Source: Armatimonadota bacterium (lineage in GTDB: Bacteria > Armatimonadota > UBA5829 > DSUL01). From it: a DNA stretch of 64,000 nt. Of this stretch, positions 1-64,000 are shown one piece after another. A program made the translations under genes and the position numbers. Every line of letters starts with the position of its first letter. The stretch's first letter is position 1. The notes below the pieces were generated by a model that was not told the DNA's origin, ran no database searches, and saw only the letters and a list, made by a program, of their open reading frames with translations. Where the stretch lies: positions 480,001 through 544,000 of the forward strand of contig JBDHZC010000002.1 in assembly GCA_039811685.1 (NCBI GenBank). Reading direction: 5' to 3'.

Positions 1-378
1 ACATCAACGGAAGATGTCACTCTGTGGAACTGCGGACATCCGCCGGCGCTGGTGTGGAAAGCCTCCACTGAGGAGGTGCGCGCCATCGAGCATTTTAATT
101 CGGGGCTCGGCTTTCTGCCCGAGTGGAGCGGACTCCCCACGAGCGTGAAGTTAGGTGAAGGCGACGTCCTGCTGCTTTATACAGACGGCCTGACCGAAGC
201 GAGAAACGTTGGGAGGGAGTGTTTCGACACCGAGCGCGCGTGCAATCTGCTGCGAAAGAGTGCGCACAAAAGCGCTCAGGAGATCGCTTCTTCTATTGCC
301 AGCGATGTGCACTTGTGGGGCAGTGTTGTTGACGACATGACTATCATTGTCTGCAAGCGCATCCTCAGCGTTGCCTGA
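1..378 (+). CDS. PP2C/SpoIIE-type Ser/Thr phosphatase domain protein, C-terminal part (5' end outside window)
   Basis: Frame is open from base 1. It contains the PP2C motifs NCGHPP, GDVLLLYTDGLTEA and DDMTII. Confidence 0.88.
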   Translation, partial: TSTEDVTLWNCGHPPALVWKASTEEVRAIEHFNSGLGFLPEWSGLPTSVKLGEGDVLLLYTDGLTEARNVGRECFDTERACNLLRKSAHKSAQEIASSIASDVHLWGSVVDDMTIIVCKRILSVA

Positions 379-381
379 CTG

Positions 382-1917
382 TCAGCGCCCGCCCAGCCAC
401 ACAACCAGCTTGCTCAGCGCCAGATTCCCGTCGGAAGCGCGCAGCCGAAGGTCTTTTTCAGCAACTGACAGGTTCGTCTCAAAGCGCAAATCTCTCAGAC
501 GCATTTGAGCTGTTTTCCACCGGCGGGTATTGTGGCGATCGAAACTCGCAGATGACTCAAAAGCGCTACCGTTCCAGTTGTAGTCCACAGTCACGGTCCC
601 GCCGCCCTGATCGAAGTAGGTAACCGCGATGTCCACCACATCAATGCGAGTACTTCCGCGGCTTTCCTGAAGAATTGGGCTGTCTTCGATGTCGAGATAG
701 ATGTACGGAAACTCTGGAGTTGTCTTCTTGCACTCGATGCCCGCCATCGAATCTGGCTGTGGGCGACACAGCGGCAGGTACGGCTCTCGAGGGTGGCAGG
801 ACAGGATACCGTTGAACTCATCCTCAAAAACAGGACTGTAGTCCGGGTCGTGATAGCGCGGGCGCATCTGCGCAAAGCGGATGTACAGCGGGCCGGCCTG
901 CCTGTACGACTTCATACCCAGATGCTGCGCCGCCCATTCGATATCCCTTCGCATCTCTGGCTTGCACAGGTCCGTTTCGTAAATCCAGAGATAGTCCGGA
1001 CAGTCCAGTAAAGCCCGATTGATCGAAGACCGAAAGGTGGCCTTCTCCCAGCCCCAGGGCTCGCTGGTCGCCACACCCTGCTCGTAGATGCGCCTGGTCT
1101 TTCCGATGGTGTTAATAAAGATGCGGCTGAAGTGCTCGTGATCTGTGTAGGAGTAGTGAGCGCCCCAGCCGTTCTGCTTCAGATACAGCCCGTGCCGCAC
1201 TGCAAACTCCGCAAGCTCATAGCCGATCACTTTGCGGTCCTGCGTGTGCGCATCCGGGCCGCCGATACTGATTGACAGGACAAGCGGGGTGCGTTTGAGA
1301 GCGTTCATAAAGACTCGCGCCATCCGTTTGCAGTGCTCAATATAGTGAGCATGAGTGTACCCCAGCTCCTGCCAGCGCTTTGACATCTGCTCGTTGTCTG
1401 TGTGAACGTAGGTTTCTTCCCAGCGGCCAACCCCGCCAATCTGCACAAACTCAATGCCCGGATTCCCGTCGTAACGCCGAGCCAGCGCACTAACCATCTC
1501 CGAATACTTCTGTACGAAAACAGGATTCCAGAACACCGGAAACACTATGTTCGAAGCGCTGAACTCATTTGAGTCCACTTTTGGAACGCGGTATCTGTCA
1601 AACACCCAGTCTGGCGTGGCGCTGTTTTCGTTGCACGCGCTCATAATGCGAATGACAACTTTCTTTCCCGCGCTAACCCAGGGCCGCATCGTCTCATCAA
1701 TCAGCTTCCAGTTGTAGCGCCCCTCCTCCGGCTCAATCTCCCGCCATTCGAACAACAGCTCTTTACCGGCGACAAGTGGGTCGCCGAGAGCGCAGTCCGA
1801 GCCGCGCGGAAATCCGCCGAAGAGGAAAATGCCGCCACCACTGCGAGCACTGGCGACACTGCACGAGGCGAGTAACAGAATCCAGACAGCAAGCATTGGA
1901 AGGAGTTGGGTCTTCAT
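382..1917 (-). CDS. Secreted glycoside hydrolase-like TIM-barrel protein (GH42/DUF4832-like) with C-terminal beta-sandwich
   Basis: Signal peptide, FEWREIEPEEGRYNW motif, PVFWNPVF..Y..MVSALARRYDG and GRWEE, followed by a CBM-like tail. Confidence 0.65.
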   Translation of the reverse strand: MKTQLLPMLAVWILLLASCSVASARSGGGIFLFGGFPRGSDCALGDPLVAGKELLFEWREIEPEEGRYNWKLIDETMRPWVSAGKKVVIRIMSACNENSATPDWVFDRYRVPKVDSNEFSASNIVFPVFWNPVFVQKYSEMVSALARRYDGNPGIEFVQIGGVGRWEETYVHTDNEQMSKRWQELGYTHAHYIEHCKRMARVFMNALKRTPLVLSISIGGPDAHTQDRKVIGYELAEFAVRHGLYLKQNGWGAHYSYTDHEHFSRIFINTIGKTRRIYEQGVATSEPWGWEKATFRSSINRALLDCPDYLWIYETDLCKPEMRRDIEWAAQHLGMKSYRQAGPLYIRFAQMRPRYHDPDYSPVFEDEFNGILSCHPREPYLPLCRPQPDSMAGIECKKTTPEFPYIYLDIEDSPILQESRGSTRIDVVDIAVTYFDQGGGTVTVDYNWNGSAFESSASFDRHNTRRWKTAQMRLRDLRFETNLSVAEKDLRLRASDGNLALSKLVVWLGGR

Positions 1918-1997
1918 AGCGGGTAGTTAAGTCTAACAGCTTCATCTGCCGCATGACAATCGGACTGGCGGCGGTTTTACAGAGCGAGGAATCAGCG

Positions 1998-3470
1998 ATG
2001 CGAATTCTGTACATAGACGTCGACTGCATGCGGCCGGACCATCTCGGATGCTACGGCTATCATCGCGACACAAGTCCCAACATTGACGCGGTCGCTGCGC
2101 GGGGGACACGCTGTGAAAACTTCTACGCCTCAGACGCTCCCTGCCTGCCCTCCCGGACTGCGCTCTTCAGCGGACGCCTCGGGATCCACACCGGCGTCAT
2201 CAACCACGGAGGCCTCCAGGCGGACATGCGCCCGCAGGGTGAGCGGAGGGGCTTCAGCAATATGTCTGGGCCGTGCATTTCGTGGATGACGGCGCTGCGC
2301 AAGGCTGGGCTGTACACAGCGACGGTCAGCCCGTTCCCAACGCGTCACGCGGCATGGTTTTTTCTGGATGGTTTCCGGGAGTGGATGGATACGGGCGGCG
2401 GAGGGCTGGACCGCGCTGATGAGGTCACTCCCACTGCGCTGAAATGGCTGAAAGACCACGCCCGTGAGGATAACTGGTTTCTCCACGTGAACTACTGGGA
2501 CCCGCACACGCCGTACAGAACGCCGCTGGAATATGGCAATCCCTTTGCGGACGATGCGCCGCCGGGATGGCTGACGCAGGAGACTATAGACGCACAGCGC
2601 CAAAGCTACGGCCCGCACAGCGCGCGCGACCTGTACGAATATGGACCCTTCGATACGGCAAAGTGGCCGCGCGTACCCGCCGAAATCGCCACGCTTGCGG
2701 ACTGGAAGAAGTGGATTGACGGTTATGACACGGGTATCCGCTACGCTGACGACGATATCGGCCGTGTCCTGAATCTGCTGGCGGACGAAGGCGTCCTGGA
2801 TGAGACGGTGATTATCATCTCAGCCGACCACGGCGAAAACCAGGGCGAGTTGAACGTGTACGGGGACCATCAGACCGCCGACCACTGGACATGCCGCGTG
2901 CCCCTTATTGTCGCAGGGCCCGAGATTCAGCAGGGGCATGTAGATTCTGGGCTGCACTACCAGCTTGACCTCGCGCCCACAGTAACAAACCTGGTTGGCG
3001 GAGTCTGCGGCGAGATGTGGGACGGCGAAAGCTTTCTGCCAGCCCTCACAGGAGAAGTCACCTCTTCTGAGACTTCGCGACAGTATCTTGTCGTCAGCCA
3101 GGGCGCATGGGCGTGCCAGCGCTCCGTGAGATGGGATCGCTGGATGTTGATCCGGACCTATCACGACGGTCTGAAAGACTTCCCGGAGTCTATGCTCTTC
3201 GATCTGCGGGACGACCCTCACGAAGAGCGCGACCTGGCTTCTCAAAAGCCTGAGATCGTTGAGCAGGGGCTGAGCTATCTGAACAGCTGGTACGAGGCCA
3301 TGATGGCCGTTTCTCCAGACTCAGAAGACCCGATGTGGGAAGTAATTCAGGAGGGTGGCCCGTTCCACACACGCGGCCGCCTGGAGCGCTACGCCGGGAT
3401 TCTGGAGGATACAGGCCGCTTGGAAGCAGCCGAGAGAATGCGCGGCCGGCATGCAAAGTTTGCGAAGTGA
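1998..3470 (+). CDS. Cys-type sulfatase
   Basis: MRILYIDVDCMRPDHLG N-terminus, CLPSR (CxPxR) signature, DPHTPY and SADHGE motifs. ATG 1998 follows GAGG. Confidence 0.92.
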   Translation: MRILYIDVDCMRPDHLGCYGYHRDTSPNIDAVAARGTRCENFYASDAPCLPSRTALFSGRLGIHTGVINHGGLQADMRPQGERRGFSNMSGPCISWMTALRKAGLYTATVSPFPTRHAAWFFLDGFREWMDTGGGGLDRADEVTPTALKWLKDHAREDNWFLHVNYWDPHTPYRTPLEYGNPFADDAPPGWLTQETIDAQRQSYGPHSARDLYEYGPFDTAKWPRVPAEIATLADWKKWIDGYDTGIRYADDDIGRVLNLLADEGVLDETVIIISADHGENQGELNVYGDHQTADHWTCRVPLIVAGPEIQQGHVDSGLHYQLDLAPTVTNLVGGVCGEMWDGESFLPALTGEVTSSETSRQYLVVSQGAWACQRSVRWDRWMLIRTYHDGLKDFPESMLFDLRDDPHEERDLASQKPEIVEQGLSYLNSWYEAMMAVSPDSEDPMWEVIQEGGPFHTRGRLERYAGILEDTGRLEAAERMRGRHAKFAK

Positions 3471-3550
3471 GTGAGACTCACACGCGTACTGCGAGATTGC
3501 CACAGCTGAATCCAGCGAGATTCCCCGCAGCAGCGGGCGACATCTGACAT

Positions 3551-5260
3551 CTACTCCGGGTGCAGATGAGCGGGTCTGGCCTTGGCCTGTATTCGGGCGA
3601 GAGTCCCAGGCTCAACTCCGGCGATGATGACAGACACGCGATCGCCAGCCCGGAGCCGTGTGCTGCCACTGGGGACCAGTTCAGTGCCGCCGCGGTCAAT
3701 TGTGACCACCAGACACCCCGGAGGCAAGCCCAGATCGCGCACGCGCTTGCTCTGCATCTCCGACTCCGGCTCCACAGCAAAGTCCACCAGAATCGGCTCA
3801 CTGTGGTCGGCAGCCTTCATACCCGTCCTGCGCAGATCCTGCTCAAGCATTGCCTCGTACACGGGCTTGTCACCGAGATGCTCTGCTACAACGTAAGCCG
3901 TCAAGCATGCCACCAGAAGCGCAAATAGCTGCTGCTGGTTCCCTGTCATCTCCAGAATCAGGACGATACCGGTGAGCGGAGCGCGGATGCTGGCGGCGAA
4001 GAACGCCGCCATTCCCACCACAGAGAATGCGGCGGGAGTCTGCGCGAGATCTGGAAAGAAAATGGCGCTTGCCTGCCCTACGATCAACCCGAGGATAGCG
4101 CCCAGCACCAGCAGGGGAGCAAAAATTCCCCCAGGCACCCCTGTTCCGTAGCTGAAGACAGTAAGCGCGAACTTCACCGCAAAAAGCAGGACCAGAAACG
4201 ACAGAAGGTGGGCGCCGGCGAAGCGCCCCTGAAGGATTTGCTCCGCAACATTGTGACCGCCTCCCACTGCCAGAGGCACCCACCATGCCGTTGCGGCGGC
4301 AACGGCGCCCATAGTAGCGGCGGCAAACCACGGAGGCTGTTTCCAGGACCGAAAGAAGCTGGTACACCACAGCAGGCACCGGTTGTAATAGACGCCTCCA
4401 AGACCGGTTAGAAGCCCGACGACGCCGAAGAGCGGCAGCGCCGTGAGAGGGGCTGTTGGATAGCCCTGTATGTGAAAGGATGGCAGTTGTCCGGTGAGGG
4501 CGCGCGTAATTGCGACAGCGGTCACAGCAGCGACAAAGGATGTGCCGTAGGTCAGCGCTGAGAGTTCGCGCTGGAGCTCCTCGATAACGAAGAGAAAACC
4601 CGCCAGCGGCGCATTGAAGACAGCCGCCAGTCCCGCCCCAGCCCCGCACGCTATCAGGCTGGGCTGGACGCGGCGAGGCAACTTCAAAACGTCACTGAAG
4701 GCCTTACCAAAGCATGCGCCTATCTGTACGGCCGGGCCTTCCCTGCCCAGAGACATACCAGCCCCGATAGCCAGAACTCCCGCGACGAACTTCACTGGCA
4801 GGATCCGCTTCCAGTTGAGCTCCCGCAGATGGAGAAGCACTCCTTTGATGTGCGGGATTCCGCTTCCGCCCGCCTCCGGGGCGTAGCGCGCGGTGATCTC
4901 TCCGGCAATACCCGCCATAACAAACCCGCAGCAGGGAAGAACCATCCATCCCCACGCCGGATGAGTCTTGAGCCAGAGCAGCGCATGTGTGCGCAGCGTC
5001 TCTGCGTAGAACAAAGACACCTCAAACGCCACTCCGGCAAATCCGGCCAGAGCACCGACACCGGCGGCCCGGGCAAGCTGGATGCGCCTGCGCGCGCGCA
5101 GGAGGCTGGTACGCCTGCGCTCCCGCTCTCCGCGCAGAACCGCCTCGGCGCTCTGCTCCGCCATGCGCGATTCTCCTGTGAGAGATTCGCCTGCCAGTTC
5201 GTTTATGCTCAACTCATCCTTGGGAGTTGCGCTCTTTTGGTCTTCGGACTCAGACATCAC
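3551..5260 (-). CDS. clcA: ClC-family H+/Cl- exchange transporter with C-terminal TrkA-C/RCK_C domain
   Basis: GSGIP, GREGP (gating Glu), FVIEE, PGGIFAP and PVYEAML motifs, plus a C-terminal LGLPPGCLVVTIDRG..VPSGST.L..GD domain. Confidence 0.92.
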   Translation of the reverse strand: MMSESEDQKSATPKDELSINELAGESLTGESRMAEQSAEAVLRGERERRRTSLLRARRRIQLARAAGVGALAGFAGVAFEVSLFYAETLRTHALLWLKTHPAWGWMVLPCCGFVMAGIAGEITARYAPEAGGSGIPHIKGVLLHLRELNWKRILPVKFVAGVLAIGAGMSLGREGPAVQIGACFGKAFSDVLKLPRRVQPSLIACGAGAGLAAVFNAPLAGFLFVIEELQRELSALTYGTSFVAAVTAVAITRALTGQLPSFHIQGYPTAPLTALPLFGVVGLLTGLGGVYYNRCLLWCTSFFRSWKQPPWFAAATMGAVAAATAWWVPLAVGGGHNVAEQILQGRFAGAHLLSFLVLLFAVKFALTVFSYGTGVPGGIFAPLLVLGAILGLIVGQASAIFFPDLAQTPAAFSVVGMAAFFAASIRAPLTGIVLILEMTGNQQQLFALLVACLTAYVVAEHLGDKPVYEAMLEQDLRRTGMKAADHSEPILVDFAVEPESEMQSKRVRDLGLPPGCLVVTIDRGGTELVPSGSTRLRAGDRVSVIIAGVEPGTLARIQAKARPAHLHPE

Positions 5261-5418
5261 TCAGGGGACTTTTTGGCACAAAAAGCAGGCATGAGCCACG
5301 CCATCACGGAGCGCTGGGCTATGTTGTGCGTCGCCGGCGTGAGAATTTGGGATAAACTCAGTGAGGGTTTCGTCACGCACGGGCGTGGCTTCTCGCCCTG
5401 GAATGTAGAGGAATGGAT

Positions 5419-6057
5419 ATGTTGAAGAAAGCTTTGATACTTCCGGTCTGCGCGGGGCTGTGTCTGGGCGCATCGGTCGCGCAGGTACAGGGCGATGGCG
5501 CCACCGCGCCTCCTGCTCCGGCCAGTAATCGAATGATGCAGATGCGCCCCGCTGTCATAAAGGCGCTCGCGGTTCTGCACCCCACAGAGGGCAACAAGGC
5601 GCATGGCACGGTCGTCTTTACGAGAGAAGGCGCAAAAGTTCGCGTGGTCGCTGACGTTGACGGCCTTCAACCAAACAGCAAGCACGGATTTCACATCCAT
5701 GAGTTTGGTGACTGCAGCTCTGGGGACGGGATGAGCGCGGGCGGGCACTTCAATCCGATGGGCCATCAGCACGCCGGGCCGTCAACCGAGCTGCGGCACT
5801 CCGGCGACATGGGCAACCTTCAGGCCGACGCCAACGGACATGCGCACCTGGACATCACCCTGGACAACATCACTCTCGGAATGGGGCCCACGAACATCCT
5901 GGGACGTGGAGTGATTGTCCACGCGCAGGAAGATGACTTCGCGACGCAGCCGACAGGTAACGCGGGTGGCCGAATTGCCTGTGGGGTGATCGGGATCGCC
6001 AAAGACGGGATTCAAAAACCAGCCACGCCCAGCGCTCCTGCTGCGAAACCCCAGTAG
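5419..6057 (+). CDS. sodC: Periplasmic Cu/Zn superoxide dismutase
   Basis: Signal peptide, HGFHIHE, SAGGHFNP, RHSGDMGN and GNAGGRIACGVI motifs. ATG 5413 is an alternative start. Confidence 0.96.
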   Translation: MLKKALILPVCAGLCLGASVAQVQGDGATAPPAPASNRMMQMRPAVIKALAVLHPTEGNKAHGTVVFTREGAKVRVVADVDGLQPNSKHGFHIHEFGDCSSGDGMSAGGHFNPMGHQHAGPSTELRHSGDMGNLQADANGHAHLDITLDNITLGMGPTNILGRGVIVHAQEDDFATQPTGNAGGRIACGVIGIAKDGIQKPATPSAPAAKPQ

Positions 6058-6194
6058 TTTTGAGGCCGCGCCTGCGCTGAGAAGACGCCGCTGAAACCGG
6101 CTCTGGGGCGTGGCCCAGCAAGCCTGCACTACGGACAGTGGAGAAGACCCAGAATACTGTCTCAAGAAAGCTGCAAATCTTCCCGATACAGGTG

Positions 6195-6220
6195 TTGAAA
6201 GGCTTCCAATCTGGTATAAT
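6195..6220 (+). promoter_or_regulatory. Putative sigma70 promoter with extended -10 (TGGTATAAT)
   Basis: Perfect TATAAT at 6215-6220 preceded by TG-n. TTGAAA lies 14 nt upstream, which is non-optimal spacing. Confidence 0.55.
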
Positions 6221-6300
6221 ACAGATGAAGCTGACGGAGCGGAGCCGGAGCCGAAGCTTCCTTCTCTAACACGGAGAGATCCGGATAAGAAGAGGAGAGA

Positions 6301-6399
6301 ATGCTTGAGGATATCTTCCGGCGAGCTACCCGGATTGGATGGTCAAAGGGGATAGACCCGGGGCGTTCAGGCTGCAGGCTCACTAGCGGTCTTCAATAG
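6301..6399 (+). CDS. Putative 32-aa small protein MLEDIFRRATRIGWSKGIDPGRSGCRLTSGLQ
   Basis: ATG directly follows purine-rich AAGAGGAGAGA, about 75 nt after the promoter. It is too short for the ORF track, and I recognise no homology. Confidence 0.3.
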   Translation: MLEDIFRRATRIGWSKGIDPGRSGCRLTSGLQ

Positions 6400-6885
6400 G
6401 GAAGCCGCGGAGGTGGAGTCTGGCAATCGGCAACGGACGCGCAGACCGGAGCAGGTCTTCCCAAATGTCACGCTGCATATAGCGAAAAGACTCTTACGAT
6501 CCGGGGTCAGCGAGGGAGCGCCAGGCATCCAAGCGCCTTACGCAACCTGTAAGCGCAAAGATGCGTACGCCGGGACGGACCACAATCCGAACCCCGTAGA
6601 ATATAAGGAGTGACCACCTATGCGACCTGTTGTAGGCTGGCCAGACAGATTTCTGTTCATTTGAACATGGTGGGGCGGCCGTGGCTGCTCCACCGTATGA
6701 CGGACAAGCGCCAGCCTCGGCGCTTGAGTCCGTTCACTGATTGTAAAGATGATATACGGCCGGAGAACGCGCCTGAGAAGGCTTCTCCGGCCGCTTTCGT
6801 GTACGCACCTTGCGCGGGAATGTCGCAGGAACTCTCCTGCCTTCCAGACAAGAGGCTCTTGCCGAATCCTCGGATGAGCCATTGA

Positions 6886-8364
6886 ATGAACACACCCGCT
6901 ACCACAAAGCCTGACTACCGCGCTCGTGTGCTCCTGCTTGTTGGGGTCTCTGCGGCTGCGCGCATGATTATGGCGGCGCATCTGCCGCTCGGCGATGATG
7001 AGGCGTTTTACTGGCTGTGGGCGCAACACCCGGCTGCGTGCTATTTCGATCACCCCGGAATGATTGCGTGGCTTGTGCGCCTGTCCTGCGAAGTCTTTGG
7101 AGACACAGCCCTTGCCGTGCGCCTGCCGGCTATTGTGGCTGGCGGCATTTCAACGTGGCTGATGTTTCTCCTCGGCCGGCGTCTCTTCAGTGATCTGACA
7201 GGCTGGTGGGCGGCGATCGGTTTCACCGTGATTCCGATCTATGCGCTGGGCTCGGTGCTGGTGGCCTGTGACGCGCCGATGGGCGTTTTCTGGCTTCTCG
7301 CGACTCTGGCGGTCGCGGAAACGTGTCTGTTCGGAAGGCGCGCGTGGTGGTACGTGGCGGGGTTGTGTGTGGGACTGGCGCTTGACTCCAAGTACGTCGC
7401 TGTGCTCTTGCCGTCGTCAATGCTTGCGTTTCTTCTCACTGGACGCACCGCGCGTCAGGAACTCCGGCGCAAGGAGATCTACATTGCGCTTGGGATCGCG
7501 GCGCTGGTTTTTTCTCCGGTATTTCTCTGGAACGCCGAGCATCACTGGGCAAGCTTTGTCTTTAATCTGACGGGGCGTCACGGCTCAGGGCGCCTGCGTC
7601 TGGTCAGCTTTGCGGAAATGCTGGGGTCTCAGATGTTGGCGCTATCTCCACTCGTGCTGTTCAGCCTTGTGGCGGCATTGGCGCGAAGCGCAAGAATGCG
7701 GCGCGGCAACGCGCGTTTTCGCCTGCTGTTCTGGTGCTCAGTGGTGACGCTGGCGCTGTTCTGGGGTAGCAGTATAGTCGTGCGGATGAAGCCGCACTGG
7801 CCAGCGCCGGGCTACCTGACGCTGATTGTCGCCGCGTGCGCTCTGGGGGCGGGAGTTGGTGGACGCAAGGCGCAGCAGGCGTGGCTCTGGTCAACCCTTG
7901 CGGTAGCCCTGCTCTTCACCACGCTGCTGCATGTGCAGGCGTTCTACCGCGTTTTGCCGCTTGGCGCAAAGGACGATAACACGAACGATCTGTACGGATG
8001 GGACAGGGTCACCCCAGTGGTGCGGCGGGAAATGGAGACTATCCAGCGAGAGACCGGACGGCCAGCTTACCTGTTTGCCGACAGATACCAGTTTGCCGCG
8101 CAGCTTGCATGGAATCTGAAAGCTCCCTACAAAGCGTTCTCTCTCGACCCGCAACTTGACCAGTTTGATTTCTGGATCAAGTCCAAGCAGCTCTTAGGGT
8201 CAAGCGGCGTCTTTGTGCGGGAAGACCGCCGGGAGGCCAAACCTGAGGCCACCGCGGCCTTCGCCTCCGTCCGGGAGATCGCCCGAGTTCCGGTTTACAG
8301 GCAGGGCAAACAGGTTCGCGAGTTTCAAATCTTGCGTGTCAATGACCTGAGGAAGATACCGTGA
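6886..8364 (+). CDS. GT-C fold glycosyltransferase (PMT_2/ArnT-like, GT39/GT83-type)
   Basis: DDEAFYWLW, YFDHPGM, LDSKY and PVFLWNA motifs with multiple TM helices. Confidence 0.88.
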   Translation: MNTPATTKPDYRARVLLLVGVSAAARMIMAAHLPLGDDEAFYWLWAQHPAACYFDHPGMIAWLVRLSCEVFGDTALAVRLPAIVAGGISTWLMFLLGRRLFSDLTGWWAAIGFTVIPIYALGSVLVACDAPMGVFWLLATLAVAETCLFGRRAWWYVAGLCVGLALDSKYVAVLLPSSMLAFLLTGRTARQELRRKEIYIALGIAALVFSPVFLWNAEHHWASFVFNLTGRHGSGRLRLVSFAEMLGSQMLALSPLVLFSLVAALARSARMRRGNARFRLLFWCSVVTLALFWGSSIVVRMKPHWPAPGYLTLIVAACALGAGVGGRKAQQAWLWSTLAVALLFTTLLHVQAFYRVLPLGAKDDNTNDLYGWDRVTPVVRREMETIQRETGRPAYLFADRYQFAAQLAWNLKAPYKAFSLDPQLDQFDFWIKSKQLLGSSGVFVREDRREAKPEATAAFASVREIARVPVYRQGKQVREFQILRVNDLRKIP

Positions 8365-9074
8365 AGGCAGTCATTCTGGCTGCGGGCCGCGGAACGCGCC
8401 TCGGCGCGCTGACGCAAGAGGTTCCAAAGCCAATGCTGGAAGTCGCCGGAAAGCCGCTGCTGTCCTGGATTCTGGAAGGTCTGCAGGCAGCGGGAGCAAC
8501 CGAGTGCTGGGCTGTTGTCGGCTACCTGGGGGAGCGCATACGGCGGTATTACGGCGACTCTCTGTCCTACATCCAGCAGACTGAGATTAGCGGAACAGGC
8601 GGGGCGCTGCAGCTTGCGGAGGAGCATGTTAACGAGCCGTTCATGGCCTGTTTCGCGGATATTCTGCTGCATCCTGTCTGGCACTACGCGCAGATGGCCC
8701 GGCTCTTCCAGACTGCGCAGCCTCAAGCCCTGCTGGCGGCAAACGCTGTTGAAGACCCGTGCGTCGGCGCGGCTGTGTACTTTGACCAGACACAGCGCAT
8801 CACGCAAATTGTTGAAAAGCCCGCTCCGGGAACTTCCTCCACCCGCTACAATCAGGCGGGTTGCTTTGTTTTCACACCCGATATCTTCCATGCCCTGCGC
8901 CAGATCCAGCCGAGTCCGCGCGGTGAGCTGGAGTTGACCGCAGCCCTCAACTATATGCTGTCCCAAAATCTGGAGTTGATGGCCTATCCACTGCCGGAAC
9001 AGGACTGGATTGACATCGGAACTCCTGATCTGCTGCAGAACGCGCGCCACAAACTGAGTGGAGAGCAGCATTGA
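8361..9074 (+). CDS. Sugar-1-phosphate nucleotidyltransferase (NTP_transferase)
   Basis: MKAVILAAGRGTRL..LT..VPKPML, SPRGELELT and WIDIGT motifs. The GTG start overlaps the upstream TGA. Confidence 0.93.
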   Translation: MKAVILAAGRGTRLGALTQEVPKPMLEVAGKPLLSWILEGLQAAGATECWAVVGYLGERIRRYYGDSLSYIQQTEISGTGGALQLAEEHVNEPFMACFADILLHPVWHYAQMARLFQTAQPQALLAANAVEDPCVGAAVYFDQTQRITQIVEKPAPGTSSTRYNQAGCFVFTPDIFHALRQIQPSPRGELELTAALNYMLSQNLELMAYPLPEQDWIDIGTPDLLQNARHKLSGEQH

Positions 9075-10429
9075 ATGATCTGCCCGTTGTAGAAGCTATT
9101 CGCAGAAAAGCGGCGTCGCTCCCCTTGCCGGACGGATGGCGAATAGTCAGAGCGCCGGGGCGTGTGAATCTCATCGGCGAGCACACGGACTACAATGGCC
9201 TGCCGGTGATGCCGATGGCGCTTGACCGCGCTATCTATGCCGCTTTCAGAGCGCTGGACGAACCGGTCGTACGGCTTGTGAATACGGATGAGTCCCTTCC
9301 CCCACGTGAGTTTGGCATCTCGCAGTTCATTGAGCCCTATGCGCCCGGAGACTGGGGAAACTACGCGAAGGCAGCGGTGCAGGCTCTGGCGAGCCATCAC
9401 AGCAGCGCGCAGCGGGGATTTGAGGCAGTGGTTGGCGGCGACATTCCCGGAGGCGCGGGCCTGTCATCTTCCTCAGCGATGGTGGTGGCTATGGCGCTGG
9501 CGTTTGCGGAAGTCAACGATCTGGATGTCCGCCGGGCGACCCTGGCAGACCTTCTGGCGGAGGGAGAACGCTATGTCGGGACTCAGGGCGGAGGGATGGA
9601 TCAGACGATCTGTCTGCTGGCTGAAGCAGGCACAGCTCTTCAGATAGAGTTCCTGCCAACCCGCATCTTTCCGCACAAACTGCCTGCCGGCACGAGCGTA
9701 GTCATCGCCAACAGTCTTGTGAAAGCGGAGAAATCCGCTGATGCGCGCGCCAACTACAATCTGCGCCCTGCTGAGTGCCGCATGGCCTGCGCCGTTCTCT
9801 CCAAAGCTCTCCAGCGCAGCATTGCCAACCTGGCAGAGTTTCTGGAGCTGTTCGGCCCGGACGGCGCTTTGTCCAACGCCTTTGAGATACTCGGACTGGC
9901 CCCCTGGCCAGCACAGCGCCTGGCCCGCGAGATGGACATGTCCATAGACATCCTGCAGAGGACGCTGCTGACTCAGCGGGACGGAAGCGCGCTTGAGGAG
10001 CCGCCCTCGGGCTTTGCGCTTGGCAGGCGCGTCCGGCATGTTCTCACGGAAGCTGTGCGCGTGCGCGAGGCGGCGCAGGCTCTGGACTCCTCAGACGCCG
10101 CAGAGGCAGGCCGCTTGATGGGCCAGTCTCACGTCTCTTGCCGGGACGACTATCAGATATCCTGTCCCGAACTGGATGCTCTGGTGGACATTCTGGAGGA
10201 AAGCGGCGCGCTCGGGGCGCGGTTGACCGGCGCGGGCTTTGGTGGATGCGCCGTCGCGCTCGCGCGCTCATCACAGCTTTCAGAGATTTTGAAACAGGTG
10301 AGTGAGCGCTACTACTCTGGATGGCTCAAGCGCAACAGGCCGGACATCTTCGAACGCCTTCCTGCCAGAGTTGAGCAGTATCTTTTCGCTTCCGCCTCCG
10401 TAGACGGCGCCACAATATCCGCAATGTGA
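9071..10429 (+). CDS. galK: Galactokinase / N-acetylgalactosamine kinase-like GHMP kinase
   Basis: APGRVNLIGEHTDY, GAGLSSS, GGGMDQ and GARLTGAGFGGC motifs. The TTG start overlaps the upstream TGA. Confidence 0.9.
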   Translation: MNDLPVVEAIRRKAASLPLPDGWRIVRAPGRVNLIGEHTDYNGLPVMPMALDRAIYAAFRALDEPVVRLVNTDESLPPREFGISQFIEPYAPGDWGNYAKAAVQALASHHSSAQRGFEAVVGGDIPGGAGLSSSSAMVVAMALAFAEVNDLDVRRATLADLLAEGERYVGTQGGGMDQTICLLAEAGTALQIEFLPTRIFPHKLPAGTSVVIANSLVKAEKSADARANYNLRPAECRMACAVLSKALQRSIANLAEFLELFGPDGALSNAFEILGLAPWPAQRLAREMDMSIDILQRTLLTQRDGSALEEPPSGFALGRRVRHVLTEAVRVREAAQALDSSDAAEAGRLMGQSHVSCRDDYQISCPELDALVDILEESGALGARLTGAGFGGCAVALARSSQLSEILKQVSERYYSGWLKRNRPDIFERLPARVEQYLFASASVDGATISAM

Positions 10430-10468
10430 GAGAACGGTTAATGGACGCAGCGCCCGGAGCGATTGAGG

Positions 10469-13400
10469 CTACGGCCGGGCTTCTGCGTTCGTGTGCGCAG
10501 GAGCGAGAAGTTGCGCGATCGCCTGCCCCGCAGCGCCCGACTGGTCTTTAGGCGCAAGAGTGATCAATGAGAAGCTCAAAGCGGCTTCGGCTGGCAGGAT
10601 GAGAGTGTCCGTTGTGCTCTGCAACGAGCGACGCGCCAACGCCTGCCACTTCCCATCCTTCACCTGCCCTGCCCACGCTTCCGGGGAGTCCCCTGCAAAG
10701 CGATGAATGCTCACATCAGAGGTTCCCAGTGGGCTGATGGCAATCTGCTGGCTTTCAGTGAGCGGCCTGCCGTCCAGACTCACGTAGGCGCATGCGGCAG
10801 CGCAATTCGCCCACGCAGCGCCCTTCAGATCAATCGGGCCGGGCGCGATCAGGCTCACTACCGCATTTGACTTCTCGACCACGACCGCTTTCCCGCCCTC
10901 TCCCAGCGACAGCCTTGTGCCCCCGTCCAGCGTCACCTTCTGCGGTTTTCCGGTGCGGTTGTTCACAAATACATATCTATCCCCGTCGCCTGCGCCTGGC
11001 ACACTCATGACGATCAGACCGTTATCAGCGGGCTGGACGTCAAAGCGTTGAATCCCGGCCGCCTTTACCAGATTTGCGTAGATATCAAAAGGTGGATGGT
11101 CGATCTCCCATGCATACGGTGTAAAGAACGCCTGACCGGCGCCGGCGCTATAGTGCCACAGTTGCGCACTGCCGAGTTCACTGGCTCCTGCGGGCTTCAC
11201 CTGAATGGATGGCTTGAGGCCGTGATCATCCTTTTGCGCCTGCAGAGGTTCCTGAATCTGTGAGACAAACTCTACGCCAAAGAGGTTCTTCAGACGCTCG
11301 GGGTGAGAGCGTTTGCGGGACTCATCAAAGCTGACATCTCCGGAGGCGTACACAATGCCGCCGCGCTCAGCGAAGCCCTTCAGACGTGAATAACTCTCCT
11401 CAGACAGGCAGAACGCAGCCGGTAGAACCAGCAGCTTTGCGGAGTCAGGAAGATGAGAGAGTGAGCCGTCGTTGATCACTCCGAATGGGATGCGCTGAGC
11501 AATCATCGCGTCAATAGCGTTGTAAAGCGCGCCTGTCGCAACTTCCTGCCGCAAACCTATACGCACCTCATCGGGCGCAACGACAAACGCCTCCGGGCTT
11601 TCATAGCGCGGGACAAACCCCGCGCCTGCAAGAGCAAACGCCCGAAAAGCCCGCAGCGTGTCACGCGGAACTTCGTCATTCGGAGAGTTGATGCCCCACG
11701 GGAAAACATTGTCTGGCATCTCCTTCCAGCACCAGTTGAGCGCAAACATCCCGCCCAAACCCATTATGCTGGCCGGAGCTTCCAGATACCAGTCTGCATC
11801 TGGTGACTCCAGAGTCTGTCCCGCAATGCGCGCGTTGTGATCCGCGAGGCTGCCAAACTCTCCCAGTGACAGCCCCTTGCCCTCAAAGCGCCTGTCTATG
11901 ACCTTGATTTCGTGCGCCAGCGCGCTCTTGTCCCCGTAGTAGTGCTTGTCAGAGAAGTCAACGTGCTGATTTCCCAGCAGTTGATCCGCTGCTCGCATGG
12001 ACTGCAGAAAGCCCACCGTTGCCAGTGCCGTAGTTTCAGCTTTAATGCCGCTGACGTTGGCCTCCATCCAGCGGTTGAACAACCAGACGCGGAACCTGTC
12101 CAGGTCCACCAACCGCACGTTCTGCCACTCCTGCGCCCCGGGATCCAGCGACACGCTTCCGAGCTTCTCACCTCTCAGATAGGGACCCCACGCTGAGGCC
12201 AGTGCCGTCTGCGTCCTGTATTTCTGTGTCAGGTAGCGGTTCCAGAGTTGCGTATCCGGCTGCTGGCGCTGAAGCTCTATGTGCGGTTCATTTTGCACGT
12301 CAAACATGACGTTGGGGCAGTCTTTGTAGCGGCCGGCGACGAGCCTCGCAAACTTCTCCTGCGCCTGCAACTCCTCATCTGTCAGACTGATGTCCATCCA
12401 GTCGTGCAACGTCAACAGCAGCGCCAGATTGTGTCGAGAGCAAAGCTGCACGAGCGCATCCAGCTTGCGCTGCGTTTCTTTCGGCAGTTTGGCAGACGGC
12501 AGATCCAGCGGACCGGCCGCCCGTTTGCCAGTTTCCTGCACGGCAAAAGGGCTGAAGTGCAACACGCGCACAATTTTCAGCCCGTGCGCTCGCATAGACT
12601 CCAGATCAGCATCCCAGACCAGCGGGTCCTCAAAGGCAGACGTGAAAATGGCGCCGGTCTGATTCGTCCCCACCCAGAAACCTGTGCGCCCACCAAAGCT
12701 GAGATAATTGTCCTTCATTGCCAGCGAAGGCCCCGACCGCCGCAGGGCCGGATCGTCCACGCAGAAGCCGGTTTCCATCGAGTCGTCGTGATCCTCAGTT
12801 GAAAGCTCGCAGATAACGCGGTAAAAGTTGTTGGACGATGTCGAAGGCAGATCCCAGACCTGTTGAACTCGCTCGTCGAAGCCAGGCGGCACTTCCTTTT
12901 CAACAGGATCCAGACTGGACACCGGAATCCCATCCCGCGTTACGATTTTGAACTGCACGCTCACCTGGACAGGCGCTTTTGTAAAGTTGGAACACACCAC
13001 GGACAGTGTCACAGGCTCAGAGGCCTGGTACAAAAACAGGTCTGTCTTGAGAGAGTGAAGATAGACCTTGTCGATAAGGCGGTCCACAATGTCCGCGAAG
13101 TCCACAGACAGTGCCCCCGCGCGAGAAAACAGGTCTGCATTGGTCACTCCGAAAGCTGCCCAACTTGACTGCTTCCACGGCCCCGCATAGTTGTGAACGA
13201 TCTCCCCCAGCGCCCCGGTCCTTCGCCCGCTTGCGTCGTACCCCATCAGCAAAGGCACGCGCCGCGCATAGTCCTGCGGGAACACCGGGTCGTTTGACCC
13301 GAGCAGTGCAGACGCCGCCCAGCCTTCAAACGGACCATCAATGCGTACGTCCGGAATGAAGGACACGGCGGACTGGGCATAGGCCGTATTCTTCAGCGGA

Positions 13401-14533
13401 TTCATCGGGTCGAACAGCGGTATCTGGCCGGGCGAGGGCCCCTGACCATCTCCAGGGATACCGAAGCGATGGTTCAGCCCCGAGGCGACTTCGTTTCTGT
13501 CCACCTGTTCCACTGTGAGAGCCTGCTGCGCTGTCTGCCACGCGTCCCCGGCGCGGATGCTCGGCTTGTCGAAGGCGTAACCGCCCGTTGAAAACAGACT
13601 GCCACCCGCCGCAAGAAAAGCCTGGATAGCCTTACCTGCCCGCAACGGATAGTACGGCGACTGAGGCAATACGAGAAGATCGAAGTTGTTCGGAGAAAGA
13701 TAGCCCGGGCTCTCCAGCGCAGAGGCCGACAGCAGCGTCACGCCGTACCCAGCCCGGCGTGCCAGATCCGCAAGGTAGTCAGAGTCAGCGGCTGAAGGAG
13801 AGCCGGAGTTCTCCTCCTCGACGCGGTCCGGACGATCCGGAATCTCCGGCGCCACGCCTGTGCCCTTGTCCTGTCGTCGCTTGACGAAGTTCTCCGCAAG
13901 GATAGCAATCCTTCCACGCTCTCCTGCCTCCGGAGGCGGAGGTGGCAGTACAGCGGGAGTCGCTCCCGGCGTTTCACCAGACAGAGCGAACCGGATGTCT
14001 GTAAAGCTGATGTCCATATCCGCAAAGTCGCAGCCAATCAACATTTTGGTGACGCCAGCCATGTTGCGCTTGCCATCACCGCCAGGTTCGTAGCGAAACT
14101 GCCCGGCTGGAGCCTCGGCGTTCTGCCACCCGTCTGAGGCTTCGCCCAGAGGCTTGCCGTCTATCAGCACCTGCTGAACCCAGCGGTCACCATCAGGCTC
14201 TACCAGCCAGATGAAGAGTTGCGCGGCTTTGCCCGCGGAGTGTTTGTAAAATCGCAGGCTCACGGCGCGGGTTGTTGCGGGAATTGTAACGTCGCGCTCA
14301 AGAGTCCCCCAGTGCGGCGGGGCGTCGCGGTACACAACACGCATAGCGGGAGACCCTGTTATCTGAATAGAGCTTTCCGGCGCTACTGTCGGTGCGTTTC
14401 CGCTACCGGCGCCAGTTTTCCACTGGTCAACGGCCAGCGCAAGATTTTCAGTGGGAGTGGGCGATGCGCCCCAGACAGCTCCGCTGGTGAAGAGCAGAAC
14501 AAGGGCGGCTGCGCCTATGGTCTGAATCCTCAA
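10469..14533 (-). CDS. Large secreted multidomain glycoside hydrolase (clan GH-A; N-terminal CBM-like domain, GH42-type trimerisation-like domain)
   Basis: TTG start after GAGGGGAGG, signal peptide, DVQNEP (acid/base) and LGEFG (nucleophile) motifs, and a KLLVLPAAFCLS..L..FAERGG GATase-like segment. Confidence 0.75.
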   Translation of the reverse strand: MRIQTIGAAALVLLFTSGAVWGASPTPTENLALAVDQWKTGAGSGNAPTVAPESSIQITGSPAMRVVYRDAPPHWGTLERDVTIPATTRAVSLRFYKHSAGKAAQLFIWLVEPDGDRWVQQVLIDGKPLGEASDGWQNAEAPAGQFRYEPGGDGKRNMAGVTKMLIGCDFADMDISFTDIRFALSGETPGATPAVLPPPPPEAGERGRIAILAENFVKRRQDKGTGVAPEIPDRPDRVEEENSGSPSAADSDYLADLARRAGYGVTLLSASALESPGYLSPNNFDLLVLPQSPYYPLRAGKAIQAFLAAGGSLFSTGGYAFDKPSIRAGDAWQTAQQALTVEQVDRNEVASGLNHRFGIPGDGQGPSPGQIPLFDPMNPLKNTAYAQSAVSFIPDVRIDGPFEGWAASALLGSNDPVFPQDYARRVPLLMGYDASGRRTGALGEIVHNYAGPWKQSSWAAFGVTNADLFSRAGALSVDFADIVDRLIDKVYLHSLKTDLFLYQASEPVTLSVVCSNFTKAPVQVSVQFKIVTRDGIPVSSLDPVEKEVPPGFDERVQQVWDLPSTSSNNFYRVICELSTEDHDDSMETGFCVDDPALRRSGPSLAMKDNYLSFGGRTGFWVGTNQTGAIFTSAFEDPLVWDADLESMRAHGLKIVRVLHFSPFAVQETGKRAAGPLDLPSAKLPKETQRKLDALVQLCSRHNLALLLTLHDWMDISLTDEELQAQEKFARLVAGRYKDCPNVMFDVQNEPHIELQRQQPDTQLWNRYLTQKYRTQTALASAWGPYLRGEKLGSVSLDPGAQEWQNVRLVDLDRFRVWLFNRWMEANVSGIKAETTALATVGFLQSMRAADQLLGNQHVDFSDKHYYGDKSALAHEIKVIDRRFEGKGLSLGEFGSLADHNARIAGQTLESPDADWYLEAPASIMGLGGMFALNWCWKEMPDNVFPWGINSPNDEVPRDTLRAFRAFALAGAGFVPRYESPEAFVVAPDEVRIGLRQEVATGALYNAIDAMIAQRIPFGVINDGSLSHLPDSAKLLVLPAAFCLSEESYSRLKGFAERGGIVYASGDVSFDESRKRSHPERLKNLFGVEFVSQIQEPLQAQKDDHGLKPSIQVKPAGASELGSAQLWHYSAGAGQAFFTPYAWEIDHPPFDIYANLVKAAGIQRFDVQPADNGLIVMSVPGAGDGDRYVFVNNRTGKPQKVTLDGGTRLSLGEGGKAVVVEKSNAVVSLIAPGPIDLKGAAWANCAAACAYVSLDGRPLTESQQIAISPLGTSDVSIHRFAGDSPEAWAGQVKDGKWQALARRSLQSTTDTLILPAEAALSFSLITLAPKDQSGAAGQAIAQLLAPAHTNAEARP

Positions 14534-14876
14534 CTTTGTCCTCCCCTCGATTTTTCCTGATGCAACTGCGACTGGTAGAGCTGAAGGCTTCTGGTACACC
14601 TATTGTAGCTGGTAACAGACGGCTCTGCTAAGCCCCCGCTCATCCATCCGCAGCCGCCCGCAGGAGGCACGATGCGAGAGCTTCACACAGCTTTTCTCAA
14701 ACTGCCTGCTTCGGGCGATTTCCGCTTGTAAACTCCTGCCAGACCTGAAACCAGATGCCTGTGAAATGCTGGATATTCCAACAAAATGGGTAACTAGTAA
14801 CTGGGACAAGACAGGTCCGGCCTCGCCCGGCTGCAAAGCCGGCAGGGCAATATCGACTGTGTGAGGAGTGACTCCT

Positions 14877-15446
14877 ATGGCAGATACAAAAACCAACGTG
14901 CCCGCACATCGGGAGCGGGACCTTGACATTTTCCAGGAAGACGACTTCTTCCCGATAGGTTCGCTCTTTGGCGGATCGCCGTGGCAAAGCCTCCGGCGCA
15001 TCCACGACGAAATGGATGCCGTTTTTGGGCGCTTGCTCGGATCTGGCTTCCGGGGACCAACGATCCAGGCATGGGAGCCGTCAACCGACATAAGTGAAGA
15101 CAAAAGCGGCTGGCGTATCGAAGTGGACCTACCCGGCGTCAAGAAGGACGACATTGACGTCCATGTAGATCAGCGCCAGCTCAGCATTCGCGCCGAAATG
15201 CGCCAGGAGACTGAGACTGGGGACAAAAAGGACGACGAACACGGACGTCAATACCATCGTCGCGAGCGCCGGTACGGTCATTTTGAGCGCACGATGACGC
15301 TGCCGGACAACGTCAAAGAAGAAGACATCAAGTGCGACTTCAAAGACGGAGTTCTGAGTGTTTGCATCCCGAAGGCCCAGACGCAGGAGCCAGGCGGACG
15401 CAAGATTCCCGTGTCATCAGAGCCATCCACCAACGGGCACAATTAA
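14877..15446 (+). CDS. Small heat shock protein Hsp20/alpha-crystallin
   Basis: PSTDISE, VDLPGVKKDDI, ERRYGHFER..TLP and FKDGVLSVCIPK motifs, with an AGGAG RBS. Confidence 0.95.
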   Translation: MADTKTNVPAHRERDLDIFQEDDFFPIGSLFGGSPWQSLRRIHDEMDAVFGRLLGSGFRGPTIQAWEPSTDISEDKSGWRIEVDLPGVKKDDIDVHVDQRQLSIRAEMRQETETGDKKDDEHGRQYHRRERRYGHFERTMTLPDNVKEEDIKCDFKDGVLSVCIPKAQTQEPGGRKIPVSSEPSTNGHN

Positions 15447-15497
15447 CAGATAGAGACGTGAGTCGCCGTTAGAGTTCCGGCTACTCTGGACACGCTT

Positions 15498-15530
15498 CAG
15501 CCTCGGAGCCCCCAACCGGTTCCGGGGCTG
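15498..15530 (+). terminator. Probable intrinsic terminator after hsp20
   Basis: CAGCCTCGGAGCC-loop-GGTTCCGGGGCTG 13-bp stem (with G-U pairs) followed by ATTTCATT. Confidence 0.65.
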
Positions 15531-15561
15531 ATTTCATTGTACTGTTTTTTCACACTACACA

Positions 15562-15603
15562 TTGGCATAAGTCAAGGAAACACACCCGCAAACGCCCTAT
15601 AAT
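15562..15603 (+). promoter_or_regulatory. Class II CRP/FNR-type activated promoter
   Basis: TTGGC-ATAA-GTCAA near-palindrome at 15562-15575 and TATAAT at 15598-15603. The box centre falls at about -41.5. Confidence 0.6.
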
Positions 15604-15645
15604 TGAAACAGAGAAGGCAGCCGCGCCTTCTGCGGGAGCAAAACT

Positions 15646-16425
15646 ATGTCTGGAAACTCGACCACCGTACGAAAAGTCATCAGAATTGACGAAGAGCTTT
15701 GCGACGGCTGTGGACTGTGTATTCCCAACTGTGTCGAGGGCGCTCTGGAGATTGTGGACGGCAAGGCGAAGCTGGTATCTGACCGGTACTGTGACGGACT
15801 GGGAGCCTGCCTTGGCTACTGTCCGCAGGGGGCTATCACTATTGAAGAGCGTCCAGCAGAAGCCTTTGACGAAGAAGCTGTCGCGGTGCGAAACGCGATC
15901 AAGCAACGGCTCGAGATGCTGGAGAAAAGTCCGGCGTTGATGCCGCACTCTGGCGCGTGTCCCGGCTCCCGGATGGTGGATTTCACACACAGGCAACGCC
16001 AGCAACCGGCTGATGCGGCAACTGACACGCCGCAGCCAAGTGAGCTTCGTCAGTGGCCCGTGAAGCTCAAACTGGTCAACCCAGCCGCCCCCTACTTTGA
16101 AAACGCCGATCTCTTGATTGCAGCCGATTGTACCGCTTTTGCCAGTGGCTCTTTTCATCGCGACTTTCTGAAGGACCGCGCTGTGGTCATCTCCTGTCCC
16201 AAGTTCGAAGACCCCGCGCCGCAGTACCAGAAACTGGCGGAGATCTGCGCCATGAATACCCTGCGCTCAATAACTGTTCTGATTATGGAGGTGCCATGCT
16301 GCTTCGGACTGGCCTCTATGGCACGGCAGGCCGTAGAAGCCTCCGGCAAGCAGACACCGCTGGAAGTGAAGGTTGTCGGAATACAGGGAGACGCGCAGGG
16401 CGATCAGGCTGTCCGGGGATTCTGA
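15646..16425 (+). CDS. 4Fe-4S dicluster ferredoxin-domain protein (hcp-associated type)
   Basis: CDGCGLCIPNC and CDGLGACLGYCP motifs, plus C-terminal SELRQWPV, AADC, CPK and MEVPCC. Confidence 0.88.
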   Translation: MSGNSTTVRKVIRIDEELCDGCGLCIPNCVEGALEIVDGKAKLVSDRYCDGLGACLGYCPQGAITIEERPAEAFDEEAVAVRNAIKQRLEMLEKSPALMPHSGACPGSRMVDFTHRQRQQPADAATDTPQPSELRQWPVKLKLVNPAAPYFENADLLIAADCTAFASGSFHRDFLKDRAVVISCPKFEDPAPQYQKLAEICAMNTLRSITVLIMEVPCCFGLASMARQAVEASGKQTPLEVKVVGIQGDAQGDQAVRGF

Positions 16426-16436
16426 GTCGCCAGGTC

Positions 16437-17528
16437 TCAGCTCAGGTCCTTTGCCGCGTCCAGTTGTTTGAGATCGGAATGGGGTGAGCGCGTTGCGCTG
16501 TCGCGGAGGACCTTCTCCGCAGCTTCAATCACCTCCTCAGGCTGCAACAGCTCCAGACACTTACGCCCAACAGAGCACTCTGTCTGGAAGCAGGGGTGAC
16601 ACGGGACAGGGTGCGACAGAGCGATGCTCCCTGGGCCCTGAGGCCCTGTGAACTTCGGATCACTCGGCCCGTACAGCCCGACGGCAGGCGTCCCAACCGC
16701 GCCAGCGACATGCAAAGCGCCGGAGTCCACCCCGATGAACAGGTCTGCTCGCGCCAGGAGCGCCGCCAGGTCTTTCAGAGATGTTCTGGTGGTGAAGTCC
16801 AGCACCGGCCCGTGCGTATGCTGCAGAATCGGATCCGCAGACACCGTACCGACTATGGCTACCGCCGTGTCAGGTAGTGCGCTGAAATGATCCGCAACAG
16901 CCGCAAATCCCTGATCCGTCCACTCTTTGATGCTGCGCTTCGGACTGGCTCCGGGCCCCAGGACCACCAGGCGCTTGCTGTGAGGGACACCCATGTCCGC
17001 AAGAGTAGCCTCCATGCGGCCCATTTCTCCAAGTGGCGCCTTCAGGAGTCCCACATAGTCCGTACGGGCTGGCTTGATGCCCACGGCTTCCAGAAGGCGC
17101 AGATTGTTCGCAGTGGAGGGTGGTCCGATCTTCACTACCCGGTCAGTAAGCAGCCAACCCAGCTTTGTACGAGTGAAACCAATTCGCCGCGGTGAACCTG
17201 ACAGCCGCGCCAGCAGACACGGCTCCAGAGACTGCGACATAACAAAGCTGAGTTGAGGCTCGCGCTTCTTGAGAGCCCGCGCCAGCGCCAGGCGCCTGCG
17301 CCAACTCGCATGCCTGTCCCGCGCCAGATATTCCTCCGACAGTCCCGCCATCTCCCAGACCGGAATCATCTCTGGACGCACAACGCTGAGAATGCGCGCT
17401 CTGGGAAAGTGGCGCCGCAGCGATGCGAGCAGGGGCAAACTGAAAACGACGTCTCCGAGATGATTGAGGTGAAAGACCTGAATCCGGCGCACCTCAGAGG
17501 GATCTATGTGCAGCGGGCGCGCTTTCAC
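16437..17528 (-). CDS. GT9 LPS heptosyltransferase-like
   Basis: NHLGDVV and FIGVDSGALHVAGAVGTP.VGLYGP motifs. Confidence 0.9.
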   Translation of the reverse strand: MKARPLHIDPSEVRRIQVFHLNHLGDVVFSLPLLASLRRHFPRARILSVVRPEMIPVWEMAGLSEEYLARDRHASWRRRLALARALKKREPQLSFVMSQSLEPCLLARLSGSPRRIGFTRTKLGWLLTDRVVKIGPPSTANNLRLLEAVGIKPARTDYVGLLKAPLGEMGRMEATLADMGVPHSKRLVVLGPGASPKRSIKEWTDQGFAAVADHFSALPDTAVAIVGTVSADPILQHTHGPVLDFTTRTSLKDLAALLARADLFIGVDSGALHVAGAVGTPAVGLYGPSDPKFTGPQGPGSIALSHPVPCHPCFQTECSVGRKCLELLQPEEVIEAAEKVLRDSATRSPHSDLKQLDAAKDLS

Positions 17529-18661
17529 TTTGCGGTCTGCAGCTCCAAACGATTTCGCAGCGGACGCTCCTCCAGTAACTTGGCGAGCTCCATAAAGACC
17601 TCATCAGCCTGAATATCCTCCATAGTCGCCACGTCCGAGCGACCAGCGCCAGCATGGCGATCTATCACGCGGTGAATATCCCCGTACGGCCCGGTACGCG
17701 CTGCGGTTGAGGCCGCGAACACACCTACGACAGGCGTGCCCAGGGCTGCGGCCAGATGCATCGGCCCAGTATCACCGCCCACAAACGCATCGACCTGCTC
17801 CACCAGCGCTGCCAGGGTGAACAGCGTCGTCGGCCTACACAGAACCGCAGCGCCGTTTGAAAGCGCGACAGCCTGCTGCGCTATCTCTCGCTCTGCGTCA
17901 TTGCCCCACGTAAAGATAGAGACTGCATCGAGCTGAGATCGCGCCATCTCGGCCACCAGGCTGAAGCGCTCCGCCGGCCACCGCCTGTCCGCTTTGCTGG
18001 AGCCCACATTCATGACCACGACCGGACTGCTGCGTTGAATCTCGCTGAGATACTGACGCATGTGCTTCCGCGCTTCAGCAGGCGGCTCAATGGGGAAGCG
18101 GGCGCGCTCCGGCTGCACGCCAACGGCCGCCAGCATGCTCATCCAGCGATCTACGACGTGTCCGCTGCGCGGCATAGCCATCCAGTGATTGGTAAACACC
18201 CAGTTCAGCTCTTCCGCATCCCACATCCGCCAGCCGACCCGATACTTTGCTCCCGAGACGGTCAGTGCCAGGCCGGATTTGAGGCGGTCCTGCACAGCCA
18301 GGGCCACATCGTAGCGCCGGGCCTGCAGCTCCGGGCGTACCAGAGCCAACTGGCGCAGAAACTCCTGGCGCTTCGAGGCGTTCAGCATCCCTGCTCCGGG
18401 AAAGCGTGGGAAGGTGAATACCCTGCTCACTCCACGGCACATTTCCACAACCGCGCGCGACTTGGGCTCAACCACCCAGTCCACTTCCGTGCCTGGAAGA
18501 TGTCTGTTGAGAGCCTCCACCAGCGGAGTCGTAAGAACAGTATCACCGATGGCGGAAAGGCGAACGATGAGTACGCGCTGTGGGTTGCGGCAGACCAGAG
18601 CGGACCTCAAGCTTCCTCCTCTGGCGGGCGCTTTCGCCACCTGTCGTGAAACCAGAGCCAC
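17525..18661 (-). CDS. GT9 LPS heptosyltransferase-like (WaaC/WaaF type)
   Basis: VLIVRLSAIGDTV and FVGGDTGPMHLAAALGTP motifs. Confidence 0.9.
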   Translation of the reverse strand: MALVSRQVAKAPARGGSLRSALVCRNPQRVLIVRLSAIGDTVLTTPLVEALNRHLPGTEVDWVVEPKSRAVVEMCRGVSRVFTFPRFPGAGMLNASKRQEFLRQLALVRPELQARRYDVALAVQDRLKSGLALTVSGAKYRVGWRMWDAEELNWVFTNHWMAMPRSGHVVDRWMSMLAAVGVQPERARFPIEPPAEARKHMRQYLSEIQRSSPVVVMNVGSSKADRRWPAERFSLVAEMARSQLDAVSIFTWGNDAEREIAQQAVALSNGAAVLCRPTTLFTLAALVEQVDAFVGGDTGPMHLAAALGTPVVGVFAASTAARTGPYGDIHRVIDRHAGAGRSDVATMEDIQADEVFMELAKLLEERPLRNRLELQTAK

Positions 18662-19512
18662 TGCTCCGGATACTGCCGGATCTGCTCCTCAATCACTCTT
18701 GTAAAGTCTGCGCTTACCTGCCAGATGCGCTCATCCAGACTCCCACTGTCCGGGATATCCAAAGGCTGTTTCATCTCTATGCGGAAGCCATGGGCCGTTC
18801 TCACGGCAAAACCGGGAATGACCGGACAGCGCGCGCGAAGCGCCAGAAGCGCCACGCCAGGGGCCACCGAAGCCATTTTCCCGAAGAACGGCACAAACAC
18901 CGGATTGTAGATAGTATTTTGATCCGGCAGCACTCCGAGCAACTCATTGGCTGACAGAGTTTTGAGCATCAGAGAGGCTGGTTCCTGTTTGCTGATTGTG
19001 CCGAACCCACCGCGCCTGCGCACGTCGTTGATATAGGCGGCCTGCGTCGGGTTATCAGAGTCTCTGGCCACGACCGTCAACGGGTAACCCTCGGCAACCA
19101 GCCGCATGCCGAGATACTCCCAGTTGCCAAAGTGTCCGGTAATCACCACTGCCCCGCGGCCACCGCCCAGAGCTGCCTTCAGCGCTTCCTCGTCAAACGC
19201 CGGCGCCAGAGAACGGATAGTTTCCGGAGACTGCCGCCGCAGCCAGAAGAACTCTACCGCCACCTGACCGAAATGTTCAAGCACGCGCTTTGCCAGGCTC
19301 TCAAGCTCTTCCTGGCTGGAATGCTCTCCGAAAGCCAGACCCAGATTTTTCAGTGCAACCTGCCGGTAGCGTCTGGACACGCGCCACACGAACCGTCCAA
19401 GCGCCCGCCCCATCGGCGCAACATGGCGGCGCGGCGCGTTGCCAGCCGCTGTTCCAAAAACACGCAGCGCGACTGTCCCCGCAAGAGATTCTGCTTTACT
19501 GGCCCCTGGCAT
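18607..19512 (-). CDS. lpxL: Lipid A late acyltransferase (LpxL/HtrB family)
   Basis: ITGHFGNWE, LPDQ, VPFFG and PEQWLWFHDRW motifs. Confidence 0.9.
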   Translation of the reverse strand: MPGASKAESLAGTVALRVFGTAAGNAPRRHVAPMGRALGRFVWRVSRRYRQVALKNLGLAFGEHSSQEELESLAKRVLEHFGQVAVEFFWLRRQSPETIRSLAPAFDEEALKAALGGGRGAVVITGHFGNWEYLGMRLVAEGYPLTVVARDSDNPTQAAYINDVRRRGGFGTISKQEPASLMLKTLSANELLGVLPDQNTIYNPVFVPFFGKMASVAPGVALLALRARCPVIPGFAVRTAHGFRIEMKQPLDIPDSGSLDERIWQVSADFTRVIEEQIRQYPEQWLWFHDRWRKRPPEEEA

Positions 19513-19521
19513 TGAAAGAGA

Positions 19522-20637
19522 TTATAGCTGCGCTTGTCTCTGGGAGGTCGCAGGGCAGGCAAGCTCCACAAGCCTGTCAAAGTCCGAAATGAGCATTTCC
19601 GCTTTGAGAATCCGCAACCGCTCCGGCAGGCGCAATGAATCCATGCGTACAAAATCCTTCGCAGACGTCATGATCCACTCAGCGTCGGCAGCCTGTGCCC
19701 ACTCCTCGGCGCATTCCAGATCGTCCTGTGAAATTGGGCAGTGATCCGGCAGGAAAAGTTGTGCAACGACATCCGCGCCAGCATCTTTCAGAGTCTCTAC
19801 AAACGACTCCGGCGATCCGATTCCGCAAAATGCCATCACGCGCCTGCGGCGCAGGTCGTCAGCGGGCCGGCTGGATCCGGCCGGCGTATCAACAGACACG
19901 GCAGTGTAGTCCGCGGTGTGAATTGCGGCTTTCGGAGCCATATCTCTCAGGCGGCGCATAAGGTCGGTCCGGGCTGATTCCCGCAAGGCGCGCCCATGGG
20001 TTACGATTAGTACTGAAGCCCGTTTGAGGCCGCTGACAGGCTCCCGCAGAATGCCAGCCGGCATTACCTGACCGTTGCCAAAGGGCTTCTGAGCATCCAC
20101 AAGGACCACATCCACGTCTCGCGCCAGTTGCCAGTACTGCAAGCCGTCGTCCAGCACCAGCGCGCTTACTCCCAGATCTTCAACTGCCCGCCGGCCGCTG
20201 ATACGGCGGTCTTTACCGGTGAGCACAGCCACTCCAGGCAACTCCTGCGCCAGAAGCTGCGCTTCGTCCCCACTGTCCTTCCAGCCGGCCAGCACATTTT
20301 GCCCGTCTGAGACAGTCAACGCTTCATGCGTCCGCTGCGCTCCGTACCCACGCAGGAGCACTGCTGTAGCGCACCGTTTCTGAAGAGCTGATGCCAGTGC
20401 CTGCACCACTCCTGTCTTTCCCGTGCCACCGAGTGTGAGGTTGCCGACGCTGATAACACGAACTGGCAGATGTGTGCGCTTGCGCAGCCCCACGGAATCG
20501 GTCCACAGATAGACTGCCAGCCCCGCTCGATAGAGCCAGGCCAGCGGCGTCAACAGCCATATCAGCGCCCGGGATCGCAGAGGCGCGCGCGAGCTGTAAG
20601 CGCCCGCTATCCAGGAAGAGCGCAGCGTTCTCTTCAC
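19522..20637 (-). CDS. lpxK: Tetraacyldisaccharide 4'-kinase
   Basis: VISVGNLTLGGTGKT, LRGYG, GDEA, LDDGLQ and PAGILRE motifs. The GTG start overlaps the waaA stop. Confidence 0.95.
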   Translation of the reverse strand: MKRTLRSSWIAGAYSSRAPLRSRALIWLLTPLAWLYRAGLAVYLWTDSVGLRKRTHLPVRVISVGNLTLGGTGKTGVVQALASALQKRCATAVLLRGYGAQRTHEALTVSDGQNVLAGWKDSGDEAQLLAQELPGVAVLTGKDRRISGRRAVEDLGVSALVLDDGLQYWQLARDVDVVLVDAQKPFGNGQVMPAGILREPVSGLKRASVLIVTHGRALRESARTDLMRRLRDMAPKAAIHTADYTAVSVDTPAGSSRPADDLRRRRVMAFCGIGSPESFVETLKDAGADVVAQLFLPDHCPISQDDLECAEEWAQAADAEWIMTSAKDFVRMDSLRLPERLRILKAEMLISDFDRLVELACPATSQRQAQL

Positions 20638-21989
20638 ATCGAGCCTTTGGCGCGTTCTGCCAGCTTCTGAATTTCCTCTGCACAACGCTTTGACGCCCCC
20701 TGATTGCTCTGAATCAGAGCAAGCGCCTTATCATAGAGACTTTGGCGTCTTTCGCCGGTTGCCAGCTCTGTGATCAGCTTCGCCAGGTCTTCCGGAGTCT
20801 GGGCTTGATAGGCTACACCGGCTTCCAACGCGCGCGCGGCAATATCGCGGATTTTGTAGTCGTACGGGCCAAAAGTCACCGGCACACCCTGTGCCAGAGG
20901 CTGGAGGATATTGTGCCCGCCTTTATCAATAAACGTTCCACCGACGAACGCTACGTTAGCCAGACGGTAGATTCTCGCAAGCTCACCAAAGGTATCAAGG
21001 ACAATCACGTCGGCAGTGTGTCCTCCCGTAACGGCGCTGCGGCGGATAGCGCTGTAGCCATAACCACGACACTCCTCCACCACCTCATCTGCCCTTTCTA
21101 TCTGCCGCGGAGCGATCACCAGACGCAAGCCTGCCGTACGCTTTCGCGCCGCCTGAAAAGCTCGCAACACAACGCCCTCTTCCCCCGGATTCGTGCTGCC
21201 CGCCACCACCAGCGCATCCGCAGGGTCAACACCGCAGGCGCGAGACAGCTCCAGAGCCTCATCCGGCGTGAGCGGTTCTCCGGCTTCATCGAACTTCGTG
21301 TTTCCTGCAACGGCAACTCGCTCCTCCGGCGCGCCCATTTCGACAATACGCTGTGCGTCAACTTCGTACTGCATCACAAAGCGATCCACATTGCCGAGCG
21401 CCCACCGGTAGATTGACCCGAAGCGTCTCGCCTTTTCAACCGTAGAGTCGGAGACCTGGCCGTTTACGACGGCCACCGCAGCGCCGCAGCGTCTGGCTTC
21501 GTTAATAAGATTCGGCCACAGCTCTTTTTCACAAAGCGCCAGACACAGAGGTTGCACGCGCTTCATAACTGAGCGCACAGCAGGCAGCATGTCTACGGGA
21601 AGGTAGAAAACGGGCAAATGCGGCAGGAGCTTGTGAGCCATCACTCGCCCTGTGGAGGTCGTTGTCGTGAGTTCAGTGGAGTAGGCGCCTGACAGAGCAG
21701 CGTATTCTCTCAGGATAGACGCCGCCACCGTCACTTCTCCCACGGAAACGGCGTGCAACCACACATTATCCCGGGGCACAATCTCCCGTTGCGCTTTGGA
21801 CGGCCAGCCAAGACGCTCCAGCCAGCCTTCGCGGGATTTTCCGTTGCCAAAAACGCGGTAGCCATACCAGGCCAGCAACGCCGGACTGAGCGCAGTGAGC
21901 GCTGCGTTGTACGCGAGAAAAGCGCTCCGCCTGGAGTCAGGATTCTCAGGATGCGGTGGCTTTTCGCACAGGTCCTCTTCAATTCTCAT
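20634..21989 (-). CDS. waaA: Kdo transferase
   Basis: WLHAVSVGE, ELWPN, GNTKFD, DTFGEL and GGHNILQP motifs. Confidence 0.95.
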   Translation of the reverse strand: MRIEEDLCEKPPHPENPDSRRSAFLAYNAALTALSPALLAWYGYRVFGNGKSREGWLERLGWPSKAQREIVPRDNVWLHAVSVGEVTVAASILREYAALSGAYSTELTTTTSTGRVMAHKLLPHLPVFYLPVDMLPAVRSVMKRVQPLCLALCEKELWPNLINEARRCGAAVAVVNGQVSDSTVEKARRFGSIYRWALGNVDRFVMQYEVDAQRIVEMGAPEERVAVAGNTKFDEAGEPLTPDEALELSRACGVDPADALVVAGSTNPGEEGVVLRAFQAARKRTAGLRLVIAPRQIERADEVVEECRGYGYSAIRRSAVTGGHTADVIVLDTFGELARIYRLANVAFVGGTFIDKGGHNILQPLAQGVPVTFGPYDYKIRDIAARALEAGVAYQAQTPEDLAKLITELATGERRQSLYDKALALIQSNQGASKRCAEEIQKLAERAKGSM

Positions 21990-23736
21990 GGGCGGAAGCC
22001 TCGGCCAGACGGTGTTGGACCTCATAGAGCTTTCTGAACAGCGTATTGCCGCGCATCAACTCATCAAACGCGCCGCACTCCACCATCCGCCCTCTCTCCA
22101 ACACAAAGATTCGATCCGCCTTTGTGATAGTAGCCAGTCTGTGCGCGATTATCAGAGTAGTGCGACTGCTCATAAGCCGCTCCAGCGCTTCCTGAACAAG
22201 ACGCTCTGATTCTGCGTCAAGAGAGGACGTCGCCTCATCCAGAATCAGAATAGCCGGGTCCGCCAGAATCGCCCGGGCAATGGCGATACGTTGCCGCTGA
22301 CCCTGAGAAATACGCGTGCCGCGGTCTCCCAGCACGGTATCGTACCCATTCTCGGTCTTGACGATAAAGTCATGGGCGTGCGCTGCCCGCGCTGCCTCCT
22401 CGATCTCCGCAGTCGTCGCGTCACGACGTCCGTAAGCGATATTCTCTCGAATTGAGGCGGCAAACAGCATGGTCTCCTGAGGCACTATGGCAATCTGCCG
22501 GCGCAGAGGCGTCAGAAGAAGCCCGCGAACGTCCTGCCCATCTATGCGCACCGCGCCAGAGTTCGGATCGTAAAAGCGGGGAATCAGGCTGGCGATTGTA
22601 GATTTTCCGGCCCCACTCGGGCCAACCAGGGCAACGATCTCCCCCGGAGCAATCTCGAAAGAGAGATCGCGAATCACGTCGGTCTCGCCGGAATAGCTGA
22701 AGGAAACACTCTCAAAAGTGATTTGCCCGCGGATGTCTCCGGGAGGGCGCGCGTCTTGGGGCTCGGCCACATCCGGCCGGTCGTCCAGAATCTCAAAAAT
22801 CCTCTCCGCCGCCGCGCTGACCGTCTGATACTGGATGTTGATTCGACCGATCATCCGAGCTGAGGTGGCGACCTTCACCATCAGAAAAACAAACGCGCCC
22901 AGGGCGTCCATAGTCATCTGATCCCTGGCCACAAACCACCCACCGTACAGCAGAATCCCGATGGTGCCGAAAGCGCCGATCAACTCGACCGTAGGCTGCA
23001 GCGCCGCACTGCGCTTCACACCGCGCATGGCGGCATAGTAGCCTTCACGATTGCAGTCCGAAAAGCGCCTCATCTCGTAGTCTTCAGCCGCGAAGGACTT
23101 TATGATGCGCATCCCGGCGATGGTCTCCTCCATCATCTCCGTCAGGTCCGCAAGGCGCGTCTGGAGCACGGAACTCAGAGAGCGCATCTTGCCACCGATG
23201 CGGGCGATGGCCACCGCCATCACTGGCACCACCAGGACCGCTGCAATAGTCAGCCGCCAGTTCAGATACAGCATTCCCACCAGCCCGCCCAGGCCCAGCA
23301 CTGGCCCGGTGACAAGATCTGTGAGGACAGACCCGCTGCTTTGCACCACGCCAACGTCGTTCGTCATGCGGCTCATAATCTGACCGGTGCGCTGGCGGTC
23401 GAAGAAGCTGATAGAAAGAACATGCAGATGGTTGTAGAGCCGGCCGCGCAGGTCTGTAGTCAACTTGTAGATGCCGGCAGAGAGCAGGACCGTCTGCTGA
23501 TAGCTGAAAAACCACTTGCCAGCGTAGATGCCTACAATCATCACACATAGCTCGCGCAGCAGCTTCGTAGCCTGTGCGAGGTTGGCGCTTCCCAGCTCGA
23601 TGAATTTCTTCAGAGCCAGCGCCAGCGACAAATCCAGCAACGAGACTATGCCTGCCGCCAGAATCCCGCCGGCAAAGTACTTCAGGTAGGGGCGCGAAAT
23701 GGTGAACAGCCGCCTGATCGGGGTCGCTTCTTTCAT
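21979..23736 (-). CDS. msbA: Lipid A exporter ABC transporter (fused TMD-NBD)
   Basis: TMD plus GPSGAGKS, ISQGQRQR and LDEATS motifs. ATGA overlap with lpxB, within the lpx operon. Confidence 0.88.
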   Translation of the reverse strand: MKEATPIRRLFTISRPYLKYFAGGILAAGIVSLLDLSLALALKKFIELGSANLAQATKLLRELCVMIVGIYAGKWFFSYQQTVLLSAGIYKLTTDLRGRLYNHLHVLSISFFDRQRTGQIMSRMTNDVGVVQSSGSVLTDLVTGPVLGLGGLVGMLYLNWRLTIAAVLVVPVMAVAIARIGGKMRSLSSVLQTRLADLTEMMEETIAGMRIIKSFAAEDYEMRRFSDCNREGYYAAMRGVKRSAALQPTVELIGAFGTIGILLYGGWFVARDQMTMDALGAFVFLMVKVATSARMIGRINIQYQTVSAAAERIFEILDDRPDVAEPQDARPPGDIRGQITFESVSFSYSGETDVIRDLSFEIAPGEIVALVGPSGAGKSTIASLIPRFYDPNSGAVRIDGQDVRGLLLTPLRRQIAIVPQETMLFAASIRENIAYGRRDATTAEIEEAARAAHAHDFIVKTENGYDTVLGDRGTRISQGQRQRIAIARAILADPAILILDEATSSLDAESERLVQEALERLMSSRTTLIIAHRLATITKADRIFVLERGRMVECGAFDELMRGNTLFRKLYEVQHRLAEASAHEN

Positions 23737-24929
23737 GCCGGAGCTTTCCCGCAAACGCTCGCCCGACTCACAGTTGCAAACCAGTCCAGAAGCGCGTCCG
23801 CCGTTCGCTCAAGCGCGCCGGTGGGCTCCAGTACGCTGCGCAGACTCTGCAGGCAATCAATCTGGTGAGCCCTCTGTTGTCCGTCGTCCAGCAGCGATTC
23901 AAGACGCGCCGCGATAGCCTCGCCAGTGGCCTCATCCTGGCGCAGCTCCGGGACAATCATCTCATCCGCCAGAATATTGGGCATCGCCATATACTCAATC
24001 TTCATGCGCCTGATGCGGTACTCCAGCTTCATCATAGCCGATCCGCGGTACACGACCACCATCGGAGTCAGCGCCACCAGCGCTTCGAGAGTCGCCGAAC
24101 CCGAACACACAACCGCCGCCCGAGCCTGACAGATAGCCTCCTGCGTCCCGGAACGCACCAGCGTCAGAGGCGGCTCGGGCAGAGATCTCCGCTTCAGAGC
24201 CTTCAGACTCCGCCGCACAAGCGCAACAGCCTGCTCGGACGGATAGTGATCAGCCAGTGGAACCACAAAGCCAACTCCGCCGCGCCGCCGGGATGTCAGC
24301 GCCGCGGCTTCAACCATCACCGGCAGGATATTGTCCACCTCGTGTCCGCGGCTGCCCGGCAGTAAAGCGACAATATCCAGAGTAGGATCAATATCCAGAC
24401 TCCGGCAGAACGCCTGCTTCGAAAGCGCCGGTTTCACCTGGTCCAGCAGTGGGTGGCCCAGAAAGTCGGCCTTTGCGCCGGCAGCCCGCAGGTTATCAGC
24501 ATACCACGGATAGGGACTGATAAAATAGTCCGCTGCGCTCAAAATGCGCTCAGATGGCGGTGTCTTTCGCCATGACCCCGGCGGAAACCAGTACGCAACC
24601 GGCACCCCGTGAGAGCGCAGGAAAGGCGCCATACGCAGGTTGAACGCGCCAAAATCAACAGCAAGGGCAAAATCTGGAGGATTGGTGAGAATCTGACGCC
24701 TGGCTCGCCGCTCTGTTATGAGTCCGGGGATTATCAGCTTTGAGGCCTGCACGACGCCAATAGCCGAGGCGCGGGACGTGTCGAAAAGCAGGTCCACTCC
24801 CACTTGTTGAAGATGACGGCCGCCGACACCCCAGACTCTCAGGTCCTCAATGCGGCGGCGCAAAGCTTTAACGAGAAGCGCAGAGTGATAGTCGCCGGAT
24901 GCGTCACCGGCAAAAAGAGCGATATCCAG
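23733..24929 (-). CDS. lpxB: Lipid-A-disaccharide synthase (start uncertain; no canonical start upstream of the conserved N-terminus)
   Basis: IALFAGDASGD, VDFGAFN, GHPLLD, LLPGSR, SGSATLE and MPNILA motifs. Candidate starts are CTG 24929 and ATA 25001. Confidence 0.9.
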   Translation of the reverse strand: MDIALFAGDASGDYHSALLVKALRRRIEDLRVWGVGGRHLQQVGVDLLFDTSRASAIGVVQASKLIIPGLITERRARRQILTNPPDFALAVDFGAFNLRMAPFLRSHGVPVAYWFPPGSWRKTPPSERILSAADYFISPYPWYADNLRAAGAKADFLGHPLLDQVKPALSKQAFCRSLDIDPTLDIVALLPGSRGHEVDNILPVMVEAAALTSRRRGGVGFVVPLADHYPSEQAVALVRRSLKALKRRSLPEPPLTLVRSGTQEAICQARAAVVCSGSATLEALVALTPMVVVYRGSAMMKLEYRIRRMKIEYMAMPNILADEMIVPELRQDEATGEAIAARLESLLDDGQQRAHQIDCLQSLRSVLEPTGALERTADALLDWFATVSRASVCGKAPA

Positions 24930-24997
24930 CCCCGAGAGCCGGGCGCAGTCCGGCGCGGGGCTGTCTGTGGCGATTGACGCGTTGGAGGAAGGGGCGC

Positions 24998-25819
24998 TTA
25001 TCTGCGCGGAGCTTCCAACTGCCGCCCGCCAAATCCCAGCTTGATGTTCTGAATATACTCGACGAGATAATCCACCTCAGGGCTGGGTTCCACCTCTTCG
25101 ATGATCGCCTCCAGAGCCTGAGAGACATTCAAGCTGGGTGTGCGGTACAGCAGCCTGTGGGCCAGCTTCAGGTTGTCACGCACTTCGGCCGGAATGCCTG
25201 CCCGGCGCAGGCCAACGCGGTTGACATCGTAAACGCGAGCGGGATGCCCATCCGCCGCCATATAGGGCGGGACATCCTGAACAACCTTGCTCAACCCTCC
25301 GATAAAGGCCAGGCGGCCAATCCTGACAAACTGATGCACGCCGACCATTCCGCCAAAAACAACTCGATCTTCGACTGCCACGTGGCCGCTGATGCCCACA
25401 GTATTGGCCATCGTGACTTCATTGCCAATTGTACAGTTGTGCCCGATGTGGCAGTACGCCATAAGGACATTGTCGTGGCCGATGCGCGTGTACTCGTCTT
25501 CGCCGGTCGCGCGGTGGATAGTCACAAACTCTCTGAGATTGTTGTTATCGCCGATCTGCAGAAAGCTGCGCTCGCCTTTGAATTTGACGTCCTGCGGCTC
25601 ACCGCCCAGTATCACGTGCGACTTGATTTTGCATTGCTGCCCGATTGTCGTCCAGCGCTGAATGACTACCTGACTCTCGATCACCGTACCGTCGCCAATA
25701 ACAACGTCCGGGCCGATGATGGAGTAAGGCCCAATTTCAACATTCACACCGATCTCTGCGGTAGGGGAAACTTCCGCGGTCGGGTGGATGCGCGTACCGA
25801 TCTGTTCACCAAGTTTCAT
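24998..25819 (-). CDS. lpxA: UDP-GlcNAc O-acyltransferase
   Basis: Hexapeptide repeats plus PQDVKF, REFVTIHR, HIGHNC, VHQF and QDVPPY motifs. Confidence 0.96.
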   Translation of the reverse strand: MKLGEQIGTRIHPTAEVSPTAEIGVNVEIGPYSIIGPDVVIGDGTVIESQVVIQRWTTIGQQCKIKSHVILGGEPQDVKFKGERSFLQIGDNNNLREFVTIHRATGEDEYTRIGHDNVLMAYCHIGHNCTIGNEVTMANTVGISGHVAVEDRVVFGGMVGVHQFVRIGRLAFIGGLSKVVQDVPPYMAADGHPARVYDVNRVGLRRAGIPAEVRDNLKLAHRLLYRTPSLNVSQALEAIIEEVEPSPEVDYLVEYIQNIKLGFGGRQLEAPRR

Positions 25820-25845
25820 CGTGCGAATGGGGCTCCTCTGGCTCC

Positions 25846-26388
25846 CTACTTGCCCACTCCAATCAGGTGTTGGGCTTCCGGCCGGGCCGGTTCATCGCGG
25901 TCTCGAACAGCGAAAGACAGCTTGCCTTCGGCAACGATATTGCCATCTACGTAAGCGATCGCGCTTACACGGCCAACTTTGCCTCGCGCCCAGTCCACCT
26001 GAACTTCAATGATTAGAGAGTCTCCCGGGAGAACGGGTTTCTTGAATTTCACGTCGTCAATAGCCGCAAAATACGCCAGCTTCCCGCGCCGCTCCGGAGT
26101 CGCCAGCAACAAGACCGCTCCCACCTGCGCCATAGCCTCTATAATCAGGACACCCGGCATAATCGCATGGCCTGGAAAATGGCCCTGGAAAAACTCTTCG
26201 TTGATAGTGACGTTCTTGAGTCCGCGCGCGCGCACGCCCGGCTCCATATCCAGGATCCTGTCCACCAGCAGAAACGGGTACCTGTGCGGCAGGATGCTCC
26301 GTATCTGTTCTATGTCAAGCATCTCATAAACATCCCGCAGAGACTCCAGTTCGGCTCCCTGCTCATGATCCTCTGACAAGGAACTCAT
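25846..26388 (-). CDS. fabZ: 3-hydroxyacyl-ACP dehydratase
   Basis: [11 protein letters not shown] and [21 protein letters not shown] motifs. Confidence 0.97.
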
Positions 26389-26392
26389 TGCG

Positions 26393-27214
26393 CTACTCCT
26401 TCCTTATCCGCCGCGCCATCTCGACATTTGCCCAGTGCCCGGTTGCGACTCCAAACAGGGTGCCAGAAATCGCTCCGCCCGTCAATGCCAGATCGCCCAG
26501 CATATCTAACAATTTGTGTCGAACAAACTCATCCGGATATCGCAACTCCGGGCGCACCTCGTGGTCATAGACTATCAGCGCATTGTCTTCACTTGCGCCA
26601 AGAGCCAACCCATGGCTGCGCAACTCTTCCGCCTCCGACCATAATCCAAACGTACGCGCAGGCGCTATCTCCGCTCTGAACTCAGCAGTATCTCCACAGA
26701 AGTGACCGTAGCTCATTCCAATCAGAGGGTGGTCATAGCGCAGAAGATAACCCAGTTCAAACTCACTTCCAGCCGATCCTACCAGCACAGACTGTCCACG
26801 CGACACGCAGTCTATGTCCTCAATAGAATACACCGTCCGCTCAGCCCCCTGATCAACCGCGCCTTTCTCCAGGAACCGCTCCACGTACTCATTTGCGCTT
26901 CCGTCCAGCGCCGGAAGTTCAGGACCTTCGATTTCGCACTCCGCGTTGTCTATCCCCGAGCCGGCCAGAGCAGAGAGGAGATGCTCTACACATACTACTC
27001 GCGCTCCGTTGACCCCCAGCGTAGTGCCACGGCTGGTGTCCACCACATTGGCAGGGCAAGCCCGGATAGCCACAGTGCCCTGCCGGAAAACAATGCCGGT
27101 TCCACTCTCTGCCGGCATCACCCTCACTGAACACCCCGCGCCCGTGTGGATGCCGATGCCCTCAAAGCGGGTCTCCGCAGCCAGAGTCTTCTGCTCTCCG
27201 GGCTGAAAAATCAC
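26393..27214 (-). CDS. lpxC: UDP-3-O-acyl-GlcNAc deacetylase
   Basis: [37 protein letters not shown] and GH..N motifs. Confidence 0.96.
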
Positions 27215-28287
27215 TCAGCAACTCTCTCTTCGCTGTAGCAGCTCGCTTCTCCGATTGCGAGCTGCGCCTGAAGCTCATTCACGCGGGATTCCAGCGCCTG
27301 CACCTGTTTGATGAGCTTTGGCAGATTGGGAAGACTGGCCCAGATGCGCATCTGGTCGCCGTAAGAGCGCGCAGGAAAGCCCGCGATCCTGGAACCTTTG
27401 GAGACATCTGCGATAATCCCGGCCCTTGCCGCTACCTGTGCGCCGTCACCGATGGTCACATGGTCCTTGACTCCAGCCTGCCCGGCCAGAATGACATTGT
27501 CTCCAACGACGACGCTGCCAGAAATACCTACCTGAGCGACAATGATGCAGTTGCGGCCAACCTTGACATTGTGAGCCACATGCACCAGATTGTCTATCTT
27601 CGTGCCTTCCCCGATCTCTGTGGAACCCGTGCGCGAGCGGTCAATGGTCACATTGGCGCCAATCTCAACGTCATCGTGAATCAGCACACTGCCAATATGC
27701 GGAATCTTCTGATGCGTCCCCTCCACCTGATTGAAGCCAAAGCCGTCCGCCCCAATCACAGCCCCGGAATGGATAATAACCCTGCTGCCAATGCGGCAGG
27801 TGGGGTAGATGGTCACGTGCGGGTTGATGACGGTGTTTTCGCCAATGCGCACCCCGTCTCCGATGTAGCAGAACGGTAAAATCACAACACCGGCGCCAAT
27901 CTGGACATCCGCGCCAACAAACGTGTTGTAGCCAATGCTGACGTTCTCTCCAAGTTGCGCTGACTCATGCACTCGCGCCGTGGGATCGACTCCCGGCTCG
28001 CCAGTAATCTTTGGCGCGAACCATTCCAGTACGGCTGCAAACGCAGTGCGAGGATCGCTGACGACAACGGCCGGCTTGGCGCCAGATTCAGGCTCGTGGC
28101 GCGTCAATACCGCCGCTGCCGCCGAACTCTCCGCCTCGTGAACGTGACGGCGCGACTCCGCAAAGACCAGATCGCCAGGGCCCGCCTCAGCAATCGAGGA
28201 GACGCCGGACACTGTTGTCTGCGGGTCACCGAAGAGCTGCCCGGACACCAGATCAGCGATTTGTTGGAGACTCACGGTCATTGTCAT
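27211..28287 (-). CDS. lpxD: UDP-3-O-(3-hydroxyacyl)glucosamine N-acyltransferase
   Basis: IGADGFGF, DVEIGAN.TIDR and KIDNLVHVAHN motifs. Confidence 0.96.
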   Translation of the reverse strand: MTMTVSLQQIADLVSGQLFGDPQTTVSGVSSIAEAGPGDLVFAESRRHVHEAESSAAAAVLTRHEPESGAKPAVVVSDPRTAFAAVLEWFAPKITGEPGVDPTARVHESAQLGENVSIGYNTFVGADVQIGAGVVILPFCYIGDGVRIGENTVINPHVTIYPTCRIGSRVIIHSGAVIGADGFGFNQVEGTHQKIPHIGSVLIHDDVEIGANVTIDRSRTGSTEIGEGTKIDNLVHVAHNVKVGRNCIIVAQVGISGSVVVGDNVILAGQAGVKDHVTIGDGAQVAARAGIIADVSKGSRIAGFPARSYGDQMRIWASLPNLPKLIKQVQALESRVNELQAQLAIGEASCYSEERVAE

Positions 28288-28338
28288 ATACGTGCTGTCA
28301 AAGGCGCGGTGAGTTGCGAGACTACTATCATACCTCTA

Positions 28339-29415
28339 TTAGCGACCGGACACCAGGTGAGAGGCGCGATTGGTCACGGCTTTTTTCGTCGCGCCGCCGC
28401 GCCGCAGAGGAGCCGAAGCTTCAACAACTGACTCCGAGATGCGGGCATCCTCTACGATTTTCGCGCGCAGCTTCTGTGCGGAGCTCTGAAAATCTCTGAC
28501 CAAGACAGAGGAATTGGAAGCAACGCTACCTCGAACACTCGGCGGTATAGATAACTTACCTGCAGATTGTGTGACGTCTGTATGGCGTCGGCCTAATGCG
28601 CTCACGAAGGAGTTTACCGAATTCAGCGTCGCTTCTGCTCGCTGGGATGCCAGTTGCTCGGCCCGCTCGCGAGCCTGCGCCATCTCCCGCTTCTCAAGCG
28701 CAGCTATCTCAGCTTCAAAATCCTCTTCCACCTGCTTGAGATCGAGCTGATGCTGGCGGCGGATACCGCCGACATTTTGCGCTACGGTCTTTGCAATCGC
28801 CTCGACGCGCGCCTGCTTGTCGTCCAACTTCTGCTGAAGACCGGCGGCGTCCCCTCCGGGAAGCGCCCGAATTTGCGAACGCAGAATGGAAATCTCAAAG
28901 AGCAGTTTGCGCTTCTCATCGGCGCTGGCAAGCTGCGCATTGACGATCTTCTTCGCAAAGTCCTGGTTGATCTGTTGACGGCGCTGGTCTATCTCTGGCG
29001 CCAGCTTCTCCCTCGCCTGTCTGACGGCCACCTGAGCAGAGCGCTCTTCGCGCTCGCGGAGGCTGGCGGCGTAACGCGAGTTCACCAGCGCGAGGCGTCC
29101 TTTTAACCCTCGCTCTATCCGTCCAATTTCAGACTCACTCAGCGGTTGAGCCTCAGAGAGATCAAGCAACGGGACTTGGCCCGGCACTGGCAGGCGCGTC
29201 TGGAGCGAAAGAGCCTGCGGATTGCGAAGCATCGGAAGCTCCCCGGCAAACAGATGCGCCTTTGCAACCTCGGAAAGATCAATTGAAGGGAGAATGGCGG
29301 ATGGAGTTGTCTGCTTCGGCGCACGCGCACAGCCCTGGCCGAGACCACAGACGACTACACCCGCGACTGCCACCCAGAATGTCCTCAGCAATGTATTCCG
29401 GTACAGATGAATCAT
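28339..29415 (-). CDS. Coiled-coil putative lipoprotein, distant OmpH/Skp-like
   Basis: Lipobox-like GLGQGC, IDLSEVAKAH segment and a long helical coiled coil. It lies between skp and lpxD. Confidence 0.55.
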   Translation of the reverse strand: MIHLYRNTLLRTFWVAVAGVVVCGLGQGCARAPKQTTPSAILPSIDLSEVAKAHLFAGELPMLRNPQALSLQTRLPVPGQVPLLDLSEAQPLSESEIGRIERGLKGRLALVNSRYAASLREREERSAQVAVRQAREKLAPEIDQRRQQINQDFAKKIVNAQLASADEKRKLLFEISILRSQIRALPGGDAAGLQQKLDDKQARVEAIAKTVAQNVGGIRRQHQLDLKQVEEDFEAEIAALEKREMAQARERAEQLASQRAEATLNSVNSFVSALGRRHTDVTQSAGKLSIPPSVRGSVASNSSVLVRDFQSSAQKLRAKIVEDARISESVVEASAPLRRGGATKKAVTNRASHLVSGR

Positions 29416-29527
29416 AGAGTCCGGTTAGCCTGAAAACCTGTCAGCCAGCAAGCGCATTAGCGGCGCTTTACACGCTGGAAGCGTCTGCGGGTGAGTGTCT
29501 CTGGTCTTAGCAAGCCGGAGCAAGCGC

Positions 29528-30175
29528 TCAGGGAGTGTTCAGCGCCTTGACCACCTCGTCCGTGATGTCCACACCACCGTAGAGCACGGCGATTTTGTCC
29601 ACAACTGTCGCTATCCCCTTGGCCTGCGCCACCTTGGCAATCGCCTTCTTCATGTCCTCAGTGATTTTGTTGGACAACTCGTCTTTGCGCTTGTCCACCT
29701 GATTGGAGTAGTCTTCCGCGAGTGAGCGCAGAGCCGCGTCATTCTTGTTGCTCAGATCGCGCAGCTCCCGCAGCCTCGCCGTCTGCTGCTCCGTCGGAGA
29801 AGTTGTGTTGCTGATCGCGCTGATCTCTTCATCACGCTTCTTCTGCTCTTTCTCGAGCGCGTCAATGCGCGCCTGATCCGCATCAGTCAGCTTGTCCTTC
29901 TTCTTCAACGTAATCAACTCGCCAAGCTCCGCGTCGTTCAGCAGCTTGTTCTTCGAGCGCACATCCAGCTCTGTGCGAAAACCCGCGACCAGCCCATCTA
30001 CCTCAGTGTTAGATTTTTGGGTTTCCTTGTATTCATCAAACGCCTTCTTGACGTCCACAACGCCAATGGTCGGCTGCGGCGCTGTCTGTGCCAGGACGAC
30101 GGCCCCGGGCGCCATCGAGACGGCAAACACGCCCGCAAGCGCCGAAAGAGTGAGATATTTTCTGATCCTGTTCAA
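29528..30175 (-). CDS. skp: OmpH/Skp periplasmic chaperone
   Basis: IGVVDVKKAF N-terminus and AIAKVA..KGI..VVDK.AVLYGGVDITDEVVKALN C-terminus. TTG start follows GGAG. Confidence 0.9.
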   Translation of the reverse strand: MNRIRKYLTLSALAGVFAVSMAPGAVVLAQTAPQPTIGVVDVKKAFDEYKETQKSNTEVDGLVAGFRTELDVRSKNKLLNDAELGELITLKKKDKLTDADQARIDALEKEQKKRDEEISAISNTTSPTEQQTARLRELRDLSNKNDAALRSLAEDYSNQVDKRKDELSNKITEDMKKAIAKVAQAKGIATVVDKIAVLYGGVDITDEVVKALNTP

Positions 30176-30253
30176 ATGATGTCTCCAAGTAGCGTTTCGG
30201 GAGACAGTCAAACCGACTCCCACAATATCCACCACACGATCAGCCCGGCTTGC

Positions 30254-32071
30254 TTAGAAAGCCTGGCCTATGCTGAAATGCGTCCTCGAACCCTCATCTC
30301 CAAAACCGTAGTCAAAACGCAGGTTTCCAATAGGAGTGGACACGCGAACACCGGCGCCCACGCCCAGGTGCCCCTGAAATCCGTTGCTCTGGGTGAACTC
30401 ATTCGTGTTGGTAATCGCGTTCTGATAGTTGCCGCCCCAGGCATCGCCATAATCGGCGAACAATACCCCCGAGAGCCCACCGCTCAACGGTACACGGTAT
30501 TCGACACTCGTTAACAACATTTTGTCTCCCCAGAACCTGTCTTCCCTGTAGCCGCGCAGCCTCTCCGCGCCACCCACAAAGAACTGCTCCGCAAAAGGCA
30601 CCGCGCCGTTGGTGATGCCAAGCTGCAACCGGACCGCGAACGTGCGCCTCTTGTCCTTGATCGTCTGCTTCGCGCCGCCCGCGCTGAAGTATCTGCGCAG
30701 ATCCGCATCAATCTTTGTAAAGCCACCGCTGCGCTTTGTATGGGTCTTGCGGTTGTCGATGTCGGCGATCCCCGGTTCCAGAGTCAGCGTGTAGTAGCTT
30801 CCAGCAGCCGGATCCAGCGCGAAATCCCGTGAGTCTATCGCTCCTTTCAAAGCCACACTCGTCAGGCGATAGTCTTCGTTAATGTTGAAGATTGGCAGTG
30901 TGAGGTCGGCCCCCGGCTTGACATAGGTATTTACGGACTCCGTGCGAAGCGTCGCAAACCCGCGCACTTTCTGTCCAAAAGGCTTTGACAAACCTGCGGA
31001 AGCGCCCTTGCGCCGCTCCCGGTAGTCAGCCTCGTTTCCGAGATAGCTCCCTGACCCGACGAAACTGGAGGAGAAGCGGTATATCTCCTTGTTGAAGTAC
31101 CGCAGCGAGAGACTGGTGCCATCCTGGCGGAGGAAGGGATTGTAGAAGCCCATCTCATAGCTCGGCCCGGTCCCTGTTCCGCTCACTTCATACAGCGCAT
31201 TCAGCCCCAGTCCCTTCCCCTGGAAGTTGGTCTCTGACAGCTCAACTCGCCCGACCACTTTCTGAAGCGAACTGTAACCAAGCCCCACGCTCACCTGTCC
31301 GGTTTTCTTCTCCTTGACAGGGATAGTGATGTCAACCGTGCCCTCGTTCTCACCCATCTTGATGACAGGCTTCTGGAACTCCTGAGTGTCCAGCATGTCG
31401 GATTCGTAAACGCGCGTGATATCTTTGTTGAGAAGTTGCGCGTTGTAAATGTCTCCGGGTTTGGTCTTCATCAGGCGCTTAAGGACCCAGGGCTTGGTCT
31501 TTTTCAGACCCTCAAAGTTGATAGAAGACACCCTGAACTCCAGAATAGGCAGGGTAAGCACGCCTGTCTCCGGATTCATCTCGGCGGCATCGGTGATGTA
31601 GGCCACTGCACCCTTCTTGGCGTAGAGGTCTTCCACAGATCTGGCGTCCTGGTCAAAGGTGTTGAAGTTGTAGACTTCTCCTTCTTTCAGGCGCATCGCC
31701 TCGAGCAGCTCCTGGCGAGTGACAACCGTGTTTCCGGAAAACTCAATCTTGGTGATTTTCGGGTTCTCAACCACCTCGAAGATGACCTTAGCTCCGCCAG
31801 GTGCGTCCTCTTCCCGCGCAGAAACCGCTGAAAAATAGCCCAGTTTCTCGATGGCCGCCCGGTCAGCCTGCATCTTCGCCTGGTCAAAGGGCGTGCCCGG
31901 CTTCTCCTGCACTACGCTCATGATCGCTTCGCGCCCGATATTCTTGTTGCCGATGATCTCAATTTCCGTGATGACCTTCGACTCCTGAGCGCAGAGACCG
32001 GCAGGAAGATTGCTCAGAACAAGCGCAACAATCAGCACGCGGGCTATAGCGGCGCGCAGAGAACGGGCCAT
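30254..32071 (-). CDS. bamA: Omp85/BamA outer-membrane assembly factor (about 3 POTRA domains)
   Basis: POTRA repeats (IEIIGNK, IEFSGNT, INFEGLKKT), GGAERLRGY, GVRVSTPIGNLRFDYG and a terminal Phe (SIGQAF). Confidence 0.93.
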   Translation of the reverse strand: MARSLRAAIARVLIVALVLSNLPAGLCAQESKVITEIEIIGNKNIGREAIMSVVQEKPGTPFDQAKMQADRAAIEKLGYFSAVSAREEDAPGGAKVIFEVVENPKITKIEFSGNTVVTRQELLEAMRLKEGEVYNFNTFDQDARSVEDLYAKKGAVAYITDAAEMNPETGVLTLPILEFRVSSINFEGLKKTKPWVLKRLMKTKPGDIYNAQLLNKDITRVYESDMLDTQEFQKPVIKMGENEGTVDITIPVKEKKTGQVSVGLGYSSLQKVVGRVELSETNFQGKGLGLNALYEVSGTGTGPSYEMGFYNPFLRQDGTSLSLRYFNKEIYRFSSSFVGSGSYLGNEADYRERRKGASAGLSKPFGQKVRGFATLRTESVNTYVKPGADLTLPIFNINEDYRLTSVALKGAIDSRDFALDPAAGSYYTLTLEPGIADIDNRKTHTKRSGGFTKIDADLRRYFSAGGAKQTIKDKRRTFAVRLQLGITNGAVPFAEQFFVGGAERLRGYREDRFWGDKMLLTSVEYRVPLSGGLSGVLFADYGDAWGGNYQNAITNTNEFTQSNGFQGHLGVGAGVRVSTPIGNLRFDYGFGDEGSRTHFSIGQAF

Positions 32072-32194
32072 ACGCCATCTTCTGTGTCCGCTGACAGGCC
32101 ACAGGCTGAAACCGGCGGCGGACTTCACAGGCGAAAGCGCCTCATGCAACTGTCGTATCACTCGAATAGCAAAACCTTTCTTCTTTTCTCCTGG

Positions 32195-32719
32195 TCAGAC
32201 CACTCCGTCCAGCTTGCGCCGCAGAATTGCCCTTGCCCGCGCCAGACGAGTTTTCACAAGCTCCACACTGATCCCGGCAGCCTCGGCGATCTCTTGGTAC
32301 GTCAGACCCTGCAGATCCCGCAAGACGCTGACGACCCGGTAATCTCCAGGCAGGGAATCTATGGCTCGACGGATTCTCTCAGAAAGTTGAGCACTTTGTA
32401 AAGCCGCTTCCGGCGTGGGCTCTGACGATTCCAGAGTCTCCACTTCAACAGGCTCATCACTCCAGTGCTCGCGGTCTCTGGCGCGATTGCGGCACAGATT
32501 GATCGCTATCTGACACAGCCACGTATAAGGCGCCGAGCGCCCTTCAAAGCCGTCCCAGCTTCTGAACGCGCGCACGAATGTCTCCTGTGTGACGTCCCAG
32601 GCGTCGTCAGGGTTACGGACGAGACGCAGAGCAAGATTATAAACCTTGCGGTCGTATTGCGCGACTAGCTCTTCAAAGCTCTCTGTTGAGCCGCGGGACA
32701 AATCTGTGCGCTTGTCCAC
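32195..32719 (-). CDS. ECF sigma factor (RpoE-like)
   Basis: DAWDVTQETFVRA, YTWLCQIAINLC and GLTYQEIAE....VKTRLARAR motifs. TTG 32752 is an alternative start. Confidence 0.93.
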   Translation of the reverse strand: MDKRTDLSRGSTESFEELVAQYDRKVYNLALRLVRNPDDAWDVTQETFVRAFRSWDGFEGRSAPYTWLCQIAINLCRNRARDREHWSDEPVEVETLESSEPTPEAALQSAQLSERIRRAIDSLPGDYRVVSVLRDLQGLTYQEIAEAAGISVELVKTRLARARAILRRKLDGVV

Positions 32720-32911
32720 GGTCTTTTCCCCATCGTCTTCAACTTGCTGCAAGATGTCGTCCGTTGTCCGGATGCCTTTTTGCCAGAGCGTTCAGTCTCG
32801 CGGCCTCCGGGCTGTAGCCCGCCCTCGCGGCGACTGTGCCGTTGGGATGATGGTTAAACTACAGTGTGCGTGCATGCAAACAGCGCTTCATCGCTGCGCA
32901 CAAGCCACCTC

Positions 32912-35900
32912 CTAAAAACCCAGAGAGCCTTCAATTCCAATGGAGGTCATATCGAAGCGGTTGCGCCCGTACGTCAGGCGCAGCCGATCCGTCACGTCAT
33001 AGAGCAGCTTCCACTCCTCCTGCTCCTGCGCCGCTTCCAGTGACCGCCAGTACTGGATGCTCACCCCGTCAAACAACTTCCGCCGGAGCATGACGTTCAT
33101 TGGCTCGTACTGGCCAAACCCGAACGTCACCTCCTGAAAACCAAGCGCTTCAGCGATAGCGGACTCAACCGGTTCCAGCACACCAGGCGCTATATTCGCT
33201 GTGAACAGCCTCGCAACCTCTTTCTCAAAGCCGCCCTGAGAGTCGAATCCGCTCGGGCCGACCCCCGCGCGCTCCCCCAGAAGCGCAAAAATCCTGTTGG
33301 TCTCCAGCCCGGGAGGATAGCTCTGGAAAGTCACTTTGGGGTCTTCAGGAGACCCGCTGGCGTGCATCTCCACACGGTAAGAGGTTCCGCTGAAGGCTGT
33401 GGAAGCCAGACCTGAGGATATCTGGGTCTCTGCACGGATATCCATAGTCACCCGCGCCCCTTCCGGAGCATCGTAGTGATAACTGAGCTTTCCGACCGGC
33501 ACCACGCGAAAACGCGTCCCTGGAAACAGCAGATACCCGCTGAGCACGTCCAGATTGCCCGTCACCAGCGGATCCTGCAACGTCTGCGCGACTCGAAGCT
33601 GTCCGCGCACGTCCACATTCATGCGCGGCCCCCTGGCTTTCATACGGTCTCCCGCCACAAGCGACAGGTCAAATGTCGGATTGAAGGCAAATCTGAGGGC
33701 CTGCTCTGGTTTCTCAGGCAGCGTGGGCATCCCGACAACGCCATTTTGCAGGGTGATGCGACCGGCAATCAGAGGATGCATCGGAGATCCGGACGCCTGG
33801 AGGTTCATATTGAGCTTGCCGTTGTAGGACTCATCGAAGCTGCGAGTGACGTTTCTCAGCTTCAAACCCATGTTCTCAGCCTGCGCAGAGGCGTTCAGTG
33901 CCCATCCCTTGTCTGTTGAGCGCGCCCCGCCCGTCACACTCAATACTCCGCCATCCGAAGAGCGCATCGTGAAGCGCTCGATATTCACCTGATCTCCCTG
34001 CAGAAGAATGTTGACGTTCACGTCGCCAAAGACTGTGGCCATATTCTTGACTGCAAGCGTGCCGCCGTCCACACTAATCAAACCGTTGAGTTGTGGTGAA
34101 GGCCACTTGCCCGTCACATCTACGCGGGCCACCATGTCGCCGCTGGTGCGCTCGGTGTCTATGCGGCTGGTTATGAGGCTCAGCGTCTTCAGTGTCGGGT
34201 TCACGGCCTGCGCGTGTATGTCGAACTCACCGCCTTCGACAAACGACAACGTAGACAGACTGAACGGAGCCGTGCCTTCAATCCGGATACGCTGATCCGA
34301 GCTGACCAGCGTGCTCTCAGCGACATTGATGGAGTGGGCGTCCGCGATGATCTGACCAGTCGTGAAGCGTTCGATCGGCAGGCCGGCAATGTTTGCGCCA
34401 CTCACCGTCAGCGATCCGACCGCCTTCGGATCGGAGAGAGTGCCACTTGCCTCAAAGCTGAAGTCCGCCGTTCCCGCTGCATCCGACACTCCCTTGATGA
34501 CCGGGATACGGCTCAACTCTACGTTGTGACCTTCCACATCCGCCGTCAGCTCACCGCTTCGCGCCAGAGAACCTGAGGCGGTAATCAGCATATCGTGGTC
34601 TTCAATCTGCAGACTGTGCACGGTGGTCCCCATTGGGCCAGTGGACGCCTTCACATTCACCTGTCCGAGCGGTGTGCCCCACGCCTGCAGCGCATTGATG
34701 TTCCAATCCGCCACGACCAGCGTGCCGCCTGTCTGGCGCGTCACGGAAACTGTGCCGGCAAGCGATCCCTGCACACGCTCCGGCGCCTGCAGCGCCAGAT
34801 CGCGCACTCTTGAATCGCTCAGATCAGCCAGGACTCCCAGCCCGCGTACCATCGCCAGCAGCCGAACGAGATCGACCCGGCCCGTGTCAGTCTCGCTCTG
34901 TCCAATTCGCAGCCTCGCTGAGAGTACCCCGGCTGTGTCCGGGTCTGTGCTGATCTTCACGTCCTCCACACTCATCCGGCCCCCGGCGACGGACAGGACC
35001 GCTGCGTCCACCTCAAGCAGGTTGTCCCGCCACACTATCTCACTGCGAGATACGCCGAGTTGCTCACCACCCGCGCCGAGATCGGACCCGGTAAGGCTTG
35101 CCGACACAACGGGACCCGCGCTATCGCCACCCACATGACCAAACACATCCACAGTACCGGAGACCGGCATCTGCCGGTTCATAGCCAGAAAAGCCACGTC
35201 ACCAAGCGGCATGCCCTCCAGACGAAAGTCGAAGTCCAGAGACTTGTCACGCCCAACGGTTCCCGTAGCAATCAGGGTCGCCTGGCCGCGCGTAGCCTGC
35301 AGGTTATCCAGGGTTAGCGTACCGCGGTCGAAGCTGCCGCGTGCGTTGACGTAGGAGGCCGAGTAAGTCCTGTAGCGTGCGCCCTCGATAGTAAAGTCAA
35401 AATCAGCCCGCAGAGATCTCAGAGGACCGCTGACATTTTTGAGCTCGCCGGATACCTGCCCCTGCATATCCGCAAACGCCGGAGCCACTGTCGCAAAATC
35501 CTGTGCGCTCAAAGAAGCAATACTGGCAGTAAGCTGGAGTCTGGGTTGGGCGGACAGTGGCTCTATCACATCGCCAACTATCGTGAACTCACTTTGCTTG
35601 CCCGTAACTGTCAGTCCCGGCGTGCTGATGCGATGGCGCGAGGCTGTCAGGTCTCCGCTGATTGAATCCAGGGCATGCCCCTGATAGACGGCATCCAGAA
35701 TCTGCACTCGCCCCTCAAAGCTCGGACTCGACAAAGAGCCGAGGACGCGCCCGTCAGCGCTCAACCATCCCGATACGCCGTCTGTCTGCGATGCGCCGAG
35801 AATATCGCGAGCGCTCAAGCCCACAGCCGTCACGTTGAGATTGACCGGCCCGTTGAGCGCCACTTCACCAGATGCCGTCACAAACCCGCGAGGCGTGGAC

Positions 35901-37447
35901 ACAAGCAGCGACTCTACACTGATCTTCCGGCCTGCCAGATGAGCCCTGCCAACTGCGGAGGTGGCGTGGCGGCCATAGACGACCGGGTTCTGGACGTGAA
36001 AGCTGACAGCGCCGCCCGGACGTCCGTCCGCCAGAGTCACCACCGCGTTGCCGGACGCCCTGCCTTTGAGATGAGTGTCAAGCTGCGCCAGTGAGACGTT
36101 GTCAAAACGAGCCTGCCCCTGCAGACGGGGGCGGCCCATGAGAACCTGTGCTGTCCCTGACCCGGACACAGTCCCACCACCGATCTTCGCTGAAAACGAT
36201 GGTAAGCTCAGTTTTCCCTCAGCAAATGTAAACGAAGCTCGAGTATCACTGAAAGAACGGCCGGAGTACGATAGGTGCGGAATTTGCGCCTGCCCGCTGA
36301 GCATCAGAGCGGACAACGGTCCCCTGGCGCGAACGGCGAGTGGACCCCTTCCGCCCACTCGCACGTCTCCGGTCGCCGCAGCGGCTGGCGCCAGTGATTT
36401 CAGGCGGCTGTAGTCGGCTTGAGAGGTGACCAGGTCAATCCAGACCGTCGGCTTTGCCAGTGAGAGTACGGCGCCCTTCACGCGCCACTGTGTCCCCGCC
36501 GCGCGAGCAGAGCCGTCAACTCTCAGATAGTCAGCGCCCGCAAGAGCTACCGAGGCATTCACACTTTCCAGCCGCGGTAGATGGCCTGGAAGCTGAACGG
36601 CAGCCTCACGCATCTGCCCTTCCACCCACACGTGCGTGGTTGGTTTCGGCTTTGTGCGCCTCGTGAGAAGCAACCGGCCGCTGAGAGTTCCGCTGTACAG
36701 ATGCAGGTCTGGCGATGCGCCAAGAAACGGGTCGAGGAAAGGCAGCGACACCCGCTGGCCCTGGACGTCTACTACCAGGCCGCCTTTGTAGCCGAACGCC
36801 CCTTCTACCTCAACTTTTTCCGAAGCGTTTGTCCGGGAGACGGTTCCGGAAAACTCACCGCCGTCAGGAGCCTGCAAGCTTATACGAGCACTCACGCCGC
36901 TGGAGAGCAGATGGAGCGGTGCTTTCGTCTTTGAGGTCAGCGCATGGTCAACGTAGCGCACCTGCCCATCGGAGACAGTAATGACGCCGTGAAAACGCTT
37001 CTTCACCCGTCCTTTCGGGCGAAACGCCTCCTGGTAGTTCAGTCTGCCACTCCTGTCGCGCTCCAGATAGACGACCGGACCGACAATGTTAACTGAACTG
37101 ACGGTAGAAGCGGGAGCGTCGAGATTGCGCAGCATGTCCACGAGGCTGTAGCGCGCTGAGGCCCGCCGTGCCGTGAGCAGTGTGCCAAAGCTCTGCTTGC
37201 TGATGCGCAGTCCACGCACTTCGATCTGCCACGGGGAAGCGCTGGCGACACTGTCAACCGTTACCTGTGCGTCAAGAGCCGCAGAGACCTCCACCGCAAT
37301 GGCCTGCCAGAGCAGTCCGCGCGAGCGATCGAACTCGCGATGGGCGATCAGAACGCACAGCGCCAAAAATAGGATGGGAGGAATCACCGCCACCAGACGG
37401 GAGACCGTCCAGAGGCCGCGGTTGAAAAATGCTCTCACGGTGTACAC
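32912..37447 (-). CDS. tamB: TamB/AsmA-like protein with C-terminal DUF490
   Basis: N-terminal TM anchor, about 1500 aa of beta-taco repeats and a DUF490-like tail (PLVTGNL, SYPPGL, LLYDVTDRL). The start is probably GTG 37447 or 37438 given the promoter position. Confidence 0.88.
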   Translation of the reverse strand: MYTVRAFFNRGLWTVSRLVAVIPPILFLALCVLIAHREFDRSRGLLWQAIAVEVSAALDAQVTVDSVASASPWQIEVRGLRISKQSFGTLLTARRASARYSLVDMLRNLDAPASTVSSVNIVGPVVYLERDRSGRLNYQEAFRPKGRVKKRFHGVITVSDGQVRYVDHALTSKTKAPLHLLSSGVSARISLQAPDGGEFSGTVSRTNASEKVEVEGAFGYKGGLVVDVQGQRVSLPFLDPFLGASPDLHLYSGTLSGRLLLTRRTKPKPTTHVWVEGQMREAAVQLPGHLPRLESVNASVALAGADYLRVDGSARAAGTQWRVKGAVLSLAKPTVWIDLVTSQADYSRLKSLAPAAAATGDVRVGGRGPLAVRARGPLSALMLSGQAQIPHLSYSGRSFSDTRASFTFAEGKLSLPSFSAKIGGGTVSGSGTAQVLMGRPRLQGQARFDNVSLAQLDTHLKGRASGNAVVTLADGRPGGAVSFHVQNPVVYGRHATSAVGRAHLAGRKISVESLLVSTPRGFVTASGEVALNGPVNLNVTAVGLSARDILGASQTDGVSGWLSADGRVLGSLSSPSFEGRVQILDAVYQGHALDSISGDLTASRHRISTPGLTVTGKQSEFTIVGDVIEPLSAQPRLQLTASIASLSAQDFATVAPAFADMQGQVSGELKNVSGPLRSLRADFDFTIEGARYRTYSASYVNARGSFDRGTLTLDNLQATRGQATLIATGTVGRDKSLDFDFRLEGMPLGDVAFLAMNRQMPVSGTVDVFGHVGGDSAGPVVSASLTGSDLGAGGEQLGVSRSEIVWRDNLLEVDAAVLSVAGGRMSVEDVKISTDPDTAGVLSARLRIGQSETDTGRVDLVRLLAMVRGLGVLADLSDSRVRDLALQAPERVQGSLAGTVSVTRQTGGTLVVADWNINALQAWGTPLGQVNVKASTGPMGTTVHSLQIEDHDMLITASGSLARSGELTADVEGHNVELSRIPVIKGVSDAAGTADFSFEASGTLSDPKAVGSLTVSGANIAGLPIERFTTGQIIADAHSINVAESTLVSSDQRIRIEGTAPFSLSTLSFVEGGEFDIHAQAVNPTLKTLSLITSRIDTERTSGDMVARVDVTGKWPSPQLNGLISVDGGTLAVKNMATVFGDVNVNILLQGDQVNIERFTMRSSDGGVLSVTGGARSTDKGWALNASAQAENMGLKLRNVTRSFDESYNGKLNMNLQASGSPMHPLIAGRITLQNGVVGMPTLPEKPEQALRFAFNPTFDLSLVAGDRMKARGPRMNVDVRGQLRVAQTLQDPLVTGNLDVLSGYLLFPGTRFRVVPVGKLSYHYDAPEGARVTMDIRAETQISSGLASTAFSGTSYRVEMHASGSPEDPKVTFQSYPPGLETNRIFALLGERAGVGPSGFDSQGGFEKEVARLFTANIAPGVLEPVESAIAEALGFQEVTFGFGQYEPMNVMLRRKLFDGVSIQYWRSLEAAQEQEEWKLLYDVTDRLRLTYGRNRFDMTSIGIEGSLGF

Positions 37448-37491
37448 CAGCCGCGGCTGCCTGCCAAGCCTGTAGGCCGCGAATACCAAGC

Positions 37492-37521
37492 AGTATATAC
37501 GTAAGCTCTTTGACGGTCAAA
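37492..37521 (-). promoter_or_regulatory. Sigma70 promoter of the tamB-bamA-lpx operon with a palindrome over the -35
   Basis: On the minus strand TTGACC-N17-TATACT. TTTGAC-G-GTCAAA palindrome at 37509-37521. Confidence 0.7.
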
Positions 37522-37552
37522 CAGATTGTGAAGTTACACAGTGAGAGGTGTC

Positions 37553-38293
37553 TCAGGAGAGCTCAACAGTGCGCGCCAGAGCCAGCATACGCACTGAAGA
37601 CGCTTCGAGAGCTTTCAGTTTGGCCGCAAGCGCATCCGCCGTCGCCCCAGTGGTGACGACGTCATCTACAAGCAGAATCCGCATACCTCGGATATCAGGA
37701 GGGTTTCTCCGAGCGCCGTAAATTCTGTGGGCGTTTTCCAGACGCTGTTGCCTGGACAAACCCATCTGCCCCGGCCCTCTCAGACGCCTGAGAGGCTGTA
37801 AAAGGGGCAGTTCCAGAAAGCGCGCGACGCGCAGCGCCAGCTCGTGTGAGTGATGAAACCCCAGCTCCCAGCCACGCGCCCGGGAGCCCGGCACAGCCAC
37901 TACCGCATCGAACTCTCTCCACTTCGCCGACGAGCCCTCCAGCCACGCGGTCAGCATCTCGCCCAGCGGGTCAGCCAGACACTTCATCCCATCGTACTTA
38001 TAGCGGTGGATGGCGCGTCTGAGAGCGCCTTCGAAAATCGCAGTCTGGCGCAGGGAGTCGCACGGACGCGCGCTGGCCCACGGCGCTTCTCCGCAGTCCG
38101 GACAGCGGCGCGATGCTTCCGGACGCCCGCATCGAGCGCAAATCTCTCCGGCCATAGGCGTCCTGCTGGAAGCGCATCTCTCGCACAGGAAAGCTCCCCT
38201 GGCGGAAGAACAGACGCAGCACACCGGAGGCCACAGCAGATCACACACGCCTGCCGCAGCTTCACGCAGGGTGTCAACGACAGACACACTCAC
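37553..38293 (-). CDS. comF: ComF family protein (double zinc ribbon + PRTase)
   Basis: Four CxxC pairs, AIHRYKY and LLVDDVVTTGAT motifs. Confidence 0.92.
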   Translation of the reverse strand: MSVSVVDTLREAAAGVCDLLWPPVCCVCSSARGAFLCERCASSRTPMAGEICARCGRPEASRRCPDCGEAPWASARPCDSLRQTAIFEGALRRAIHRYKYDGMKCLADPLGEMLTAWLEGSSAKWREFDAVVAVPGSRARGWELGFHHSHELALRVARFLELPLLQPLRRLRGPGQMGLSRQQRLENAHRIYGARRNPPDIRGMRILLVDDVVTTGATADALAAKLKALEASSVRMLALARTVELS

Positions 38294-38483
38294 GAGTCTA
38301 TCCGCTCAGCCGCCGCTGCGCCGGTGGCGAGGGTGATACCGCGCAAGGCGCGCACTTTACCCGTCCCTTCTGCGGACGGATCCGGCATTGAAAATTGGCG
38401 CAAACAGGCTACGGGCAGCCACAGACTCCTGTCCTCCCTCACGCAGATTTGGACAGCGCGTGGAGACTCACCTCCGCGAAGCG

Positions 38484-41400
38484 CTACTCTATGTCAGACT
38501 GACGCCTTGGCCTGAGAACACTGCGATAACCGCCGGAGGCTGGTTCCATAGATATGACACCTGTCACCGTAACCATCTGTCCGATAGCCGGAGGCGTGAT
38601 CACTTGCCCACTGGCCAGCCCGCTGAAGCTCACTTTGATGCCGCTTCCACCCGCGGGGTCGCTCACGCCGGAGCCATCGTCCATCACCCAGTACCCGGCA
38701 TCAATGGCTGTGATGCGCCCTGTGGTTTTGCACAGCAGTCCGATACTGTTCAGGCCGTTGCCGCCGGTGACACCGGGCTGTCCGGAGGCGGGTGGTCCAC
38801 CGCCGAGGTCTTTGTTGCGCATAACAACCGGAGCTATCTGCTGCGCGCTGTTGGTAATCTGGAGCGTGCTCAGGCGGATAGCGCGTTCACCACCTGAGTT
38901 TATAAGGGCGCCTGCAATGCTGACTTCCGAGCCTTCCGAGGGCATTACCTGGCCGGTCGGAACCACCTTGATGGCCGCTCCTCTGCTCGGCTCCTCCACA
39001 TAGAAGCAGTCCGCGTAAACAGCCGTTACAATCTTGCCCGCCAGATTCACAACCACACCGTCCGAATTGAGCTTCGCCTGCCCGATATTCTGCTGCGCCG
39101 CTGACTGCACAACCAGAATACCGTCTGAGAATCCTGTCGCGCTCCAGATGCGTGCGCCATTTCGCGCGGTGGCCGAGAAGTAGTACACCACACCCGGCGT
39201 CAGATCCAGATCGGAGCGGGTCACAGATGTTTGAGTTCCCACGCTTGTCCAGGGTATCACGTCGTCTGTTCCGGGCCACGTGCCGATAGCGTAGCGGTAC
39301 TCGACGACACCGGACTCGGGATCGGAAGAAGACCACGAAGCAGACAGAGTTGTCAGACTGGTTGTCGCCGCGCCTGTGTCAAGGACGGTCGGCGTGATCG
39401 GAGGAGTGGAGTCCGCAATGTTGGAATCCTTAAAGTTGAACACTGTGCCGTTGTAGGACGCCACCACAACGCTACCATCGTTGGAGATCACCGGCGACGA
39501 CAGCACCGCATAGCCTGTCTGATACTGCCACTTCAGATTGCCGCCAGTGTCCAGCGCATACACGTGCCCGTCGCCTGAACCGAAATAGATATAGCCGTCC
39601 TGGGAGACCACGGGAGATGAGCGCACCATCCCATTGGCGTCAAACTGCCATTTGACTGTTCCGTTCGGATTCAGCGCCATGAACAGTCCGTAAGACCAGT
39701 CGTTGCCGAATCCCACATACACCGTACCATCCGGCGTGACCGAGGGTGAGCAGTCTGGCGGCCAACCCATATAGTAGCGCCACTTGAGAGTGCCGTTCGG
39801 ATTCAGCGCGTAGAAATAGCCGTCTCCGGAACCGGCAAATATGGCGCCGTCCGGGCCAATGGCCGGAGAGGCGTCCACCGCGCTGCCCGTCTGGTACTTC
39901 CACTGCAGAGTGCCAGTGGCTGCATCCAGAGCATAAATTGCCCCATCTCCAGACCCGAAATAGATCGAGCCTGTATCGCTGAGCGCTGGTGAAGACCACA
40001 AAGAGCCGCCTGTAGTGTACTTCCACTTCTGGGTGCCGTCCGGGTTCAGGGCGTAGAAAGACCAGTCCTGACAGCCAAAGTACACGGTCTGGTCTGGGGT
40101 GATCAAAGGAGACGACCAGATCGCATCACCCGCATTGAAGCGCCAGCGCAGTTGCCCGTTGGAGGCCAGAGAGTACAGATAGCCGTCGTACGAACCGAAG
40201 AAAACCGTCCCGTTGGCTCCGATTGCGGGTGAGGAGTCCACCGGCCCGTTGGTCTGGTACGTCCACTTCAGCGTGCCATTCCGCGAGATCGCATAGAGTT
40301 TTCCGTCACCACTCCCGTAGTAGATCGTGCCGTCACCGGCGATAGCGGGCGAGGAGTCCAGCCAGCCGTTTACGTTGTACTCCCACATCAGAGCGCCAAC
40401 GCGCGACCCTGACAGATTGCTGATGCCCCTGTTTTTGCTGTCCCCGCGGAACTTGGACCATGTGACGGAGGAGACGTATGTGATGCCATCGCTTACGCCC
40501 ACGGCGCTCCACAACCCAGCCTTGTTGCGCGCCTTGACAGCGAAGTAGTACGTCTGACCCGGGTTCAGACTCAATCCGGAGCGGCTGATCTGTGTCGCCG
40601 CGCCTGCGCTGGTGAAAGGCACAACATCCGTACCGCCAGGCGAGGTTCCGATAGCGTACTGAAACTCGGCGATGCCGCCCTGAGGATCTGAAGCGCTCCA
40701 CGAAGCCTGCAGGAAATCTCCGGAAGCTGTCACATCGCCGTCGTCTGTAACCACCGGCGTGCTTGGCGGCGTCGTGTCCACAGCAATACCGTCACTCGTA
40801 CCAACCTGGCTCCACAGATTGACGCTGTTGCGCGCTCGCACCGCAAAATAGTAAACAACGCCTTCAGAGAGACTCAGTCCATTGCGGGTGACAGAAGGCG
40901 TTATGCCGGTTGATGTCCAGTTGACGACACTTGTGCCTCCGGGTGAAGTGCCGATGGCATACTGATATTCGACAATGGCCGTATGCGGCTCAGAAGACGA
41001 CCAGACCGCATGCAGCGTGTTTGTCGAAGAGGTGTACTCCCCGTCATCCGTGACAGCCGGCCTGGACGGCGCGCTGGCGTCAACGGTGATGCCGTTGCTA
41101 GTCCCGACAGCGCTCCACTGACTGGCATTGTTGCGCGCTTTGACAGCAAAGTAATACGTCTGACCGTCCTGAAGGCTCAGACCGGCTCTTGTAACCTGCA
41201 GCGCCGTGCCGGCCGATGTCCAGTTGACCACATCCGTAGCGCCAGAAGTCGTGCCGATGGCGTACTGGTACTCCGCGATACCGCTTTGCGCGTCTGCTGC
41301 GCTCCAGGAAGCGTGCAGCGAGGCGTTCACGGTGGTAAACTCCCCATCATCAATCACTGTCGGAGTGGATGGAGGAGAGGAGTCAATGATTATGCCATCG

Positions 41401-44400
41401 CTGACGCCAACCGCGCTCACTAACCCTGCGCCGTTGGTAGCCCGGACTGAGAAGTAATAGACTCCACCTTCCGTCAGATTCAGGCCACTTCTGGTAACCT
41501 GCGTATCTGTGCCCGCAGATGTCCAGTTGACGACGTTGGTCAACCCGGGCGCTGTCCCGATCGCGTACTCATACTTCGCTATGCCACTCTGCGGGTCGCT
41601 GGCAGCCCATGACGCGTGTAGCGACGTGGCGGAGGAGCTGTAAGCGCCGTCATCAGTGACGGTTGGCTGGGTCGGAGGAGTGCGATCGACAGTGATACCG
41701 TCGCTGACGCCGATGGGACTCATCACACCGACGGCGTTGCGCGCGCGCACAGCAAAGTAGTAGGTGACCCCGTCCTGCAGCGAAAGCCCGGAGCGCGTAA
41801 CGCCCGCCGTCGTACCTGTCGAAGTCCAGTTGACGATGTTGGTAGCGCCGGAGGTCGTCCCAATCGCATACTGATATTCAGTGATGCCACTCACTCCCGG
41901 GTCCGCCGTCCATGTTGCGTGAAGCGTCGTGCCGGACTGAGTGTAATCTCCGTCGTCTGTGACGACCGGCCGCCCAGGACCGCTTGAGTCCACGGTAATT
42001 CCATCGCTGAAACCGGAAGAGCTCCAGTGTCCGGCCTGATTCAAAGCCCGAACCGAGAAATAATAGGTTACGCCGTTTTGCAGGTTGAGACCGGTGGCTT
42101 CCACAAAGCTGTTGGTCCCGGTCGAAGTCCAGTTCACGACGTTGCTGGAGCCCGGGCTGGCGCCGATGGCGTACTGGTACTCAGCAATCCCGCTTTGAGG
42201 GTCTGAGGCGCTCCAGGTAGCGTGGAGTGTATCCGTTGAAGACGTGTAAACTCCGTCATCCGTGACTACGGGAGTCGTAGGCGGCGAGCGGTCAATCGTG
42301 ATACCGTCGCTTGACCCAACCGGCCCGAGCAATCCCGCGCCGTTACGCGCCCGAACGGAGAAGTAGTAGGTGACTCCCTCCGCCAGCGAAAGCCCGGAGC
42401 GAGTGACGGACGTAGTTCCTCCAACTGAGGTCCAGTTGACTACATTTGCCGCGCCAAGCGTAGTGCCGATGGCGTACTGATACTCGATAACGCCACTTTC
42501 AGGGTCTGAAGCGCTCCAGGTTGCGTGCAGGCTGTCTGTGGCGCTGGAGAAGGCGCCATCGTCGGTCACAACCGGGGCGGAGGGCGCGCTGCCGTCCACT
42601 GTGATGCCGTCGCTGACACCAACAGCGCTCCACAGTCCTGCGCCGTTTCTGGCTTTCACGGCGATGTAGTAAACAACTCCGTCCTGTAGCTGCAGGCCTG
42701 TCGCCGTCGCCTGCAGCGCCGTGCCAGCGGATGTCCAGCCCAGAACATTTGTGGCGCCTGGTGTGGTACCAATGGCGTATTGATACTCTGCGATTGCACT
42801 CTGGACATCGGTGGCAATCCAGCTACCGTGAAGCTGATTGCGCTGCGAAGTGTACTGCCCGTCGTCTGTCACCACCGGCGTAGAAGGCGGCGTCAGATCC
42901 AGCCGGATCCCGTCACTCACACCAACAGAGCTCCACAAATCGGCCCCGTTGCGCGCGCGGACGGAAATATAGTAGGTCACCCCGTCCTGCAGAGAAAGCC
43001 CGGTGCGAGTCACCTCTGCCGCGCCGCCCGTCGACGCCCATCCGGTCACTTCCGTTCCCCCAGGTGAGGTGCCGATGGCGTACTGATAATCCGCAATACC
43101 GCTTACCGGGTCCGAGGCGCTCCAGACGGCGTGCAGGGAGTTCGCGCTGGAGGTGAATGCGCCGTCATCCGTCACGACGGGCGCGCCTGGTGGCGTTCTA
43201 TCCACCGTAATCCCATCGCTCTTTCCGACCTGACTCACAAGTCCCGCTCCATTGGTGGCGCGAACGTAAAAATAATAAGTCTGGCCGTCAATCAGCGGGA
43301 GGCCATTTCGCGTTACAGTTGTCGCAGACCCTACCGATGTCCAGCCAACCAGGTCGGGATTGGCGCCACCGGTCCCTATGCCGTATTCATATCCAACAAC
43401 CGCAGAGTGTGGGTCCGAAGACGACCACCACGCCCGCAGCGTGTTCGGCGACGAAGTAAACTGCCCGTCATCTGTAATCAGAGGCGTCGTCGGTGGGCTG
43501 GAATCCACAATCACGCCATCGCTGAAGCCCACCTGACTCAGTTGACCTGCGCCGCTGGTTGCCCGGACAGAAAAGTAGTACGTGGTCCCGTCAGTAAGCG
43601 ACAGCCCCGTAGCTGTGACACTGGTCGCGTTTGTCTGTGTCCAGCCCTTGACGTCCGTCTGACCCTGTCCGGAGCCGATTGCGTACTCGTAGAACGCGAT
43701 ACCGGATTCTGGATCACTGCTTGACCAGGTCGCATGCAGGGAACTGGAGCTCGTGCTGTAGCTGCCATCATCCGTGACAACCGGTGTCGATGGCGGAGTG
43801 CGGTCCAGTTTGATGCCGTCGCTTGTGCCAACGCTGGAAACCAGGCCAGCGGCATTTGTAGCCCGCACGGAGAAATAGTAGGTTACGCCATCCTGGAGAT
43901 TCAGTCCCGCGCGCGTAACGGAAGCTGTTTGTCCGGTAGATGTCCAGCCGACAACATTAACCGCTCCCGGCGATGTACCTATCGCGTACTCGTAGAGTGT
44001 AATGCCGCTTTCAGCGTCTGCCGAAGTCCAGGACGCGTGCAGTGAGGTGCTGAGGTTTGTGTACTGCCCGTCGTCCGTCACCACCGGCGTAGAAGGCGGC
44101 GTGAAGTCCACGGTGATTCCGTCTGAGACGCCGATGTCCGACCAGACGCCTGCGCCGTTTTTGGCCTTTACACTGAAATAGTAGCGTGCGCCGTTGGTCA
44201 GGGCCAGCCCGCTGCGCGTCACCGAAGCAGCCGTGCCAGTTGACGTCCATCCAAGCACGTCCGTACCGCCGGAGGTGGTTCCGATAGCGTACTGGTACTC
44301 GCTGATTCCGGTCTCCGGATCCGAGGCAGACCAGGTCGCGTGCAGAGATGTAGCGCTGGTGCTGTAGCTGCCGTCGTCAACAACGACCGGAGTTGTTGGG

Positions 44401-45521
44401 GGCGTACTATCACGCACAAACGAATAGAGTTTGCCGTCGCTGCACCCCGCGTAAAGTGTCCCGTCCTGAGCGATAGCGGCCGAGCTGTAGCCAGACCCGC
44501 CCAGTGACGACTGCCACAGGATAGAGCCATCCGGCTGAAACGCGTACAGCTTGCCGTCGAAAGACGGGCAATAAATCGTGTCGTCTCCGCCGACGGCTGG
44601 GGAAGCCTGAATTTTGTCCCCTGTCGCGGTGCGCCACTTGAGCGTGCCTTGAGGAGTAATTGCGTAGAGATAGGTATTGTCTGAACCTATGTAAATGGTG
44701 CCATCAGAGCCTATGGCCGGTGAAGATGTCACTGCCGCGCCAATGTTGTAGCTCCAGTTCAGCACGCCAGCCTGAACAGCGTACAGATAGCCGTCCGCGC
44801 TCGCTATGTAGACGACTCCGGCGCTGTCGATGGCCGGAGAGGAGTCGAGACGGTTAGAGGCTCGATAACGCCATGCCCGCGTACCGTTTGGCTGCAAGCA
44901 GTACAGGTAGCCGTCCTGCGCTCCGAAATAGATCCGTCCGTCCGCGCCGATTGCCGCTGAAGACAGGATCGGAAACGCCACGTAGTAATTCCACTTGATG
45001 GAACCGTTCGAGTTAATCGCGTAGAAACGGCCGTTTGTCGATCCGCAATACACTGTTCCATCAGGCGCTACTGCCGGGGAAGCCTTGACCTGCTTCCCAA
45101 TACCAGTGCGCCACTTCAGAGTTCCGGATGACGTAATGGCGTAAACATAATAATCATCTGACCCGACGTAGACTGTTCCGTCTGATCCAACAGTTGGCGA
45201 AGAATAGCTGCCGGAGTGGACGTTGTAGCGCCACTTCTGTGTGCCGTCCGGATTGACGGCGTAAAGGTACTGATCCTGCGAGACAAAGTAAACTGTCCCG
45301 TCCGGCGCCACCGCCGGCGATGAAGATATGCCTGCGCCTGTGGTGAATGTCCAGCCCGCAATTCCCACCGACGGCCCGACGGTTGCCGTCCGTCCAGTAC
45401 CGCGGATATCGGCACGGAAGCGTGGCCACCCGCTCTGGGCAAGCTGCGCCAGAGAAGGAGCTGATGCGGCTGCCAGCCCTGCCGAAACGAGCACAGCGAT
45501 TGCTATTGACCTGATGCGCAC
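38484..45521 (-). CDS. Giant secreted protein (2345 aa): PQQ-like beta-propeller, 13 FN3/Ig-like repeats, second propeller, 1 FN3-like repeat, conserved C-terminal domain
   Basis: GTG start after GGAGGAGG, signal peptide, SSPA..DGT.Y.GS.D..LYA blade repeats and 101-aa repeats. Confidence 0.9.
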   Translation of the reverse strand: MRIRSIAIAVLVSAGLAAASAPSLAQLAQSGWPRFRADIRGTGRTATVGPSVGIAGWTFTTGAGISSSPAVAPDGTVYFVSQDQYLYAVNPDGTQKWRYNVHSGSYSSPTVGSDGTVYVGSDDYYVYAITSSGTLKWRTGIGKQVKASPAVAPDGTVYCGSTNGRFYAINSNGSIKWNYYVAFPILSSAAIGADGRIYFGAQDGYLYCLQPNGTRAWRYRASNRLDSSPAIDSAGVVYIASADGYLYAVQAGVLNWSYNIGAAVTSSPAIGSDGTIYIGSDNTYLYAITPQGTLKWRTATGDKIQASPAVGGDDTIYCPSFDGKLYAFQPDGSILWQSSLGGSGYSSAAIAQDGTLYAGCSDGKLYSFVRDSTPPTTPVVVDDGSYSTSATSLHATWSASDPETGISEYQYAIGTTSGGTDVLGWTSTGTAASVTRSGLALTNGARYYFSVKAKNGAGVWSDIGVSDGITVDFTPPSTPVVTDDGQYTNLSTSLHASWTSADAESGITLYEYAIGTSPGAVNVVGWTSTGQTASVTRAGLNLQDGVTYYFSVRATNAAGLVSSVGTSDGIKLDRTPPSTPVVTDDGSYSTSSSSLHATWSSSDPESGIAFYEYAIGSGQGQTDVKGWTQTNATSVTATGLSLTDGTTYYFSVRATSGAGQLSQVGFSDGVIVDSSPPTTPLITDDGQFTSSPNTLRAWWSSSDPHSAVVGYEYGIGTGGANPDLVGWTSVGSATTVTRNGLPLIDGQTYYFYVRATNGAGLVSQVGKSDGITVDRTPPGAPVVTDDGAFTSSANSLHAVWSASDPVSGIADYQYAIGTSPGGTEVTGWASTGGAAEVTRTGLSLQDGVTYYISVRARNGADLWSSVGVSDGIRLDLTPPSTPVVTDDGQYTSQRNQLHGSWIATDVQSAIAEYQYAIGTTPGATNVLGWTSAGTALQATATGLQLQDGVVYYIAVKARNGAGLWSAVGVSDGITVDGSAPSAPVVTDDGAFSSATDSLHATWSASDPESGVIEYQYAIGTTLGAANVVNWTSVGGTTSVTRSGLSLAEGVTYYFSVRARNGAGLLGPVGSSDGITIDRSPPTTPVVTDDGVYTSSTDTLHATWSASDPQSGIAEYQYAIGASPGSSNVVNWTSTGTNSFVEATGLNLQNGVTYYFSVRALNQAGHWSSSGFSDGITVDSSGPGRPVVTDDGDYTQSGTTLHATWTADPGVSGITEYQYAIGTTSGATNIVNWTSTGTTAGVTRSGLSLQDGVTYYFAVRARNAVGVMSPIGVSDGITVDRTPPTQPTVTDDGAYSSSATSLHASWAASDPQSGIAKYEYAIGTAPGLTNVVNWTSAGTDTQVTRSGLNLTEGGVYYFSVRATNGAGLVSAVGVSDGIIIDSSPPSTPTVIDDGEFTTVNASLHASWSAADAQSGIAEYQYAIGTTSGATDVVNWTSAGTALQVTRAGLSLQDGQTYYFAVKARNNASQWSAVGTSNGITVDASAPSRPAVTDDGEYTSSTNTLHAVWSSSEPHTAIVEYQYAIGTSPGGTSVVNWTSTGITPSVTRNGLSLSEGVVYYFAVRARNSVNLWSQVGTSDGIAVDTTPPSTPVVTDDGDVTASGDFLQASWSASDPQGGIAEFQYAIGTSPGGTDVVPFTSAGAATQISRSGLSLNPGQTYYFAVKARNKAGLWSAVGVSDGITYVSSVTWSKFRGDSKNRGISNLSGSRVGALMWEYNVNGWLDSSPAIAGDGTIYYGSGDGKLYAISRNGTLKWTYQTNGPVDSSPAIGANGTVFFGSYDGYLYSLASNGQLRWRFNAGDAIWSSPLITPDQTVYFGCQDWSFYALNPDGTQKWKYTTGGSLWSSPALSDTGSIYFGSGDGAIYALDAATGTLQWKYQTGSAVDASPAIGPDGAIFAGSGDGYFYALNPNGTLKWRYYMGWPPDCSPSVTPDGTVYVGFGNDWSYGLFMALNPNGTVKWQFDANGMVRSSPVVSQDGYIYFGSGDGHVYALDTGGNLKWQYQTGYAVLSSPVISNDGSVVVASYNGTVFNFKDSNIADSTPPITPTVLDTGAATTSLTTLSASWSSSDPESGVVEYRYAIGTWPGTDDVIPWTSVGTQTSVTRSDLDLTPGVVYYFSATARNGARIWSATGFSDGILVVQSAAQQNIGQAKLNSDGVVVNLAGKIVTAVYADCFYVEEPSRGAAIKVVPTGQVMPSEGSEVSIAGALINSGGERAIRLSTLQITNSAQQIAPVVMRNKDLGGGPPASGQPGVTGGNGLNSIGLLCKTTGRITAIDAGYWVMDDGSGVSDPAGGSGIKVSFSGLASGQVITPPAIGQMVTVTGVISMEPASGGYRSVLRPRRQSDIE
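40476..44411 (-). repeat. 13 tandem ~303-bp (101-aa) coding repeats, FN3-like
   Basis: Consensus DxTPPxTPVVTDDG..LHAxWSASDPxSGIxEYQYAIGT..WTS..GLxLxxGxTYYFxVRAxNxAG..SDGITV, counted by hand. The units are diverged at DNA level. Confidence 0.93.
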
Positions 45522-45603
45522 TCCCGACTTCCTCCTCCATACCAGAGCGCATTTGCCAGAGAGGCTAAGCACCGATATCCGCGCAAAGTACGATTACTCC
45601 TGT

Positions 45604-48600
45604 CTAAGGGGCCGCAATATCCGACTGCTTTCGCGCCAGGATCCGGCGTCTGAGTGTGGTCCCGGAGGACTCTGACGAGCTGACACCTGTAACTATCAAC
45701 GCGTCGCCAAGCGCGGGCTTGGTGAGGGAGCCGCACTGAACCTTGACACCCTGATGCCCGGAGCCATCGTCAAGGGCTTTGCCGTCGTCTAGATAAAAGA
45801 ACGGCTCTGCTCCTGTGCCGACATAGGTCACCTTGCCGGCCATTCTGATAAGCAGACCCACGTTGTTGGAACCCAGGAATGCCGAGCCGATATTCGTGTT
45901 GATGAGCAACCCTGTACCGCCGATGCTGAAGCTGCGCATGGTGAGCGGCGCCGGAATCACTCCGGCCGGATTGACCACCGTCACGTTTGAAGCGGTAATC
46001 TGGCGCTCGCTGCCGACAGTCTCAATCGTGCCCATAATATCCACTACGTTGCCTTCCTGGACATTCGCATTGGTGACAACTTTGATTCCTGCGACACGGT
46101 TGGGTTCTTCAATGTAGAAGATACCGCCCAGCTGATCTGTCCCGGCAATAGCCACCTTGCCTGATATGGAAACACTCGTTCCGTCGCTCAGGGCCTTGGC
46201 TGCCTCGATGGTGGGCACGACAATAGCATTCGGGTCATTCAACGTCCTGCCAACCAGACGTTTGGACGCGTTTTTGAAACGGGAGTAGAAAACAGCCTGC
46301 GCTGAAGCGCCGCCAGCAATGACGGGGGCGTACTCTGAATAGTTCGAACTCGCCATCACTGTCGGATTGGCGTCAATCACAATCCCCGCTGCGTTCAGCC
46401 GGGTGAGGTAGATGTCGTAGTTGGATACTGCAGCGCGATTGTCCTGCCAGGCAACGATGTAGTTGGAGCCTGCCCAGCACAGACTGGGCGCGCTCTGCTC
46501 ATTCGGAGCCGTGACAATCGCCAGATCACTTCCAACAACCGCAGCCGCCGTGGACAGTCGCGTTCCGTAGATATCAAAGACGTAGTTGTTCCGCGCGTCC
46601 GACCAGACGACCAGATACTCAGAGCCATTGTAGGCTATCTTCGGTTGCGCCTTCAGGGACGGCGCGGACGAAAGCTGCACTCCCGCGGCCTGGCCGATCG
46701 AGCCGTTGTTCAGCACTTTTGTCGCGTAGATGTCGCCCTGACCCGAGCGCTGATCCTGCCAGACCACCATGAAATCCGTGCCGTCCGAAGCTACGGAAGG
46801 CTCAAGCTGATCGCCCAGAGCCCCACTCACGACGCCGCTAAGAGGCATCAACGCGCCGGCAGAAGTGACAAAAGTCCCCATAATATCGGTGAAGTAGTTC
46901 GGCGCGAGGCCGGTTCGCTGGTCGCGCCACACAACGAGATACTTCGTACCGTTCCACGCTATGGAAGGCTGACTCTGATCGAGATCGGCAGAAGCGATGA
47001 GGATAGGGGAACCGACCGGCTGCATGTTCGCGTCCAGCCGAACACCCCGGATATCGTAGCTGTAACCGATGAACTCCTTCCACGCCACCAGATAACCCGA
47101 TCCACTCCACGCGATCGCGGGTTCCAACTGCTCCGCACCCGCGGCCAGCAAGATACCCTGCGCATCCTGCACAATGCCGTTGCTGTCAACCCTGGCGCCG
47201 TAAATCTGGTAGTAACCGTTGCGGCGATCGGCCCAGACTACTCCGTAACCATTTCCATTCCAGCAGGCTGCATAGGATGGCTGGCTCTGAATCGCGCTTG
47301 AAACGAGATTGGTGCTTACGATTCCTCCGAAGACGTTCATCTTCGTTACGAACACGTCGGAGTTCGTCGGATCAATGGTGTACCAGGCGACCAGACCAGG
47401 AGCGATACGCGGACCCCTGTTTCCCGTGGAGGCATTGGTGACGACCGGAAACGGCTGCAAATCGAGAGTCTGAGCGCTGCTGTTCAGCCTGCAACCTTTG
47501 ATGTAGCGCGTGCCAACCTGACGGTCCCGCCACACCACCATAAACTGCGTTCCGTCCCAGGTAATGTCCGGTATCTCCTGATCCCCACTGCCCGGAAAGA
47601 TAGACTTGCCGCCGGTATCGACCACCGACCCGGCTGTTGTGTATCGCGTCCCGTAGATGTCGAGATCGCTTCCTCTGCCGTCCTGCCAGACAATAATAGC
47701 TGTCCCGGTGGAATCGCACGCCACAGACGGGGAGAGCTGCGGGCCCAGAGCCCCGGCGGCAGGAGCGCCCGCGCGGTTTGAGATCAGAGTGTCACCGCCC
47801 TGCTTCTGTGTGGAGGAGTTGATGCGGCAGCCGTAGATGTCCGTGTCGCTTGATTCAGAGTTGCGCTGGTCTTCCCAGACCACCACGTAGTTTGTCCCGT
47901 TCCACGCGATATCCGGATTCTGCTGGTTGTCTGCGGTGAAGGCGATAGCCGATCTGTTGGTCACAGCGCCCGCCGCGGTCACTCGCGCTCCGACAATGTC
48001 GAATCCGGTTCCCTGATTCTCCTGCCACACCACGTGCCAGTCCGTGCCGTTGCTGGCCACCGCCGGCAGATACTGCTCTGGGACGGGATTGTTAGGATTG
48101 ATCGGGGCCGTTATCGAAATCGGGAAGCCGTCCGGATCCAGAATGCTGCCGGAGGTGCTGACGCGCGCGCCGTAGATGTGCGGCTTGGAGTCCACCGCGC
48201 GACGGTCCGACCACACCACCAGAAAGTTCGAGCCGTTCCAGGCGACAGCCGGATTCATCTGGTCGCGCGCCGCGTGACCACCACTCGAGGTAGAAGAGAT
48301 CAGGAAAGCCTCTCCCATTGCCGGGACGCCGCTGGAATCGAGAAAGATCCCGTAGATGTCGTAGCCCGTATCAGGATCATTCGAGGAGTTCAGACGATTT
48401 CGGCTGTCCTGCCACACGACGAGATAGCCTGTCCCGCCCGCTGCGACCGCGGGAGCTTCCTGCGTGAAAGGCGCCGCAACACTGACCTGCCCGACCGGAA
48501 ACTCCGGACCTGCGGCGATCTCTGCCGCTCGCGCCTCCCCAATCAGAGCGCATCCGGCCAGCGCTACCCATGCGATCAGACTGCTGCGTACGATTGTGCG

Positions 48601-48609
48601 ACTTTTCAT
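45604..48609 (-). CDS. Secreted repeat protein (14 PxxAWNGxxYxVVWxDxR..DIYG repeats, probably two 7-bladed propellers) plus conserved C-terminal domain
   Basis: ATG after AGAGG, signal peptide and about 14 repeats of 55-65 aa. The CTD is homologous to that of the neighbouring giant. Confidence 0.85.
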   Translation of the reverse strand: MKSRTIVRSSLIAWVALAGCALIGEARAAEIAAGPEFPVGQVSVAAPFTQEAPAVAAGGTGYLVVWQDSRNRLNSSNDPDTGYDIYGIFLDSSGVPAMGEAFLISSTSSGGHAARDQMNPAVAWNGSNFLVVWSDRRAVDSKPHIYGARVSTSGSILDPDGFPISITAPINPNNPVPEQYLPAVASNGTDWHVVWQENQGTGFDIVGARVTAAGAVTNRSAIAFTADNQQNPDIAWNGTNYVVVWEDQRNSESSDTDIYGCRINSSTQKQGGDTLISNRAGAPAAGALGPQLSPSVACDSTGTAIIVWQDGRGSDLDIYGTRYTTAGSVVDTGGKSIFPGSGDQEIPDITWDGTQFMVVWRDRQVGTRYIKGCRLNSSAQTLDLQPFPVVTNASTGNRGPRIAPGLVAWYTIDPTNSDVFVTKMNVFGGIVSTNLVSSAIQSQPSYAACWNGNGYGVVWADRRNGYYQIYGARVDSNGIVQDAQGILLAAGAEQLEPAIAWSGSGYLVAWKEFIGYSYDIRGVRLDANMQPVGSPILIASADLDQSQPSIAWNGTKYLVVWRDQRTGLAPNYFTDIMGTFVTSAGALMPLSGVVSGALGDQLEPSVASDGTDFMVVWQDQRSGQGDIYATKVLNNGSIGQAAGVQLSSAPSLKAQPKIAYNGSEYLVVWSDARNNYVFDIYGTRLSTAAAVVGSDLAIVTAPNEQSAPSLCWAGSNYIVAWQDNRAAVSNYDIYLTRLNAAGIVIDANPTVMASSNYSEYAPVIAGGASAQAVFYSRFKNASKRLVGRTLNDPNAIVVPTIEAAKALSDGTSVSISGKVAIAGTDQLGGIFYIEEPNRVAGIKVVTNANVQEGNVVDIMGTIETVGSERQITASNVTVVNPAGVIPAPLTMRSFSIGGTGLLINTNIGSAFLGSNNVGLLIRMAGKVTYVGTGAEPFFYLDDGKALDDGSGHQGVKVQCGSLTKPALGDALIVTGVSSSESSGTTLRRRILARKQSDIAAP

Positions 48610-49060
48610 GAATCCTCTACCTCTATCGGGCTCGCCAGAGTACCTGGCGGCCTCTCCCTGCTGTCGCAATGGAGCCAGAACCAAAATCGTCTCCTGTTCC
48701 GCTACCTGTCAGGCGAAAGCAAGCGCGACGAACGATCCACAGCGATCTCTCCCTCGCAATGAAGCAGCCAACTGCTCCACACGCGCGGAAACAAACCAAG
48801 GGCTAACCAGTAGGGGCGCACAAACAATAGCAGCACTGAGCGTGCAGGCTACGTGACGCCACCGCGAAGAGAGGTGACGAAACGCATGCCACTTCAGTTC
48901 AGATTTGGAGTTGTGTCCCAGGTTAGCGGCAATCCAGCATTCTGGCCGGCTGCCCGATCTTCAGTTTGCGTCCAGACCCGCGCAACGCCTCTGGCGTAGC
49001 GGCTTCTCCTTTCGGGCCTGGCGCAAAGAAATCTGTTTGGCTGGCAAAGAGCCCCGAAGC

Positions 49061-49699
49061 TTAGCCTGCCTTCTTCTCACCGTAGTCCGGCATCTTTCGC
49101 ATCGTCATCCCCTTAGGGAGATCAAACTTTGAGTCCGCTACGGGGACACCGGTCTTGTAAGACTTGTAGGTGTAGGTCACCGTGTCCGTAGCCTTCACGC
49201 CAGTCGTGATAAGCTTCAAAGGTTCATAGCTGACGGGCCTCACCCACAGCTTGCACTTCCACTTTGTCTTGGACTCGGTATAGGTGTACACGTTGGCTGG
49301 CTTTCCACCGATTTTTTCCGTTCCCACCTTCCTGGCGCCCTGGCTCTGGAGAAATTTCTGAACGTTGCCAATCGGTCCAGGTACGTAGCTCATAGGAGTA
49401 TCGCGAAGAGTACCCCTGGGATATTCCACAATGAACTTTCTCGCGCTGTTCACCATGAAGGTGCCTTTGGAGTTCTTAATTGCCTGCAGCCTTATTCCCG
49501 GTGAGTCCATATCCCAGTAGAAGAAGTCGCCCTTGATAGTCATGGAACGAGGACCCATATCACCCTGAGGAGACTTCGCCGAGACCTGATAAACTGTAGT
49601 GTCCGGCTTTGCGGACTTGGAAGGCTTAACCGGTGCGGCCAGTACAGCCTGAGATGCCAGAAGTGCGGCCAGAAGCCCACCTGTAATGGTCTTGTTCAT
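49061..49699 (-). CDS. Secreted LolA/DUF4412-like fold protein
   Basis: GAGGAG RBS, signal peptide and the pattern VGTEKIGGKPANVY, KLWV..PLK, ADSKFDLPKG typical of the LolA-like superfamily. Confidence 0.6.
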   Translation of the reverse strand: MNKTITGGLLAALLASQAVLAAPVKPSKSAKPDTTVYQVSAKSPQGDMGPRSMTIKGDFFYWDMDSPGIRLQAIKNSKGTFMVNSARKFIVEYPRGTLRDTPMSYVPGPIGNVQKFLQSQGARKVGTEKIGGKPANVYTYTESKTKWKCKLWVRPVSYEPLKLITTGVKATDTVTYTYKSYKTGVPVADSKFDLPKGMTMRKMPDYGEKKAG

Positions 49700-50302
49700 T
49701 TCTCTCCTCATGCAATCAATGAAACGCGCCACGCAACACATTCAGCCTCGAAGAACAGCCAGCACGCGCACGGACCTAAACACCTGTCACATCTTTGGGT
49801 AGCCCGATGGTATTGTGCCAAGTTCGGCAGCGGAACCCTCTATAGAAAAACAGCATCTGGGAAGCGCCCGGCCAGTCTCCCGGCGCTTTGCGCGTAAGGA
49901 ATCCGGACTTGTCAGAATGACGCTGTACGAACCACGCGCGGCTTCGTGAGCTTTCAGGAGGCCTGAAAAACGGCGGCCAGGCTTCATGGCTTATGAAATC
50001 TGCAGGCGACAGGCGACCGCGAGTCGGCCCGCCCACTCGTCTCTGCCTCTAATTCATGATAACCCACGATTGTTCAGTTGTGGAGGCCAATTCTGACGTG
50101 AGGACGAGTATCTCCGACCTTCAGAGGCTGTGAAAACCAGGCTGATGAGGAAGGCGCTCTATGGGCATCAGCGCGTTCACGAACTCTGGATCGCCTCGCA
50201 GTTTTTCACGGCTGAGCCAGGCGAGCAATCCTAATCCGGTGCAACGAGTTGAACGCCATCGAAGGCGTTGCCACCTCCAGCGCGGTCTCCCAAGAACCGA
50301 AA

Positions 50303-50332
50303 GAAGGCTCCGGCGGTAAAGCCGGAGCCTTC
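50303..50332 (-). terminator. Intrinsic terminator of the 299-aa secreted protein gene
   Basis: Perfect 12-bp stem GAAGGCTCCGGC/GCCGGAGCCTTC with a 6-nt loop, followed by TTTC on the minus strand. Confidence 0.8.
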
Positions 50333-50397
50333 AGGGTGGAACTCGAGTTACCTAGACTTCGCCAGGCGGCTCGGGTTCTTCACTTTCGCCCGGATAA

Positions 50398-51297
50398 TTA
50401 CTTATTGGGCTGAAAGATACCCCCCCTTGTGACGTACTCAATGTCGACCAGGAGCTTGCAGCAGGCCGGATTCTCGAGAGTATTCGCGATACCGGTCCCT
50501 GGGCCTGTCGGGCTCGGGAACGCCGGAGAGGCGCCGATGCAGGCATCCATAACACCAAGCTCAAAGTCGCCGAGGATCAGACCGGCGCTCACAGTGTCAC
50601 CAGCGGAAGCAGCGGCCTCAGCCGAGCTCAGCCAGGAGAGCAACTGCGGATACAGGCACTCGTCGCTGATCAGCGGAACCTCGTCCAGACCGAACGGGAG
50701 CTCGTGGAACAGGCGGACGGCGTTGGCGATTGAGCCAAGCGTAGCGTCCACATGCCACTTCCACACTTCCTGATGCACGTAGGCCGGCGGGTTCGGGCCA
50801 GCGCCATCGTCATCGTACGGAAGGGTTGTTCCGTAGAGGATGGTCAGGGTCCAGTTCGTGCCAGGCACTTCATACATCAGCGGCCACCAGGTTCGAATGT
50901 TCGCGGTGCCCTGCTGAGGGATGTTCTTCACGGGGAAGACATCGCTGCACTGAATGTACGGAGGCGTGGTCTTCTGAAGAACAACGTTCTTGATGCTCCA
51001 CGCATTGCCGGACTGTCCAGCACTGATGTGCGGGATGCCGTCTTTGGCGGCGCCGACAAAGTTCTCCCAGTTGGCGCCGCCCTCGATGGACAGAACGCCA
51101 GGAACGGCGCTGATCACGTCAGAGCCGGCGCCAAGGTAACCCTTGGAGCTGAGATTGGTGCCATTGCTGTCGCCAGGATAGGCCTGGTAGACGGCGATCG
51201 ACTGATGGGTGATCGGAACGCTCGCGACGCGGGCAGCATTTGCCCCGACGGAGAGGACCGTAGCACCAGCCACAAACAGCGGTAGATACTTATTCAA
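50398..51297 (-). CDS. Secreted hypothetical protein (299 aa), candidate abundant cell-surface protein
   Basis: TTG start after AAGGAGG, signal peptide (MNKYLPLFVAGATVLSVGANA), visibly C-ending codon bias and Cys-containing C-terminus (ENPACCKLL). Confidence 0.8.
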   Translation of the reverse strand: MNKYLPLFVAGATVLSVGANAARVASVPITHQSIAVYQAYPGDSNGTNLSSKGYLGAGSDVISAVPGVLSIEGGANWENFVGAAKDGIPHISAGQSGNAWSIKNVVLQKTTPPYIQCSDVFPVKNIPQQGTANIRTWWPLMYEVPGTNWTLTILYGTTLPYDDDGAGPNPPAYVHQEVWKWHVDATLGSIANAVRLFHELPFGLDEVPLISDECLYPQLLSWLSSAEAAASAGDTVSAGLILGDFELGVMDACIGASPAFPSPTGPGTGIANTLENPACCKLLVDIEYVTRGGIFQPNK

Positions 51298-51766
51298 TGT
51301 AGTTCCTCCTTCTCTTGTAGAGAGGCTTGTCCACCCTGCTCTAAAGAGAAACACACTAGTGTCGTTGTTGTTCAAGGGCTGCGATGTCAAGCTTCCATCC
51401 AGCCAGTTTCCAAGGACGCCGGTCTTTAGTGACCTGGCACCTATCCAACCCAGGATCTGACTCATCCGCATGGCGTCTTTACCAAATCCTGCACGTGCCC
51501 TGGTCGGGAAAACCGGCCGGCTGTATGGCCTTTTCGTCTCGTCTCCTGACGTCTTGACCTTCCCCTGTGCCTGAGCTTGTGAAAGAACAGGCTTTTGCCT
51601 TTGCGGGCATCTGGAGAGAGTCTCAATCTGTCGAAGCCGAGAGCTCAACGCTTGGCCCTTATGTCGTCTGCTCGGGTGGGGGGGCTAGGCCGCAGGCTCT
51701 CCGTTGAGGCATTGGAGAGTTAGTCCCTAACGGCGCAGCTTGCGCCACCCTCACAAAGCTGACTCC

Positions 51767-51793
51767 AGTATACCTTAGTTGGTAGACCGTCAA
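51767..51793 (-). promoter_or_regulatory. Putative promoter giving a ~460-nt 5' leader
   Basis: On the minus strand TTGACG-N15-TATACT, which is a short spacer. Confidence 0.45.
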
Positions 51794-52142
51794 GGGGCAA
51801 TTGGCGAAATTTCAAGCCTGTACGGCTCGAATCAGGTATTTATAACAGGATGCTTTTCACCTCAGCGACGCAACCCGTCTCCATTCCTGACCTTCTTGCC
51901 ACCTGGATCGGTATCGCTTGCGCGCACTCCGACCCTCAGCCTTGCACCCGCTCCTCATCTCAACTGCGCTGCTTGCGCGACGCCGTGTTCCGAGTTAGCG
52001 GTCTGTCATTCAGTATAAAGCTCAGCGCGTCGTTTGTGTCCTAGCAACAATACCAGAAGTTACCTGTAGCAGATCACTCAGTTGCCACTGTGTGACAACT
52101 GCTCCTCGTAACTATACGGGGATTCGGCGCTTTTCTTAGTAA

Positions 52143-52157
52143 TGGCACAGAATATGC
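52143..52157 (+). promoter_or_regulatory. Putative sigma54 -24/-12 promoter
   Basis: TGGCAC-AGAAT-ATGC (GG-N10-GC), about 50 nt before the PEP-CTERM gene. Confidence 0.5.
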
Positions 52158-52208
52158 GCCCGGCTCTCGTACCGCAGCAGCGTCCACCACGCTCAGCGTA
52201 CAAAAGCC

Positions 52209-53447
52209 ATGAGTAGAAAAAACGAACAACAGTTTAGAAGCGCCATCAGACTTTGGAGCCTCGCGGCAAGTGTTGCCATTGCGGCATTCTGCGCGACCTC
52301 CGGATTCGCGGATGCGTTTTTCCACATGGACGCCCAGCGCACCGGCCGTGCGGAGTTTTCCGGTCCATCAACCGGCGCAGTCCTCTGGCGTTACCAGACC
52401 GGAGGGCTGATAACCTCATCTCCCTCTGTCGGGCCAGATGGCACTATCTATGTGGGGTCCTTTGACCGAAAGCTGCACGCCGTACTTCCCACCGGAACCC
52501 GTCAGTGGGCCTTCACCACAGGTGGCTACGTCGGATCGTCTCCCGCGGTGTCCAGCTCTGGGGAGATATACTTCGGTTCTGACGACGGGTGGATGTACGC
52601 CCTGAGCCAAAGTGGCGCGCTGGACTGGAGCTTCCAGACACCGGTACTGGGGCCGACTCCGAGCGGCCCGATCTCGAGCGCTCCTGTTCTGAGTGGCAAT
52701 GATCTGATCTTCACGGCGGATGCCGGACGAGTGTGGAATCTCAACTCTACCACAGGCGCCGCGCAGTGGAACTTCCTGATGCCTCAGTTCTCCTACTCTT
52801 CACCCACAATCGGCCACAACGGCGACATCTATGTGGGAGACGGAAATGGCAAAGTGTACGCCCTCAGCGCTGCCGGCCAGCAGCTCTGGTCCTATCAGAC
52901 CGGAAACCAGATATTTGCGGCGCCAGCGGTCGGCGACGATGGCACTATCTATGCGACCAGCTCCGACGGCTACCTTTACGCACTTAACCCAAATGGCACA
53001 CTCAAGTGGAAATATGCCGCTCCGCCAGGAATCGGCACCACTCCAGCCATTGGGCACGATGGCGCCATTTATATTGGTGGCGCTGACAGTAAGATTCACG
53101 CCATCAGCCCGACCGGACAGCGGAAATGGATTTTCCACACCAATGGGCCAATCTACAGCTCTCCGCTGGTGGACAAGGACGACAACATCTACTTCGTGAA
53201 CAACGGTGGGGTATTTCAGTCTGTCACACCTCAGGGAGCGCTGAGGTGGAGTGTTGGCATCGGCTCTGTGTCTTACTCATCTCCGACAATGGGACCGGAC
53301 GGCATCATCTACGTGGGAGCGAACGACAACTATCTCTACGCCATCGGCCCCTCTGGCTACGTCATCCCTGAGCCTTCCAGCCTGCTGCAGTTGGCAGGTC
53401 TGGTGAGCGGCCTGGCCGCCTTCGGAAGACGCCGCATCCGGCGCTAA
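52209..53447 (+). CDS. PQQ-like beta-propeller protein with PEP-CTERM sorting signal
   Basis: Signal peptide and about 8 SSP..G.DG.IYVG blades. The C-terminus is IPEPSSLLQLAGLVSGLAAFGRRRIRR. Confidence 0.92.
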   Translation: MSRKNEQQFRSAIRLWSLAASVAIAAFCATSGFADAFFHMDAQRTGRAEFSGPSTGAVLWRYQTGGLITSSPSVGPDGTIYVGSFDRKLHAVLPTGTRQWAFTTGGYVGSSPAVSSSGEIYFGSDDGWMYALSQSGALDWSFQTPVLGPTPSGPISSAPVLSGNDLIFTADAGRVWNLNSTTGAAQWNFLMPQFSYSSPTIGHNGDIYVGDGNGKVYALSAAGQQLWSYQTGNQIFAAPAVGDDGTIYATSSDGYLYALNPNGTLKWKYAAPPGIGTTPAIGHDGAIYIGGADSKIHAISPTGQRKWIFHTNGPIYSSPLVDKDDNIYFVNNGGVFQSVTPQGALRWSVGIGSVSYSSPTMGPDGIIYVGANDNYLYAIGPSGYVIPEPSSLLQLAGLVSGLAAFGRRRIRR

Positions 53448-53470
53448 GCAGCCTTCACCACATACGCAGC

Positions 53471-53501
53471 CGGGCGGGACATCCCCCTCTCGTCCCGCCC
53501 G
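53471..53501. terminator. Hairpin between convergent genes
   Basis: CGGGCGGGAC-N11-GTCCCGCCCG 10-bp stem with no clear U-tract. Confidence 0.45.
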
Positions 53502-53572
53502 CTACTGCGCGCTATGACTGATGAGCGAATCAGCCTTTGTCCCCCGCTTATGCCCGATTATCTCTCACAGGT

Positions 53573-56500
53573 CTACGGATGGGGCACGGCCACGGTGATG
53601 TCTGAAGAGCGGCGCACTCTTACAACACGCCTGTAGCCGCCGCTTCCGTCCGGCTCCATTGTGCTGATTCCTGTAACTGTGACAAAGTCCCCTGCCGCGG
53701 GCTTTGCGAGTGTCCCACACAACACCTTCGCCGTAACTGGATCGCTATTGTAGCTTGACCCGTCATTGATGGTAAACGAATCCGCAGAGACCGACTCTAC
53801 CTGGCCACCCACCTTCACGAGAAGTCCGATGTTGTTCAACCCGTAGCCCGTGTGCACACCTGGCGTATTAGGATTCAGCGCACCGCCGCCCAGTGAGCTC
53901 AACCGCATCACGAGCGGAAGTATGGCCGGGTTGCCGGAGAGATTCACCGTGACCGAGCTTGCGTCAATAAAGCGCTCCCCGTTCAACGTCTGGATTGTGC
54001 CGCGCACCGTCACGCTGTCACCCTCCTGGAGAGTCTGTGCCGTGGCGACGCGGATGCCGGAGCTGCGGTTGGTTTCCTCGATGTAGAGATACTGTGGATA
54101 CTCCTGCGTGGATCCCGCTGTGACAATCTTGCCGTTTAACAGCACCTGATCACCGTCCGGCAGCGCCTTTATGGCAGAAATAGACGCTGTGCCCGAAAGC
54201 AAACCGAGGAAATCCGCCTCGGAGCTCATCCCCCACACCGCATTGACAGTCTGCGACGCAGGCGAGAATGTCCAGGACGGCTTAGCGGCGCTGAGGGAAT
54301 AGAGTCCGGGAGCGAGATCATCAAGTGTGTACGATCCGTCAAGCGCGGTAAGCGCGGACTTCCCGCCCGGGCTGGCCGTGATGGTCACTCCGGGCACCCC
54401 GTGCTGATCAGTCACGGCCTCATAGCGGTCTGTGATGAAGCCCCAGTCCGAGTTCCCAGGGTCTGACGTCAGCACAATCTTCAGAGAATCACCGTTCACC
54501 CACTCAGACCAGACGTCACTGTAGTGCCCGGTGAAAGTATCAATGATCTGATCGCTGGAGTCCGTAACATCAATGAAGTCAAATCCGGGCTCCACCTCCA
54601 GGCGCGTGAAGTGCACCCGGATCTTGGAAGCCCCTTGCGGCCCCTGCACAGTGTAGGTCTCCGAGACGTTGTCACCATAAGGATGCTGAGACTGCAGTAC
54701 AACCGCTTCCTGCACAGTCGTCCCGACAGTCACAGACCCCGTGATCGTCGCTGGCGGACGCGCTGTGAAGTTAACTCCCGAGAGCGTGCTGCCCGGGGAA
54801 GGCTCAGCGCTCCGGGCGTTTGGCTGGAACTGCCAGTTTGGATACGAAGGCGTCACGGTGTAGGACACAGGCTCCAGCCCCGACAGAGTATAAGCGCCTC
54901 CCACGCCGGTAGTTGTGGTATGGTTGCCTGGCTGAGCTGTAACAGTGACGCCGGCAGGAGCGGGCTCTGTCAACAAGTCCGTTTCGTAGCCATCCATCCT
55001 GAAGCCGTAGTCCACACCTGTTGCGTCCGTCACCAGATGCAGTACCAGCGCATTGCCGGGCACCCACTGGCTCCAGTAGTCCGTCTTGTTGCCGGTGATG
55101 TCCTGATAAGGAGTCCCGTCAGCATCCTCAATGTAGAGATGATCCAGACCATTCTGCAGCGCCACTTCGTCAAAGTGAGCGCGGATATGCGTAGCGCCCA
55201 CAGGTCCTGTCACCGTGTACTTCACATCGGAGTTGTTCTGGTAGTTGTGCGGTGATTCGACTTCGTAAGCCGTCACACCGCCCAGAGCTTTTTGAATGAC
55301 ACCGCTGATAGACGCAGGGGCCGCAGAGCCGGTGAAATCAACCCCCGGCGCCGCCTGATCTGCCACAACTACTGCCGTACTTGGCGGAGCGAACGTCCAG
55401 CCGGTCTTGGCGGCAGAGACGGTGTAGCTGTCCGCCGGCAGGCGCAGAGTGTAGCGTCCGTTAGCGCCCGTTGTCGTGTCTTTGGTCGCGCTGGACCCTG
55501 TCGCTGTGACCGTGGCTCCCGCGATGGGATTTCCGGACGTGGACAGCAGCGTTCCCGTAATATAGGAACCTGGAAGGTGACCGGAGGCCACAAGCGCAAA
55601 AGGCTGCGGGCCGCCTGGAACGCTAAAGCCTGTGACCGTGACCGTATAAACGCCCGTCAAAGGCACGCTGACGTCCACGCTTTCAACATTGTTGACGCTG
55701 TCTGTGGCGCCGTTGCCGCGGTAAACTGTGCCGTTGGGAGCCGTGACAGAGAGATTCAGATCATTCACCAGCTCTTTGGCTGCCAGAGGAGAGCCTGGAG
55801 GATCAGTCCACACCAGCGTCACCGCAAACGGAGCGTCGCTTCCAAGCACCGTGTACTGATACGTGCGCGTCTGCCCCGTTGAAATACCGGAGGTTTCGTC
55901 CACATATTCGATCTGCCTGGGCGCTGGCGGGTCTATGGCGGCATTCACATCCACGCGCCCCCAGCCTTCAACGCTGTTCGGGCGCACGGGAATCTCAGGA
56001 GGCACGGCTCCGATATACTGCCCCGGCGCCATGTCTTTTGCGCTGTTGAGCAGCGCCGCCTTCACGAGCGCGGCGCTTGGAGCTATGCCAAACGATGAGT
56101 TCAAATACTGTCTGAGGAGGACGGCCGAGCCTGCCACCGCCGGAGCAGAAAAGCTGGTGCCACCCCAGTAGCTGTAGTGAGAATCATACGGCATCCATCC
56201 CGGGTTGCCGACAAGCTGGCTGCTCAAAGCCACAATATTTGTGCCGGGCGCGCAGATATCGGGCTTGATGCGACCATCGGCGCATGGGCCGCGGCTGCTC
56301 CACGCCGCCATGCCGCTCGGATTGTCAGAAATTGGATCGCTGTTTATCGGCGCCTGTGGGAAATCTGACCCCCAGTACGTCCCGTAGGACTGGGAGCGGC
56401 CGGTGGCGCGCAGGCTCTCAGTGGCGCCCACGGAAATACAGTTTTTCGCAGTGGCGGGGGAATAAAGCGCGCCGGAGTCAGTCCGTCCGTCAGCGTTTGC

Positions 56501-57622
56501 GTCCACGCCGTCGTTTCCTACGGGAAAGACCAGAACCGCGTCTTTATGATTCCAGACGAAATCGTCCACCTGCTGCGAAAGTGTTGTGTACTTCCCCTCC
56601 ACAGGGGATCCCCAACTGTGGTTCTGAACGCGGGCGCCGTCCAGATAGGGCGGCTGGAAGAGCTGCGAGAGAGTCACGGGCGGATAGACAAAGGAGCTTC
56701 CGTCACCTATGGACTGCATGATAATGGAAGCCTCAGGCGCAACCCCGCAAAAGGAATCTGTATACGTGTGGGAGCCAGCGTTGGAGCCAGACAGCGCTCC
56801 CGAGCCTGCCGCCACAGACACGCAGAAAGTGCCGTGCCCGCTCAGGTCGCTCCAGTCGTCTGGGCGGCGCAGAGCGTACGTCTTGATAACGCGGCCGGCC
56901 AGGTCCGGGCTCAGTGTAGCCAGGTTGCCAGTGTCCAGACCGGAATCCGCAAAAGAGATGATCTCACCCGCGCCAAAAAGCCCGGTTCTGTTGCGAACGG
57001 GTGTGACACCGATGATGGACTGCACAACGTTGTTGGCAGCGCGCGGAGGCGCCCACTCTTCAATCCAGCGCACTTCCTCGAGACCCGCAATCCGGTCCAG
57101 AGCTCTGGCCGGGATTGTGGCCAGCAGAATGCCGCCCGCCACATCGCTGTCGCGCAACAACTCGCCACCGCTTGCGCTGATGACCTGGATGACGGTTGTG
57201 GCTGCTTCGTCACCAAAGACCCGGATGAGGACTGTCAGGCTCTTCTGCTGAGTCTTTTTTTTCAGGTGAGGATCAATACGATAGCGAGCATGCAGCCTTC
57301 CCATCCAGGCGATACAGGCAAGCCCGCGCACCTTGGCAATCTGAGAGCGTTTGAGACGCGCTATGTAGGCGTTCTCCGGCAGGTAGTCCCGCAGCTTGAC
57401 ACCCATCTTCTGAAGTGAAGCCTTCCACTCTGGTCGGGGTGTCCCGCTGAACTGGAGGATGTAGTATCCACCGCGAGAGGGCGTCAGGCTCTGAAGCTGC
57501 ACTGTGCTCTTTACTTCCCTGTCCACCGGTCCAGCTTTCAGCAGCAGAGGCGCGGGGGCGCTCCAGACGCTGGTTGCAGCCATCAAACAAAGGAAGACAG
57601 AGATCAGAAAGGGTCTGTTCAT
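53573..57622 (-). CDS. Secreted S8 subtilisin-like protease (Kp43-type) with jelly-roll, Ig-like and two CUB domains plus conserved C-terminal domain
   Basis: Propeptide, catalytic ADSGLD / SGHGT / GTSFSAP, DGRIKPDICAPG, VNDLNL, two CUB-like segments and the shared CTD. Confidence 0.92.
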   Translation of the reverse strand: MNRPFLISVFLCLMAATSVWSAPAPLLLKAGPVDREVKSTVQLQSLTPSRGGYYILQFSGTPRPEWKASLQKMGVKLRDYLPENAYIARLKRSQIAKVRGLACIAWMGRLHARYRIDPHLKKKTQQKSLTVLIRVFGDEAATTVIQVISASGGELLRDSDVAGGILLATIPARALDRIAGLEEVRWIEEWAPPRAANNVVQSIIGVTPVRNRTGLFGAGEIISFADSGLDTGNLATLSPDLAGRVIKTYALRRPDDWSDLSGHGTFCVSVAAGSGALSGSNAGSHTYTDSFCGVAPEASIIMQSIGDGSSFVYPPVTLSQLFQPPYLDGARVQNHSWGSPVEGKYTTLSQQVDDFVWNHKDAVLVFPVGNDGVDANADGRTDSGALYSPATAKNCISVGATESLRATGRSQSYGTYWGSDFPQAPINSDPISDNPSGMAAWSSRGPCADGRIKPDICAPGTNIVALSSQLVGNPGWMPYDSHYSYWGGTSFSAPAVAGSAVLLRQYLNSSFGIAPSAALVKAALLNSAKDMAPGQYIGAVPPEIPVRPNSVEGWGRVDVNAAIDPPAPRQIEYVDETSGISTGQTRTYQYTVLGSDAPFAVTLVWTDPPGSPLAAKELVNDLNLSVTAPNGTVYRGNGATDSVNNVESVDVSVPLTGVYTVTVTGFSVPGGPQPFALVASGHLPGSYITGTLLSTSGNPIAGATVTATGSSATKDTTTGANGRYTLRLPADSYTVSAAKTGWTFAPPSTAVVVADQAAPGVDFTGSAAPASISGVIQKALGGVTAYEVESPHNYQNNSDVKYTVTGPVGATHIRAHFDEVALQNGLDHLYIEDADGTPYQDITGNKTDYWSQWVPGNALVLHLVTDATGVDYGFRMDGYETDLLTEPAPAGVTVTAQPGNHTTTTGVGGAYTLSGLEPVSYTVTPSYPNWQFQPNARSAEPSPGSTLSGVNFTARPPATITGSVTVGTTVQEAVVLQSQHPYGDNVSETYTVQGPQGASKIRVHFTRLEVEPGFDFIDVTDSSDQIIDTFTGHYSDVWSEWVNGDSLKIVLTSDPGNSDWGFITDRYEAVTDQHGVPGVTITASPGGKSALTALDGSYTLDDLAPGLYSLSAAKPSWTFSPASQTVNAVWGMSSEADFLGLLSGTASISAIKALPDGDQVLLNGKIVTAGSTQEYPQYLYIEETNRSSGIRVATAQTLQEGDSVTVRGTIQTLNGERFIDASSVTVNLSGNPAILPLVMRLSSLGGGALNPNTPGVHTGYGLNNIGLLVKVGGQVESVSADSFTINDGSSYNSDPVTAKVLCGTLAKPAAGDFVTVTGISTMEPDGSGGYRRVVRVRRSSDITVAVPHP

Positions 57623-58032
57623 AAGGAGTCCGCCAGGTACACTTGAGGTAGTGGAGGTTACTGGAACAACGAATCTGGCCGTTACCGGCACACGCGAAAA
57701 CAGCCGGGCCCGACACGCAAAACCCCACACATGGAAGTATACCGTACTGCCTGCGCCGAGTATCCAAACAGGTTTTCTTCACAGGGAGAAGACAAAGGGC
57801 TGGAGCCTGGCTGGCCGCCATTACTGTGACTGTAATCTCCATCCGCACGCGAATCGCCGAATACGGCAGCGAACCTCGATCAATATCCGCTCCGCACAGG
57901 CAAAGGTACTGGTTTTGTCCGCGAAGCGCCCCGCTGAGGGCACGAAAGACGTATAATAGATAAGAACCACTTCTTCCCTGACCCTGCGTCCGCCGCACAG
58001 TCACAAACGAGACCAACCACAGGAGCCTTCCT

Positions 58033-60123
58033 TTGCGACTTATCCACCTGCGACTCGCCACTTTCGCCCTTCTCGCCGCCCTGTCTGCGCCAGGCTCGGC
58101 CGCTATCTACGTCTCTCAGTCCGCGCCCGGTCCGCTGCACAACGGCGCGTCATGGCTAAGCGCCTACAAGTCACTGTCGCAGGCGCTCAGTGTGGCGACA
58201 GCTGGGTCTCAAGTGTGGGTAGCGCGGGGGACATACGTCGGGACGTTTACGGTGCCGGCGAACGTCGCTGTGTTCGGAGGCTTCGCGGGCACGGAGAGCG
58301 CTCTGGCCGGCAGAAATCCCAACAGCAACCGCACAATTCTTGACGGTGCGCTGGCCGGCTCTGTCGTGACGATAAACGCAGGATCTCAGGTGGACAGCTT
58401 CACGATCCGAAACGGCCGCAGCTCATCCGGAGCCGGTATCGTCGGGACTAACGCGATCGGCGCGATTATCTCCAATAACACCATCGAGAATAACACCAGC
58501 ACATCCGATGGAGGCGGAATCTATCTGTACTCCAACGGCTGGTCCAACAGGGTCATCATCAGGGGCAATCTCGTACGAGGCAATTCTTCCGGTGGCAGTG
58601 GAGGGGGCATGGGACTCTACGGTCCTGGCCATACGGAAGCGGACTCTCCACAGCTCTTTGACAACGTCGTGCGTGACAACAAAGCCGCTACGGATGGTGG
58701 CGGTATCTGGGCCTACTTCTCAACACCGCGCGTTGAGCGCAACATGATCTGGAAAAACCGCACAGGCAGAAACGGCGGCGGTCTGTTCATCTATCACAGC
58801 TACGCAACAATCATCTGGAATCACTTCTGGATGAACCGCGCCGACTCCCCCACAAAGGGCGGTGGCGCGCTGTTTATCGACTTCCACTCGACGCCAACCG
58901 TTGCCGACAATATCTTTGACCGCAACACTGCCTTTCAGGGCGGCGGCACGTGGAACGAGTACCAGAGCCAGGCTAAAACCTGGCGCAACATCTTTACAGG
59001 CAATACAGCCACTTCCGGCGCGGGCATCTACATTGCTCAGGGCGCCTCACCGGAAGTTACCAACAGTCTTTTCCTTCGCAACAAAGCCGCCTACGGCGGC
59101 GCGGTAAGCGCGGACTATCCGTCCTCCTCACCCGGTTTCAAGTTTACGCACAACACTGTCGTTTCCAACTCTGCGACGGTCTCTGGCTCAGCGCTGTCTC
59201 TTACGCGCTACGCCAGCGCGGGTGTGGCTAACAACATCTTTGCGCACAACTCCGCCCCGGATGGCACGATAGCGCGAGACTCCACCTCCTGGCCAAACCT
59301 GGTGGGCAACGACTTCTGGCAAAATACAGGCAGCAATCTCGCCGGTGGGACTGATCCAGTTGGCACGCTTGGCAACATCTCTGCCGACCCGTCCTTCGTC
59401 AACCCCTCAATTGACTGCTACCAGCTTCAGCCTGGCTCCGCCTGCATAGACACGGCCAGCGCCAGTGCCGCAACCACCTATGACCTCAACAACCGCCCGC
59501 GCCCGTTCGACGGAGATTCCAACGGATCCAGCCTTCCGGACATCGGCGCCTATGAATACGGAACCGGTCCGCTGGTGCTCTTTGCTGTGCAGCAAGCCTA
59601 TCAGCTTCCGCCTGGCGTCAGTGTGGCTATCTCTCCGCGTGTCGTGAACGGCTCGTGGGAACAGGGCTTCTTCGTGCAGGACTTTGACAGGACGCGCGGA
59701 CTGAAGATCGAAACCTCCGCAACGCCTCCGCCTGCAGGACGTGTGGTGAGCGCACAGGGAACGCTCTCGGACGCCGCAGGGTACCGCACACTCTCCGCGG
59801 CTTCGTGGGCCGGTACGGACACAGCCTTCGCTCTCGCCCAGCCCCTGGCCATGGCGCTACCGCGTGCAGCGGAGACGATCGGGCTGTCCAACATCGGGCT
59901 GAGCGTGAGCATAACCGGCAAAGTGGAAAACCTGGAAACAGACGGATTCTGGATGAGTATTAACGGACAGTCACTCACGCGCATCTACTGCGATCCTGCG
60001 TGGATTCCCGTCTCCGGCAAGACCTGCACGGTGATTGGAGTCGTTGACTACGACCCCGTCTCTGCGCCTGGCGGACGCATTGTCCGAGCGCGTACAGCCT
60101 GGGACATCATCCAGCAGGACTGA
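58033..60123 (+). CDS. Secreted right-handed beta-helix protein with choice-of-anchor-Q-like segment and divergent conserved C-terminal domain
   Basis: Signal peptide, GASWLSAY and VWVARGTY motifs, N.A..GGG repeats, ADPSFV...LQPGSACID...DIGAYE and the CTD. Confidence 0.85.
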   Translation: MRLIHLRLATFALLAALSAPGSAAIYVSQSAPGPLHNGASWLSAYKSLSQALSVATAGSQVWVARGTYVGTFTVPANVAVFGGFAGTESALAGRNPNSNRTILDGALAGSVVTINAGSQVDSFTIRNGRSSSGAGIVGTNAIGAIISNNTIENNTSTSDGGGIYLYSNGWSNRVIIRGNLVRGNSSGGSGGGMGLYGPGHTEADSPQLFDNVVRDNKAATDGGGIWAYFSTPRVERNMIWKNRTGRNGGGLFIYHSYATIIWNHFWMNRADSPTKGGGALFIDFHSTPTVADNIFDRNTAFQGGGTWNEYQSQAKTWRNIFTGNTATSGAGIYIAQGASPEVTNSLFLRNKAAYGGAVSADYPSSSPGFKFTHNTVVSNSATVSGSALSLTRYASAGVANNIFAHNSAPDGTIARDSTSWPNLVGNDFWQNTGSNLAGGTDPVGTLGNISADPSFVNPSIDCYQLQPGSACIDTASASAATTYDLNNRPRPFDGDSNGSSLPDIGAYEYGTGPLVLFAVQQAYQLPPGVSVAISPRVVNGSWEQGFFVQDFDRTRGLKIETSATPPPAGRVVSAQGTLSDAAGYRTLSAASWAGTDTAFALAQPLAMALPRAAETIGLSNIGLSVSITGKVENLETDGFWMSINGQSLTRIYCDPAWIPVSGKTCTVIGVVDYDPVSAPGGRIVRARTAWDIIQQD

Positions 60124-60226
60124 GCTCAGCGCTCAGACGCCAGGCCGTTGCACGCGAACAGCCGAAGCGATTGGTCTGGCGGCTGTCTGGCAGGACTCTG
60201 GGGGAGGTCTGGCTAAGACAGCAAGC

Positions 60227-61948
60227 ATGAAACCTTTCTTGACACCGATTTTCGCCTGCGCCATTGGCGCGGCTGCTCTGGCCACAGGCTGTCTGCCTGC
60301 GTTTGCGGTTACGCCCTCTGAGGTCGCGTCATCCCTGACAGTAAACGTGCGCGACTTCGGCGCGAAGGGTGACGGCCGGACTGACGATACAGGCGCCTTT
60401 GAGGCGGCGATGAAAACGCTTGCCGGGAAAGGCGGTATCGTCTCGGTTCCCGCTGGCAACTACATGATAAAGACTCACCTCACTGTGCCTGCGATGGTGA
60501 CTCTGGAAGGCGTATGGCGCTCTCCGACCTCCTGGACGCAGAACAAGGGCGCCACACTTCTGGCTGTGGAAGGCGCCGGCTCCGAGGAGGGTCCCGCCTT
60601 CATCACCCTGAACGCCAACTCAACCATCAAAGGATTGACGGTCTTTTATCCAAATCAGGACCCGTCAAAAATCGCCGCCTACCCCTGGTGCGTGCGCAAC
60701 GCTCCCGGCGACAACTGCGCGATTATTGACTGCCTGCTCGTGAATCCCTACCAGGCCGTGGACTTCGGCACAAACCCGAGCGGGCGGCACTACATTCGCA
60801 ATCTGTACGGCCAACCTCTGCGGCGAGGCATTTTTGTGGACAAATGTCTTGACATCGGGCGCATTGAGAACGTCCACTTCTGGCCCTTCTGGACATGGGA
60901 GGAAAAAACTGGCATCCGTGATTGGCTATGGAAGAACGGAGAAGCTTTTATCTTCGGGCGCACAGACTGGGAGTACGTGTTCAACACCTTCTGCTTTGGC
61001 TACCGGGTGGGTTACAGGTTCATCAAGACCAAAGACGGCGCAATGAACGGCAACCTTCTGGGTATCGCGGCTGACGCTGCCAACATTGCGGTGCTCGTGG
61101 AAGAGACCCAGCTTTTCGGGCTTCTTATCACCAACGGCGAGTTTGTAGCCATGGGCGGGCCCAAACCTACGGAAGTAGTCGTCAAAGATACACACACGGG
61201 CACAGTACAGTTCTCAAACTGTTCCTTCTGGGGGCCGGGCTACCAGATCGCTTCTATTGCCGGCAGAGGCAACCTCACCTTCAACGCATGCAACTTTGTG
61301 GAGTGGGATACCGCCAATCAGAGCGTCCCCGCTATTGACGTCTCAGGCGGCAAGGTGACAGTGAGCGCATCGTACTTCATGAAAGACGCGCCGCAGATGA
61401 ACCTGCGCGCAGACGCCCAGAGCGCAATCTTTATGGGCAATCACGTCGCAGGCAATGTGAAAGTTACAAACCCTGCAAGTGCGAGCCTGCAGGTGGGACT
61501 CAACGCTGAACCAAAGCGTCCAGTCGAGCAGAAAGGCGCAATTGTCGTGGACGATTCTGATGGACTGCCAGAAGTCTCGTTCACCAAGGGCTGGATTCAA
61601 ACCAGGCACCCCGGAACCTATCATCTGGGCACGCACTGGGCATGGAAGGGCAGCGGCACAGAACGCGCCACCTTCCGCCCACTCATCCCCCGCACGGGCA
61701 GCTACGACGTTTACGTCTACGTCAGCGCCGACGCCAATGAAGACCACGCCACCAACGCGCCGGTTACCGTGCGCTCCCGAGCTGGCCTCAAGACTGTACA
61801 CGTTGATCTCAGCAAAGCCAAAGGCGCATGGAAGAAGATTGGAACCTTCACCTTCGCCGGTGGGCAACGCGCGGAGATAACCTTCACTAACAACGCCAAC
61901 GGCAATGTGGTGGCGGACGCTGTGAAGCTGACGCCCCACTCAAAGTGA
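60227..61948 (+). CDS. Pectate_lyase_3/GH55-like beta-helix protein with C-terminal golvesin-like CBM
   Basis: VNVRDFGAKGDGRTDDTGAF and VPAGNY motifs. C-terminal IVVDD...GSYDVYV...W..IGTF.F...VVADAVK. Confidence 0.85.
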   Translation: MKPFLTPIFACAIGAAALATGCLPAFAVTPSEVASSLTVNVRDFGAKGDGRTDDTGAFEAAMKTLAGKGGIVSVPAGNYMIKTHLTVPAMVTLEGVWRSPTSWTQNKGATLLAVEGAGSEEGPAFITLNANSTIKGLTVFYPNQDPSKIAAYPWCVRNAPGDNCAIIDCLLVNPYQAVDFGTNPSGRHYIRNLYGQPLRRGIFVDKCLDIGRIENVHFWPFWTWEEKTGIRDWLWKNGEAFIFGRTDWEYVFNTFCFGYRVGYRFIKTKDGAMNGNLLGIAADAANIAVLVEETQLFGLLITNGEFVAMGGPKPTEVVVKDTHTGTVQFSNCSFWGPGYQIASIAGRGNLTFNACNFVEWDTANQSVPAIDVSGGKVTVSASYFMKDAPQMNLRADAQSAIFMGNHVAGNVKVTNPASASLQVGLNAEPKRPVEQKGAIVVDDSDGLPEVSFTKGWIQTRHPGTYHLGTHWAWKGSGTERATFRPLIPRTGSYDVYVYVSADANEDHATNAPVTVRSRAGLKTVHVDLSKAKGAWKKIGTFTFAGGQRAEITFTNNANGNVVADAVKLTPHSK

Positions 61949-61978
61949 GGCGGGAGGCCCACATCGAAGCGACTTATC

Positions 61979-63067
61979 TCAGCCTTTTACGCCTGAGATA
62001 ACCACACCCTGAATGAAGTAGCGCTGGGCGGCGGCGAAGAGAGCCAGAAGCGGGAGCATGACGACAGTGGCCGCCGCCATCAGCAGCTGCACATCCACCG
62101 AGTGCTCTCCCTGAAACGCATACAGCCCCAGCGCAAGCGTGCGCAGATCAGGGTTTCCCAGATAAATCAGTGGGCCGAGAAAGTCATTCCAGTGCCCCAT
62201 GAAGCTGAAGATCGCTACCGTCGCTACAGCCGGCTTTATCTGGGGCAGAATCACCCGCCCGAACACCTGCGCCGTGGATGCCCCGTCAATTCTGGCCGCT
62301 TCGTCCATCTCCAGAGGGATGCTCATGAAGTACTGGCGCAAGAGAAAGACAAAAAACCCTGACGTCGCAAAAAAAGCCGGTACGGTGAGGGGCAGGAAGG
62401 TGTCGTACCACCCAAGCGTGACAAATATCTTGAAGAGCGGCACCATAGTTACCTGTGCCGGGAGCATCATCGTCGAAAGCAAGACAATAAACAGAGCGTT
62501 GCGCCCCGGAAAGCGCAGTCGCGCGAATCCAAAGGCGACCAGGCAACAGCTTGCCACCTGCCCCACCAACGCAAAAAAGGTGATGAGCAGCGTGTTGCGC
62601 AGATACAACAGAAAGCGGAAATTGGGCGGTGTGAGCGCCTCCGTGTAGTTCTGCCAACGGGCCCCCCATGTCTTGACCGGCGCGACGCTGTCCTCACTGA
62701 GCGTCTGCGTCTGTGCGGGAAGATATGGCAGAGTATCGGGGCGCTCCCGGCCAAGCACGGCCAGGCGCAGCTTTCCCGCCGGCAGCCGCTCAAGCATCGC
62801 GAGATACAGCGGCTTGTCACCGGAAGTGCGATAGACCGGATACTCGGATTTTCCCACCTTCACAACGACCTGACGCCTCGGAATCCACTCGATGTTGCGG
62901 CTGAAGATCTGATCTTTGTCCTTCAGCGATGTGGACAGCATAAAGGCAAAGGGAATCAGGAACACTGCTGTGCCCGCAAGCAGCAGGGCGTAAGCCACCG
63001 CGCGTCCGCGCGCCTCACTTCTGCGGCGGCTGGCGTAAAGACTTCCATGCGCTGGAGCCGCGCTCAT
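61979..63067 (-). CDS. Carbohydrate ABC transporter permease (MalG-like)
   Basis: EMDEAARIDGAS EAA motif, WNDFLGPLIY and QRYFIQG. Confidence 0.95.
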   Translation of the reverse strand: MSAAPAHGSLYASRRRSEARGRAVAYALLLAGTAVFLIPFAFMLSTSLKDKDQIFSRNIEWIPRRQVVVKVGKSEYPVYRTSGDKPLYLAMLERLPAGKLRLAVLGRERPDTLPYLPAQTQTLSEDSVAPVKTWGARWQNYTEALTPPNFRFLLYLRNTLLITFFALVGQVASCCLVAFGFARLRFPGRNALFIVLLSTMMLPAQVTMVPLFKIFVTLGWYDTFLPLTVPAFFATSGFFVFLLRQYFMSIPLEMDEAARIDGASTAQVFGRVILPQIKPAVATVAIFSFMGHWNDFLGPLIYLGNPDLRTLALGLYAFQGEHSVDVQLLMAAATVVMLPLLALFAAAQRYFIQGVVISGVKG

Positions 63068-63999
63068 CCCCGCGCCCTCTCACCCTCGTAGTACACCCAG
63101 CGTTTGCTTGTCCCGAATACTACCAGCGTCAGCGCCAGAATCACCAGAAAAAGAATCCACGCCATCGCGCAGGCGTAACCCATGCTGAAATACTGAAACG
63201 CCTTCTGGTACAGATAGAGCACGTAAAACAGAGTGCTGTAGGCGGGGCTTCCCGCGCCGCCAGTGATGACGAAAGCGCTGACAAATACCTGAAAGCTGGC
63301 GATGATCCCCATGACGACATTGAAGAAGATAGTGGGGCTGATCATGGGAAGCGTCACGTTAACGAACTTGCCCCACGCCGCCGCCCCGTCCAGCTCCGCC
63401 GCTTCGTAAAGCTGCGTCGGCACACTCTGCAGGCCCGCCAGGTAGATGATCATTCCAGCGCCCGCGCCCCAGAGACTCATGATCACGAAAGCCGGGATCG
63501 CCCACTCCGGACTTGTGAGCCACTGCGGACCGTGAATGCCAAACTTCGCCAGAATCAGATTGATGATGCCGGAGTCCGGGTTGAAAATCCACTTCCACAG
63601 CATAGCCACGGCCACTCCAGGCAGAATGGCAGGCAGATAGAAGATGGCGCGGAAGAATGTGAGCCCCTTGACACGCTGATTTAGCAGGACGGCGATAGAC
63701 AGCGACGTGATCACGCCGATGGGCAGCGACATGGCTGTGTACTTCATCGTAACGCCCAGGGACTTGACGAAGCGGAAGTCGTGCCCGAACATCTGGCGAT
63801 AGTTGTCCAGCCCGACAAAGCGCGGCGGATTGAGCATGTCCCAGTCGCACAGGCTCACGTAGAGGGAGAACAGCATCGGCCCAAGCGTAAAGACCAGAAA
63901 GCCGATAATCCAGGGAGCTATGAAGATATAGCCGTCAATAGCCTCGCGCCGGGAGAGCGACCACTTGCGCCTTCCAGCGGCAGAAGGTGGAGAAGAGCT
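63064..63999 (-). CDS. Carbohydrate ABC transporter permease (MalF-like), 5' end outside window
   Basis: FVGLDNY, LYEAAELDGA and MGYACAMAW motifs. The frame is open to the window edge. Confidence 0.95.
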   Translation of the reverse strand, partial: SSSPPSAAGRRKWSLSRREAIDGYIFIAPWIIGFLVFTLGPMLFSLYVSLCDWDMLNPPRFVGLDNYRQMFGHDFRFVKSLGVTMKYTAMSLPIGVITSLSIAVLLNQRVKGLTFFRAIFYLPAILPGVAVAMLWKWIFNPDSGIINLILAKFGIHGPQWLTSPEWAIPAFVIMSLWGAGAGMIIYLAGLQSVPTQLYEAAELDGAAAWGKFVNVTLPMISPTIFFNVVMGIIASFQVFVSAFVITGGAGSPAYSTLFYVLYLYQKAFQYFSMGYACAMAWILFLVILALTLVVFGTSKRWVYYEGERARG

Positions 64000-64000
64000 C

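Follow-up and report, generated by a model that had tools for sequence, protein, structure and literature searches.

A tandem OB-fold tail on unrelated exported proteins of an Armatimonadota bacterium: a candidate envelope-retention module

The four proteins of the window and their common tail

The window analysed in this work is a 64-kb stretch of DNA from an Armatimonadota bacterium. It contains four genes for exported proteins that end in a similar domain, referred to here as the OB tail. The genes and tails are the following:

38484..45572, minus strand: giant exported protein of 2362 aa, with two PQQ-type beta-propeller blocks, ~20 FN3-like repeats and the OB tail
38487..39110, minus strand: tandem-OB tail of the giant (residues 2155-2362; stop codon at 38484-38486; 185.5 bits, leave-out HMM)
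45604..48684, minus strand: exported repeat protein of 1026 aa, without Pfam family, with the OB tail
45607..46233, minus strand: tandem-OB tail of the 1026-aa repeat protein (residues 818-1026; 190.0 bits, leave-out HMM)
53573..57730, minus strand: S8 subtilase of 1385 aa, with CarboxypepD_reg-type spacers and the OB tail
53582..54202, minus strand: tandem-OB tail of the subtilase (residues 1177-1383; 201.3 bits, leave-out HMM)
58033..60123, plus strand: DUF1565 / right-handed beta-helix protein of 696 aa, with a divergent OB tail
59563..60120, plus strand: divergent tandem-OB tail of the beta-helix protein (residues 511-696; 82.6 bits, iE 1.8e-23, leave-out HMM)

The four ORFs, and the termini quoted for them in the original prediction, are present as stated and match the translations. 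Over the last ~190-208 residues, the tail of the giant is 37, 41 and 25% identical to the other three; that of the beta-helix protein is devoid of the inter-barrel loop. The leave-out HMM comprises 26 other paralogs and none of the four window tails, and its iE values refer to 11,063 ORFs. The four tails reached 83-201 bits (iE 8e-60 to 1.8e-23), against a best score of 9.1 bits for shuffled tails (78 of 100 scored at all), which bears out the common C-terminal domain first seen by eye. The passengers, as had been claimed, are unlike each other: PQQ propellers with FN3-like repeats in the giant, no Pfam family in the repeat protein, an S8 subtilase and a DUF1565 beta-helix. The Sec-type signal peptides announced for the four proteins agree with signal-peptide-like N-termini on 4/4 of them, a judgement made by inspection and with a crude rule instead of SignalP.

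Copies in the genome

The 3.4-Mb genome, which is 97% complete, carries the OB tail on 80 ORFs according to a first HMM and on 82 according to a second; these ORFs amount to ~67,400 codons, ~6% of the genome. Among the 80 scanned proteins, the passengers are S8 proteases (4), glycosidase-type enzymes (10), beta-helix proteins (5), PG amidases (2), propeller/GSDH/NHL proteins (5) and others (6); 14 present spacer domains only, one presents PF01336 only and 33 are without any family. A recognisable nuclease passenger was found in 0/80. In addition, a ~170-aa domain usually lies upstream of the tail, and downstream of it in two proteins.

The crude signal-peptide rule was passed by 73 of the 82 ORFs, and most of the other nine are fragments, sit at the edge of a contig or have a signal peptide when read from another start. 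The tail is present on most of the large Sec-exported proteome of one class of Armatimonadota; the proteins that carry it are exported, and it is independent of passenger function.

With regard to position, 72 of the 82 copies are C-terminal and ten have more than 40 residues after the module (12 of 80 with the first HMM), two of these sitting directly after the signal peptide. The domain had been described as always terminal and single-copy, which holds for the four window proteins and fails both genome-wide, where 10/82 copies are non-terminal, and among relatives, which may carry 2-5 copies. Random positions and cytoplasmic carriers, named at the outset as observations that would count against a sorting role, were encountered to a small extent in the first case, as only ~12% of the copies are non-terminal, and not in the second, since none of the 82 proteins is convincingly cytoplasmic. 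The internal, N-terminal and repeated copies indicate a module rather than a signal.

Fold and nearest relatives

The tail of the subtilase was modelled by AlphaFold (AF2) with a pLDDT of 94.4 and a pTM of 0.90; barrel 1 spans about residues 2-95 of the tail and barrel 2 about 94-207. In VIA-align, barrel 1 alone matched the AsnRS anticodon-binding domain (Z 11.9) and YgiW (Z 10.9); barrel 2 alone matched the MCM N-terminal OB (Z 11.3) and RPA14 (Z 10.7). Barrel 1 superposes on YgiW (1nnx) with an rmsd of 2.2 A over 79 residues and a target-normalised Foldseek TM of 0.70, and the Foldseek matches of the tail model include the tandem-OB proteins Pot1, HIN-200 and DrSSB. The model and both structure searches (in VIA-align, Z 11-12 per half) thus agree with the tandem-OB fold proposed beforehand: the module is predicted to consist of two canonical OB barrels in tandem, ~200 aa in all, and the model, with the five-stranded closed beta-barrel of OB topology occurring twice, places it in the OB-fold superfamily. 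A two-copy complex prediction of the tail, run without controls, scored 0.00 and speaks neither for nor against self-association.

No family of Pfam or NCBIfam reaches its cut-off on the four window tails. PF01336 (tRNA_anti-codon; cut-off 27 bits) gave 19.4 bits on the best window tail and matched 3 of 30 paralog tails at E<=0.01; among the 80 whole OB-tailed proteins it is passed by one (L083, 32.2 bits). The best scores of PF04076 (BOF), NF033674 and TIGR00156 (YgiW/YdeI) were 14.5, 19 and 13 bits, against cut-offs of 25.8, 35 and 108; NF033681 (ExeM/NucH) scored 10-12 bits over ~50 model positions, against 300; and PF18914 (DUF5666) scored 20.7 bits, on the subtilase tail only, against 27. 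Neither the EEP domain nor SLH (PF00395) occurs on the 80 OB-tailed proteins, and the one SLH match of the genome is another gene. In the literature on Armatimonadota/Armatimonadetes searched for C-terminal, sorting, OB-fold and PEP-CTERM, the titles and abstract openings do not describe the module. The module is uncatalogued, without a curated Pfam or NCBIfam family. It is, as had been said of it, not a recognised named sorting signal, and a characterised family, which was to count against a new system, was not encountered, as all window tails score below cut-off.

By sequence, the module is closest to the YgiW/BOF proteins and to the OB region of ExeM/NucH-type EEP nucleases, which are extracellular; all these similarities stay under family cut-offs. 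The top match is the N-terminal OB region of the solved EEP-domain proteins 9sf8/9sf9 (E 0.002, profile positions 15-98). Like the tail, the OB ("YhcR-like") region of ExeM/Xds/NucH is extracellular, is made of OB barrels and stands beside other extracellular domains; the likeness, on the other hand, covers the first barrel only, stays at 12 of 300 bits for NF033681 and comes without a nuclease passenger, on tails that are acidic. YgiW is also an exported OB fold that superposes on barrel 1, but it is a small stand-alone single barrel, and the tails remain below the cut-offs of its families (19 vs 35 and 14.5 vs 25.8 bits).

Across the 80 paralog tails, which are only ~30-45% identical to one another, mainly Gly and hydrophobic residues are conserved. 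The polar conserved positions are few (D40-R41, E71-R72, N119, D142-G-S and R192, in tail numbering), so that no conserved binding face is evident, an observation that runs against a retention role. The tails are acidic, with a median pI of 5.18 and a median net charge of -4 (range -16 to +3), and Trp, Tyr and Phe are scarcer in them than in their own passengers. This is unlike typical DNA- or glycan-binding modules and also runs against retention; charge and composition together disfavour a generic DNA binder or a classical aromatic CBM.

These relatives raise a reading in which the tail, like the OB region of the ExeM, Xds or YhcR nucleases, binds a target: it would tether the passenger to extracellular DNA or to a polysaccharide of biofilm or detritus instead of the cell. 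The matches to the 9sf8/9sf9 OB region and to the ExeM/NucH and YgiW models are in its favour, as is the paralog that passes PF01336, and several copies per protein would give avidity. According to the published reports (PMC6085458, PMC6746945), deletion of the OB region abolished the nuclease activity of ExeM and Xds, also a point for this reading, and substrate interaction is suggested as the role of the region in ExeM. The acidic, aromatic-depleted tails and the lack of recognisable nucleases among the 80 passengers argue against it. Moreover, it is hard to see which single target proteases, PG amidases, amylases and adhesin-like giants could share, unless it were the cell's own matrix, and we regard this reading as rather unlikely.

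Distribution in the class and beyond

At E<=1e-30, the module matches 47 of the 53 genomes of the class, most of them with 12 to more than 60 matches, whereas nine of 137 sampled genomes from other classes of the phylum match, with one match each. The module is lineage-specific and hugely expanded. The HMM search suggested earlier, which was expected to retrieve many signal-peptide proteins of one lineage, did so, with 80-82 ORFs here and the 47/53 class genomes. A search with a single tail found four loci, three titled Armatimonadota/Armatimonadetes and one "uncultured bacterium". In a large protein library, 6,921 cluster representatives match; among the 150 best representatives, the module is C-terminal in 124, and 26 carry 2-5 copies, in a ranking by summed score that favours multi-copy proteins.

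Outside the class, the module is non-terminal in 4/4 proteins examined. Two GHL10-type enzymes carry, immediately after the module, a hydrophobic stretch and an Arg-rich end, which resemble a membrane anchor. This separate anchor-like tail suggests that the R.R...D[IV] ending of the module is a part of the fold and not a sorting motif.

Four genera of the class have neither the OB tail nor the Ig-like tail described below. The class can therefore do without the tail, and these tail-less genera are a further observation against retention. S8 proteases number 0-1 in the two of them that were checked. An orthologue of the alpha-amylase passenger, sought at 1e-20 for tail comparison, had no match in five tail-poor genomes.

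Tail replacement in one genus

In one genus of the class, represented by genome G175, no OB tail was detected, on the subtilases not even at E<=10. This genome presents a tandem Ig-like tail instead, with 108 matches, of which 44 are full-length; the other 52 class genomes have 0-4 each. The genes of 18 of 20 sampled proteins end 0-1 residue after the Ig-like tail. Four of five Ig-tailed subtilase passengers have an OB-tailed subtilase as their best homologue in the genome studied here, at up to 42% identity over 694 aa, and the fifth had no match in this genome. Likewise, a module followed by an FGE-sulfatase is found in both, with OB here and the Ig pair in G175, and the enzyme parts are 43% identical (E 3e-22). 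In G175 an unrelated tandem Ig-like tail stands in for the OB tail on homologous passengers, which indicates that the role of the tail is independent of the passenger. The exchange of a tail from lineage to lineage is a pattern known for wall- or surface-binding modules.

The tail could otherwise be a pedestal or a folding/stability domain without ligand, spread by duplication of genes for exported proteins. The few conserved polar positions fit this explanation, as do the stalk position next to the putative membrane anchor outside the class and the divergence of the paralog tails, which shows no homogenisation toward a common partner. However, ~88% of the copies have nothing after them from which a passenger could be spaced, and the passengers are unrelated rather than one duplicated family. 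The swap of the whole tail set in the same slot in one genus suggests selection for tail function, and we consider the pedestal the least likely of the readings weighed here.

Envelope, export route and other sorting systems

The bacterium is a diderm with LPS, as indicated by BamA, LpxC, TamB and OmpH in the window. A Sec signal alone leads to the periplasm in such an envelope, so a further export step, possibly one that reads the tail, is conceivable, a point that counts against retention. Three exosortase genes are present in the genome, and no sortase (PF04203) was matched. None of the 29 PEP-CTERM-like ORFs (own regex) carries the OB tail, and none of the 82 OB-tailed ORFs has a hydrophobic 15-mer in the last 40 residues, nor a hydrophobic C-terminus of the LPXTG type. 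The OB tail and PEP-CTERM, the canonical anchor tag of this genome, are mutually exclusive, which speaks for the retention reading.

PEP-CTERM genes are enriched beside OB-tail genes, an arrangement that we read as secretome islands. A cognate receptor family among them was rejected, as they are not one family (all-vs-all blastp gave 2 pairs and 25 singletons). A dedicated secretin was rejected as well: the PF00263 copy number does not track the tail across the 53 class genomes, with one secretin in the tail-rich G073 and G047 and 4-5 in the OB-tail-free G108 and G175.

By analogy with the T9SS CTD, the tail may be a folded C-terminal secretion signal for an outer-membrane translocon, possibly removed or modified after transport. 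Surface and extracellular proteins of a diderm need a second export step, and the OB-tailed proteins bear no other known surface-sorting signal, with sortase not found. The C-terminal bias is strong, and in 18/20 genes of G175 the stop codon comes right at the end of the substitute tail. The bias as a whole (72/82 here, 124 of the 150 best library representatives, 18/20 for the Ig tail) is that expected of a sorting signal and is to be set against retention. The ten internal or N-terminal copies of 82, the 2-5 tandem or dispersed copies of relatives and the module that precedes an anchor-like tail or other domains outside the class do not fit a signal, and neither does a secretin number independent of the tail. 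In addition, the machine would have had to change in step when one genus went over to an unrelated fold.

T9SS CTDs (TIGR04183, Bacteroidota) are also folded C-terminal domains on many Sec-exported degradative enzymes and adhesins of diderms. The T9SS CTD is a single beta-sandwich of ~70-100 aa, strictly terminal, while the OB tail is a 200-aa double barrel with 12% of the copies non-terminal. No T9SS marker rises above cut-off: TIGR04183 did not match the tails and its best score in the genome, elsewhere, was 21.5 bits against 23; SprA_N had no match in the genome, with control genomes silent as well. A secretion signal seems unlikely to us, and we think that the OB tail is not a cleaved export signal.

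In a related and similarly improbable reading, diderm Terrabacteria would possess a surface-display system not described so far, with the tail as its cargo handle. A dedicated envelope receptor or translocon would recognise the tail and export or fix ~80 proteins per cell, and G175 would have switched the receptor too. If this were true, setting G175 and the genera without a tail beside their sister lineages would lead straight to the machinery.

Proposed function of the tail

We favour the reading of the tail as a non-covalent module for retention in the envelope or matrix, over that of an export signal, with a probability of roughly 0.5. The passenger would first be exported by Sec, and the tail would then keep it, non-covalently, at the envelope or in the matrix of the cell itself. 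The common putative ligand may be a protein of the envelope or one of its glycans, such as LPS, EPS or peptidoglycan. The tail would be a non-catalytic localisation module, working like SLH, CWB2 or LysM elsewhere. The original prediction had left open whether the domain directs export or docks cargo; the internal, N-terminal and repeated copies, the anchor-like tail outside the class and the untracked secretins lean to docking or retention.

SLH, CWB2, LysM and the choline-binding repeats each place one module on dozens of unrelated exported proteins, including amidases and proteases. Such surface modules are mostly terminal, at times N-terminal or repeated, and differ by lineage. The OB tail is like them in its unrelated passengers, mostly terminal place and lineage replacement; it differs from SLH, CWB2 and LysM in its tandem-OB fold and diderm LPS host, and no Pfam match to them was found on the tails.

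This work provides an HMM and a name for a domain that marks the greater part of the large exported proteome in a phylum about which little is known, and that occurs in thousands of library clusters. It also raises the question by what means diderm Terrabacteria bring large enzymes onto the outer membrane or past it, T9SS and sortase not having been found. The swap in G175 and the four tail-less genera form a natural experiment, from which the partner of the tail, be it a ligand pathway, a receptor or a translocon, should be findable by comparative genomics. As a compact, well-folding tail that would localise any passenger, the module may also be of use as a display tag.

Common tail of four window proteins

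Four exported proteins of the window end in a resembling stretch of 190-208 residues, as seen in their translations. This C-terminal domain is here called the OB tail, and the passenger regions upstream of it are mutually unrelated in Pfam. The four ORFs are:

38484-45572 (-), the giant, 2362 aa, with PQQ-type propellers and FN3-like repeats upstream of the tail (Pfam)
45604-48684 (-), repeat protein, 1026 aa, no Pfam family at E<=0.01
53573-57730 (-), S8 subtilase, 1385 aa, with CarboxypepD_reg spacers (Pfam)
58033-60123 (+), DUF1565 beta-helix protein, 696 aa (Pfam)

The MAFFT alignment of the four tails has 22 invariant columns, and identities to the tail of the giant are 37, 41 and 25%. 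An HMM built from 26 paralogous tails from the rest of the genome, with the four window tails omitted, scored the latter at 201, 190, 186 and 83 bits (iE 8e-60 to 1.8e-23 among 11,063 ORFs). As a chance control, 100 shuffled tails were scored with the same HMM; 78 gave any score, the top being 9.1 bits. The alignment and the HMM thus bear out the original observation that one tail is common to the four proteins. The signal peptide of the 1026-aa protein has an L-A-G-C lipobox-like motif, and this protein may be a lipoprotein.

Fold and family

No family of Pfam-A or NCBIfam matched the tails over its cut-off, as expected from the earlier view that this is not a named family. The matches below cut-off were weak and of OB type: BOF, tRNA_anti-codon, DUF5666, stress_OB_fold and the start of the ExeM/NucH model. 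A profile from 30 paralogous tails, searched against PDB sequences, found the N-terminal region of the EEP-domain proteins 9sf8 and 9sf9 (E 0.002), followed by RPA14 and YgiW. AlphaFold2 modelled the same alignment as two five-stranded barrels (pLDDT 94.4, pTM 0.90). Foldseek related this model to the tandem-OB proteins Pot1, HIN-200, Deinococcus SSB and Teb1, and one barrel to YgiW. In a structure search independent of Foldseek, the barrel of residues 2-95 matched the AsnRS anticodon-binding domain (Z 11.9) and YgiW (Z 10.9), and that of residues 94-207 the MCM N-terminal OB (Z 11.3) and RPA14 (Z 10.7). Because the modelled barrels and the matches from both searches agree with it, the predicted tandem, YhcR-like OB fold is right.

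The fold places the tail in the OB superfamily. In sequence it is distantly related to YgiW and to the OB region of extracellular nucleases, and it lies under every curated family cut-off tested. In behaviour it is like the SLH/CWB2-type anchoring modules and the T9SS C-terminal domain, but it lacks the defining features of each. We class it as a shared exoprotein tail outside the curated families tested; in the titles and abstract openings searched, no description of the module was found.

The relationship to nucleases brings in the binding of substrate or eDNA as a role for the tail. In ExeM and Xds, the OB region is needed for nuclease activity, which was abolished by its deletion (PMC6085458, PMC6746945). 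Against this role, which we regard as quite improbable, the tails are acidic and aromatic-poor (median pI 5.18, median net charge -4).

Abundance and distribution

The genome of the window (G000), from an uncultured Armatimonadota bacterium, is a 3.42-Mb assembly of 15 contigs, 97% complete. Its genes were called in this analysis as longest ORFs and searched by hmmsearch; the OB module was found in 80 ORFs with the HMM of the four window tails and in 82 with that of 30 tails. These ORFs sum to ~67,400 codons, ~6% of the genome. Two of the genes look damaged or truncated: a beta-helix OB-tail gene (C1:288155-289216), whose 491-aa frame is open upstream without a start codon, and a 95-aa fragment with the second barrel only (C12:1700-1987).

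Among 151 genomes sampled across the phylum, 21 have the module at E<=1e-8: the genome itself, 3/3 of its family, 8/10 of the rest of the class, all eight reaching the ceiling of the scoring, and 9/137 of other classes, the last with one match apiece. Within the class, the module is present at E<=1e-30 in 47 of 53 genomes, most of which have 12 to >60 matches; there is no match at this threshold in genera g9, g106, g117 and g10, and there are one or two in g103 and g118. These genome counts are descriptive rather than statistical, as related genomes are not independent. In a library of 1.84 billion proteins, 6,921 cluster representatives match at E<=1e-3, of which 2,169 also reach E<=1e-30. 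The nearest ESM-Atlas clusters are annotated 'hypothetical protein', with Armatimonadota as the commonest phylum.

Passengers and export

By a crude heuristic rule, not a SignalP-type prediction, 73 of the 82 OB-tail ORFs have a signal-peptide-like N-terminus, and 11 of these may contain a lipobox. For most of the remaining nine, a signal peptide appears when the start is taken further upstream or inside the ORF; these nine also include one ORF at a contig edge, two apparently truncated and one ambiguous. The functions of the passengers are diverse, so the tail marks the large exported proteome whatever the function.

Passengers of the 80 OB-tail proteins (Pfam scan)
S8 subtilases: 4/80
Glycosidase-type: 10/80 (GHL10 x2, alpha-amylase, GH39, arabinofuranosidase, glucoamylase, Glyco_hydro_cc x2, NAGPA, GH43_C2)
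Beta-helix proteins: 5/80
Peptidoglycan amidases: 2/80
Propeller/GSDH/NHL proteins: 5/80
Others: 6/80 (Metallophos, DUF362, FGE-sulfatase, LTD, Laminin_G_3, F5/8C)
Spacer domains only: 14/80 (CarboxypepD_reg, fn3, Big_7)
PF01336 only, the match falling on the tail itself: 1/80
No family at E<=1e-6: 33/80

After the DUF1565 gene comes one at 60035-61948 (+) for a pectate-lyase-like beta-helix, which lacks the OB tail and carries Golvesin_C (PF25275) at its C-terminus. Two OB-tailed GHL10 enzymes (loci L038 and L047) contain Golvesin_C internally.

Envelope and known sorting systems

BamA, LpxC, TamB and OmpH are encoded in the window at 26.4-37.5 kb, and the organism is therefore a diderm with LPS. 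They belong to an outer-membrane biogenesis cluster, 26393-38293 (-), directly downstream of the giant gene and on the same strand:

26393-27214 (-), LpxC
29528-30235 (-), OmpH/Skp-like
30254-32161 (-), BamA with POTRA repeats
32195-32752 (-), ECF sigma factor
32912-37489 (-), TamB-like, 1525 aa
37553-38293 (-), ComF-like phosphoribosyltransferase with double zinc ribbon

This adjacency is taken as coincidence, because the 80 tail genes are scattered over the contigs.

The genome encodes three secretins, three exosortases and one SLH protein. In this 97% complete assembly no sortase was found, and no T9SS tail matched over cut-off; SprA_N was not found either, its control being silent as well. 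A regex detected 29 PEP-CTERM-like ORFs, all lacking the OB tail, and a hydrophobic C-terminus is absent from all 82 OB-tailed ORFs; thus, the OB tail is separate from the canonical anchor tag of this genome. A 412-aa PQQ-type beta-propeller with a canonical PEP-CTERM tail (52209-53447, +) is encoded 126 bp away from where the subtilase gene ends, and 10 of the 29 PEP-CTERM-like genes are <=300 bp from an OB-tail gene, against a random mean of 2.7 and maximum of 9 (2000 trials). The PEP-CTERM proteins do not form a single family, and the proximity probably represents secretome islands.

Position and copy number

The module lies <=40 residues from the C-terminus in 72 of 82 copies, and 167-470 residues follow it in the other ten; with the first HMM, 68 of 80 copies were terminal. 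Two non-terminal copies stand directly after the signal peptide, one of them (locus L082) followed by an FGE-sulfatase domain. A ~170-aa domain that has no Pfam family lies before the OB tail in six or more proteins and behind it in two, and in a 212-aa protein it is accompanied by a PEP-CTERM tail alone (examples in G000: C4:335395-336033; C6:76717-79176; C7:164450-167218). This domain is another shuffled module of this secretome. That the OB tail is an export signal is unlikely: non-terminal copies stand against it, and the number of secretins is uncorrelated with the tail.

Among the best 150 of the 6,921 library representatives, 124 carry a single copy, 21 carry two, three carry three, one four and one five, in a list ranked by summed score, which favours multi-copy proteins, and with many short entries that resemble gene fragments. 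The final copy is C-terminal in 124 of these 150.

In another family of the phylum, 7/31 genomes have the module, by a single match in six and by a match split in two pieces in the seventh, and it was never terminal in the four proteins examined. In two GHL10-type enzymes it comes before a hydrophobic segment and an end rich in Arg, and two proteins of ~2,200-2,400 aa have it ~360-400 residues before the end. The R.R...D[IV] ending is retained in the enzymes ahead of these anchor-like tails, and is therefore the last strand of the fold, not a sorting motif. One exported protein with the module inside has 2191 aa (L149, G145:C4:1717500-1727500, ORF 2443-9018) and belongs to an Armatimonadota family other than that of the window. 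By eye, its C-terminus appears to consist of paired dockerin-type calcium-binding repeats.

Replacement of the tail in a related genus

The most informative result came from G175, a genome of genus g117 (5.4 Mb, 97% complete), which has ten S8 genes and no OB tail; the OB HMM gave no match even at E<=10 on its S8 ORFs read full-length. Five of these ORFs share a different C-terminal module, with a unit of ~145 aa present as a tandem pair in four proteins and singly in the fifth. This module matches no family of Pfam or NCBIfam, and was modelled as two Ig-like sandwiches (pLDDT 91.5). The unit has 108 matches in G175 and six, in three ORFs, in G000, where they are N-terminal or internal repeats and not tails. 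Full-length matches at E<=1e-60 number 44 in G175 and 0-4 in each of the other 52 class genomes. Of 20 further G175 genes, 18 have their stop codon 0-1 residue after the module. One of the two exceptions continues into an FGE-sulfatase 43% identical (E 3e-22) to that of L082, in which the OB module occupies the same place.

For four of the five alternatively tailed G175 subtilase passengers, the best G000 homologue is an OB-tailed subtilase; the fifth has no match. The closest pair shares 42% identity over 694 aa; the window subtilase is 38% identical to a G175 passenger over 658 aa. Two unrelated folds occupy the same slot on homologous passengers; therefore, the job of the tail is passenger-independent and under selection. 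A pedestal without ligand would leave this wholesale swap unexplained, and is the least probable of the roles considered.

We favour, with a probability of about 0.5, a putative non-covalent retention of the passengers at the envelope or within the matrix of the cell itself. It would fit the flexible position and repeated copies of the module, its place beside a separate anchor outside the class, the mutual exclusion of OB tail and PEP-CTERM, and the lineage-specific replacement of the tail, a behaviour known for wall- and surface-binding modules in other phyla. Against retention stands a strong C-terminal bias. Also against it, the residues kept across the 80 paralogs are mostly glycine and hydrophobic with a handful of polar ones, and a diderm envelope still requires a further export step. 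The tandem Ig-like tail (~2 x 145 aa), found in dozens of large genes of one genus (G175 loci L111-L140, e.g. L113:4416-5315), is a candidate second surface tail of this class.
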